From: Thermoanaerobaculia bacterium
GTDB taxonomy: Bacteria > Acidobacteriota > Thermoanaerobaculia > UBA5066 > Gp7-AA6
Direction: 5' to 3'
Assembly (NCBI GenBank): GCA_036505435.1
Contig: DASXTN010000312.1
Coordinates: 1 to 27,519, forward strand
DNA: 27,519 nt
Position numbers and translations under genes: made by a program
The notes under the pieces: generated by a model
Seen by the model: only the letters and a program-made list of their open reading frames with translations
Database searches by the model: none
Told to the model about the DNA's origin: nothing
In this document: positions 1 through 27,519 of the stretch, in pieces
Layout: every line of letters begins with the position of its first letter
How positions within the stretch are numbered: position 1 is the first letter of the stretch

Positions 1-21
1 GAGAGCGGCCGTGTTCTTCAT
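1..21 (-). CDS. Possible start of a gene running off the left edge (MKNTAAL...), perhaps a signal-peptide n-region
   Basis: ATG at 21..19 on the minus strand, just downstream of a sigma54-type promoter. Only 7 codons are visible and there is no clear RBS. Confidence 0.3.
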
Positions 22-41
22 GGCGATCGCCAGCCACAAGC

Positions 42-56
42 GCAAAGCCGCTGCCA
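42..56 (-). promoter_or_regulatory. Sigma54 (-24/-12) promoter
   Basis: Minus strand reads TGGCAGCGGCTTTGC, matching TGGCA-N6-TTGC with correct GG/GC spacing. It lies ~230 bp downstream of a sigma54 activator gene. Confidence 0.6.
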
Positions 57-143
57 GCGGTGCCTCGCACTGCCGGAGCGGTCGAACTGGCTGAGGGCAG
101 AGGGTTTGGCGGGGAATGACGGACAGATCGAGCCGGGCGGGAC

Positions 144-259
144 CTGTGTCTGACTGTCACAGATGGCAGCATCGCCAGTACAGCCTCTGACGATAACACT
201 TTTAGAATTAGTATTTCCGCTGGATATGTGACTTTCGGCCGCTATGACGTAGAGTCACA
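144..259. promoter_or_regulatory. Putative enhancer (UAS) dyads and AT-rich spacer upstream of the sigma54 promoter
   Basis: CTGTG-N9-CACAG (144-162), TGTGACT-N19-AGTCACA (227-259) and an AT-rich tract (~193-216), about 90-200 bp upstream of -24. Confidence 0.35.
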
Positions 260-284
260 ACCGGGGAATCGGGAAGACGAGGCC

Positions 285-1793
285 TCAGCGGCCGAGATAT
301 TTCTTGCGGTACAGGGTCCGGCGACTGATTCCGAGGAGTCGCGCCGCGCGACTCTTGTTTCCTCCGGCGAGCTTCAGCACACGCTGCACGTGGCGCTCCT
401 CGAGATCGCGGAGGTTCGCTGGCGCGGTCTCTCCCGAGTACGCGACCTCCGGAACCTCCGGGGCGAGGGAAGGGAGCCACTGCAGGTCTTCCCGGTGAAT
501 CACGTCGCCTTGTGAAAGTGCGGCGGCGCCCTCGAGTACGTTCTCGAGCTCGCGGATGTTGCCGGGGTAATCGTGGGCCAGCAGTGACGCGAACGCGTCG
601 CGGTCGACGTGCGGCACCTCGCGGCCGTCGCGCGCCGCGAAGCGCTCGAGGAAGTGCCGTACGAGCTTCGGAATGTCTTCGCGGCGCTCGCGAAGCGGAG
701 GGAGCGGAATCTCGACGACGCGCAGGCGGTAATAGAGATCTTCACGAAACTCGCCCCGCGCGATTCGTTCGAGAAGGCGGGCGTGCGTGGCTGCGAGAAC
801 GCGGACGTCGATCGGGATACGACGCCGTCCCCCGACCCGTTCGATCTCCCGCTCCTGAAGGACGCGCAACAGCTTGGCCTGAAGGGGAAGCGGCATGTCG
901 CCGATCTCGTCCAAAAAGAGCGTGCCGCCGTGAGCGATCTCGAACTTGCCGACTCGCGCCTCGACCCCGGTCGCGACGCCGCGCTCGATGCCGAACAGCT
1001 CGGACTCGAGAAGCGGCTCCGGCAGCGCCGCACAGTTGATCGGAACGAACGGCTTCTCCGCGCGATCGCTGCGCGCATGAATCATGCGCGCGACGAGCTC
1101 TTTGCCGGTACCGCTCTCACCGGTCAACAGCACCGAGATCTTCGAGGTCGCGACGCGGCCGACGAGATCGAGCACGCGCCGCGCGGCCGGAGAGTCACCG
1201 ATGAAGAGCCGGCCCGCCGCCGAGCGCCCCGTCTCGTCCAGAAGTCGTCGATTCTCTTCCTCGAGGCGTTCCCGCTCGCGGGTCAAGCGCTCCAGGTGGC
1301 GCCGGTTTTCGATCGCCATCCCCGAGAGACCGGCGAGGGAGGCCAGAAATCGCGCGTCTTCGTCGTCGAACGACGCGCGTCCGCCGCGCCGCTGCTCCTT
1401 GTCGGCGAGCACGAGGACGCCGACGGGCCGTCCCCCCGCCCGAATGGCCATGCCGATCGCGGCCAGCACCGGCGTCCGGAGGAACCGGAACCGTTCCCGA
1501 ATGATCGCGCCGTCCGATCTCAGGACTTCGCGGAGGAAGTCGTCCTCGGCGACGACGGACTCCGGCTGCCGCCGCGGGAACCCGACGCGAGCCTCCGCCT
1601 TCCGAGCCCCACTGTCGCCGAAGGTGGCGAGATAGCCGCGCGACGCGTCGAGGACGCCGACCGCCCGGCCGAGAACGTCTTCGACCAGTGCATCCTCGCT
1701 CGGAAGCGAGCCGAGCGAGAGCCCGGCGTCGTACAGCGTTTCGAGGAGGAGGAGCTTGTGCTGAGTTTCGAAGTGCGGGGTCGCCCGGTCCAT
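285..1793 (-). CDS. Sigma54-dependent transcriptional activator (GAF - AAA+ - Fis-type HTH)
   Basis: Walker A GESGTGKE, INCAAL...ESELFG, Walker B FLDEIG, REDLYYRL, PGNIRELEN, and C-terminal GNKSRAARLLGISRRTLYRK. N-terminal GAF-like region. Start moved from 1880 to the ATG at 1793, which overlaps the upstream TAA (TAATG). Confidence 0.93.
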   Translation of the reverse strand: MDRATPHFETQHKLLLLETLYDAGLSLGSLPSEDALVEDVLGRAVGVLDASRGYLATFGDSGARKAEARVGFPRRQPESVVAEDDFLREVLRSDGAIIRERFRFLRTPVLAAIGMAIRAGGRPVGVLVLADKEQRRGGRASFDDEDARFLASLAGLSGMAIENRRHLERLTRERERLEEENRRLLDETGRSAAGRLFIGDSPAARRVLDLVGRVATSKISVLLTGESGTGKELVARMIHARSDRAEKPFVPINCAALPEPLLESELFGIERGVATGVEARVGKFEIAHGGTLFLDEIGDMPLPLQAKLLRVLQEREIERVGGRRRIPIDVRVLAATHARLLERIARGEFREDLYYRLRVVEIPLPPLRERREDIPKLVRHFLERFAARDGREVPHVDRDAFASLLAHDYPGNIRELENVLEGAAALSQGDVIHREDLQWLPSLAPEVPEVAYSGETAPANLRDLEERHVQRVLKLAGGNKSRAARLLGISRRTLYRKKYLGR

Positions 1794-3181
1794 TACTTCG
1801 CCGACGCGAGCACCCGTGCGCGCCGAACCTCGGCCACGGTTTGCTCCGCCGGACGCGTCGGGGCCCAGCTCGGGTTCCATCGGTGGTTCTCCTCCAGAAG
1901 CTTTTCCGCGCGCTCGAGCTCCCCGTGTCGGGCGAGCAGGGCCGCGAGCTGCGCTCTGGCCTCGTAGACCATGAGTCGCCCCTCGAATCCCTCCCAGCCG
2001 TTCGGCGGAGACGCCATCTCTTCGTAGAGAGAGATCGCCTCGTCGTTCTTGCCGAGGGCGACCTTCGCCCGCGCCATCAGGTAGTTCCAGCCCGGGTGGT
2101 AGGGCTTGTAATTCGGCCTCTTGCTCCGCTTCACGATCTCCTCGTAGAGCTTTGGACGGATTTCCAAGAGGCGCCGTTCGGCTTCCGCGGGACGACCTTC
2201 CAACAGGTCGCGTCCGGCGTCGAGGAGAGGGCGGTAGAGCTCGATCATCGGGTTCTTCGGAAGAGCCTGGATGCGCGCGAAGGCCGATTCGGCCGCGGCC
2301 TGGTCCCGCGAGCGGAGAGCCACGCGAAGCACTTTCGCAAGGTAGTTGAAGCGGTCCATGTCGAGCGGGACGTGCTCCGCCGCCTTGAAGTAGCTCTCGA
2401 TCGCCTTTGCGTCCTCCCCCTTTCCCTCGTAGGCGACCCCGAGGTGGTCGTACGCGGGGTAGAAGTCGGGCTTGATCGTCAGCGCCCGGTTCAGATTCGC
2501 GATGGCCTCGTCGTAATGGCCCGAGTACGCCTGAATCTCCCCGAGACTGTCGTGCGGGTTTGCCTGATCCGGCGCCATGAACTGGTACTTCTTCAAGCTC
2601 TCGATCGCCTTTTCGTAGTCGCCGCGATAACCGTGGTGGTAGCCGATCAGGTTGTAGGCATCGGCGTTGTTCGGGTCTGCCTCGAGCAGCCGAGCGAAAA
2701 CCTTGAGCGCCTCATCGTCGTGACCGAGCCCCTTTTCGTGGTGGGCGATGATCGAGGCAGCTCGAAAGTCGTTCGGGTACCGGCTCAGAATCTCCCGAGC
2801 AACTTTCAACTGCTCGTCCGGCCCTTTCTCTCGAGCGGCGAGCTGCAGGTCGATCTGCAGGCGCTCGCGCTCGTTCAACCGGCTCCGGAGGCGATTGGCG
2901 CGGCGCAGCAGCGAGAGCGACTGCTCCTTTTCCGCAAAGCGGGCGAGGCCCGCCATGGCCATGCTGAACTCGGGGTCCAGCTCCAGTGCCTTCGCGAAGC
3001 CGGCCTGGGCCTCCTTGAAATAGAAGCGGCGCTCGTTCTCGACCGCTTCGCGGTAAGCGCGGTACGCCCCCTCGGACGAGGTCGTGACCTCGCGCCGGTT
3101 GGTGAGCAGGAGCGCCGCCGCCACCCCGACGGCGGCGAGCAGGAAGACTCCGAACAGAGGAATCGCGCGGCGCTTCGTCAT
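1793..3181 (-). CDS. Membrane-anchored tetratricopeptide-repeat (TPR) protein
   Basis: N-terminal basic + hydrophobic anchor (MTKRRAIPLFGVFLLAAVGVAAALLL). Repeated TPR signatures: ALELDPEF, LLEADPNNADAYNLIG, PDQANPHDSLGE, ALTIKPDFYPAYDHLG. Confidence 0.85.
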   Translation of the reverse strand: MTKRRAIPLFGVFLLAAVGVAAALLLTNRREVTTSSEGAYRAYREAVENERRFYFKEAQAGFAKALELDPEFSMAMAGLARFAEKEQSLSLLRRANRLRSRLNERERLQIDLQLAAREKGPDEQLKVAREILSRYPNDFRAASIIAHHEKGLGHDDEALKVFARLLEADPNNADAYNLIGYHHGYRGDYEKAIESLKKYQFMAPDQANPHDSLGEIQAYSGHYDEAIANLNRALTIKPDFYPAYDHLGVAYEGKGEDAKAIESYFKAAEHVPLDMDRFNYLAKVLRVALRSRDQAAAESAFARIQALPKNPMIELYRPLLDAGRDLLEGRPAEAERRLLEIRPKLYEEIVKRSKRPNYKPYHPGWNYLMARAKVALGKNDEAISLYEEMASPPNGWEGFEGRLMVYEARAQLAALLARHGELERAEKLLEENHRWNPSWAPTRPAEQTVAEVRRARVLASAK

Positions 3182-3190
3182 CGCTCACCG

Positions 3191-3292
3191 ATGATACGGC
3201 GCTTCCGGGCCGAGGTTTCGGTTCGGCGGCCGTGCGCGACGGTCGAGAACCCCCGAAGCGGCAGAGATTTGCCGGAGAAAGGCCATTTGCCG
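3191..3292 (-). promoter_or_regulatory. Putative promoter of the TPR-activator operon with upstream dyad/direct repeat
   Basis: -10-like TATCAT (3196-3191); dyad CGGCA-N6-TGCCG (3259-3274); ATTTGCCG repeated at 3267 and 3285. No consensus -35. Confidence 0.35.
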
Positions 3293-3347
3293 AAAACCGG
3301 GGACCGGGTCGGTTCTTCTCGGGATGGGACCGGGCGAGGATCGGGCG

Positions 3348-5897
3348 TCATTCCACCCTCATGAACAGGAAGGTCATGTCGTCGTACTGCTCGGCCCCGC
3401 CCACGTGCGCGTGGATGTCCGCAAGGAGCCCGCGGGCGATCTCGTCCAAGGGCGCGTTGCGCCGGACTTCGAGAGACTGCATGAGCCGCTCCTCTCCGAA
3501 CGGGTTCATCGCGCCGTCCATCGCCTCGGTGAAACCGTCGGTGTAGAAGAAGAGCAAGTCGCCGCGTTTCAAGAAGAACTCTCGCGTGTCGTAGGGCACT
3601 TCCTTGAACGCGCCGAGCGGCAGCCGGTGGTTCGGGGGCTCTAAGAACCGGGGCCCACCGTCGCCGGATCGGAAGATCATCGGCAGCGGCTGTCCGCCGA
3701 TCGCGTACCGCAGGCTCATCGCGTCGGGATCGAGCAGGAAATACCCGAGCGAGACGAACATGCGCCGCTTGATCGAGTAAATGCGGCGGTTCGACTCCTG
3801 AAAGAGCCGCCCCGGGTCGCGCGTCGTCAGGGCGCGCGAATAGACGATTTCCTTCGAAGCGACCATGAGAAGCGAGGCGGGAACGGACTTTCCCGAGACG
3901 TCGCCGATCACGACGCCGAGACGCCGATCGTCGAACGAGATGAAATCGTAGAAGTCGCCACCGACCACCTTCGCGGGCAGGCTGCCGCCGAGAAAGGAGA
4001 AGCCGGAGACGGACGGCAGGGACCGAGGCAACAGACTCGTCTGGATGTCGCGCGCGATCTCGAGATCGCGCCGCAGCTCCGCTTGCCGCGTCATCTCGTC
4101 ATGAAGGATCGCCGTCTCGATCGCGAGCGCCGACTGGTTCGCCAGCGTCGAGAGCAGCGTCTGATCATCCCGGTCGAATCGCTCGCCGGAAAGCTTCTCT
4201 TTCAGCGCGAGGATTCCCATCAGCCGTTCTCGATAGGCGAGCGGGACGAGCAGATGGTACCCCTCCGCGATGACGCGCTCGCAGAACCGCCGGCTCTCCG
4301 GGTCGCTCACGCGTTGTGAGAGGTCCTCCGGCGGGGCGGCTTTCCCTTCCTGGCGCAGGATCCGGCGAACCTCGGCGGTTGGGGAGATTCGGTCCTCGCG
4401 CCGGCCGCGCCGCTCCAGCCACCCTTCCGCGTCGCGCAGCCAGATCGAAGCCTTCTCGAGCCGCATCGTCCCCGCGACGCGTCCCGTCAGAAAGTCGGCG
4501 ATCTTTCCGAGGTCGAGCTCTCCGGTGATCGCCTCGCTCATGTCGAGGAGCGCCTTCTGGTAATCGAATTTTTCGCGGAAGAAGAGCTTGTCGAGCGGCG
4601 TCTGGAGCTTTCTTCGGAGGACCTCGAAGAGCGAGATGCCCACGAGGAAGAATCCGAAGTTGAACAGCGGGGAGGACGAGAGCCGTGATTCGGCGAAGAT
4701 GACGTTCGCCATCGCGACGGCGAGGGCATAGACCCCGAGCAGAATCGCCGTCGTCGCCGCATAGAGGAACGTCCGGCGAACGATCACGCGCACGTTCAGC
4801 ATCTGAAAGCGCACGATTGCGTACGCGAACGTGAGCGGGATGAAGATCATCGGAACGATGCCGTAGAAGACGTAGTCCTCGATGTTGAATGCAGACGGCA
4901 ACACGATTCCGAACAGCACGAAAGGTGCGATCCCGACGATCGTTCCGATGAAGACGTGGAAGGCCTGCCTCCGCTCGCGGGCGTCGGGAAGCGTGAACGC
5001 GGAGTGGGCGAGCGCGATCAGGCCGAGGACGAGGTAGTCACCGAGGAGCACCCAGGAAGAGAGCGGCGCACCGGAAAGGATGGCGACGCGGTGGCCACGC
5101 AGCTGCCGCATGACGTCGTACAGGAAGACGACCGGCGGGATCGAGTACAGAAGGTAGAAGAGCCCGGTGCTCGCCGAGAGGAAGTCCTGCAGTTTCTCTT
5201 TCCAGCGAGGTGGAGGCTCCCCCGTCCACTCGTCCAGCCGAGCGAACGCGAACTCCTTGGGGCGCGGAAAAATCAGGAAGAAGTGGAGAAAAACGGCCGG
5301 AAGCAGGAACAGGCTCACGGTCCCCGTGTTCTGTACGAAGAGATCAATCCACCAGTAGGACGCCGGCCGCAGCCGGCACACGAAGAACAAGAGAAAAAGG
5401 ACGCAGAGCAGGAAAAAGATGCGCGCCGCACGGTCCTCCGGACGGCGGTTGAACACGAAGAAACCGATGAAAAAGAAGAGGAATCCGAGGCCGGCCGAGT
5501 AGAGGTAGGTCGTTCCCCCCAACCGCTCCGAAGAAAGGCGAACGGGCGCCGTGTGAAGTTCTCCGCGTGTCTCGCCACCACACCGGCCCCGCTGGTAGAG
5601 GTAGGACACGGTTTCGCCGATCGCGTGCTTGCGGAGCTCCGCCGAGGCGTCCGAGGTCGAGTTGACCAGGCGCTTTCCGATGCCGAGGACACAATCCCCG
5701 GTGCGGATCCCCGCCACGTCGGCCGGGCTGCGCGAGGCTGCGGCCCGCACCTCGATCCCGCCACGGCTGTAAGGGACCGGGACTATTCCGTCGTAGGGAC
5801 GCGGCGCGAACATGTCCGCGATCGAAGCGATCGCGAGCGCGAGCCCGGCGAAGCCGATCGCGAGGTACAGCGCACGGCCTCGCGCGGAATTCGTCAT
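3348..5897 (-). CDS. Membrane PP2C/SpoIIE-family Ser/Thr phosphatase (TM - PDZ - multi-TM - GAF - PP2C)
   Basis: PP2C motifs VVGGDFYDF, IGDVSGK, YTDGFTEA, QYDDMT. PDZ-like SPADVAGIRTGDCVLGI. About 10 hydrophobic segments and a GAF-like region (LLVPL...LMGILAL...LSTLANQSALAIE). Confidence 0.9.
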   Translation of the reverse strand: MTNSARGRALYLAIGFAGLALAIASIADMFAPRPYDGIVPVPYSRGGIEVRAAASRSPADVAGIRTGDCVLGIGKRLVNSTSDASAELRKHAIGETVSYLYQRGRCGGETRGELHTAPVRLSSERLGGTTYLYSAGLGFLFFFIGFFVFNRRPEDRAARIFFLLCVLFLLFFVCRLRPASYWWIDLFVQNTGTVSLFLLPAVFLHFFLIFPRPKEFAFARLDEWTGEPPPRWKEKLQDFLSASTGLFYLLYSIPPVVFLYDVMRQLRGHRVAILSGAPLSSWVLLGDYLVLGLIALAHSAFTLPDARERRQAFHVFIGTIVGIAPFVLFGIVLPSAFNIEDYVFYGIVPMIFIPLTFAYAIVRFQMLNVRVIVRRTFLYAATTAILLGVYALAVAMANVIFAESRLSSSPLFNFGFFLVGISLFEVLRRKLQTPLDKLFFREKFDYQKALLDMSEAITGELDLGKIADFLTGRVAGTMRLEKASIWLRDAEGWLERRGRREDRISPTAEVRRILRQEGKAAPPEDLSQRVSDPESRRFCERVIAEGYHLLVPLAYRERLMGILALKEKLSGERFDRDDQTLLSTLANQSALAIETAILHDEMTRQAELRRDLEIARDIQTSLLPRSLPSVSGFSFLGGSLPAKVVGGDFYDFISFDDRRLGVVIGDVSGKSVPASLLMVASKEIVYSRALTTRDPGRLFQESNRRIYSIKRRMFVSLGYFLLDPDAMSLRYAIGGQPLPMIFRSGDGGPRFLEPPNHRLPLGAFKEVPYDTREFFLKRGDLLFFYTDGFTEAMDGAMNPFGEERLMQSLEVRRNAPLDEIARGLLADIHAHVGGAEQYDDMTFLFMRVE

Positions 5898-5974
5898 GTC
5901 AGCGAGTACGCACCAAAACTGGCAATGTTAGCCGAGGGCGCGGGGCCGAACGGATAGCTGATAGCTTCCTTTCG

Positions 5975-6598
5975 ATGCCGTTCGTCACGTTCGAGGGCGT
6001 CGAGGGCTCGGGAAAAACGACCCAGCTCAAGATGGCGGCCGCCCGCCTGAAGGAAGTGGGCCGGCCGGTGCTCGCGACCCGGGAGCCGGGAGGCACGCGG
6101 ATCGGGCGGATTCTGCGCGCGATCCTCTTGAAGAAGGCGCACCGAGAGCTCGACCCCGTGACCGAATGGCTTCTTTTCGAGGCCGACCGGCGCCAGCACG
6201 TCCGAGAAATTCTTCGTCCCGCGCTCGACCGCGGTCTCTTCGTCCTCTGCGATCGGTTCTCCGACGCGACCGAGGCCTACCAACAAGTCGGCCGCCGGCT
6301 GAACGGACGTCTCGTTCGTCGGGTCGACGAGCTCGCGCGCGACGGGCTCCTCCCCGACTTGACGCTTCTCTACGACGTCGACCCTCGCGAAGGATTGACT
6401 CGTGCGAGTCGGCGCGGGGCGCGCGGAATCGGACGGTTCGAGGAGACCGAGCTCGCGTTCCACGAAAGCGTACGGAGGGCATACCTCGCGATCGCGAAGA
6501 GAGCGCCGGACCGTGTCCGCGTTCTCGACGCCCACCGGCCGGTTCGAGCGCTCTTCCGCGAGACGTGGAGAGCGCTCGCGGAGCACTTCCAGCTTTGA
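5975..6598 (+). CDS. tmk: Thymidylate kinase (dTMP kinase)
   Basis: FVTFEGVEGSGKTTQ P-loop, TREPGG, LCDRFSDATEAYQ, PDLTLLYDVD; adjacent to holB. Confidence 0.96.
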   Translation: MPFVTFEGVEGSGKTTQLKMAAARLKEVGRPVLATREPGGTRIGRILRAILLKKAHRELDPVTEWLLFEADRRQHVREILRPALDRGLFVLCDRFSDATEAYQQVGRRLNGRLVRRVDELARDGLLPDLTLLYDVDPREGLTRASRRGARGIGRFEETELAFHESVRRAYLAIAKRAPDRVRVLDAHRPVRALFRETWRALAEHFQL

Positions 6599-7551
6599 GC
6601 GTCTTCGTTTTCCCACCGCTGCTCGAACGGCTCGCCGACCGGCCCGACCAGTTTCCGGGAGCGCTCCTCCTCCACGCAACCTCCGAGAGGCCGCTCGAAG
6701 AACGGTCGCTTTCTCTCGGGGCGTTCCTGCTCTGCCCCGGCGACGATCCCGAGCTTCGGTGCCAGTCGTGCCGACGCGCCCGCGAAAGCTTCCATCCCGA
6801 CCTGCTGACGGTCGAACCCGAGGGAGTTCAGATCCGCGTCGACCGCGTTCGGGAAGCGATCGCGTTCGGAATGGGAAAGCCCTACGAGAGCGCCCGCCGG
6901 GTCGTTCGGATTTCGCGCGCGGAGCTCCTGGGTGTCGAGGCGGCGAACGCTCTCTTGAAGTCGCTCGAGGAGCCCGGCTCGCGCCTGCACTGGATCCTGA
7001 CGACCACGCGCCCCGAAGCGCTGCTTTCGACGATCCGGTCCCGCTGTCTCGCGCTGCGCATCGCCGCTCCGACCACCCGCGACCGCGCGCGGGAGTGGCG
7101 CGAAGCGGGATTCTCGGACGCGGACGCCGCAGACCTCGCGATTTTCGCCCTCGAGACCGAAGATGCCCGCTCCGATCGGCTCGAGCAGGCGCGCCGGTTC
7201 CGTTCCGACGCTGTGGACGCCCTCCGCGCGGGGATCGTCGAGGGAAAACTGGCGGCTCTCGTGCTCCTCGCCGAGAGACTCGGGCGCGCGGAGACGGACG
7301 AGCTCCGTGTTTTCGGTGAGCTGCTCGCTGACTCCGCGCTCGTCGCTGCCGGAGTCTCCGCCGAGCTCGTGCGACATCGCGCGGTCGTGGGACCGCTCTC
7401 GGAGATCGGCCGCAGCGTCGGCGCGTCGGCTCTCCAGAAGGCCGCGCTCGCTGCCGCCGATTCTCCGCCGGACACCCGGCGGGGAAACCGGCGTCTGCAC
7501 TTCGAGAAGTTGCTCCTGGTGTTGGCCGTTGCGGCGCGGTCGCCGCGCTAG
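6595..7551 (+). CDS. holB: DNA polymerase III subunit delta'
   Basis: HPDLL, IRVDRVRE, AANALLKSLEEP, LLSTIRSRC (SRC motif); conserved tmk-holB order. Probable TTG start at 6595 overlapping the tmk stop (TTGA). The ORF-track start at 6166 is spurious. Confidence 0.88.
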   Translation: MSVFVFPPLLERLADRPDQFPGALLLHATSERPLEERSLSLGAFLLCPGDDPELRCQSCRRARESFHPDLLTVEPEGVQIRVDRVREAIAFGMGKPYESARRVVRISRAELLGVEAANALLKSLEEPGSRLHWILTTTRPEALLSTIRSRCLALRIAAPTTRDRAREWREAGFSDADAADLAIFALETEDARSDRLEQARRFRSDAVDALRAGIVEGKLAALVLLAERLGRAETDELRVFGELLADSALVAAGVSAELVRHRAVVGPLSEIGRSVGASALQKAALAAADSPPDTRRGNRRLHFEKLLLVLAVAARSPR

Positions 7552-7576
7552 TTCTCAGCTCTCCAGCTGGACGCGG

Positions 7577-7734
7577 TTTTCGAAGGAACAACGGGGAGGC
7601 CCTCCGACCCGGCGGGATCGGAAGGATTCGGGAAGAGTGCGGACCTGGGAGCTACCGAAACTGGCAGAAGGTGGGGTCAACCACCATGACAGACGCCGCC
7701 GGGTGTTCGCGCCTCCCCGTAATTCCTTCGAGAG
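7577..7734 (-). ncRNA. Candidate structured small RNA (rod-like hairpin), family not recognised
   Basis: Three stacked perfect helices: 7580-7588/7723-7731 (9 bp), 7591-7600/7711-7720 (10 bp), 7607-7615/7696-7704 (9 bp), enclosing 80 nt. A TATACT -10 box sits at the expected distance upstream on the minus strand. Confidence 0.45.
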
Positions 7735-7739
7735 GGGTC

Positions 7740-7819
7740 AGTATAGACCAAAGGCGAACCACCGTTTCGACTCGCGAAGTCTAGGGCGACGAAAGTCGAG
7801 GTCGACCCGACAGAAGTCG
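7740..7819 (-). promoter_or_regulatory. Putative promoter and operator dyads for the candidate sRNA
   Basis: TATACT (7745-7740); CGAC-N4-GTCG at 7787-7798 and 7808-7819; GACT-N5-AGTC at 7769-7781. Confidence 0.35.
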
Positions 7820-7866
7820 CCAAATCGGACGGCGGAAGCCCTCCGAGAAGCGCGGGCGCTTCGAAT

Positions 7867-8832
7867 TCAGCGTTCGAGCGTGATTTCGACCTTCTCGATC
7901 TCGCCCCGCGTGACGGTCACTTCGAGCCGCCGATCCCGGTAGCCCGGCCGGGACACGAAGAGGACGTGCCGGCCGGGCGCGACGGCGACGCCGGCGTCGG
8001 AGGCGAGCTCCGATGCCGTGCCGACAAAGCGGTCGTCCAGGTAGATCGTCGCGTCGGCTGGCCGGACGTTCAAGACGAGACGGGTGTCACCCTGCTCGGC
8101 GGCGCCCCGCCCGCGCCACTCTTCGCGCGGACGGCGCCCCTCGCGGTCTCGGTCCGCCTCCACCTCTTCGCGGTCAGGGCCGCGATCCTCCGCGTTCTCG
8201 TCGTACCGCTCCCGTGGCCGCTCGCGGTAGCGGTCGCCTCCGTAGATCTCGTCGTCGTCCGTCACCTCGACGGAGACGTCGCGGCGCTTCGCCCAGAACC
8301 GGCGAACCCCCCCGCGCGGCTCCGGGTTCTCGTAGCTGCCGTAGCGCGAAGCCCCCGGAATTTTCGGGAGCTTTTCGTCGAGGTCAATCTTTACTCCCGG
8401 CCGGGCGTCGACGGAGATCTCGCGCGATTGGTAACCCTCGAGCCGGAACTCCAGCCGGTAGCTTCCGCGGCGAAGATACAGATAATCGGGGTACCCGTCG
8501 AAGTCGTCCGCCGTGCCGATGTACTGCCCGTCCAGATAGACGCGGGCGCTCTCCGGTGAAATGTCGGTGTCGACGACCGCCCAACTTCCGGAGGGTGCGT
8601 AGCCGTAGCGGCCGTACCCGCGGTAGGACGGCCCGTAGCCGTACCAATACGGGTCATACCAGTAGGGACCGTAGCCCCAACCCCAGTACCAGGGTCGATA
8701 TCGGAATCCGAAGTACACGTGGGGACGGCGATGAGCGACGGTGACGGCGGCTCCGGCACGTACGCGTGGGCGCGCTGCGAGGGGCGCCGACGCCGCGATG
8801 GCGAGAGCGACGATCAAGATGAGCTTCTTCAT
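7867..8832 (-). CDS. Secreted protein with two PEGA domains and low-complexity regions
   Basis: Signal peptide MKKLILIVALAIAASAPLAA after SD GGAGGGAGG. PEGA-like VDTDISPESARVYLDGQYIG...LRRGSYRLEFRLEGY and LNVRPADATIYLDDRFVG...PGRHVLFVSRPGY. Start moved from 8874 to the ATG at 8832. Confidence 0.85.
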   Translation of the reverse strand: MKKLILIVALAIAASAPLAARPRVRAGAAVTVAHRRPHVYFGFRYRPWYWGWGYGPYWYDPYWYGYGPSYRGYGRYGYAPSGSWAVVDTDISPESARVYLDGQYIGTADDFDGYPDYLYLRRGSYRLEFRLEGYQSREISVDARPGVKIDLDEKLPKIPGASRYGSYENPEPRGGVRRFWAKRRDVSVEVTDDDEIYGGDRYRERPRERYDENAEDRGPDREEVEADRDREGRRPREEWRGRGAAEQGDTRLVLNVRPADATIYLDDRFVGTASELASDAGVAVAPGRHVLFVSRPGYRDRRLEVTVTRGEIEKVEITLER

Positions 8833-8858
8833 GGACACTGCCTCCCTCCATTGGACGA

Positions 8859-8873
8859 GCAAGTCCGACGCCA
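8859..8873 (-). promoter_or_regulatory. Sigma54 (-24/-12) promoter of the PEGA gene
   Basis: TGGCGTCGGACTTGC has exact GG-N10-GC spacing. The predicted +1 near 8847 falls just at the SD. Confidence 0.6.
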
Positions 8874-8979
8874 CGTTGACGGAGCCGGAAAACGCCGCGA
8901 AATTTCCTGTCTACAGTTGGTTGCGCAAGAGCGACTCTATTCCTCGGCCTCGCCGCTGACCTCCCCGAAGGCCACTGCG

Positions 8980-9963
8980 TCACCGGAAGGAATCGGGCCA
9001 GACCCCCGTCGTGCGGGGACGGACCGTCCCCGCGGGCGCGCCCGTCGCCGACCAACCGCGTGCCTTCAGGCCGTGCGCCAGCCCCTTCAGGTAGTCGTTC
9101 CGGAGAATCCGATCGAGTGCCTGACGGACTCCCGGGAGTGCCCAGCGTTCTCCGAGGGACGCCCACCAGGCCACGAGGCGATCCCGGGCCGGGGAACCGT
9201 TGGCGTAGGTGAGCGCCTGCGGCACGCCCAGGAACTCGCCCAACTCCGGGTGCTTCTCGAAAAAGATCGCGGCTGCCTCGCCGGACTTCTTCTGTCGCCG
9301 CCGGAACGACGCGAATGTGATGTCGTGGTAGTGGCGCGCGACAGCTCCGCGTCGGTAGACGATTCTCATCCCTTGCCTGGTCAAACGGTACGCGATCTCG
9401 ATGTCCTCCCACGCGGCGTGCGGGAAGGTCGTGTCGAACAGGCCGGCGCCCTCCAGGAGACGCCGCGACAGCGAGACGTTGGACGTGTAGAAGAAGTTGA
9501 ACGGCACTGAATCGGGGTTCTCGATCAACCCGTAGCCAAACTGGAGCCCGTATTCGTTGATGTGGTGGAGGAATGGCGAAACCCGCCGCTCGGAGGGCCA
9601 CGTGGTATAGCCGAGCACTGCGACGGGATGGTCGCGTCGCTCGCCGTGCGCGAGCGCGTGGACGGCGAGAAAGGCGGGCTCGGGCACGGTGTCGTCGCCG
9701 AGGAAGAGAACGATGTCACCCTGCGCCTCTCGGACCCCTCGATTTCGTGCGCGCGCGGGTCCGGAGTTCTCCTGAAAGAAACAGCGCAGCGGATAGGTCG
9801 CCGAGTACGCCCGCAGGCGGTCGGGCGTTGAGTCGCCCGACCCGTCGTCGACGACGACGACTTCGTAATCCGGCGGTTCCGTTTGTCGGCCGAGGGCGTC
9901 GAGCACCCGGAAAAGGGTGTCGGGACGACGATAGGTCGGGATGATGACCGAAAACGAGGTCAT
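8980..9963 (-). CDS. Glycosyltransferase family 2
   Basis: FSVIIPTYRR, VVVVDDGSGD, NSGPARARNRG, FLGDDTVP, WEDIEIAYRL. Confidence 0.92.
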   Translation of the reverse strand: MTSFSVIIPTYRRPDTLFRVLDALGRQTEPPDYEVVVVDDGSGDSTPDRLRAYSATYPLRCFFQENSGPARARNRGVREAQGDIVLFLGDDTVPEPAFLAVHALAHGERRDHPVAVLGYTTWPSERRVSPFLHHINEYGLQFGYGLIENPDSVPFNFFYTSNVSLSRRLLEGAGLFDTTFPHAAWEDIEIAYRLTRQGMRIVYRRGAVARHYHDITFASFRRRQKKSGEAAAIFFEKHPELGEFLGVPQALTYANGSPARDRLVAWWASLGERWALPGVRQALDRILRNDYLKGLAHGLKARGWSATGAPAGTVRPRTTGVWPDSFR

Positions 9964-11165
9964 GGGGTTCCCCCCCCGACGAAGATCTCCTCGAGTGTGG
10001 TTCGAACGAGCTCCGGCGCGCGCGCCAGAAACTCCCGGAAGAAGTCGGAGTCGAAACGCTCGTCGCCGGGATAAGTCGGCACGAGCCGCAGAGGAAACTT
10101 CGAAAAGATCTCCGCATCCGAGCGGCTGCGGCGCGATTGGACCTCACGGCGCTTCGCGGCGAGCGACTCCTGGTTCCGACGAATCCACAACAGCGCCTTC
10201 AAGTGCGCGACCGTCAGCGGGTCTTCCAACCGCACCGTCGCGCCGGTTCCGTTCGAGATGCCGAACAGCCGGCGCAGGAGTGACGGTGTCCGAGGAGGCT
10301 CGGCGTAGGGATCGCGCGCGAGCTCCGCCGCGCCGGGATTGCGCGTCGCGAGCATCTCCGAGATCCGCATCAGGAACGCGGCGAGCACCGAAGGCATGAA
10401 GGCCGCGAAGTGGTCCCGATCGAAGTTCTTGTACGCGGTGGCGAAAGCGTTCTTCTCGAACAGGTAACCGCGCGAGTAGATGCCGAGCGCCGCGCCGGTC
10501 GCGCCACCGCGATGCCGGGCGATCGCTCGCGGCTCCGCGACGATGCGCCGCCCGAAGATCCACTGACGCCAGCCAAAGTCGACGTCCTCGAGGTAGGCGA
10601 AGTAGTCATCGTCGAAGCCGCCGGACGAAATGAATTCGCCGCGCCGCACGACCATGAGTCCCCCGCAGGCGAAAAGGCGCTCCTGACCGGGAAACACGTC
10701 CGGCAGCGCAGCGAGCAGGCGCCCGACCTCGCTCTGGAAGGCGTGCCCGTCGAAAGTGAGAAACCCATCGAAGAAGTCGTTGCGCTCGCCGGTCGAATCC
10801 GTCAACCGGCCGGCGACCGCGACGACGTCCGGATCGGAGCGCTCGAGAGCCTCCGAGAGAAGGCCCGGTGCCTCGGGCTCCACCACCGCGTCGTCGTTGA
10901 CGAAGAGAAGGAAACGACCGCGCGCGGCCTCCGCGCCGAGACGGCAACCTGCGGCGAAGCCGACGTTTCGGGACGCAGTGATCCGGCGGATCGTCGGATG
11001 TCGTCGCAAGAGCTCGACGATCGAGAGACCCGACGCATTGTCCACCACGAGGATCTCTCCGATCAGCCGGCCGCGGCAGGCAGTCTCGAGAGCTGCGAGC
11101 GTCTCGAAGAGGCGCTCCGAGCCGCGGTGGTGGACGACGACGATCGAAACGTCCGGAGTCTTCAT
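9960..11165 (-). CDS. Glycosyltransferase family 2 (WbbL-like)
   Basis: VSIVVV, ILVVDNAS, NVGFAAGCRLG, FVNDDA, GGFDDDYFAYLEDVDFGWR. Start moved to the ATG at 11165 (MKTPDVS). Its stop overlaps the next ATG (ATGA). Confidence 0.9.
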   Translation of the reverse strand: MKTPDVSIVVVHHRGSERLFETLAALETACRGRLIGEILVVDNASGLSIVELLRRHPTIRRITASRNVGFAAGCRLGAEAARGRFLLFVNDDAVVEPEAPGLLSEALERSDPDVVAVAGRLTDSTGERNDFFDGFLTFDGHAFQSEVGRLLAALPDVFPGQERLFACGGLMVVRRGEFISSGGFDDDYFAYLEDVDFGWRQWIFGRRIVAEPRAIARHRGGATGAALGIYSRGYLFEKNAFATAYKNFDRDHFAAFMPSVLAAFLMRISEMLATRNPGAAELARDPYAEPPRTPSLLRRLFGISNGTGATVRLEDPLTVAHLKALLWIRRNQESLAAKRREVQSRRSRSDAEIFSKFPLRLVPTYPGDERFDSDFFREFLARAPELVRTTLEEIFVGGGTP

Positions 11166-11202
11166 CGCCGGCGGGCAGAGTAAACCACGATGCCTCGGAC
11201 CG

Positions 11203-12456
11203 TCAGCGAGAGGGAGCCCGCCGCGTGAGCCGCCGCCAGAGCCGAGTCTCACGAACGGCCGGGTAGAGAAGTCGGTTCTCGTCCACCTGGGCGCGGGCAC
11301 ACCAGGAGACGAGCGGTTTCGCCACCCCTTCCCAAGTCCGGCGGGATGCGAACGCGCGCGCAGCCCGCGCCGCCTCGGCGTGCCGCTCGGGAGCGAGGCC
11401 GGCCAGAATTGCCCCGGCCAGACTTCGCGGCGAACTCTCGACCCGCCAGCCCGCGCCGGCTTCTGCGAGCTCGCGCGCGAGCGCGCCGCCGGCAACTGAA
11501 ACGGACGGGACTCCTCCCCACGCGGCGTCGAGCAACCGCGTTCGGTAGGCGAGATCCGTTTCCAGTCCCTCCGACGAGATGGAGACGATCAGATCGGAGG
11601 CGGCATACAGGTCTTCGCGCGCGGCATAGGGAATCCACGGCGAGAAGTGGATCGAGCGGCCCTCCGGATCGAGCTCGCGCGCCTTGACGCGCGCTTCTCC
11701 GTACAGGCGCTGCGGCGTCGTTTCGGGGTTCGGACTTTCGAGGAACAGCAAATGAGCGTCCGGCTGCTCCCGAAGGACCAACGACCAAGCATCCAGGAGC
11801 AGCGCGGGATCGTTCCAGTCGTAGATTCCTCCGAACAGGATGACCGGCCCCATTTCGGAAACTCCGGTGGCTCGCCGACCGGCGATGCGATCGCCTCGCG
11901 CGGGCCGCGCGGGCACGCCGAACGGAACGATCGCCAGGATCTCCGCCAGCGTCGGATCTTCCGGGAAGTTCGCGGCGCCGATTCGGCCAGCGGAGAAGAG
12001 CGCTCCGGCATAGAAGAGACGCTGCTCGGGCGAGGCGCAGAGGAACAAATCGGAACGTGCGAGGGCGAGTCGGAGCGTCGCGAGGTCGTGACGGGCGGTC
12101 TCTCCCCCGAGCGTTTCCGCGTAATGGAGATTCTCGATCGGAAAGGGATCGTAGAGGTCCACTGCGACCGGAACGTCCGGCGCCTGATGAAACCAGAAGT
12201 TCGCCGCATGCCCAGAGACGACGGCGGCACTCGCGCCCGCCGCGGCGGCCGCGAGATCGCCCTCCGGGGCGGCGTGCACGACCGGAACGTCCCCCGCCAC
12301 CTCGGTCGCCTCGGCCGGATCGTTCGGAACGAGGAGCCGCGCGTCGAGCTCGGCGGCGATCGCACGCGCGAGCTCGAGGGCGCGGATTCCCATCCCCGCC
12401 ATCCGCGGCCGGATTGGCTCCGGAGCGAGCACCGCGACGAAAGGGCGCGAAGACAT
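11203..12456 (-). CDS. Glycosyltransferase, GT-B fold (family 4-like)
   Basis: N-terminal MAGMGIRALELA, VILFGGIYDWNDP, YAASDLIVS, ETDLAYRTRLLDAAWGGVP, RTWEGVAKPL. Confidence 0.82.
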   Translation of the reverse strand: MSSRPFVAVLAPEPIRPRMAGMGIRALELARAIAAELDARLLVPNDPAEATEVAGDVPVVHAAPEGDLAAAAAGASAAVVSGHAANFWFHQAPDVPVAVDLYDPFPIENLHYAETLGGETARHDLATLRLALARSDLFLCASPEQRLFYAGALFSAGRIGAANFPEDPTLAEILAIVPFGVPARPARGDRIAGRRATGVSEMGPVILFGGIYDWNDPALLLDAWSLVLREQPDAHLLFLESPNPETTPQRLYGEARVKARELDPEGRSIHFSPWIPYAAREDLYAASDLIVSISSEGLETDLAYRTRLLDAAWGGVPSVSVAGGALARELAEAGAGWRVESSPRSLAGAILAGLAPERHAEAARAARAFASRRTWEGVAKPLVSWCARAQVDENRLLYPAVRETRLWRRLTRRAPSR

Positions 12457-12461
12457 GGGAT

Positions 12462-14366
12462 CTAGCTGCGCCCGCGAATGCGGTCGAGGAGGAGATGCAG
12501 CTTCCAGGTCCGCGAGTCGTAGATCTGGTTCAGGATCGCGGTCAGCCGGTCGATTTCGCCGTAGGTTTCGGCGAGCTGCCGATCGTACTCCTCGTTCTTC
12601 GCGAAGAGCTCGGCGAGGCGATCGTGGACGAGCTCGTTCTCGGCGGAGAGACGCGCCCTCTCGGTCTGGAGCTGGACGTTGCGCAGCTCGGACTCGGCGA
12701 GCCGCGTCTCCAGAGTCAGAGTGGCCGCGACCTGCGCCTGCGCGCGCGCCAGAGACTCCGCAAGGTGCTGATGATTCTCGCGCTGGTAGCGGAGCTCCCC
12801 CTGCGAGATCGTGTCACGTTCGTACCAGAACGCGATCTGCGAACGCATCCGATCGAGCGTGCGCCCCAGCCCTTCCTCGGTGCGCCGAGACGCATATCGT
12901 TGGTAGATCTCACTGCGTGCGCGTTGGAAGGAGGCGGACCCCGCCGCCGCGTGCGAGGAGCCCGCGCTGCTCTCGAAGGCGCGGTACTCGCACGTGACGG
13001 CCCGGACGTGCCGGAACGACGTCTCGAAGGACGCCCGGATCAAGAAGTCCCAGTCTTCCGAATACTCGAGCGCCTCGTCGAAGCCGCCGAGCTTCCGATA
13101 GAGAGCGCGCGGGAGGAGCAACGTGTGGAGCGGGATGTAGTTGGCGAGCAGCAGATAGTCGGGGTCGAAATCGAGCGAGTACTGCAACGCCCGCGCTCCC
13201 GCCTTCCAGTCCTCCCCCTCGCGCTGGTAGACGACCGTCACGGCGTCGGAGTAGACGACCGGCTCTGGACCCGACTGGTGGGCCGCCACCAGCCGCTCGA
13301 AGTGGTCGGGAAAGCAGAGGTCGTCGTCGTCGAGAAACGCGACGAGCTCCTCCGTCGCGGATTCCACGCCGCGGTTCGCGGCCGCCGACCGTCCGTGCCG
13401 CTCGGGGAGCTCCTCGAGCGAAATCTCGAAGACATCGCGGAAGGGCTCCACGACGTTGCAGACCGAAGCGCCGCCGTCGTTCACGACGACCACGTGTCGG
13501 GGACGTGCCGTTTGCGCGCGAAGGCTCGCGAGAGCCTCCGCGAGAAACACCGGTCGGTTGCGGGTTCGGACGACGACAGCGACCGGTGCGGGTCCGCGGC
13601 TGCCGTCCCGAACGACCGCCGGACCGATCGCCCGCCGGAACTCTTCGAGCGAGCGGGTCGACGCCTCCGCCCACGAAAGGACGCAGAACGCCTCGACAGG
13701 ACCGGTCCCCGGTAGCGTCAACCGTCGGTAAGCGTTCAGACCCTGGAGAGCGCCCGCGTAGTCCCGCACCGACTGCTGCGATTGGTAAGCGCGGAGCGCT
13801 TGCTGTTTGCGCGAGGCAACCCGCGAGATGTCCACCAGCACGTTCGGTAGGAACGGCTGCGAGATCTCGTAAAAGCCGAGCCGTAGGAATCGGTAACGAT
13901 CGTGATCGGGATCGCCCGGTCGCGAAGCGGAGACCGTCCGGTAGAGAGCTTCGGAGAGCGCGCGGTGGTCGGGGTGGATCTCCGCCGGCGACGGGCACAG
14001 CACGAGATCGGGCTCGAAGTCGGAGAGTTGTTCCGCGAGAACCCGACCGAGCTCTTCTCCGTTCGACACGAGCGACCGGTCCGAGAGTCCTGCGAAGACC
14101 GGGGACTCCAGGCAGAGCGTTGCGGCGGCGCGGCGCGATTCGTCGCGGCGGCGCTGCCCGTAAGCTTCGGAGCCTTCCTCCTCCGCTCCCTCCTGCGCGG
14201 TGCCGTCGGTCGCGATCCAGACTCGAATCGTGCTCCCCCGCTCCGCGCACAGGGCGAGGAGACCTCCTGCCCCGAGCACCTCGTCGTCGGGATGGGCGGC
14301 GAGGACGAGAACCCGTTCGGCGGTCAGGTCGCTCGCCTCGTAAGGGATGAGCTCGTCTTCTTTCAC
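12462..14366 (-). CDS. PIG-L/LmbE-family deacetylase - GT2 - coiled-coil fusion protein
   Basis: VLVLAAHPDDEVLG and IHPDHR (PIG-L metal motifs). VVVVNDGG, GRSAAANRG, FLDDDD, GGFDEALEYSEDWDF (GT2). About 100 aa of heptad-rich C-terminus ending SRTWKL. GTG start. Confidence 0.9.
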   Translation of the reverse strand: MKEDELIPYEASDLTAERVLVLAAHPDDEVLGAGGLLALCAERGSTIRVWIATDGTAQEGAEEEGSEAYGQRRRDESRRAAATLCLESPVFAGLSDRSLVSNGEELGRVLAEQLSDFEPDLVLCPSPAEIHPDHRALSEALYRTVSASRPGDPDHDRYRFLRLGFYEISQPFLPNVLVDISRVASRKQQALRAYQSQQSVRDYAGALQGLNAYRRLTLPGTGPVEAFCVLSWAEASTRSLEEFRRAIGPAVVRDGSRGPAPVAVVVRTRNRPVFLAEALASLRAQTARPRHVVVVNDGGASVCNVVEPFRDVFEISLEELPERHGRSAAANRGVESATEELVAFLDDDDLCFPDHFERLVAAHQSGPEPVVYSDAVTVVYQREGEDWKAGARALQYSLDFDPDYLLLANYIPLHTLLLPRALYRKLGGFDEALEYSEDWDFLIRASFETSFRHVRAVTCEYRAFESSAGSSHAAAGSASFQRARSEIYQRYASRRTEEGLGRTLDRMRSQIAFWYERDTISQGELRYQRENHQHLAESLARAQAQVAATLTLETRLAESELRNVQLQTERARLSAENELVHDRLAELFAKNEEYDRQLAETYGEIDRLTAILNQIYDSRTWKLHLLLDRIRGRS

Positions 14367-14395
14367 GGGCCTGCCATTCTGTTTACGTTCGAGGA

Positions 14396-14424
14396 AGTTT
14401 AGTCGCTTGAAAGTAAAAGGTTAA
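14396..14424 (-). promoter_or_regulatory. Putative sigma70 promoter internal to the glycan locus
   Basis: TTAACC-N17-TAAACT in the only AT-rich gap of the locus, ~30 nt before the GTG at 14366. Confidence 0.4.
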
Positions 14425-14427
14425 TGG

Positions 14428-15375
14428 CTACACCAAGTCATACAGCGAAGGAACCAGGTGCGCTCTTTGCGCGAAACGGTTCGCGGCTTCGTCGTCGAAG
14501 GTACGCACGATGATCGGAAAGCCCGCCTCACGCCGCTCTCCGCGAAGCCGAAGGAAGAGGTCCGCCGCCGGGCCGCCGGGTGTCTCCCAGAAGATGAGCT
14601 TCGAGGCGCCGAGCCGTCGCGCTTCCCCCGCCGCAGCGCCGAGCAGGATCGGCAGATCGCCTCCGTCGGCCTCACCGCAGAGCAAATCGGCGACCAGGGC
14701 GGCATCGCCGGCCACCGATAGGACGACCCATCCCGTCGCGCGACTTCCGCTCTCTCTCCAGACCATGCGGTACCACCTCGTCGGCCGCGCATGAAAGCGC
14801 CAATTCGCGCGAGCGCGATCACGCACGGGCGCATGGGTCAGGAACGTCTCCGCCACGTCCCACAATGGATCGAAACTCTCTCCGACCGAGTCTCCGGCGA
14901 CCGCGTCGGAGGGCGGCGCGGGAAAGGCATCGCAAGGCACGAGGATCTCGCGAATCGAGAAGAGGGTCCGCGAGCCGACGATCTTCTCGCTCACTTCGAG
15001 AGCGCGAGGGTTGGGAAAGCCGAAGCAGAAGGGCACGCCCCGAGCGCCTACTGCCTCGTAGAACGCCTCGGTCATCGAGCGGTAGATCCCGTGTCTGCCC
15101 CCAAGGCGGCGGACGGAGGGATCGGTCGCGACGTCGCCGACCGAGTAGCAGAGCGTCGGCTGGCCGTCGAGGAGCATCCGCGTCCCCCACCCCGAGTAGT
15201 TGCCGACGATCTCACCGTCGACGAGTGCGACGATGCCGAACCATCCGTCCGGGTTGCGCTCGAACTTCCAGGCCCACTCTTCCTCCGGCATCTCCTTCGC
15301 GAAGACGCGGGCGAAGAGGCGCCGGATGCCGGCTGCGTCGGCGGCGGTCGCCTCCCGAACGTGAAAGGCGGTCAC
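14428..15375 (-). CDS. GNAT-family N-acyltransferase
   Basis: FHVREATAADAAGIRRLFARVF, WKFERNPDG, VGDVATDPSVRRLG (motif A), FGFPN. GTG start at 15375 overlaps the upstream TGA (GTGA). The ORF-track start at 16164 is spurious. Confidence 0.85.
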   Translation of the reverse strand: MTAFHVREATAADAAGIRRLFARVFAKEMPEEEWAWKFERNPDGWFGIVALVDGEIVGNYSGWGTRMLLDGQPTLCYSVGDVATDPSVRRLGGRHGIYRSMTEAFYEAVGARGVPFCFGFPNPRALEVSEKIVGSRTLFSIREILVPCDAFPAPPSDAVAGDSVGESFDPLWDVAETFLTHAPVRDRARANWRFHARPTRWYRMVWRESGSRATGWVVLSVAGDAALVADLLCGEADGGDLPILLGAAAGEARRLGASKLIFWETPGGPAADLFLRLRGERREAGFPIIVRTFDDEAANRFAQRAHLVPSLYDLV

Positions 15376-16427
15376 CGCTCTTCTTTTTCCCAAACAAAGG
15401 TTTCGAGCGGACGTCCGTCGGTCGGGCGAAACGACCGCAGGTAGAGCGAGCCCGGCGGAAGGCGCATCGCGATCTCCTCGGGAAGGACGAAGCCTTCGTC
15501 GAGCGGCGATCCCGCGAACGGAAGGACGGAGGGATTTGTCGAGATCGCGGCCCACGCTCCGGAGCGCGCCGCGAGCCGAGGCTTCGCGATCCTGGGAACT
15601 ACAGTCGGTCGGCTGACCCTCGCGGCTCGCTCGAGGAGAGCCCGGCCGAAACGGCCATAGCGACGGCGCCAGTAGAGACGTCGCGATCGGAACCGGCGCT
15701 CCGGCGTCTCGGGACTCGCGGTGGCGCTCGCTCCCCAGAGGTGGTGTATCCGCGCCCTCGGAACGAACCGCAGCGCGAGACCACACCCGCGGACGCGATC
15801 TTCCCACTCCGTCTCCTCGAACTCGAAGGGAAACCGCTCGTCGAAGCGACCGACGCGATCGAACACCTCGCGACGGACGGCGAGGACGGCGCCGGAGAGT
15901 TGGCGCGTCGTCCCCCCGCGGTCCCAGAGCCGGAGCATTTCGCGCGCGAACGACGCGAATCGCTTCTCGGACCGCGAAGGCCACCGGCCGATGGAGAGCT
16001 GTGCGAGATCGGAGAGGAAGCTCGGCGACCAGCCGGCGGGAAGCCGGACATGCTCTTCGGCGTCCCAGAACGCGAGCGGGGCGGCCGCTCCGACCGACGG
16101 ATCGTCGATCGCCTCGAGCAGCGTCCGGACCGCATCGGGATGGAACACCACGTCCGCGTTGCAAACCAGGATCCGGAAGGACCGGGCGCGAGCGAGGCCG
16201 GCGTTGACGCCGCCCGCGTACCCGCGATTCTCCGCGAGCGGAAGGAAGAGATCGGCGCCCCCCCGTTCGAGCGCGTGCGTCTCCGCGAGACCCGAGCCGC
16301 AGTCGACAAGGACGATCTCCCCGACGATTCCTTCGGCGCGAAACGCCCTCCGGAGCGACGCGACGCAGTCGATCGCTTCGCGCGCGCTCAAGTGGCTGAC
16401 GACGACCGCGGAGACCTCGGGCAGCAC
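15372..16427 (-). CDS. Glycosyltransferase family 2 (WbbL-like)
   Basis: VSAVVVSH, IVLVDCGS, ENRGYAGGVNAG, VCNADV, VGRFDERF...EETEW. GTG start at 16427, 1 nt after the upstream TAG. Confidence 0.87.
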   Translation of the reverse strand: MLPEVSAVVVSHLSAREAIDCVASLRRAFRAEGIVGEIVLVDCGSGLAETHALERGGADLFLPLAENRGYAGGVNAGLARARSFRILVCNADVVFHPDAVRTLLEAIDDPSVGAAAPLAFWDAEEHVRLPAGWSPSFLSDLAQLSIGRWPSRSEKRFASFAREMLRLWDRGGTTRQLSGAVLAVRREVFDRVGRFDERFPFEFEETEWEDRVRGCGLALRFVPRARIHHLWGASATASPETPERRFRSRRLYWRRRYGRFGRALLERAARVSRPTVVPRIAKPRLAARSGAWAAISTNPSVLPFAGSPLDEGFVLPEEIAMRLPPGSLYLRSFRPTDGRPLETFVWEKEER

Positions 16428-16428
16428 G

Positions 16429-17442
16429 CTACGCTCGCTCGCCGACCGCGCGGACGAAGGCCGCTTCCAGCCGCTCGGCGACCCGCGTGGCATCGAACCG
16501 TCCGGCGACGGAAGGGCCGTCACGGCGCGCGCGGGCGCGGGCGGTGTCCGACAACAGGTCCGGCAGCCGATCGGCGAGCGCGTTCGGATCTCCGTCGGCG
16601 AAGTACCAGGCGGCCTCCCCGGCGAACTCGCGGTGCCCGGGCGTGTCCGAGAGGAGACACGGCAGCCCACAGGCGAGCGCCTCGAGTGCCGGAAGACCGA
16701 ATCCCTCTTCCGGGCGCGAAGGCCCGATGAAAAGGTCCGACGCGCGGTACGCGTACGGCATCCGGTCGGGCGAAAGGCGGTGATGGTACTCGTCGGTGAG
16801 ACCCCACGACTTCTCCTCGTCACCGGCCGGTAACGGCGAGATGCGGCACAGCCGGAACCGTCCGCCGCGACGGCGCCACGACGCGAGGCCGGCGAACGCG
16901 ATCGAGATGCCCTTCACGTCCGCTTCGTACGGTCCGACGAGGAGAACGACCGGTGGATCCGACGGCGGGCGTTCGGGGCCGGGCGAGAAGCCGTCGGTCT
17001 CGAACGCCTGCCCGACGTTCGTCGCCGGCCCGAACCCCTTCTCTTCGAGCCGCCGGGCGAGTATCTCCGACACCGTGAGCTTTCGTGTCGGTGCGCGGTA
17101 CGCGGCCTCGATCGAGGCTCGCGACGACGCGTAGAAGCTGAAGTCCCCTTCGTATCCCTGGCAGAGATGGAAGACGGGTCCGCTCGCTGCCTCCATCGCG
17201 GGAGCGACCGTCGTCCAGAACGTCGCCACCCGTACGTCGGCGCGAGCGAGCTCGGTCGACTCTCGAAACGCCGACCGCTCGAAACGAGAACGTGCCAGTG
17301 AAAACCAGTCGGGCCGCCCCTCGGGCGAGATGACGGCGACGCGATGGCCCCGCCGCGCGAGCGCCTCCGCCTGGAGAAGGGCTACCTTGACGCCGCCGGA
17401 AAGCGCTGTGGACTCGAGCAAGTACGCGATTCGGAGACTCAT
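16429..17442 (-). CDS. Glycosyltransferase family 4 (WsaF-like motifs)
   Basis: SGGVKVAL...LARRGHRV, DVRVATFWTT, FHLCQGYE, EEGFGLPALEALACG (EX7E). Confidence 0.9.
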   Translation of the reverse strand: MSLRIAYLLESTALSGGVKVALLQAEALARRGHRVAVISPEGRPDWFSLARSRFERSAFRESTELARADVRVATFWTTVAPAMEAASGPVFHLCQGYEGDFSFYASSRASIEAAYRAPTRKLTVSEILARRLEEKGFGPATNVGQAFETDGFSPGPERPPSDPPVVLLVGPYEADVKGISIAFAGLASWRRRGGRFRLCRISPLPAGDEEKSWGLTDEYHHRLSPDRMPYAYRASDLFIGPSRPEEGFGLPALEALACGLPCLLSDTPGHREFAGEAAWYFADGDPNALADRLPDLLSDTARARARRDGPSVAGRFDATRVAERLEAAFVRAVGERA

Positions 17443-17458
17443 GGCCGACCTTGAACCA

Positions 17459-18589
17459 TTACTTCGCCCTTCCCACCGCCACCCACTGGTAAGTCAACAG
17501 GCTCTCTCGATCGAGCTCGGGCCATCCATCCACCAGCCGGAGGAACTCGTCGGTGTCCGGTGCGGCGGCTCCCGGCAGCGATTCGATCGCGGTCATCCAC
17601 CAGCCCGCTTCTTGGAGCCACTCCTCGAGCGACCTCCGAGTGAACCATCGGAGGTGACCGGCATCGGCAAGGCCGGCAGGAACCGGGTCGAATCGACCGC
17701 GGAGGAGATCACGGACGATCGAGAGATGGCCGACGTTCGGAACGCTCGCGACGAGCGTCGCCCCGGAGAGAGCGAGCTGCCGAGCGAGAACGAGGGCTCG
17801 AATCGGGTCTTCGAGATGTTCGAGCACGTCTGCAAAGAGGAACGCGTCGAAGCGCTCACCGGCGTCGGCGAGTTCGGAGAGTCGCGCGATGGCGTCGCCT
17901 TCGAGCACTCGGTCGAGACGGTCTCGCGCGAGCTCGGCGGCGCCCGGTTCCCTCTCGATTCCAGTGACCGAAAGATCGGGATGGGAGCGGCAGAGAGCAG
18001 CGGATGCGACACCCGAGCTGCAGCCGACGTCGAGGAGCCGACGGATCCCGGGAGGGAAATGGCGGATCACCTCGACTCGCTCCGCTCCGCAGTCGTCGAA
18101 CGCGACGGCCGCGAACTGCGGCGGGAAATCACCCGGAGTCCCCGGCGAAAGAAGCCGTCCGAGGTAAGCGGCGATCGACTCGTCGTCGCGCGGCGGAAAG
18201 TCGGAGACCGTAAAAGCGAGAGCGGGGCTGTCCTGCGGACGGGGTGGGGTGCTCTCTTCGGGGGAAAAGGTCGCGCGCTGGAACTCGGACAGTGTATGGA
18301 CGCCCGGGAGGGCGTCCGGTGAGCGGACTGAGGCGAAAGAGACGCATCCTGCGGCGAGCGGCAGAATCTCCTCGCCCGGGAGAGGCAGCGCGATCTCGTC
18401 GCGCACGACGATCCAGCTCTCCCCGGAGGAGAACGTTGCCGCCGCCGGGCGGTCCGGAAAGAGCTCTGCGAGCTGGCGCATGGGAAACCGTCTCTTCCAT
18501 CGCTGACGCGACAGAAGGCGGAGATAGTCGGGCGCGCTCCCTCCCTCCTCCCGCGAGAGGAACCCGATTCTTCCGACGGCTCGGTTCAA
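17459..18589 (-). CDS. Class I SAM-dependent methyltransferase with an uncharacterised N-terminal domain
   Basis: LLDVGCSSG (motif I), VTGIERE, FDAFLFADVLEHLEDP, LVASVPN. TTG start overlaps the wzt stop (TTGA). Confidence 0.85.
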   Translation of the reverse strand: MNRAVGRIGFLSREEGGSAPDYLRLLSRQRWKRRFPMRQLAELFPDRPAAATFSSGESWIVVRDEIALPLPGEEILPLAAGCVSFASVRSPDALPGVHTLSEFQRATFSPEESTPPRPQDSPALAFTVSDFPPRDDESIAAYLGRLLSPGTPGDFPPQFAAVAFDDCGAERVEVIRHFPPGIRRLLDVGCSSGVASAALCRSHPDLSVTGIEREPGAAELARDRLDRVLEGDAIARLSELADAGERFDAFLFADVLEHLEDPIRALVLARQLALSGATLVASVPNVGHLSIVRDLLRGRFDPVPAGLADAGHLRWFTRRSLEEWLQEAGWWMTAIESLPGAAAPDTDEFLRLVDGWPELDRESLLTYQWVAVGRAK

Positions 18590-19842
18590 GAAGATGCGGC
18601 CGAGGAGCCGGCGGTCATGGGAAGGGGCTCCTCGGCGCTTCCTTCGGTGACCGTCCAGAAGTGATGCGGCTTCACGAGCCCCACGGTGTAGTCGGGTGCC
18701 GCCACGGTGAATCCGGGCCGCAGAACCTTCAAATCGTGGAGGTGGAGGGCCGTCTCGTCCCCCAGAAACGCGTAGAGCCGGAACTCACCTTGCGCGATCG
18801 GCAGGTGTGGAAATACGAGGCGCAGGCGGTAGCTGTGGCGTCCCGTGAGCGGAGCGAAGGGCTCGGCTCGGGTATCCACCGCGAAGGCTTGCACCCCGTC
18901 TTCGCGGTCGGCGCCGACGCGCACGTGAAACGCGAGGCTCGGGTCGTCAGTCTCGAACGCGAGATCCACCGCGACGGTCTCGCCGGCTCCGAACTCGGCG
19001 CGGGCAAACCCGGACCCGTCGTGAACGACGACTTCCGTGAACCGCGCCGGACGCCGCCCTTCCGTCGCTGAAACCGTCTCCGCTTTTTCCGTCGACGAGC
19101 GCTCTCGCTCCTTCTGCTGGAGGAACGACTCGTATGCCCGCACGACGGTCAGGGCCGGACCAGCCGCGGCGACTTCCCCCTGCTTCAACCAGATTGCCCG
19201 GTCGCAAAGGAGCGCGACGTAGTACAGGGCATGCGAACAGAAGAGGAGGGTCCCGCCCCGCTTCTGAAACTCGGTGATCCGATCGATCGACTTCTTCTGA
19301 AAGTAACCGTCTCCGACCGAGAGCGCCTCGTCCACGATCAGAACGTCCGCGCTCGCATGCGTCGCGACGGCGAACGCGAGCCGCAGCGCCATGCCGGAGG
19401 AGTAGGTTCGGACCGGTCGGTCGAAGAAGTCACCGAGCTCCGCGAAGTCCTGGATCTCCGGCAGACGTTCTCGAATCTCCGTGCCCGAGAGGCCGAGCAG
19501 CGCCGCGTTCATCCGCGCGTTCTCGCGTCCGGTGAACTCGGGATGGAATCCCATTCCGAGCTCGAGGATCGAAGCCACGACGCCGTGACGCTCGACAGTC
19601 CCGGAGGTCGGCTGGGTCGTCCCGGCGATGATCTTCAGGAGCGTGGACTTGCCCGCTCCGTTCTCCCCGATGAGACCCAGAGCGCGCCCGGCCGGCAAAT
19701 CGAGCGAGACGTTCCTCAGTGCGTGGAAAGCGCGATGTTGCGGCGAGCGGAAGAGGAGCTCCCGAAGGCGGTCGAACGGCCGGTCGTACAGCCGGTAAAC
19801 CTTCGAGACCGACTCCGCACGCACCGCCAGGCGGCCCGTCAC
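18586..19842 (-). CDS. wzt: Polysaccharide ABC exporter ATP-binding subunit with C-terminal Wzt-C carbohydrate-binding domain
   Basis: GLIGENGAGKSTLL, LGMGFHPEFTGREN, YSSGMALRLAFAVA, LIVDEALSVGD, plus a ~140-aa C-terminal beta domain. GTG start at 19842 after SD GGAGGGAG. Confidence 0.93.
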   Translation of the reverse strand: MTGRLAVRAESVSKVYRLYDRPFDRLRELLFRSPQHRAFHALRNVSLDLPAGRALGLIGENGAGKSTLLKIIAGTTQPTSGTVERHGVVASILELGMGFHPEFTGRENARMNAALLGLSGTEIRERLPEIQDFAELGDFFDRPVRTYSSGMALRLAFAVATHASADVLIVDEALSVGDGYFQKKSIDRITEFQKRGGTLLFCSHALYYVALLCDRAIWLKQGEVAAAGPALTVVRAYESFLQQKERERSSTEKAETVSATEGRRPARFTEVVVHDGSGFARAEFGAGETVAVDLAFETDDPSLAFHVRVGADREDGVQAFAVDTRAEPFAPLTGRHSYRLRLVFPHLPIAQGEFRLYAFLGDETALHLHDLKVLRPGFTVAAPDYTVGLVKPHHFWTVTEGSAEEPLPMTAGSSAASS

Positions 19843-19861
19843 AGGCTCTCCCTCCGACGCG

Positions 19862-20992
19862 TCACCGTCCGAGCGCGAATTCGCATCGCCGGCAGAGGAA
19901 GTCGTCGGGCGCCTCCTCGACGCCATAGGTCCACCTCCGCAGCCGGGCCATCGCGTCGCCGCCCAGCACTTCGGCGACCGTTTGAGTTTTCAGGTCGCCG
20001 ATCGTGAGCTTCTCGTAGTAATCCTGGCAGCACAGCACCGCCTTTGCGGTCGCGGTGACGTGGAGGTGTTCGAAGGGGCGCGAGCCCATGAGCTCGCAGC
20101 CGCGCAGCTCCTTCACGGGCGGTGGCTCCGGCACGAATGTCCCGCTCGCCGGCCGACTGCGTATCCGGAACGACTTGACCTCCCAGCCCTTCGGTTCGAA
20201 GCGTTCGCGAATCTCGCGAACGTCTCTCCGGTGCGCTTCGTCGTTGTCGCCGAGGACGACGATCGCCGTTTCCTCCGCGATCTGACGGGCATGCAGAGCG
20301 TCGATGTTGGCGAGAACTCGCGTGAGGTCGCGGGTGCCGTGCATCCGCTCGTAGCGCGCGGGATCGAGCGTGGGGAGGTTCACTCCGATGTACCGGAATC
20401 GGCCCGCGTGAGCGAGCCGGTCCGCTCGGTCGGAACCGAAGTGAGACGCGTTGGTGAGCAACGAGACCGGCAGGCCGCGCGCGAACAGGGCAAGACAGCG
20501 CTCCTCGAACAGGGGGTCGATCGTCGGCTCGTTGTAATTCGACAGGAACACGACGACTCCTCGCGCGCCGATCGCAACCACCTGGTCGGCGATCGACTCG
20601 AAGAGCTCCTGGCTCATGACCTCCCTCTCGCGCGGATCGACCGACACCGGGCAGAACGGGCAACGGTGGTTGCAGCTCGTGCACGTTTCGAGCGAGACGA
20701 ACAGCAGGTGCGACCGGCGCGTCTCGGCGTCGAGGTCCTCGACCAAGAACCGGGCGGCGCGGAGGTGCTCGAGAACTTCCGGCTCGGCGTGGGCGGGAAG
20801 ACCCTGCCGGATGCGCGCGAGCGCTTCGAAGGCGGGGCCGTCCTTACCGAGCGACTCGCCCGTCGTCGGGTTATACAAAACGGAGCCCCGGTCGTGGAGG
20901 TAGGGCGAAACCGTCCCCCTGTCCACGAGCGTCGACGCGGTCTCTCCGCCCTGTACCGCGATCGGACTCATCGATCCTTGCGTCTCCTTCAT
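19862..20992 (-). CDS. Radical SAM protein with twitch/SPASM-type C-terminus and an RRE-like N-terminal extension
   Basis: CNHRCPFC (CX3CX2C), YNEPTIDP, LLTNAS, and C-terminal CELM...LCCQDY...IGDL...CRRC. Start uncertain (ATG 20992 or ATG 20971). Confidence 0.9.
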   Translation of the reverse strand: MKETQGSMSPIAVQGGETASTLVDRGTVSPYLHDRGSVLYNPTTGESLGKDGPAFEALARIRQGLPAHAEPEVLEHLRAARFLVEDLDAETRRSHLLFVSLETCTSCNHRCPFCPVSVDPREREVMSQELFESIADQVVAIGARGVVVFLSNYNEPTIDPLFEERCLALFARGLPVSLLTNASHFGSDRADRLAHAGRFRYIGVNLPTLDPARYERMHGTRDLTRVLANIDALHARQIAEETAIVVLGDNDEAHRRDVREIRERFEPKGWEVKSFRIRSRPASGTFVPEPPPVKELRGCELMGSRPFEHLHVTATAKAVLCCQDYYEKLTIGDLKTQTVAEVLGGDAMARLRRWTYGVEEAPDDFLCRRCEFALGR

Positions 20993-21087
20993 CGATCCGA
21001 TTCGCAAGCGGCCATTCTACTGGGGTTCTACGCGTCGGCCGCCAGGAACGTCGTCCAGCTCCGGCGTCTCACGCCTTCCTTCTCATT

Positions 21088-21119
21088 CAATGAAGAAGGC
21101 CCGGTGACCCGGGCCTTCT
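21088..21119 (-). terminator. Intrinsic terminator after the large secreted protein
   Basis: 11-bp stem AGAAGGCCCGG/CCGGGCCTTCT (21094-21104/21109-21119), 4-nt loop, U-rich tail on the minus strand. Confidence 0.75.
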
Positions 21120-21142
21120 CGCAGACTCACGAAGAGCGAAAC

Positions 21143-24100
21143 CTAGTAGATCAGATGCGTCGGACGCCCCTTCACGAAAACTGTATCGGAGCTGATCTGG
21201 TCGACCGTGACTACGTAGGCGCCGATCCGGCTGCCGGAGAGAACCTCGACTCGGATCGTCATGGGCTCGCCGACGATGCCCGGAACCGCCGCCATGGGGA
21301 GCTGCGCATAGTGGCCCGATCGTCCGGGATCATTCAGAACGAAGTCGAAAGCGCCGGCGGTCGAGCCGTCCTGCTTGACCGCGGTCACCCGAACCGGCGT
21401 CGGCAGATCACCCATCGCGAAGAAGCCGATGTTCGTCCGGAAGCGCAGGTTCTGCTGCGCACCGGGGAGAACCAGCGGGCTACCCGGCGCCACGCTCTCG
21501 GCGCCCGAATAGGCGAACAGCTGCATTCCGGCTGTTCCCGCCGAGCCGCGGTCGTCGTAGATCCGGCCGCCGATCAGGAGTGGTGCGGTCGAGTCGCTTG
21601 CGGCCCGGTATGAGATCCGCAGGACACCCTGCGTCGACTCTTGCTTGAGGTTCGCCGGTGTGTAGCCGTCGAGCACGCTTCCGACGACGTCGTCCAGGAC
21701 CATGGAACGTCCCGATCCGATCGTCACCGGTGCGAGAACTCGCTGCTCGACTCCGTTGCTGTCGGTGTAGCGATATTCGAACGTGAGATCGCGTGGAAGA
21801 GTGCTGTTGCTGTACAGAGTGAGATCCGTCTTCCAGTGCGGCCCGTCCGTAACGTCGTCGCGGCCGATGCGGCCGACGCCGGGGATGAAGTACTCGATCA
21901 CGGAATCGGCCGCCGCCGTGATGCGCGGCGTGTCATCGGAGACCTGAACGAGATCGTTGTTCCGCCGGTCGAGCGCCGACGCGGCGGCGATCAGCGAGCC
22001 CGTTCCCGAGACCGGAGACGCTTTGAGCACGTACCGCTTGTTCGAGTCATCGAGCCCGAGCTCGGCTGCCTGAAGGAGCGCCTGCTGGAAGGCTCCGATC
22101 GGAAACTCGCGGGTTAAGGTGGGCGAGCCGGTCGCGTCGAGCAGCGGGATCTGCGCGCCGTCCTCGCCGTAGGCGGTCAAGCGGAAGAACCCGGCTTCTC
22201 CGGACGCATTGAAGAGAGAGACGTTGAACCGGTAGCTCGCGTCGTTGCGCAGACCGACCAAGGTCTGCTCGGTGACGACCTCCGCCGCCTGGGTCGTCGT
22301 GCCGTAGGGGCCGACCTTGAACGTCGGGAGCGAGGATCCGTACGAGCGGCCGCGCTGGGTGAAGTAGACGGTCGCGGTCGCGATTGGGTCGGCGTCGCCC
22401 CCGTCGTATTTCAAGATGAGAACTCCGCGACCGTCCTTCCCGAGGCGCGCTTTGATGACGTCGTCCGCCGACCAGGACTGACCGGCCGCGAGGGCGACGC
22501 TGTTGACGGAGTTGAACACGATCTGCGAGAGGTCCGACGGGAAGGTCGTCCCGAACGGCTCGTAATACAGAGTGACCGTCATGGGTTGAGTGCCCGGATT
22601 CGTGACGGAGAGATCCGTCGCCCAGGTGCCGTCCGTCGACGGCGCAACAGGATCGATGTGACCGGCTCCCGGGATCATCAGCGCCTGGAATCGCGGTTGC
22701 TGAACCAGTACCTGGATGTTCGCCGAGGTCACTCCGCTGGTCGCGGTGCCGCCTCCCGTGACGGTCAAGACAACCGTCTTGGCCCCCGGCGAGGTGAACG
22801 TAAACGTAGCGGGATTGGTCGTTACAGGACCCGCGGGGCTTGCCCCGCCCGGGGAAACGGCCCAGGAGAATGTCGCGGCGGGATCGGTCTCCGTCGCCGT
22901 GAATGTGACCGGGCGGCCGGCCTCGACTTCGTACTGCCCGTTGAACTGATTTCGCGTTGCGCCGCTGACCGTATAACCGCCCGACGGGCGTGGCGGACCG
23001 CTTTGAACGATGGTGATCGAGGCCGAAGCGGTCGCTGGCGTTCCCGCCGTGTCGATCGCGCGGACCCCGACGATGAATGTTCCCGCCGTCGTGTACGTAT
23101 GCGTCGCCGTCGCGTTGTCCGGCGTATAGGAACTGCCGATCTGGAGCGCGTTGAAGTCCCAGTTCCAGCCGTAGGTGTACGGCGCGGTTCCGCCGCTCGC
23201 CGTCGCCGTGCAGGTCACGGCCGCGCCGGTCGATCCCTGCGCCGGGCAGCTCACCGAGACGGTGGGCGAACCTCCGCCGCCGCCGGGAGGAGGCGGGGGA
23301 GGCGGAGGCGGAGGGGGCGGCGGCGAGGAGCCCGTGATCGTGATGTTCGCGCTCGCGTAACCCCACGGCGCGCTGGGATCGTTTCTGCCGCGGACGGAGA
23401 TCTGGAAACTCTGACTACTCGAGTACGCGTGAGTGTTCGTTGCGGGACCTGCAGCGTAGAGCGGGCTGCAGAACGGACAATCGCCCCAATTCCACTCGTA
23501 GCTCGTGCCGGCGTTTCCGCCGGACACGGTGAACGTCACCTGGCTTCCCGCGGATGCGCTTGTCGGGCCGCTCAACGTCAGAAGCAGCTGATCGCTCACC
23601 GTGAACGGCTTGGTGACCGTCAGAGGCGTCTGCGAGGTTCCGCTGACGGAGTAGTTGTAGCGAAGGTGAACGTAGTAGGCCCCCGGCGTGGCAGGAGCCG
23701 TCAAGCCGGCCGATCCGCCAACGGACAGGAATCCCGAGCCGAGCGAGCCCGCATAGGCGCTCGGGTCGGTCGAGCTGTTGTCGATCGCATAGTCCACCGA
23801 CGTCAAAGTCGCAGCGGGGGCGATCTGCATGGAATTGGTGATCGTGAAGTTCGTCGCCTTGACAACGGAACTCGGCAGCTGAAAGTTGGGCACGAGGTTG
23901 ACCTGCTGGATCGTGCCGCTGATCACCGGAGCGGCGTAACCGCCCAGGTACTGGACCGTCAGGCGAAAGCTTCTCGCCGCGGTCGGCACAGTGGGCTGGG
24001 TACCCTGCGGGGTCCCGACGTTGTTGTTGGCGGAATCGAAGAACTGCCAGTTGAAAGATGCGTCGGCGACGTTCCCTTGTGAGCCGCTCGCGTCCGCCTG

Positions 24101-25840
24101 GCCGCCCGATAGCACCCGAAGGACGCCGCCCGAGAAGCCGGCAACCTGCGCCGCCGGCGGCTGAACCGTGAGCGCCGACGAGATGAACGCCGATGGGCTC
24201 CACCCGTTGGCGTTGTGGGAACGGACGCCAATGCGGAAGTCGGCGTTGCCCGCCGGGCTTCCGACACTACCCCAGCAGTTCGCGCCGGTGCGCGGATCGC
24301 CCGCCACCGCCCCGCTCGGATCGCACGGGATCACCACCGGGTTCAGATCGCTCAGGTTCGCGTTTGGAAGTGCACCGCTGAATGCGGGATCTACCTGGAA
24401 CGTGGTCAAGACGTTCAGATCCCATTCGATCTGATCGAGGGGAGCCCCGGACGACGAGGAGTTCTGGATCCGCCAGCGATCTCCGTAGTAGTTCTTGGTC
24501 GCTTCGGCCCCGGCGCGGTTCGCCGCCGAGAGGTTCGTGGCCGTGGCGGCCGCGATCGGAGGCGCGGTCAGGTCGGCGGAAATGCAGGAGATGTCGAGCT
24601 TGTCGGTGTAGACGGAGACCTCGGTCGCGCCTGACATCCGGCCGGCCGCGCGGTAGACGTACGCCGTGACTCCCGAACCGCCCGAATCGACGAGGGTCTC
24701 GAAGGAAACCGACTGGAAGCTCTGCGGCGCGCCGTTGTGACGAAGCGAGGCTGCCTTGAGCGGCGAGCCCCCCTGCGTCAACCATTTGGTGTCATAAATC
24801 TCGATGTAGGACTCGTTGTAAGACAGCTCGCGATGTAAGAAGAGCGCCGGAAAGGGTGAGTTGGCGCCGCCTTTGACGACCAGCCACTTGAAGTTGCCGG
24901 GCATGCTGCCGGCGAACGAGATCGATCCACCGAAACCGGAGGGGGTGAACTCGTAGACGCGCAGGCCCTGGCCGAGCTCGAGGACGAACAGGAAGATCCG
25001 GTTGTTGACCACGGCCATGTACGGAGCGTCCGGCTCCCCCACGGTGGCGATGCTCGCGATTTCCCGGAGTGTCCCGTTCGAGGGATCGATCTCCGCGAGC
25101 CGGAGCCGCCGGTCGGCGCCCATCGCGGCGAGCATCAAGAACTTGTCGTAGGAAAGAGTGGGGATCTGGATGTGCGCGCTCTTCAGCCGCACATAGCCGA
25201 TCCAGCTCGTGAAGCTCGAGTACGGCCGCAGCGCTTGCGCTGGGTCCGGGTCGCCCGTCGTATTCGTCGCATCGACGATCTGAACGCCCGAATCGGTCGG
25301 AAAGTAGCCGACGTAACGGCCGGAGGGCAGATACACCGCCGCAACCTGGGCGCCGAGCGGGACCGTGTCGATCTGGATCTGCTGCGCGAATTCGGGGACC
25401 CCAGCCCCCCCCGCGCGGGCAACCTGAGCGGGGAGTCCACCGCCCTGGCGCGACGCGTACCAGTCGGACATCATCCGGGAGCTCCCGTCGGGCGCTTCCG
25501 CGACATCCATCGTGGTCCCGCCCTGCCAGCAGTCGCAAACCATCGGGACCTTGCCGCCGTTGTTGAACTTGAGTCCAATCTGGCCGAGCGCCCACGACGA
25601 AGGGTTTCCGGGAACCGCGAGGCTCGATCTCGCGAATCCGAATTGCGTCATGACGTAGAGGTATCGGGATCCGCCGGCAGTCGTGATCCCCGTGAGGTTT
25701 CCGGAGTCCGCAGGCATCGTGTACCGGGAGTTGCCCTGGGAGATGGCGCAGTTCGATTGAGCGTTTGCGCCCGACGTGAGAGCCAGGGCGACCAGGCAGA
25801 CCGCGACACACTTCGACGGAGAGAGCCTCAATGGGTTCAT
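21143..25840 (-). CDS. Large secreted surface protein (signal peptide, beta-rich N-terminus, PKD/Ig-like domains, polyproline linker, tandem C-terminal beta modules)
   Basis: Signal peptide ...VCLVALALTSGANA|Q. PKD-like SYEWNWGD, YTYGWNWD...ATHTYTTAGTFIVGVRAID, ATFTFTSPGAKTVVLTVT. Two C-terminal repeats beginning LMIPGAGHI/YFIPGVGRI followed by WATDLSVTN/WKTDLTLYS. SD GGAGG upstream. Confidence 0.85.
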   Translation of the reverse strand: MNPLRLSPSKCVAVCLVALALTSGANAQSNCAISQGNSRYTMPADSGNLTGITTAGGSRYLYVMTQFGFARSSLAVPGNPSSWALGQIGLKFNNGGKVPMVCDCWQGGTTMDVAEAPDGSSRMMSDWYASRQGGGLPAQVARAGGAGVPEFAQQIQIDTVPLGAQVAAVYLPSGRYVGYFPTDSGVQIVDATNTTGDPDPAQALRPYSSFTSWIGYVRLKSAHIQIPTLSYDKFLMLAAMGADRRLRLAEIDPSNGTLREIASIATVGEPDAPYMAVVNNRIFLFVLELGQGLRVYEFTPSGFGGSISFAGSMPGNFKWLVVKGGANSPFPALFLHRELSYNESYIEIYDTKWLTQGGSPLKAASLRHNGAPQSFQSVSFETLVDSGGSGVTAYVYRAAGRMSGATEVSVYTDKLDISCISADLTAPPIAAATATNLSAANRAGAEATKNYYGDRWRIQNSSSSGAPLDQIEWDLNVLTTFQVDPAFSGALPNANLSDLNPVVIPCDPSGAVAGDPRTGANCWGSVGSPAGNADFRIGVRSHNANGWSPSAFISSALTVQPPAAQVAGFSGGVLRVLSGGQADASGSQGNVADASFNWQFFDSANNNVGTPQGTQPTVPTAARSFRLTVQYLGGYAAPVISGTIQQVNLVPNFQLPSSVVKATNFTITNSMQIAPAATLTSVDYAIDNSSTDPSAYAGSLGSGFLSVGGSAGLTAPATPGAYYVHLRYNYSVSGTSQTPLTVTKPFTVSDQLLLTLSGPTSASAGSQVTFTVSGGNAGTSYEWNWGDCPFCSPLYAAGPATNTHAYSSSQSFQISVRGRNDPSAPWGYASANITITGSSPPPPPPPPPPPPPGGGGGSPTVSVSCPAQGSTGAAVTCTATASGGTAPYTYGWNWDFNALQIGSSYTPDNATATHTYTTAGTFIVGVRAIDTAGTPATASASITIVQSGPPRPSGGYTVSGATRNQFNGQYEVEAGRPVTFTATETDPAATFSWAVSPGGASPAGPVTTNPATFTFTSPGAKTVVLTVTGGGTATSGVTSANIQVLVQQPRFQALMIPGAGHIDPVAPSTDGTWATDLSVTNPGTQPMTVTLYYEPFGTTFPSDLSQIVFNSVNSVALAAGQSWSADDVIKARLGKDGRGVLILKYDGGDADPIATATVYFTQRGRSYGSSLPTFKVGPYGTTTQAAEVVTEQTLVGLRNDASYRFNVSLFNASGEAGFFRLTAYGEDGAQIPLLDATGSPTLTREFPIGAFQQALLQAAELGLDDSNKRYVLKASPVSGTGSLIAAASALDRRNNDLVQVSDDTPRITAAADSVIEYFIPGVGRIGRDDVTDGPHWKTDLTLYSNSTLPRDLTFEYRYTDSNGVEQRVLAPVTIGSGRSMVLDDVVGSVLDGYTPANLKQESTQGVLRISYRAASDSTAPLLIGGRIYDDRGSAGTAGMQLFAYSGAESVAPGSPLVLPGAQQNLRFRTNIGFFAMGDLPTPVRVTAVKQDGSTAGAFDFVLNDPGRSGHYAQLPMAAVPGIVGEPMTIRVEVLSGSRIGAYVVTVDQISSDTVFVKGRPTHLIY
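23270..23323 (-). repeat. Pro13-Gly5 homopolymer linker
   Basis: 13 consecutive Pro codons (mixed CCG/CCC/CCT) followed by 5 Gly codons. Confidence 0.95.
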
Positions 25841-25849
25841 ACGCGCAAG

Positions 25850-25950
25850 ATCCTCCGGGAAAGGATGGACGACGGCATTTCCTAAGAAATGTTTCAGTTC
25901 AAAGCGTGGGCGGTTGCAACGACTATACGACTTCCCGCGAGACGGTTCGA
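25850..25950 (-). promoter_or_regulatory. Putative promoter and structured 5' UTR of the large surface protein
   Basis: -10-like TATAGT (25927-25922), TCGAAC 17 nt upstream, hairpin CATTTC-N4-GAAATG (25876-25891), and a hairpin covering the SD (25850-25866). Confidence 0.4.
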
Positions 25951-26107
25951 TTGAGTGTTTGCGATCCTACCTTCGGAAAATGTTCGGTCAGGTCTCCAGA
26001 TGACGAGCACTTTGGTAATTTGTTCAAGATCAGATTTCAAATGCCCTTCTTCGGCCAAAGAGCATGCGAAATCCGGCCTCGTTCCCCGACCGACCTCCTG
26101 ACTGAAG

Positions 26108-26148
26108 CGAAAGAAAAGAAGTGGGCGGGACTGGGTCCCGCCCACTTT
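26108..26148 (-). terminator. Intrinsic terminator
   Basis: 13-bp stem AAGTGGGCGGGAC/GTCCCGCCCACTT (26119-26131/26135-26147), followed on the minus strand by CTTTTCTTTC, just after the stop at 26157. Confidence 0.85.
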
Positions 26149-26156
26149 CACTGAAT

Positions 26157-27519
26157 CTAGGGCGAACCGGAACCGGTCCCGACGACCGTCGGAATCGCCG
26201 GAGCCACCGTCACCACGCCCGTTACGCCGAGCGGGACACAGGTGGTCGGATCGAGCTGTGTCGCCGGAGCGGAGGCCGACAGGAAGGCACCCGGGCCCTG
26301 GAAGTCGTACTCGACCCAGGCCTGATCGAGTCTGCCGCCGTTCGGCGAACCGGAGTTGAAGAACGACATGTTGACCCAGCCCGCGACGGCGCCCGAAGGC
26401 CGCGAGAACTGCGTGACCGGGCTCCGCTGCGTCTCCAGCGGGAAGTTGAACGAAGGCTGCGTGCACGGCGACGGGCAGACGCCCGATGTGACCGTGTTCT
26501 CGTCTTCGTCGTAGAACGTCAGGCTGACCGTCGCCTCCGTGTGGGTGCAAAGGGGCAGACCGGTCGAGCTCGAGATCGGGCCGGTCAGGTTCGTCCTGGC
26601 GCCCGACGAGCCGCGCCAGACGTTGAAGAAGGAGTTGATGCCCGCGCCCTCGAACCACCGAGCCGCATACTTCAAGCCCAGAGGCTCGCGCCGGTCACCG
26701 ACGCCGAAGTTCCACGGCGAGCTGAGAGCCAGGTCGGTGTCGGAGTTGCCGCTTCCGCAGTTGTTGCACGCGATTTCCGCGGCTGCTCCCGTCAACGTCC
26801 AGTAGCGCCGATAGAAGGTGCGGATCGGCGTCGTATCGCTGGTGTTCGCTCCATCGAGCGAAGCATCGGCCTCGATGTTGACTGTCGAGCCGCCCATGGT
26901 GGGAATCCCCGAGCCGGAGGTGAAGATCACCTCACCGAACAGGTTGTTCTCGTTTCCGATCGCGTCGTTCCGGTAGTAGAGCGGATCGCTCGGATTCGAG
27001 AGGTTGCAGTAGTTGGCGTGGTCGATCGTGATGTAGCCCCGAATCGGGCCGGAGATCACGCCGTCCGTCGATCCGTTCCCGCAGCCCAGGGAGTCGGCCG
27101 TCGAGTCCAGAGAATCGAGCACCTGGAACTCGAAGGAGCTGCCCTGGCCGAAGGCCGGGATCGGGTAGAGCGTGGTCGCGAGCGTGTTGTCTTCGGGCAG
27201 GGTCGGGTTGGCCGGACGCACGCGGATAAATCCGTCCGGATCTGGATACACCGGCGCAATCGAGTTGCGCTGACAGACGTCGTCGAGGACGGTGTCGGTA
27301 TTCAAGAATGCACCCGTCTGCGGGAGGTTGCCGCGCAGGATCTCGGAAATTCGCATCGCCTGACAGTCGAACCCCGTCAACGCGATGTTGAAGTCGAGGA
27401 CGAGGACCGTACGCTCATTGAAGACGTTGACGTGAGCGATCATCGGCGCCGCTGAGGCGTTGCAGATCGTCACGAGAGTGTCTCGAGCGGTCGGCCCTGT
27501 CCCGAGAGGCGACCCGTCC
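26157..27519 (-). CDS. 5'-truncated Cys-rich, Ser/Thr/Gly/Asn-rich probable surface (S-layer-like) protein
   Basis: The frame is open to the window edge (...DGSPLGTGPTARDTLVTICNAS...), so the ORF-track start at 27473 is internal. Beta-rich composition and 11 visible Cys. Motifs TLVTICNAS..PMIAHVNVF, LDFNIALTGFD, GWVNMSF, QAWV recall an uncharacterised secreted family I associate with Thermoanaerobaculia (from memory). Signal peptide not visible. Confidence 0.75.
   Translation of the reverse strand, partial: DGSPLGTGPTARDTLVTICNASAAPMIAHVNVFNERTVLVLDFNIALTGFDCQAMRISEILRGNLPQTGAFLNTDTVLDDVCQRNSIAPVYPDPDGFIRVRPANPTLPEDNTLATTLYPIPAFGQGSSFEFQVLDSLDSTADSLGCGNGSTDGVISGPIRGYITIDHANYCNLSNPSDPLYYRNDAIGNENNLFGEVIFTSGSGIPTMGGSTVNIEADASLDGANTSDTTPIRTFYRRYWTLTGAAAEIACNNCGSGNSDTDLALSSPWNFGVGDRREPLGLKYAARWFEGAGINSFFNVWRGSSGARTNLTGPISSSTGLPLCTHTEATVSLTFYDEDENTVTSGVCPSPCTQPSFNFPLETQRSPVTQFSRPSGAVAGWVNMSFFNSGSPNGGRLDQAWVEYDFQGPGAFLSASAPATQLDPTTCVPLGVTGVVTVAPAIPTVVGTGSGSP

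What the first reader, a model, noticed from the sequence alone, without database searches (positions are those of the whole stretch)
7577..7745. Unannotated ~155-nt rod-shaped RNA with its own -10 box and anti-Shine-Dalgarno-like loops
Seen: between the convergent holB and PEGA genes, 28 perfectly complementary bp in three stacked helices join the ends of a ~155-nt segment. On the minus strand a TATACT box (7745-7740) puts +1 at about 7733, right at the hairpin's 5' end. On that strand the 6x6 internal loop (GCGAAC/CGGAGG) has tandem G-A appositions. The 80-nt core carries two small hairpins (GGUGG/CCACC, CUGCC/GGUAG) and a CU-rich stretch with CUCCC, CUUCCC and UCCUUCC (plus-strand 7647-7651, 7630-7635, 7620-7626). 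Established: 6S RNA is an end-paired rod, and several sRNAs (AbcR/alpha-r15, RsaE) use unpaired C-rich anti-SD seeds. I could not match SRP, tmRNA, RNase P, tRNA or riboswitch signatures. Inference: a divergent 6S-like RNA or a new anti-SD sRNA family. Read on the plus strand, the same core is a cluster of GGA motifs (a CsrA-sponge alternative).
Basis: partly seen in the sequence, partly recalled or inferred. Interest (0 to 1): 0.75.

Follow-up and report, generated by a model that had tools for sequence, protein, structure and literature searches.

The report
New conserved small RNA in soil Acidobacteria
The hairpin is a real small non-coding RNA gene with no known relatives, found in a single family of uncultured soil Acidobacteria, which is also the one family in its class without a recognisable copy of the near-universal 6S RNA.

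Summary
A single-copy RNA of about 155 nt lies on the window's minus strand (7732 to 7579). It has a -10 box (TATACT, 7745-7740) conserved in 56 of 56 homologous loci. A U-run follows the closing stem in 35 of 56.

The RNA is a rod of three helices (10, 10 and 9 bp). The two inner helices covary. The rod holds open an 80-nt core. The 5' half of the core varies between genera. The 3' half is a nearly invariant, mostly unpaired, CU-rich platform of about 40 nt.

No Rfam family matches it, even at E up to 10. It was found only in one family of Thermoanaerobaculia (56/80 genomes; 0/133 in 16 other families of the class), always between holB and a PEGA gene. That family has no Rfam 6S hit (0/17, and 1/90, which is probably a contaminant contig), against 107/133 elsewhere in the class.

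Metatranscriptome contigs cover the RNA but not the flanking genes.

The CsrA-sponge, Y RNA, SRP and repeat/MITE readings are rejected. Membership of the 6S family is not supported.

Function is inferred only. My odds are about 0.4 for a base-pairing sRNA that uses the CU-rich platform and about 0.25 for a protein- or RNAP-sequestering substitute for 6S. Moderately high interest.

The parts
7579..7732 (-). sRNA gene, about 154 nt, from the predicted transcription start to the end of the closing stem
   Evidence: Covariance model R1 matches 7579-7732 on the minus strand at 180.5 bits. Homologues are 73-95% identical in 28 of 61 related genomes. Metatranscriptome contigs cover 7580-7711 only.
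7740..7745 (-). -10 promoter box TATACT, 7-8 nt upstream of the first base of helix P1
   Evidence: TATACT, TATAAT or TATAGT sits at the same distance in 56 of 56 loci and in the divergent g2/g7 variants. SRP RNA genes of the same family have TAGAAT/TACAAT boxes. No transcription start was mapped, so this is an inference.
7722..7731 (-). P1, 5' strand (UCGAAGGAAU)
   Evidence: It pairs with 7580-7589. All cells are paired in 50 distinct sequences, and 8 of the 10 pairs never vary. The sequence itself is therefore constrained, not only the pairing.
7580..7589 (-). P1, 3' strand (GUUCCUUCGA). In most homologues a U-run follows directly, so the rod doubles as the terminator stem.
   Evidence: U-run within a few nt in 35 of 56 loci. 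This window has no U-run.
7711..7720 (-). P2, 5' strand
   Evidence: It pairs with 7591-7600. Eight of 11 model pairs show changes on both sides.
7591..7600 (-). P2, 3' strand
7601..7606 (-). 3' side of the 6x6 internal loop (CGGAGG); the 5' side is 7705-7710 (GCGAAC)
   Evidence: The GAAGA / CGGAG consensus is kept in genera g1 and g10. It may form a G-A motif, but its structure was not tested.
7696..7704 (-). P3, 5' strand; a 3-bp extension follows at 7692-7694
   Evidence: It pairs with 7607-7615 (extension 7617-7619). Cells are 92% paired, 3 pairs show changes on both sides, and there are many G-U pairs.
7607..7615 (-). P3, 3' strand
7657..7691 (-). Variable 5' half of the core. Here it holds hairpin A (7681-7685/7670-7674) and the 5' arm of hairpin B (7663-7667).
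   Evidence: Sequence and fold differ between genera. A 4-bp helix between the invariant GGCG and a YGYC word is possible in all 50 distinct sequences, but the changes are on one side only. This part is unresolved.
7617..7656 (-). Nearly invariant CU-rich platform (GGUAGCUCCCAGGUCCGCAC... to ...CCUUCCGAUC), predicted mostly single-stranded
   Evidence: Almost every column is invariant or at least 90% conserved across 50 distinct sequences. Mean unpaired probability is 0.66 for 7617-7651. The first 25 nt are also kept in the short g2 variant.
7552..7578 (-). 3' flank with a weak palindrome (UCCAGCUGGA) and no U-run, lying between the RNA and the stop codon of convergent holB
   Evidence: The exact 3' end in this genome is not defined.

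Best explanation
Shown: 7732-7579 (minus strand) is a single-copy gene for a structured RNA of about 155 nt. It belongs to a family with no match in Rfam and occurs in one family of Thermoanaerobaculia (Acidobacteriota). A 30-bp closing rod (P1-P3) pairs the 5' and 3' ends and holds open an 80-nt core. The 3' half of that core is a nearly invariant, largely unpaired, pyrimidine-rich platform of about 40 nt (CUCCCA, CUCUUCCC, UCCUUCC, GAUCCC). Inferred: transcription starts 7-8 nt after a conserved TATACT box and ends at a U-run after the rod. Inferred, and my choice of mechanism (about 0.4): it is a trans-acting regulatory sRNA. The rod protects both ends. The exposed CU-rich platform pairs with purine-rich, Shine-Dalgarno-like stretches of several mRNAs and blocks or remodels translation initiation. 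The 3' stem plus U-tail probably binds Hfq, as in AbcR/alpha-r15- or RsaE/RoxS-type sRNAs.
For: Gene status:
- It is single-copy in its own genome.
- Homologues are 73-95% identical across 12 genera, always in the order holB > < RNA < PEGA < GT2.
- Helices are 85.9% paired against 36-54% when the partners are slid; 14 pairs have compensatory changes; 0 of 500 shuffles reach the covariation score. The independent MAFFT alignment shows 7 compensatory pairs.

Strand:
- The -10 box is conserved in 56 of 56 loci.
- A U-run follows P1 in 35 of 56.
- G-U cells outnumber A-C cells 140 to 35 in the helices.

Expression:
- At least 14 RNA libraries from many studies hold the core words.
- Contigs from four metatranscriptomes (110-244 nt, word depth up to 24) cover 7580-7711 and nothing in holB or PEGA.

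Mechanism:
- The platform is invariant and predicted to be accessible.
- Hfq is encoded in 41 of 41 genomes of the order that were searched.
- There is no gene downstream on its strand, so it is not a leader.
Against: - No target is known.
- A crude test found no enrichment of 8-nt complements of the platform just upstream of long ORFs (9.8% against 8.8-10.9% for composition-matched controls).
- About 40 invariant nucleotides is longer than a usual seed.
- An invariant helix P1 and a conserved G-A-rich internal loop look more like protein recognition than simple base pairing.
- Seeds held in the internal loop of a closed rod are unusual for Hfq sRNAs.
- The contigs carry no strand information, and DNA carry-over in the RNA libraries cannot be strictly excluded.
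Confidence: 0.4

Rival explanations
1. It is a functional substitute for 6S RNA: an abundant, end-protected RNA that sequesters RNA polymerase (holoenzyme or core), as 6S, Ms1 and CoRP do. It would have arisen in a family that lost the ancestral 6S gene. The invariant platform and the invariant GGCGUC at the top of P3 would then be the protein-contact or template surface.
For: - RF00013 hits: family f1 0/24, 1/90 (a 1.5-kb contig in a MAG with 6% contamination) and 0/17. Sister families score 15/16, and the rest of the class 107/133. Five near-complete f1 genomes give only noise at E up to 10.
- The new RNA shows the reverse pattern: f1 56/80 and 12/17, all 16 other families 0/133.
- Its size (about 155 nt) is close to the shortest 6S. 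Its ends are paired and it has a large internal unpaired region.
- It assembles from small metatranscriptomes, which suggests abundance.
- P1 is invariant in sequence.
- PMC11077062 proposes that each species has one abundant RNAP-binding RNA and that unknown types exist.
Against: - The loss and the gain are each a single evolutionary event, so the complementary distribution is one coincidence, not a statistic.
- Genus g12 (0/12 and 0/2) and most g7 genomes lack both RNAs.
- There is no second long helix beyond the bubble. The bubble is very asymmetric, about 10 nt against 35 nt.
- It has no sequence or model similarity to 6S.
- 6S is dispensable in model bacteria (from my own knowledge), so a loss need not be compensated.
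Confidence: 0.25
2. It is the RNA part of another ribonucleoprotein, or a sponge for an unidentified RNA-binding protein that recognises pyrimidine-rich single strands (for example a KH- or S1-domain protein), unrelated to RNA polymerase.
For: The platform has four similar YCCYUCC-like words. P1 is invariant. The internal loop is conserved. Abundance is suggested.
Against: No candidate partner gene is linked to it, and the neighbouring genes (holB, PEGA, GT2) have no RNA-related role. No Ro/TROVE protein was found in 36 family genomes.
Confidence: 0.2
3. It is a true, highly diverged descendant of the 6S gene that moved to a new locus.
For: The family has no other recognisable 6S. Overall length and paired ends are similar.
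Against: There is no RF00013 signal at E up to 10. It is not at zapA-rny, where the sister families carry 6S. That spacer in f1 holds a different conserved element. I saw no shared sequence with the sister families' 6S. It lacks the apical helix.
Confidence: 0.05
4. It is a plus-strand RNA whose GGA clusters sponge CsrA.
For: The plus strand folds as well as the minus strand (z = -4.46) and carries several GGA words.
Against: The promoter and terminators are on the minus strand. G-U pairs outnumber A-C 140 to 35 on the minus-strand reading, and those G-U pairs would be mismatches on the plus strand.
Confidence: 0.02
5. It is not an RNA gene but a DNA-level palindrome, a REP/MITE-like repeat, or just a bidirectional terminator between convergent genes.
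For: It is a long inverted repeat between the ends of two convergent genes.
Against: It has one copy per genome. Compensatory changes and G-U asymmetry are present. The invariant 40 nt lie in the unpaired part, not the arms. It is present in RNA libraries without its flanks.
Confidence: 0.03

Closest known systems
6S RNA (Rfam RF00013; SsrS)
   Same: It is a small, abundant, stand-alone RNA of 150-200 nt. The 5' and 3' ends pair in a long closing stem around a large unpaired internal region. It occurs only in the one family of the class that has no detectable 6S.
   Different: No covariance-model match. No long apical helix. The bubble is strongly asymmetric. The locus differs (holB/PEGA instead of zapA-rny). 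RNAP binding and product-RNA synthesis are untested.
Ms1 and CoRP RNAs of Actinobacteria (PMC4191392, PMC11077062)
   Same: They are lineage-restricted, abundant structured RNAs found where canonical 6S is missing. They are a precedent for non-homologous RNAP-binding RNAs.
   Different: They are about 300 nt and 516 nt long and share no sequence or structure with this RNA. They come from a different phylum, and their RNAP binding was shown experimentally, whereas here it is only a hypothesis.
AbcR / alpha-r15 and RsaE/RoxS-type sRNAs with C-rich anti-SD motifs
   Same: It has unpaired CU-rich words, including CUCCCA, its own promoter and a Rho-independent terminator. Hfq is present in the genomes.
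   Different: No Rfam match to any of them. Here the motifs lie in one long internal platform closed by a 30-bp rod, not in hairpin loops. No targets are known, and the RBS-enrichment test was negative.
Y RNAs (Ro/Rsr-associated)
   Same: The ends pair into a long stem, there is a pyrimidine-rich internal loop, and there is a 3' U-tail.
   Different: No TROVE/Rsr gene was found in 36 genomes of the family, and there is no tRNA-like module.

Membership tests
6S RNA (RF00013) | Match to the Rfam covariance model | tested here: not met
   No hit at the gathering score in the window, and none at E up to 10 in 7450-7950. The same model scores 47-92 bits in other families of the class.
6S RNA (RF00013) | Rod architecture: closing stem, central bubble, and a long internal/apical stem with a terminal loop | tested here: not met
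   The closing stem (29 bp) and a large unpaired region are present. Beyond the bubble there are only one or two 5-bp, lineage-specific hairpins.
6S RNA (RF00013) | Conserved locus in this class (zapA - 6S - rny) | tested here: not met
   6S lies between zapA and rny in the sister families. This RNA lies between holB and PEGA in every genome examined.
6S RNA (RF00013) | Binds the sigma70-RNAP holoenzyme and templates product RNAs | not testable with these tools
   This needs RIP-seq, gel shift or in vitro transcription.
Anti-SD base-pairing sRNAs (AbcR/alpha-r15, RsaE/RoxS type) | Homology to a described family | tested here: not met
   No Rfam match at E up to 10.
Anti-SD base-pairing sRNAs (AbcR/alpha-r15, RsaE/RoxS type) | Conserved, unpaired C/U-rich seed motifs on the transcribed strand | tested here: met
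   CUCCCA, CUCUUCCC and UCCUUCC lie in an invariant stretch with mean unpaired probability 0.66. The strand is settled.
Anti-SD base-pairing sRNAs (AbcR/alpha-r15, RsaE/RoxS type) | Complementary sites at ribosome-binding sites of target mRNAs | tested here: inconclusive
   8-mer complements lie before long ORFs in 9.8% of cases against 8.8-10.9% for controls. Gene starts were called crudely and only one 71%-complete genome was used.
CsrB/RsmZ-type CsrA sponges | Multiple GGA motifs in loops of the transcribed strand | tested here: not met
   The transcribed strand is the minus strand, and its unpaired core is CU-rich.
Y RNA | Co-occurrence with a Ro/Rsr (TROVE) protein | tested here: not met
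   PF05731 was found in 0 of 36 family genomes.
Bacterial SRP RNA (RF00169) | It is the genome's SRP RNA | tested here: not met
   A canonical SRP RNA (68-72 bits) lies elsewhere in 5 of 5 family genomes.
REP / MITE-like repeats | Many dispersed copies per genome | tested here: not met
   There is one full-length copy in the own genome, and the other hits are 14-33-nt chance matches. Relatives have one locus each. The exception is one genome with the same stretch on two contigs.

The most novel reading that the evidence does not exclude
This RNA is a fourth, non-homologous class of abundant RNA-polymerase-binding RNA (after 6S, Ms1 and CoRP). It would have arisen in a family of soil Acidobacteria that lost the ancestral zapA-linked 6S gene, and it would use a closed rod plus a pyrimidine-rich open strand instead of the classical open-promoter mimic.
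Probability: 0.22. Interest if true: 0.85.

Novelty: new variant of a known kind. Interest (0 to 1): 0.6.

Why it matters
Almost nothing is known about RNA regulators in Acidobacteria, one of the most abundant soil phyla, and this family has no cultured member among the records seen here. This is a well-supported new RNA gene. Its boundaries, promoter, covariation-supported helices and an invariant functional surface are all defined, and it is visible in soil, ice and plant-associated metatranscriptomes. Its distribution is the mirror image of 6S RNA within one class. That makes a long-standing question concretely testable: what do bacteria that lack 6S use instead, if anything? The hypothesis in PMC11077062 that every species has some abundant RNAP-binding RNA can be tested the same way. 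If the RNA is instead a base-pairing regulator, it would be, as far as I found, the first sRNA regulator proposed for this lineage.

Tried and rejected
- Rfam: gathering scan of the whole window and permissive scan of 7450-7950. Only a chance sX8 hit (15.8 bits) came back, inside holB.
- Repeat/MITE: rejected, single copy.
- SRP RNA: a canonical one lies elsewhere.
- Y RNA: no TROVE protein.
- CsrA sponge on the plus strand: rejected on strand evidence.
- Coding: the only AUG-started frame (11 codons in this genus) is not kept in other genera. Indels are not multiples of three, and conservation is concentrated in the unpaired stretch.
- Divergent copies in g12/g7/g2 genomes that lack a hit: model search at E up to 1 gave only noise.
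- Hidden 6S in the f1 zapA-rny spacer: a conserved structured element is there, but it folds as a leader that pairs with the rny ribosome-binding region and has no Rfam match.
- Targets: a BLAST search for long complements of the platform in the own genome found nothing longer than 14-18 nt. One site (contig C164) sits before a 39-codon ORF and was dropped. A genome-wide RNAduplex scan timed out. The k-mer RBS-enrichment test was negative.
- Structure-aware alignment with MAFFT Q-INS-i/X-INS-i was not available.
- Read direction could not be taken from the contigs.

Full report
**1.

Between convergent holB (6166-7551, plus strand; PF13177) and a PEGA-domain gene (7867-8874, minus strand; PF08308) lies an inverted repeat. 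Its arms are 7580-7615 and 7696-7731 (36 nt, 81% complementary, 80 nt apart).

The minus-strand RNA folds at -83.2 kcal/mol against -63.4 +/- 4.4 for shuffles (z = -4.5). The plus strand folds equally well.

The helices are:
- P1, 7722-7731/7580-7589;
- P2, 7711-7720/7591-7600;
- P3, 7696-7704/7607-7615, with a 3-bp extension.

**2. It is a conserved single-copy gene, not a repeat**

The own genome is a 1.47-Mb MAG, 71% complete. It has one copy, and the other hits are 14-33-nt chance matches.

Among 61 relatives, 28 have one homologue each at 73-95% identity, covering almost exactly 7579-7752. Everywhere the gene order is holB > < RNA < PEGA < GT2.

A scan of 185,579 species genomes for a 24-nt degenerate core word gave 56 loci. 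All are MAGs labelled Acidobacteriota or Thermoanaerobaculia, mostly from soil.

**3. Structure**

A covariance model (R1) aligned 56 loci, 50 of them distinct (A3).
- The model's pairs are 85.9% canonical, against 36-54% when the partners are slid by 1-3 columns.
- 14 pairs carry changes on both sides.
- None of 500 shuffles reaches the covariation score.
- The model-independent MAFFT alignment already shows 7 compensatory pairs.

P2 and P3 covary. P1 is invariant in sequence (8 of 10 pairs never change).

The 5' half of the 80-nt core differs in sequence and fold between genera. A 4-bp GGCG/YGYC helix is possible in all sequences but is supported only by one-sided changes.

The 3' half (7617-7656) is almost completely invariant and is predicted to be mostly unpaired. 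Shorter variants in genera g2 (117-129 nt) and g7 (about 147 nt) keep the promoter and P1. The g2 form also keeps the first 25 nt or so of the platform, while the g7 core is more divergent.

**4. Strand and ends**

On the minus strand a TATACT box (rarely TATAAT or TATAGT) lies 7-8 nt before CUCGAAGG in 56 of 56 loci. Genus g10 also has a TTGAC box 14 nt further upstream. SRP RNA genes of the family use similar TAGAAT/TACAAT boxes.

A U-run directly follows P1 in 35 of 56 loci, and some members of the window's genus have an extra small terminator hairpin. This window itself has no U-run.

In the helices, G-U cells outnumber A-C cells 140 to 35. The RNA is therefore the minus strand, and the plus-strand CsrA-sponge idea fails.

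No gene lies downstream on that strand, so it is not a leader.

**5. Expression**

At least 14 RNA libraries from different studies (soil, ice, plant) hold 23-46% of the sampled words of the RNA.

I laid four metatranscriptomes on 7400-7950. Contigs of 110-244 nt (word depth up to 24) cover 7580-7711 and nothing of holB or PEGA, apart from two 18-20-nt matches in one run. One contig runs on into a relative's version of the RNA, and its length places its end close to the predicted start.

Caveats: contigs carry no strand, depth is not an expression measure, and the flanks of relatives may be too diverged to map.

**6. Not a known family**

Rfam 15 gives nothing at the gathering score in the window and nothing relevant at E up to 10. 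A canonical SRP RNA lies elsewhere. No Ro/TROVE protein is present.

**7. Distribution against 6S**

Model R1 finds the RNA in family f1 only:

| Search | f1 | Other families |
|---|---|---|
| New RNA, order sample | 56/80 | f2 0/63, f3 0/7 |
| New RNA, class sample | 12/17 | 0/133 in 16 families |
| Rfam 6S (RF00013), relatives | 0/24 | f2 8/9, f3 7/7 |
| Rfam 6S, family sample | 1/90 | not searched |
| Rfam 6S, class sample | 0/17 | 107/133 |

The single f1 hit is a 1.5-kb contig in a MAG with 6% contamination. Five near-complete f1 genomes give only noise at E up to 10.

In the sister families 6S sits between zapA and rny. In f1 that spacer is 160-215 nt. It holds a different conserved structure, whose 5' UCGGC pairs with GCCGA next to the rny ribosome-binding site. 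This looks like an rny leader and has no Rfam match.

So f1 has lost a recognisable 6S and, uniquely, carries this RNA. Each of these is one evolutionary event, so the pattern is suggestive and not statistical. Genus g12 and most g7 genomes have neither RNA.

One look at the holB-downstream spacer of g12 rests on genome G025, which is unpublished; no sequence from it is reproduced here.

**8. Mechanism (inferred)**

The functional surface is almost certainly the invariant platform, which the rod holds open.

*Base-pairing sRNA (about 0.4).* In favour:
- CU-rich, anti-SD-like words, including CUCCCA;
- its own promoter, a terminator and a U-tail;
- Hfq in 41 of 41 genomes.

Against:
- no target is known;
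- the RBS-enrichment test was negative;
- the invariant stretch is unusually long.

*Protein or RNAP sequestration as a 6S substitute (about 0.25).* In favour:
- the mirror-image distribution;
- paired, protected ends and apparent abundance;
- an invariant P1 and a conserved internal loop;
- the precedent of Ms1 and CoRP, and the proposal in PMC11077062 that each species has one abundant RNAP-binding RNA.

Against:
- no second long helix;
- g12 and g7 lack both RNAs;
- 6S is dispensable in model bacteria (from my own knowledge).

Another RNP role gets about 0.2. True descent from 6S, a plus-strand RNA, or a DNA-level element together get about 0.1.

**9. Verdict**

This is a real, well-delimited new RNA family of unknown function. 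It is a new variant of known kinds (stand-alone regulatory or sequestering sRNAs) and is not a member of any described family. It is moderately to highly interesting because of its conservation, its apparent abundance in environmental RNA, and its reciprocal distribution with 6S.

Noticed in passing
L052:786-950 (own genome, contig C323); also L050:1771-1944, L053:1771-1938 and L157:1771-1982: In this family the zapA-rny spacer, which holds 6S RNA in the sister families, carries a different conserved structured element of 160-215 nt. A 5' UCGGC pairs with GCCGA just before the rny start codon, and there are conserved hairpins (CGGAAG...CUUCCG). It has no Rfam match. It may be an RNase Y leader that replaced or derives from the 6S gene.
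   Followed up: partly
L034:1470-1598 (-), L150, L152 (genus g2); L147, L148 (genus g7): Shorter, divergent versions of the RNA (117-148 nt) keep the -10 box and P1. In g2 the first part of the platform is also kept, and there GGCCCG/CGGGCC forms a hairpin that the 155-nt form lacks.
   Followed up: partly
upstream of the RNA in genus g10 loci, e.g. L061, L098, L104: A well-conserved TTGAC box lies only 14 nt upstream of the TATACT box, and a TTTRG word lies at about -20 to -16 in most genera. The spacing is too short for a standard sigma70 -35/-10 pair, so the sigma factor is unclear.
   Followed up: no
window 7601-7606 and 7705-7710: The 6x6 internal loop between P2 and P3 keeps a GAAGA / CGGAG consensus in two genera. 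It could be a sheared G-A (loop-E or kink-turn-like) protein-binding motif.
   Followed up: no
G021 contigs C3:8430-8588 and C4:225257-225415 (L038, L029): One near-complete relative carries the RNA with near-identical flanks on two contigs. This is either a recent segmental duplication or an assembly duplicate.
   Followed up: no
window 7163-7942 (+) and 5894-7591 (-): Long open frames (259 and 565 aa) run across the RNA gene or antisense to holB. The 565-aa frame has no Pfam match; the 259-aa frame was not scanned. They look like the spurious ORFs typical of high-GC DNA.
   Followed up: partly
G020:C1, downstream of holB (L138): In one complete g7 genome holB and the PEGA gene converge with only about 60 nt between them. 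The RNA gene has been lost or was never inserted there, and that genome also has no 6S hit.
   Followed up: partly

Follow-up and report, generated by a model that had tools for sequence, protein, structure and literature searches.

The window analysed here, a stretch of 27,519 nucleotides that makes up one whole contig of a MAG from an uncultured soil Thermoanaerobaculia (Acidobacteriota), holds the distal three quarters of an envelope locus, about 30 kb long, that is conserved among uncultured Thermoanaerobaculia. We tentatively take the locus to combine a Wzm/Wzt polymer pathway with secreted proteins that would be non-covalently docked partners of the polymer. Pfam and NCBIfam profile searches confirmed the gene order given by the sequence-only reading, from the Cys-rich protein gene to the GT2c gene, all on the minus strand, to which the coordinates below refer. 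As that reading had also stated, none of the lipid A/core, Wzx/Wzy or capsule-export families was matched in the window. Its claim that two surface proteins head the locus was wrong, since wzm and a gene for an FG-GAP protein lie upstream in relatives and the window stops short of both.

The full order in relatives is wzm, the FG-GAP gene, the Cys-rich protein gene, the large PKD protein gene, the radical SAM gene, wzt, the methyltransferase gene, the glycosyltransferase and tailoring genes (six glycosyltransferase domains, a de-N-acetylase and a GNAT), and a PEGA gene. A search for wzm placed it upstream of the protein genes in relatives. These three protein genes are located between wzm and wzt and part the two transporter subunits in every lineage examined, and this layout recurs in three families of the order. 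The adjacency of surface-protein and glycan genes is deeply conserved, and it is tighter than could be seen from the window because the two exporter genes flank the protein genes. Synteny of the surface-protein genes with the glycan genes was conserved in genus, family and order, and the block as a whole holds together at these three levels, which is not expected by chance. In genus g19, the block has come apart exactly at the boundary of the large protein and wzt, leaving wzm together with the protein genes and the glycosyltransferase and PEGA genes together with wzt. The interleaved genes give a linkage of protein and sugar, and attachment of sugar to the proteins is not thereby shown.

Both transporter subunits bore out the proposal of an ABC-transporter-dependent glycan pathway. 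Wzt (18586-19926; alternative start GTG 19842) matched ABC_tran (3e-22), its best PDB match was Aquifex aeolicus Wzt 8DKU (1.4e-72), and its NCBIfam matches were TagH and galactan Wzt/RfbE; Wzm of the relatives matched 6M96_B (2e-23). The C-terminal carbohydrate-binding-type domain attributed to this ATPase was supported by a same-genus orthologue, whose Wzt_C match carried no below-cut-off mark, whereas the window copy scored 24.9 bits against the Pfam cut-off of 30.4. The class-I SAM methyltransferase (17459-18589; Methyltransf_23/11/12/25) has an uncharacterised N-terminal extension of ~170 aa and is a candidate chain-capping enzyme. It is followed by GT4a (16429-17442; Glyco_trans_1_4 and Glycos_transf_1), GT2a (15372-16427; Glycos_transf_2), which starts with GTG at 16427, 1 nt past the GT4 stop, and a GNAT acyltransferase (14428-15375; Acetyltransf_9, 4.7e-12). 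The next gene encodes a fusion of a PIG-L de-N-acetylase (2e-28) with a GT2 (Glycos_transf_2, 4.6e-19) at 12462-14366, whose C-terminal tail of ~110 aa reads as heptad-like or coiled-coil-like with an amphipathic end. GT4b (11203-12456; Glyco_trans_1_4), GT2b (9960-11252; Glycos_transf_2, 7e-13; start uncertain, 11252 or 11165) and the EpsD-like GT2c (8980-9963; Glycos_transf_2, 1e-25; NF041875 EpsD, 194 bits, under its cut-off) complete the series. Conservation within the block is lowest for GT2b, which has weak or absent orthologue matches in several relatives. The overlapping stop/start pairs that had been described were present at wzt/methyltransferase (TTGA), GT2a/GNAT (GTGA) and GT2b/GT2c (ATGA).

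The glycan part would operate in the manner of Wzm/Wzt O-polysaccharide synthesis and export. Common nucleotide sugars would be built into a polymer on a polyprenol carrier facing the cytoplasm, and tailoring would comprise methylation, the deacetylation and re-acylation of an N-acetylhexosamine and, in most lineages, a reaction of the radical SAM enzyme. The polymer would probably then be capped, recognised by the Wzt C-terminal domain and exported, and a ligase encoded elsewhere would pass it to an acceptor, most likely lipid A-core. The transporter subunits have their best matches in ABC-dependent O-polysaccharide systems (E. coli O9a, K. pneumoniae; Aquifex aeolicus 6M96, 7K2T and 8DKU). 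The Wzt C-terminal domain, the methyltransferase beside wzt, the coiled-coil transferase and the lack of Wzx/Wzy are likewise features of CBM-gated O-polysaccharide export. Unlike in those systems, the exporter genes are split here by three secreted-protein genes and the radical SAM gene, the methyltransferase is a candidate capper only, and the ligase and initiating enzyme would be encoded elsewhere.

The radical SAM/SPASM (twitch-like) enzyme (19862-21007; likely start ATG 20992 or 20971) contains CX3CX2C, C-terminal auxiliary Cys residues and an N-terminal extension of ~95 aa. Homologues with 35-42% identity, the extension covered, are fused to class-I or FkbM methyltransferases, to GT2 or to GT4+GT2, and their genes adjoin GT4, MT or Wzt genes. 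Fusion of its distant homologues to glycosyltransferases and methyltransferases places the enzyme in the glycan pathway and backs the earlier suggestion that it adds extra chemistry to the glycan. The best, and sole solved, relative found was BtrN (1e-5). The CX3CX2C cluster with auxiliary Cys is shared with BtrN and other sugar-acting twitch/SPASM enzymes, and the family context here is glycan biosynthesis. However, the similarity to BtrN is limited to the radical SAM core, and the family here forms a clade of its own, often methyltransferase-fused, with a putative function placed by context. SPASM enzymes frequently act on peptides, as in the formation of thioether cross-links by QhpD and of formylglycine by anSME. 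It is very improbable that the enzyme matures the Cys-rich or large protein in either manner, even though its gene immediately follows those for the two proteins and the N-terminal extension would suit such a role. The fusions and gene neighbours of the homologues and the sugar-modifying activity of BtrN argue against it. Genera g15, g17 and g19 have kept both secreted proteins without the radical SAM enzyme, and the enzyme is cytoplasmic, but the proteins it would modify leave by the Sec route.

The Cys-rich acidic secreted protein (26157-27519) is truncated in translation because the contig ends within the 5' part of its gene. In relatives, the full-length protein has ~479 aa and a Sec signal peptide; orthologues of 470-533 aa start with MKK, carry a signal peptide and share four invariant and three nearly invariant Cys residues. 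No family was found for it in Pfam and NCBIfam searches, and the pI of the mature protein is 4.1. Its AF2 model consisted of beta-sandwiches without a PDB match, and the moderate pLDDT of 65 counts against our preferred reading. The protein is predicted to self-associate as a homodimer, with 0.80 against 0.00 for the best control; 20 of 30 homodimers and 1 of 23 monomers of known structure attained that mark. An intrinsic terminator hairpin (26119-26147; 13-bp stem with 9 GC pairs, T-rich tail) lies 10 nt past the stop codon, and a GC hairpin with a T-run follows the gene in 10/10 relatives examined. Upstream are a conserved TTGACA promoter and a 150-200 nt leader that includes a Shine-Dalgarno-like block, also conserved, and a GAGGAG ribosome-binding site. 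Judged by these signals, the gene in relatives is a self-contained cassette with its own putative promoter, a long leader and a predicted strong terminator. The Cys-rich protein would be an acidic, self-associating coat subunit, transcribed separately and probably strongly; it may be abundant, and might form a lattice. Two points count against this: the codon bias of the gene was not distinctive, and 12 cysteines are, to our knowledge, unusual among S-layer proteins.

The 1565-aa secreted protein (21143-25840) comprises a Sec signal peptide, a family-less N-terminal region, PKD domains, a Pro/Gly linker and two tandem C-terminal modules, each holding an ASRT/TM1070-like beta-sandwich. For the C-terminal 526 aa, the AF2 model had a pLDDT of 87, and the modules aligned with TM1070 (1nc7) at Z 11.2 and with ASRT (2ii7) at Z 9.1 in VIA-align; the Pfam ASRT and DUF5719 models failed to detect them. 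In the AFDB, the same module occurs in tandem at the C-termini of many diverse, unrelated secreted enzymes, and further ORFs of the relatives' genomes also carry the tandem. This recurrence across unrelated secreted proteins is a pattern like that of anchoring modules. The model of the Cys-rich protein was matched by the same AFDB entries as this tandem, and both proteins share an ASRT-like, probably sugar-binding module. The ASRT superfamily has been argued to bind sugars, and its extracellular versions were described in cell-surface proteins (PMC2739507); the modules of this locus differ in forming tandem double sandwiches, carried by giant secreted proteins of Acidobacteriota. On the basis of fold, the modules of the secreted proteins are probably sugar-binding. 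The fold is a common beta-sandwich, and sugar binding by the superfamily is itself inferred, which counts against the preferred reading.

The lineage, a probable diderm in the sequence-only reading, is an LPS-bearing diderm, with LpxC in 5/5 relatives tested. An O-oligosaccharyltransferase, a Wzy_C protein or ligase, an initiating transferase and nucleotide-sugar genes were not found in or near the locus in the window and relatives. Geobacillus slg clusters are defined in part by oligosaccharyltransferase, initiating transferase and nucleotide-sugar genes (PMC2943079). The analogy to these clusters therefore holds for a Wzm/Wzt-type pathway beside surface-protein genes and fails for the missing components. 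Elsewhere in their genomes, relatives carry 3-6 Wzy_C proteins each, some large, the nearest genes being 90-180 kb from the locus in closed relatives, and an STT3-like GT-C, with a WWDDGY motif in the G040 copy. Covalent glycosylation is unproven because the oligosaccharyltransferase, ligase and initiating transferase are missing from the locus. Given the ASRT-like, probably sugar-binding module on the secreted proteins, non-covalent docking on the polymer fits at least as well and is at least as likely as covalent attachment.

The sequence-only reading had proposed that the polymer is put covalently, O- or N-linked, on the Cys-rich and/or large protein as an S-layer-like glycoprotein coat. 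This is possible but rather doubtful, and would involve an oligosaccharyltransferase encoded elsewhere. The Wzy_C proteins and the STT3-like GT-C could supply it, and the embedding of the protein genes between wzm and wzt across the order agrees with such a coat. Like the locus here, the slg clusters of Geobacillus stearothermophilus NRS 2004/3a and Paenibacillus alvei depend on Wzm/Wzt for glycan assembly and have GT2 and GT4 enzymes, a methyltransferase and a recognition domain on Wzt; their genes, too, are tightly packed, with stops overlapping starts, and a monocistronic gene for a secreted structural protein is close by (PMC2943079). The methyltransferase and the Wzt C-terminal domain fit the methyl-capped export of G. 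stearothermophilus, and the cassette resembles the S-layer structural genes near slg clusters (PMC2943079). However, the host here is an LPS-bearing diderm acidobacterium, and wzm and wzt are adjacent there and parted here; the locus here has neither a WsaB-type Wzy_C oligosaccharyltransferase nor a WsaP-type initiating enzyme nor rml or other nucleotide-sugar genes, and it has extra radical SAM, PIG-L and GNAT chemistry. A glycoprotein is the established product there and a hypothetical one here. The proteins have no Ser/Thr-rich acceptor region, and a Wzm/Wzt product in a diderm with LPS goes by default to lipid A-core. Gram-negative S-layers are anchored via LPS (PMC6978808). In the non-covalent reading that we prefer, the Cys-rich and large proteins would dock through their common ASRT-like modules, as Caulobacter crescentus RsaA does on the O-antigen product of nearby glycan genes (PMC6978808). 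The diderm host and, putatively, retention of a surface protein via O-polysaccharide are alike. RsaA is an RTX protein with type I export; those encoded here carry Sec signal peptides, and their beta-sandwich folds are unrelated to it.

It is unlikely that the locus simply makes LPS O-antigen or EPS and that its secreted proteins are unrelated neighbours kept by collinearity in a slowly rearranging lineage. The functionally unrelated flanks (tmk, holB and genes for a SpoIIE-type phosphatase, a TPR protein and a sigma54 activator) are equally syntenic. Since the last three, which are neighbouring regulators, are conserved too, plain genome collinearity may account for part of the conservation, which counts against docking. 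In addition, g19 has lost neither half of its split locus, and the radical SAM and methyltransferase genes are missing from some genera. Against this, the same three protein genes separate wzm and wzt in every lineage, wzm stays with them where the block breaks, and the secreted proteins have a probably sugar-binding fold (PMC2739507). A role of the secreted proteins in the polymer machinery itself, whether they handle, cleave or otherwise process the chain in the periplasm or at the outer membrane, is quite improbable. AlgL, PslG and PelA are accessory enzymes of this kind in exopolysaccharide operons. The FG-GAP beta-propeller gene comes directly after wzm in relatives, its product has a sub-threshold match to the C-terminal domain of rhamnogalacturonan lyase PL11, and a known outer-membrane export component is missing from the locus. 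However, profile searches found no catalytic family in the Cys-rich and large proteins, fold searches with both gave binding or structural beta-sandwiches and no enzymes, and a cassette with its own promoter and terminator is atypical for a machinery subunit.

The final gene of the co-oriented unit encodes a secreted PEGA-domain protein (7867-8874; PEGA 5e-15, signal peptide read) and falls outside the stretch covered by the sequence-only reading. It invariably comes after GT2c in relatives, including the split genus g19, and a terminator-like hairpin after it (7775-7754) closes the unit.

The sequence-only reading had placed the two surface-protein genes at the head of a glycan locus. In this study, we found that they are embedded in it, with wzm and an FG-GAP gene upstream in relatives. 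The G001 genome, of the same genus, encodes a Cys-rich protein of 479 aa with a signal peptide; upstream of its gene lie those for a 538-aa FG-GAP propeller protein and a 261-aa ABC-2 permease. The permease of the relatives had Aquifex Wzm as its best PDB match (6M96_B, 2e-23). The wzm gene, for which a search had been proposed, was thereby located as the first gene of the locus in every relative examined, outside the window. The full order was wzm, FG-GAP, Cys-rich protein, large protein, radical SAM enzyme, wzt, methyltransferase and transferases, and a divergent XRE-type regulator lay upstream. In relatives, wzm is parted from wzt by about 10 kb with four genes, three for secreted proteins and one for the radical SAM enzyme, an unusual arrangement for the O-antigen export field.

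Within the window, the minus-strand gene order described earlier was confirmed by Pfam and NCBIfam scans. The Cys-rich protein (26157-27519, minus strand) was without a family, and its 5' end runs off the contig. The 1565-aa large protein (21143-25840, minus) had a Sec signal peptide and PKD domains. It was followed on the same strand by the Radical_SAM/SPASM enzyme (19862-21007), with a CX3CX2C motif and C-terminal Cys clusters, and by the Wzt-type ATPase (18586-19926). The ATPase matched ABC_tran (3e-22), and its best PDB match was Aquifex Wzt (8DKU, 1.4e-72 over residues 6-300). Wzt_C scored 24.9 bits in the window copy against a cut-off of 30.4, and the G001 orthologue had an unmarked Wzt_C match. 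After wzt, the minus strand encoded a class-I methyltransferase, a GT4, a GT2 and a GNAT protein, then a PIG-L/GT2 fusion with a heptad-like C-terminal tail, and then a GT4, a GT2 and an EpsD-like GT2. The methyltransferase adjoining wzt is only a putative chain-capping enzyme. The overlapping stop/start pairs were borne out as four-base overlaps at three junctions. Beyond the left boundary drawn earlier, a secreted PEGA-domain gene (7867-8874, minus) was co-oriented with the locus. The co-oriented unit ended in a hairpin (7775-7754, minus), where it met the convergent plus-strand genes for thymidylate kinase (tmk, 5975-6598) and DNA polymerase III delta' (holB, to 7551). A minus-strand ORF at 5894-7591 was rejected as a gene, being the antisense of tmk and holB; tblastn still "conserves" it in relatives. 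A GAF-sigma54 activator, a TPR protein and a PDZ-GAF-SpoIIE phosphatase occupied 285-5897 (minus). No lipid A/core, Wzx/Wzy or capsule-export family was matched in the window by Pfam or NCBIfam, as had been noted, and no Rfam family was matched in the window or in a relative's conserved leader. From these gene assignments, the glycan half of the locus reads as a standard Wzm/Wzt pathway with unusual tailoring.

We investigated the conservation of this arrangement by mapping all window proteins by tblastn onto fetched regions of relatives. The same order was found in three same-genus genomes, in six genomes from other genera of the family, and in a second family of the order. Only the radical SAM gene was missing in genus g15. 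Both this gene and the methyltransferase gene were missing in genus g17, which belongs to a third family and retained wzm, FG-GAP, the Cys-rich protein, the large protein, wzt and most transferases. In genus g19, the block was broken exactly between the large protein and wzt. One site held wzm with the three protein genes, and the other held wzt with the transferase, PEGA and downstream flanking genes. The synteny of the surface-protein genes with the glycan locus, on which the sequence-only reading depended, is thus conserved across three families. These results indicate that the adjacency is old and robust, and that the permease gene is linked to the protein genes more closely than to the gene for its partner ATPase. 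The locus is present in roughly 80 genomes. An unpublished genome, G025, was included in these tallies, and no claim depends on it. In a g19 genome (G057, contig C2, regions L133-L134), two more giant genes followed the large-protein gene, one of about 2,900 aa with CarboxypepD_reg and one of 1,791 aa with RHS repeats and DUF6531; no wzt/transferase block was found at this site.

The neighbours tmk, holB, the PDZ-GAF-SpoIIE phosphatase, the TPR protein and the sigma54 activator were equally syntenic. Since these genes are unrelated to the locus, part of the conservation signal is plain collinearity. The secreted proteins could then be unrelated neighbours of the glycan genes, which we consider unlikely; in the explanation that we favor, the protein half is functionally tied to the glycan half. 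Three genomes (G004, G008 and G017) gave no matches to the protein genes, the glycan genes or the conserved flanking phosphatase gene, and two others (G022 and G024) had the flanking gene on contigs of about 6 kb. The absences in these five genomes are most likely assembly gaps, and the co-loss test is therefore uninformative on protein-glycan coupling. The GAF-sigma54 activator, TPR and SpoIIE phosphatase genes were syntenic with the glycan block in three families and stayed with wzt and the transferases in the split genus. A regulatory link between the genes at 285-5897 and the locus is possible.

The Cys-rich gene had a gene cassette of its own. In 10 of 10 relatives examined, a TTGACA -35 box was conserved ahead of it, together with a plausible -10 box. 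Its leader in these relatives, 150-200 nt long, carried a GAGGAG ribosome-binding site and a Shine-Dalgarno-like block that did not vary. In all ten, a GC hairpin (12-14 bp) and its T-run came directly after the stop codon, and the window copy of the hairpin lies at 26147-26119 (minus). Because of this promoter, leader, ribosome-binding site and terminator signature, the gene is probably an independently and strongly transcribed structural gene. The same signature of independent transcription has been reported for S-layer genes beside S-layer glycosylation (slg) clusters (PMC2943079). Codon usage was discarded as an expression proxy, as the Cys-rich gene was not distinctive by this measure, and a search for RNA runs listed none. 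Several smaller elements were also seen. Upstream of the gene and outside the window, an ATGA-N7-AGCATA motif preceded the TTGACA box (region L120:9760-10000 and equivalents in L016-L033). The invariant leader block GGGAGGTGATGG lies well upstream of the actual ribosome-binding site and looks like an extended Shine-Dalgarno sequence; it may act as an mRNA stabiliser or ribosome stand-by site. A conserved GATTTC(A/G)-type element lay 70-90 nt downstream of the terminator, before the large-protein gene, in the window (about 26062-26074, minus) and in relatives. It may be a promoter or operator of the large-protein gene; by eye, it did not fit the sigma54 consensus.

The mature Cys-rich protein was acidic (pI 4.1), and four Cys residues were invariant among orthologues, with three more nearly so. 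Its AF2 model was all beta-sandwich (pLDDT 65), and nothing in the PDB matched the fold of this model with E below 0.001. Pfam and NCBIfam scans of the protein found no known S-layer domain. The homodimer prediction scored 0.80, versus 0.00 for the best of three controls; among solved structures, 20 of 30 homodimers and 1 of 23 monomers scored at least as high. The prediction supports self-association of the Cys-rich protein without showing it. The cassette signals, the acidic pI and the predicted homodimer bear only indirectly on whether the protein would form a two-dimensional lattice as the outermost and most abundant protein of the envelope.

The last 526 aa of the large protein formed two tandem modules (pLDDT 87) that were weakly similar to each other. 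VIA-align placed TM1070 (Z 11.2) and the Anabaena sensory rhodopsin transducer (Z 9.1) inside the tandem. De Souza, Iyer and Aravind argued that the ASRT/TM1070 superfamily, which includes extracellular cell-surface versions, is sugar-binding (PMC2739507). In AlphaFold DB (AFDB), peptidases, glycosidases, beta-lactamase-like proteins and other secreted proteins ended in the whole tandem (TM by query 0.6-0.76). Each genome had the module in another 3-5 large ORFs, except one g19 genome, which had about 20. As the domain is common to many unrelated secreted proteins, the tandem appears to behave like a surface-retention module, and this recurring beta-sandwich may represent a novel domain by which secreted enzymes are anchored to the cell surface. 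AFDB entries that matched the tandem also matched the Cys-rich model. BLASTP between the two proteins showed no sequence similarity (E 0.32), so the link is at the fold level only. That the secreted proteins are glycan-handling machinery seems very improbable.

We next examined the radical SAM enzyme. A close-homologue search returned near-orthologues only and was uninformative on context. The full-library search found homologues at 35-42% identity, with the N-terminal extension covered. Several were fused to class-I or FkbM methyltransferases, to a GT2, or to a GT4 and a GT2, and their gene neighbours were GT4, methyltransferase or Wzt genes. The sole solved relative was BtrN. The Cys-rich and large proteins persisted without the enzyme in g15, g17 and g19. 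Taken together, the fusions, the neighbours, the relation to BtrN and the retention of the proteins assign the enzyme to glycan tailoring, often partnered with a methyltransferase. This evidence favors the earlier proposal of extra glycan chemistry and marks out a radical SAM family with a link to such tailoring. A RiPP-type or other protein maturase role was ruled out by the fusions, neighbourhoods and phyletic pattern; neither a substrate gene tracking the enzyme nor a peptide-pathway context was found.

The lineage had been taken to be probably diderm, and LpxC in 5 of 5 relatives tested agrees with an LPS-bearing envelope. The relatives encoded 3-6 Wzy_C proteins (4-6 in complete relatives), 3-4 WbaP-type (Bac_transf) transferases and STT3-like GT-C proteins, and 3 of 5 complete relatives had a second WecA/MraY-type (Glycos_transf_4) gene. 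Candidates for the ligase and initiating enzymes sought by the sequence-only reading thus exist in relatives, none of them in or near the locus. No Wzy_C was present in the window or in the G001 locus with 10 kb flanks, and the nearest Wzy_C genes were 90-180 kb away in closed relatives. Bac_transf, Glycos_transf_4 and rml-type families were absent from the locus in the window and G001, and no STT3-like GT-C was in or near it. The 27,519-base window makes up the whole of one contig (C312) from a MAG that is fragmentary, with 331 contigs totalling 1.47 Mb. Since genomes from the same genus measure about 3.3 Mb, this assembly covers under half of the genome. Neither an orthologous wzm nor Wzy_C was found in this partial assembly (1.47 of about 3.3 Mb), which does not show their absence. 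The completeness given for it, 71%, therefore appears overestimated, and little weight can be placed on what this genome seems to lack.

In slg clusters of the Geobacillus/Paenibacillus type, a Wzy_C O-oligosaccharyltransferase (WsaB/WsfB) lies inside the cluster, as do a WsaP/WbaP-type initiator and nucleotide-sugar genes, whereas the present locus has none of these. Likewise, wzm and wzt stand together upstream of the transferases in slg clusters but about 10 kb apart here. Of the proposed slg analogy, the Wzm/Wzt-dependent pathway near surface-protein genes stands, and the three defining features do not. Therefore, the locus should not be filed as an slg cluster, though it may work like one. 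We regard covalent glycosylation of the two proteins, as the sequence-only reading proposed, as rather doubtful. A fuller version would be an undescribed Thermoanaerobaculia glycoprotein coat, with the Cys-rich protein as a disulfide-bonded dimeric lattice subunit, a covalent methyl-capped, radical-SAM-tailored polymer, split Wzm/Wzt export, and the large PKD/ASRT-like and FG-GAP proteins as assembly or anchoring partners. We judge this version unlikely; if it is true, S-layer glycosylation that depends on an ABC transporter would be documented for the first time in a diderm and in Acidobacteriota. We tentatively favor, at somewhat below even odds, non-covalent docking. An abundant coat protein and its partners would dock on the exported polymer, which would probably be displayed on LPS. 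Binding of the Caulobacter S-layer protein RsaA to O-antigen offers a parallel (PMC6978808).

Thermoanaerobaculia are abundant in soil and have almost no cultured members, and to our knowledge nothing is known of their envelope. Our literature search found no description of an S-layer or of such a locus in this class. The genomes retrieved by the Cys-rich family were all uncultured Acidobacteriota from soil metagenomes, mostly labelled Thermoanaerobaculia. Four results are new in this study: that the radical SAM family occurs in fusions, that the C-terminal tandem is ASRT-like and widely reused, that the Cys-rich protein is predicted to form a homodimer, and where the block breaks in g19. This deeply conserved exporter/secreted-protein locus, including a probably abundant, self-associating secreted protein, provides concrete candidates for the outermost layer of Thermoanaerobaculia, and its products merit study by metaproteomics, heterologous expression and structural methods.

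STT3-like matches in family f1 genomes were without the WW motif. An STT3-family ORF of 1035 aa in another genome (G040:C1:1751000-1757000, region L145) had a WWDDGY motif, the catalytic signature of AglB/PglB-type N-oligosaccharyltransferases. In a g15 genome (G046), about six full or partial Cys-rich paralogues were found on several contigs, some in tandem (C12:114133-117526), which suggests variant coat subunits.

Follow-up and report, generated by a model that had tools for sequence, protein, structure and literature searches.

A PIG-L deacetylase-GT2-coiled-coil protein from a surface-glycan operon of Thermoanaerobaculia, a candidate chain terminator and molecular ruler

Within the window (that is, the whole 27,519-nucleotide stretch of DNA that was analysed), one gene of a conserved operon encodes, in a single open frame, a PIG-L-type deacetylase, a GT2 glycosyltransferase, a coiled coil and a conserved tail (Table 1). 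Because a glycosyltransferase, a deacetylase and a helical stalk sit together in an operon for surface-sugar export, a novel way of capping and measuring sugar chains is possible. According to the reading that we prefer, this protein (hereafter the target) would be a soluble cytoplasmic three-part enzyme of an ABC-transporter-dependent surface-glycan pathway of Thermoanaerobaculia, serving there as terminator and ruler, and we consider this reading to come close to an even chance while still falling a little short of it. The analysis establishes the composition of domains, the integrity of their catalytic motifs, the content and conservation of the operon, gene fusions in relatives and a coil whose length varies in heptad steps; the donor and the acceptor, the order of the steps, termination, a role as ruler and reading by Wzt are inferred.

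Table 1. Coordinates of the target gene, its parts and the neighbouring genes in the window.
Feature	Position	Strand	Remarks
Target ORF, single open frame	12462..14366	-	634 aa, GTG start; PIG-L deacetylase, GT2, coiled coil and conserved tail
PIG-L/LmbE zinc de-N-acetylase core	13941..14309	-	aa 20-142; fold reaches ~aa 240
GT2 (GT-A type) glycosyltransferase domain	12957..13589	-	aa ~260-470
Heptad coiled-coil stalk	12516..12806	-	aa ~521-617; ~14 nm if one continuous coil
Length-variable coil middle	12654..12794	-	aa 525-571; 47 residues in the target, orthologues ranging from 27 to 76
Conserved coil-end motif IYxSRTWKLHxxxxRLRGR	12465..12524	-	aa 615-634
Radical SAM/SPASM enzyme	19862..21007	-	conserved cluster member
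Wzt-type ABC ATPase, C-terminal Wzt_C-like module	18586..19926	-	no adjoining Wzm permease
SAM methyltransferase, adjoins Wzt	17459..18589	-	Pfam Methyltransf_23, E 6e-15; rival candidate for making the cap
GT4 glycosyltransferase	16429..17442	-	
GT2_a, GT2 glycosyltransferase	15372..16430	-	start approximate
Eis-like double-GNAT acyltransferase, directly upstream of target	14428..15369	-	Pfam Acetyltransf_9, E 4.7e-12
GT-B (Glyco_trans_1_4, GT1_4) glycosyltransferase	11203..12456	-	start 5 nt past target stop codon
GT2_b	9960..11180	-	start approximate; 43% identical to P0170 over residues 742-1132 of the latter
GT2_c, EpsD-like GT2	8980..9963	-	

Catalytic domains of the target protein

Pfam PF02585 recognises the PIG-L domain over its core with 99.9 bits, the cut-off being 28.2 (E 2e-28). 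The translation carries the motifs AHPDDE (aa 24-29) and HPDH (aa 131-134), and 30 homologues (65-84% identity) show no variation at their residues H25, D27, D28, H131, D133 and H134. In the AlphaFold2 monomer, whose mean pLDDT is 63, this domain mostly reaches 75-92, and Foldseek matches it to diacetylchitobiose deacetylase (Dac), TT1542, BC1534 and BshB, with E values from 2.8e-13 to 2e-10 and TM scores, by target, of 0.62-0.74. The GT2 domain, for its part, matches Pfam PF00535 (Glycos_transf_2; aa 264-389, E 4.6e-19, 69.4 bits against a cut-off of 23.3) and carries FLDDDD (aa 343-348) and EDWD (aa 437-440), with DDDD (aa 346-349) and EDWD invariant in 30 homologues. Both enzymes had been described as intact in the first-pass annotation, and the conservation of their motifs bears this out.

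Among PDB sequences, the GT2 domain is matched best by the single-addition GT2 9jma (E 8.5e-18), and single-addition enzymes are its closest solved relatives. The same kind of search with the target returned PIG-L and GT2 entries only, with no homology to the catalytic domains of WbdD or WbbB and no GT99. No transmembrane segment was detected in the protein, whose hydrophobic 19-mers have a maximum of 1.09, none of them reaching 1.6. By its sequence, then, the GT2 domain appears to be of the soluble single-addition type and not a membrane synthase.

What could the deacetylase act on? The characterised PIG-L enzymes MshB, BshB, PIG-L, diacetylchitobiose deacetylase and teicoplanin Orf2* all act on GlcNAc that is held in a glycosidic bond and is itself unsubstituted. 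A common logic is found in MshA/MshB/MshD, BshA/BshB and the PIG-A/PIG-L enzymes of GPI synthesis, where GlcNAc is added, a PIG-L enzyme deacetylates it and the resulting amine is used, and the target shares the PIG-L catalytic motifs with these systems. Those enzymes, however, are separate and small, and act on small molecules or PI, whereas the deacetylase of the target is part of one polypeptide with a coil and a GT2 (instead of a GT4), is encoded in a polysaccharide operon and misses the equivalog cut-offs: BshB1 (TIGR04001) is its best NCBIfam match (E 6.4e-25), with 88.2 bits against the required 182.5.

The operon, its relatives and the link to export

The target is encoded in an 11-gene operon conserved across Thermoanaerobaculia. 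Besides a Wzt ATPase bearing a sugar-binding Wzt_C module, this operon encodes a radical SAM enzyme, a methyltransferase and an Eis-like GNAT, and its GT modules number six. The order rSAM, Wzt, MT, GT4, GT2, GNAT, target, GT1_4, GT2, GT2 is kept in at least nine species-level genomes; none of the biosynthetic proteins of the operon has transmembrane segments, and no initiating phosphoglycosyl transferase is encoded in it. A homologue of the target is near-core and single-copy in the class (106 of the 151 sampled genomes, 47 of the 67 genera), full-length homologues being 64-84% identical, and a protein search yields 1,275 representatives at E <= 1e-30. Homologues of 363-455 aa that look like GT2 alone were considered as a natural unfused form, a candidate dropped after the one examined (L088) turned out to have a frameshifted or miscalled PIG-L region. 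One orthologue (L009) is truncated at its N-terminus beside a transposase and a HerA-like gene, and is therefore uninformative on synteny.

Relatives also differ in how the modules are joined. In a distant orthologous cluster, L005, the target orthologue has a coil of ~230 residues followed by a fused GT2_b orthologue, and the GT1_4 orthologue is fused to that of GT2_c; long relatives have the order PIG-L, GT2, coil, GT2, GT2. The methyltransferase is conserved in L005 and in the context of P0128 (a related cluster, which in addition encodes an acyltransferase of the Lip_A_acyltrans family and a deacetylase of family CE4), and is fused to GT4 in the relative L004.

Directly upstream of the target, the Eis-like GNAT is syntenic at every locus with enough flank. 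Its AlphaFold2 model (pLDDT 79.5) is matched by Foldseek to Eis-family double GNATs (E 1e-13 to 4e-18, TM 0.6-0.7), with which it shares the two-lobed GNAT fold, although it differs from them in having 314 aa, no Eis third domain and only 11-17% identity. Characterised members of the Eis family acylate amines of amino-sugar glycosides, and the neighbour could be the enzyme that re-acylates an amine freed by the target.

Regarding export, Wzt_C is matched in nine of nine Wzt orthologues (best E 6.4e-9), the window's own copy scoring 25 bits, under the cut-off of 30.4. A Wzm permease was not found in the Thermoanaerobaculia cluster; L005 has one, together with a Wzt that carries Wzt_C. The best Wzt_C match lies on the same contig and within 15 kb of the target homologue in about 48 of the 106 class genomes that have one, a hand count that takes in one unpublished genome (G004), with no claim made on that genome alone. 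A Holophagales locus has a target homologue with no Wzt within 10 kb, and in one family of the class (f14) the homologue is not near Wzt. The carbohydrate-binding module of Wzt has been tied to a "terminal moiety-CBM" mechanism (PMC10629545); an extended coiled-coil protein, on whose distal end the terminator sits, has been called the marker (PMC11231755).

The coiled coil and its conserved end

A coil of ~100 aa at ~12515-12840 had been proposed earlier, and two approaches agree on it: a simple heptad score places it at aa 521-621 (nt about 12504-12806), and the AlphaFold2 monomer has helices at 497-549, 555-617 and 619-630, of which the first two cover 497-617. Within the operon, a long heptad coil is found in the target protein only, and a coil is present in 79 of the 92 PIG-L-bearing representatives examined. 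Coiled coils are also known in polymerases that lack terminators, such as WbbM.

The length of this coil varies by up to 49 residues among orthologues that are otherwise 65-80% identical, and the variation is confined to the middle segment. Out of 16 distinct lengths of that segment, 15 fall into three residue classes modulo 7 (i.e., three step-7 series), a clustering that random length sets reproduce in 3e-5 of trials. The monomer model breaks the helix at 550-554 and, in longer variants, Gly or Pro occurs at ~30-50% of the variable segment, so that a folded-back hairpin arm is possible, and such an arm, if real, would abolish spacing by the coil. The commonest variant (27 residues) has neither Gly nor Pro in the segment, and a hairpin is unsupported for it by these positions; the long variants are still candidates. 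A complex prediction with two copies of the coil (aa 520-634) and GT2_b scored 0.00, which counts neither for nor against binding.

The tail of the target, YDSRTWKLHLLLDRIRGRS, which the translation gives just as it was first reported, has S618, W621, K622, H624, L625, R631, G632 and R633 invariant in 30 homologues, and the coil-end motif is kept in relatives of ~40% identity. It aligns with SxSW[RK]xTxPLR, which in longer relatives is internal, lying between the coil and further GT modules. Over 18-residue windows of aa 609-634, the Eisenberg helical hydrophobic moment is only 0.09-0.23 and the mean hydrophobicity about -0.4 to +0.1. These values, together with the internal position of the motif in longer relatives, do not bear out the initial description of the tail as an amphipathic, WbdD-like membrane helix, and anchoring at the membrane is thereby left without an explanation. 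A homologue search with aa 565-634 returned orthologues alone and is therefore uninformative on the tail in unrelated enzymes. The motif profile matched generic coiled coils only in the PDB, with no solved structure bearing the motif, and in the window's own genome the target was its sole match; a weak match on another contig (C187) was dismissed, as it is antisense to a methyltransferase gene.

How does this build compare with characterised terminators? In WbdD (E. coli O9a/O8), a methyltransferase, with or without a kinase, is followed by a trimeric coiled coil, and the C-terminal region serves both for membrane binding and for the recruitment of WbdA. The target resembles it in having catalytic domains N-terminal to a long coil and a separate putative polymerase, and the pathways would be alike in depending on an ABC transporter whose Wzt module reads the cap (PMC3482155; PMC11231755). 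They differ in their catalytic chemistry and in the tail, of ~20 residues and low moment in the target and ~250 residues in the C-terminal domain of WbdD. As regards the WbdD-like build put forward by the first-pass annotation, a parallel to the coiled-coil terminators is supported by the catalytic modules ahead of a long coil, by the operon's Wzt with its Wzt_C-type module, by the lack of a second long coil in the operon and by the L005 fusion, in which modifier, coil and GT follow one another as in WbbB; an amphipathic membrane tail is not supported. WbbB, from Klebsiella pneumoniae O12 and Raoultella terrigena, combines a GT99 beta-Kdo terminator, a coiled coil and two polymerase GT modules. 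The likeness lies in an N-terminal modifying GT, a coiled coil and then polymerase GT, a sugar cap (predicted for the target) and a Wzt with a binding module (PMC11231755), and its order of modifier, coil and GT(s) is shared by the L005 orthologue and many long relatives. In contrast with WbbB, the target consists of a GT2 and a PIG-L domain, with no sequence relation to GT99, and at the distal end its GT is accompanied by a second enzyme, the deacetylase; the polymerase-like GTs of the window are encoded by genes of their own, and the role of the target is predicted. A third case is ORF7(O4) of K. pneumoniae O4, a Kdo transferase of family GT137 that carries its coiled coil at the C-terminus. 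Like it, the target would be a stand-alone terminating GT with a C-terminal coil, the polymerase modules belonging to separate polypeptides (PMC11231755); ORF7(O4), however, is of another GT family and fold, lacks a deacetylase and has a TPR-like bundle ahead of the coil. The resemblance of the target to these terminators is one of architecture and not of descent, and a layout like that of WbbB or WbdD is supported by its having the sole long coil in the operon, by the L005 fusion and by coil length varying in the middle only.

Proposed role, alternatives and implications

As a terminator and ruler, the target would work as follows. The GT2 domain would add one N-acetyl-hexosamine onto the non-reducing end of a lipid-linked glycan, and the fused PIG-L domain would then strip the N-acetyl group from the added sugar. 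The freed amine might stay or, about equally likely, be re-acylated by the Eis-like GNAT. The coil, of ~95-110 residues, would keep PIG-L and GT2 apart from the polymerising GT2_b, GT1_4 and GT2_c, which would assemble at its C-terminal end, so that editing would be limited to chains whose length lets them reach the distal modules. The edited end would halt extension and be recognised by the sugar-binding module of Wzt for export. A free-amine cap, in particular, is doubtful, since the conserved adjacent GNAT could re-acylate the amine, and the methyltransferase adjoining Wzt could make the cap instead.

The latter is part of the strongest alternative, which we regard as unlikely, although a serious contender: GT2 and PIG-L (together with the GNAT) would place an amino sugar, free or with its N-acyl group swapped, in every repeat unit or in an adaptor that does not repeat, the coil would do no more than oligomerise and scaffold the GT complex, and the export cap would be a methyl group from that methyltransferase. 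The position of its gene next to Wzt, its retention both in L005 and around P0128 and its fusion to GT4 in L004 agree with this, as do the near-core, single-copy distribution of the target and the possible hairpin geometry of the coil. The target, GT1_4, GT2_b and GT2_c are fused in varying combinations, which points to a single multi-enzyme complex and not to a separate terminator. Nevertheless, the methyltransferase has no coil, unlike all the characterised methyl-type terminators in PMC11231755, there is no obvious reason for 100-230 coil residues between one polymerase module and the others, and a pure scaffold leaves the heptad-step variation in coil length unexplained. Markedly less probable is the editing of a primer, comparable to that of GPI anchors, in which PIG-L would deacetylate a lipid-linked reducing-end GlcNAc or glycolipid anchor at the membrane and GT2 would extend it, with coil and tail bringing the enzyme to the membrane machinery. 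The namesake PIG-L does act on lipid-linked GlcNAc-PI at the cytoplasmic membrane face, the acyltransferase and CE4 deacetylase of the P0128 context hint at a glycolipid, and the operon has no initiating phosphoglycosyl transferase; but catalytic domains at the far end of a long stalk suit a substrate at the membrane surface poorly (provided that the tail marks the end at the membrane or complex), the amphipathicity of the tail is slight and the protein has no transmembrane segments. A small-molecule pathway, unrelated to polysaccharide, in which the GT, the PIG-L deacetylase and the GNAT would make a mycothiol- or bacillithiol-like amino-sugar conjugate, is hardly credible: the order of activities mirrors MshA/MshB/MshD and BshB1 is the best match of the domain, but at less than half of its cut-off score, the cluster encodes no ligase (MshC or BshC), polysaccharide GT modules surround the target next to Wzt and are joined to it in relatives, and a coiled coil would have no role there.

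Were any of these alternatives true, the target would be an ordinary tailoring enzyme on an unusual scaffold. In the literature covered, glycan chains assembled in dependence on an ABC transporter are known to be ended by methyl, methyl-phosphate, Kdo and pyruvate-type groups, and full-text searches found no description of a deacetylase-type terminator; LmbE-type candidates may have been listed earlier. If the target is a terminator and ruler, an edited amino sugar (de-N-acetylated or N-acyl-swapped) would be a new cap chemistry, written by a two-enzyme terminator that first adds the sugar and then edits it. We put forward only tentatively, as an improbable extension, that PIG-L-GT2-coiled-coil proteins may form a widespread terminator class, in which a HexNAc would be added, deacetylated and N-acyl-swapped with the Eis-like GNAT to give an edited amino-sugar cap for which Wzt has a dedicated binding module, and in which the heptad-step coil would tune glycan length between species. 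The natural variants of the coil, from 27 to 76 residues among similar orthologues, would offer a ready test of the ruler outside the Enterobacteriaceae.

Domain architecture and coil

The 634-codon frame, open on the minus strand from a GTG start, encodes every motif listed for it in the first-pass annotation, namely AHPDDE (aa 24-29), HPDH (131-134), FLDDDD (343-348), EDWD (437-440) and the tail YDSRTWKLHLLLDRIRGRS. The accompanying observation of two catalytic domains followed by a coil is confirmed by Pfam, which finds PIG-L (aa 20-142, E 2e-28) followed by Glycos_transf_2 (aa 264-389, E 4.6e-19), each well over its cut-off, by 30 aligned homologues (65-84% identity), none of which departs from the target in a catalytic residue of either domain, by a simple heptad score, which places the coil at aa 521-621, and by an AlphaFold2 monomer (mean pLDDT 63, shallow alignment) with helices at 497-549, 555-617 and 619-630. 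The protein is a bona fide PIG-L and GT2 family member, and in Foldseek the PIG-L part of the model resembles diacetylchitobiose deacetylase, TT1542 and BshB structures.

The tail had been called amphipathic, which is poorly founded given a helical hydrophobic moment of 0.09-0.23 in the last 18-residue windows. That low moment and the polar character of its most conserved residues in the alignment (S618, W621, K622, H624 and R631-G632-R633) speak against a WbdD-like membrane helix, and no hydrophobic segment was found in the whole protein. The tail motif, IYxSRTWKLH...RLRGR, is the C-terminus of the short forms of the family and aligns with SxSW[RK]xTxPLR, which is internal in long relatives, where it links the coil to the GT module that follows; it is better regarded as a conserved junction motif at the end of the coil. 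A comparison of the motif profile with the PDB returned no solved structure containing it.

The segment between the anchors GELRY and AENE comprises 27-76 residues in 92 orthologues, and is followed by a fixed 43 residues from AENE to the tail motif and by a tail of 16-18. Fifteen of the 16 distinct segment lengths fall in three residue classes modulo 7 (offsets 0, +3 and +6) and form step-7 series, a pattern matched by random length sets in 3e-5 of trials, although the sequences are related and this figure overstates their independence. With the textbook rise of 0.148 nm per residue, the coil, if continuous, would span about 11-18 nm across the orthologues and about 14 nm in the target. The commonest segment variant (27 residues) has neither Gly nor Pro, whereas in longer variants such residues occur at 30-50% of the segment, and in the monomer model of the target the helix breaks at 550-554; for the longer variants, a folded-back hairpin is a possible geometry besides an extended coil.

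Gene neighbourhood and export

Judged by the source names of the homologues, the host is an uncultured member of the Thermoanaerobaculia (Acidobacteriota). The gene lies inside a co-oriented block whose order is repeated in at least nine species-level genomes. No transmembrane segment was found in any biosynthetic protein of the operon, and a heptad scan of the operon detected a long coil in the target alone.

Coordinates of the operon genes (window positions) and of related features
Feature	Position	Strand or context
Giant PKD-domain protein	21143-25840	co-oriented block
Radical SAM/SPASM	19862-21007	-
281-aa ORF	19839-20684	other frame
Wzt/TagH-type ABC ATPase with C-terminal extension	18586-19926	-
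Methyltransferase (MT)	17459-18589	-
GT4	16429-17442	co-oriented block
GT2_a	15372-~16430	co-oriented block
GNAT	14428-~15369	-
Target (PIG-L, GT2, coil)	12462-14366	-
Tail motif	12465-12524	-
GT-B (GT1_4, Glyco_trans_1_4)	11203-12456	co-oriented block
GT2_b	9960-~11180	co-oriented block
GT2_c	8980-9963	co-oriented block
PEGA protein	7867-8874	co-oriented block
Internal motif SxSW[RK]xTxPLR	P0148:591-603, P0221:610-622 and others	long forms
Wzm-Wzt pair	L002:52-2111	contig C167, same genome
Fusion loci	L005:197-3604 and 5065-7293; L004:5717-7936 (MT+GT4); L088:2391-4868	related clusters
Truncated orthologue	L009:1-9600	related MAG

The extension of the cluster's Wzt matches Wzt_C only weakly, its 25 bits falling short of the 30.4 cut-off, and all nine of its orthologues match this profile (best E 6.4e-9). 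Neither in the window nor in at least nine related genomes does the cluster contain a Wzm permease. The window's genome has a separate, canonical Wzm-Wzt pair on contig C167, its Wzt with a strong Wzt_C match (E 1.8e-27), and the permease of this pair, or another on contig C249, may serve the cluster Wzt.

The radical SAM/SPASM gene is conserved in the glycan cluster, even in the distant orthologous cluster L005 (47% identity), with sugar tailoring or peptide modification as candidate roles; the ORF overlapping it matches no family and probably represents a shadow frame due to high GC. Among the operon proteins, the methyltransferase is the least conserved (44-51% identity versus 60-80% for the others), and its first ~170 residues have no family match. 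In a related MAG (L009), some 50-70 residues are missing from the N-terminus of the orthologue, whose neighbours are a DDE transposase and a HerA-like ATPase; the operon's upstream half is on another contig, as the result of an insertion or of a break in the assembly.

Distribution and lineage-specific fusions

An exhaustive protein search retrieved 1,275 representatives at E <= 1e-30. The N-terminal HPDD motif is present in at least 92 of the best 150, and 79 of these 92 have a heptad segment of at least 35 residues; 44 are short, target-like forms (560-700 aa) and 48 are long, those examined with Pfam reading PIG-L, GT2, coil and one or two further GT2 domains. Since a full-length homologue, almost always single-copy, occurs in 106 of 151 sampled genomes of the Thermoanaerobaculia (47 of 67 genera; the sample takes in one unpublished genome, G004, and every claim rests on others too), the gene is close to core in this class, unlike a serotype gene that varies between strains. 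In about 48 of these 106 genomes (hand count), the contig that carries the homologue also has the best Wzt_C match, no more than 15 kb away; the homologue is not near Wzt in one family (f14) and in a Holophagales locus (L014).

L005 holds orthologues of nearly every window operon gene, plus Wzm and a Wzt with Wzt_C. Its target orthologue (36% identity over aa 8-610) continues into a ~230-residue coil and then the GT2_b orthologue (43% identity), the same order (modifier, coil, GT) as in WbbB, and a second fusion there joins GT1_4 with GT2_c. In a third lineage, the homologue P0128 (41% identity) is accompanied by GT1_4, GT2, methyltransferases, a GNAT of the Acetyltransf_9 family and a Wzt with Wzt_C. 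This cluster also encodes an acyltransferase of the Lip_A_acyltrans family and a CE4 polysaccharide deacetylase, a hint that an acylated glycolipid may carry the glycan of that lineage or be linked to it. One enzyme set appears as target+GT2_b, GT1_4+GT2_c, MT+GT4 and GT1_4+GT2_b (an 825-aa single gene call), and fusion in different combinations across lineages suggests that the operon modules work as one complex.

Proposed chain termination and its alternatives

In the known systems described in the literature, a coiled coil carries at its distal end the enzyme that caps the non-reducing end, and the cap is recognised by a Wzt binding module; an extended coiled-coil protein has been named "a characteristic marker" of the strategy (PMC11231755, PMC10629545, PMC3482155). 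The target resembles WbbB, WbdD and ORF7(O4) in layout and lies outside their families, because its catalytic domains are unrelated. Of the WbdD-like build proposed initially, the layout is supported and the membrane helix is not.

A terminator and ruler function is plausible, and the best reading, which we favour tentatively at slightly under an even chance, is that the target edits and ends chains. Its GT2 domain would add a HexNAc to the chain end and its PIG-L domain would then strip the acetyl group, the amine being left free or re-acylated by the GNAT. By separating this pair from polymerising GTs clustered at its C-terminal end, the coil would restrict editing, termination and transfer to Wzt to long chains.

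The free amine, part of the original proposal, is doubtful, because an Eis-like GNAT is conserved directly upstream of the target; it folds as a double GNAT (pLDDT 79.5, Foldseek E down to 4e-18), two-lobed like Eis but, at 314 aa, without its third domain. An N-acyl swap is about as likely as the amine staying free.

All known PIG-L enzymes act on a GlcNAc bound via its anomeric carbon and bearing no further sugar. This preference agrees with a substrate that has just been added to the chain end, but does not separate a residue that is terminal for good from one that is so for a moment. It is rather unlikely, yet to be weighed, that the modification is made in the chain or on an adaptor, with the coil as scaffold and a methyl group as cap: the methyltransferase, which adjoins Wzt and is fused to GT4 in L004, could make the cap instead, but has no coil. 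Editing of a lipid-linked primer, as in GPI synthesis, is improbable, and a mycothiol-like small-molecule pathway is scarcely credible.

Our literature search, which left the 2019 survey by Mann et al. outside it, found no paper describing a deacetylase-type terminator. Whether or not its bearers end chains, the PIG-L-GT2-coil arrangement is a real, widespread and uncharacterised architecture.
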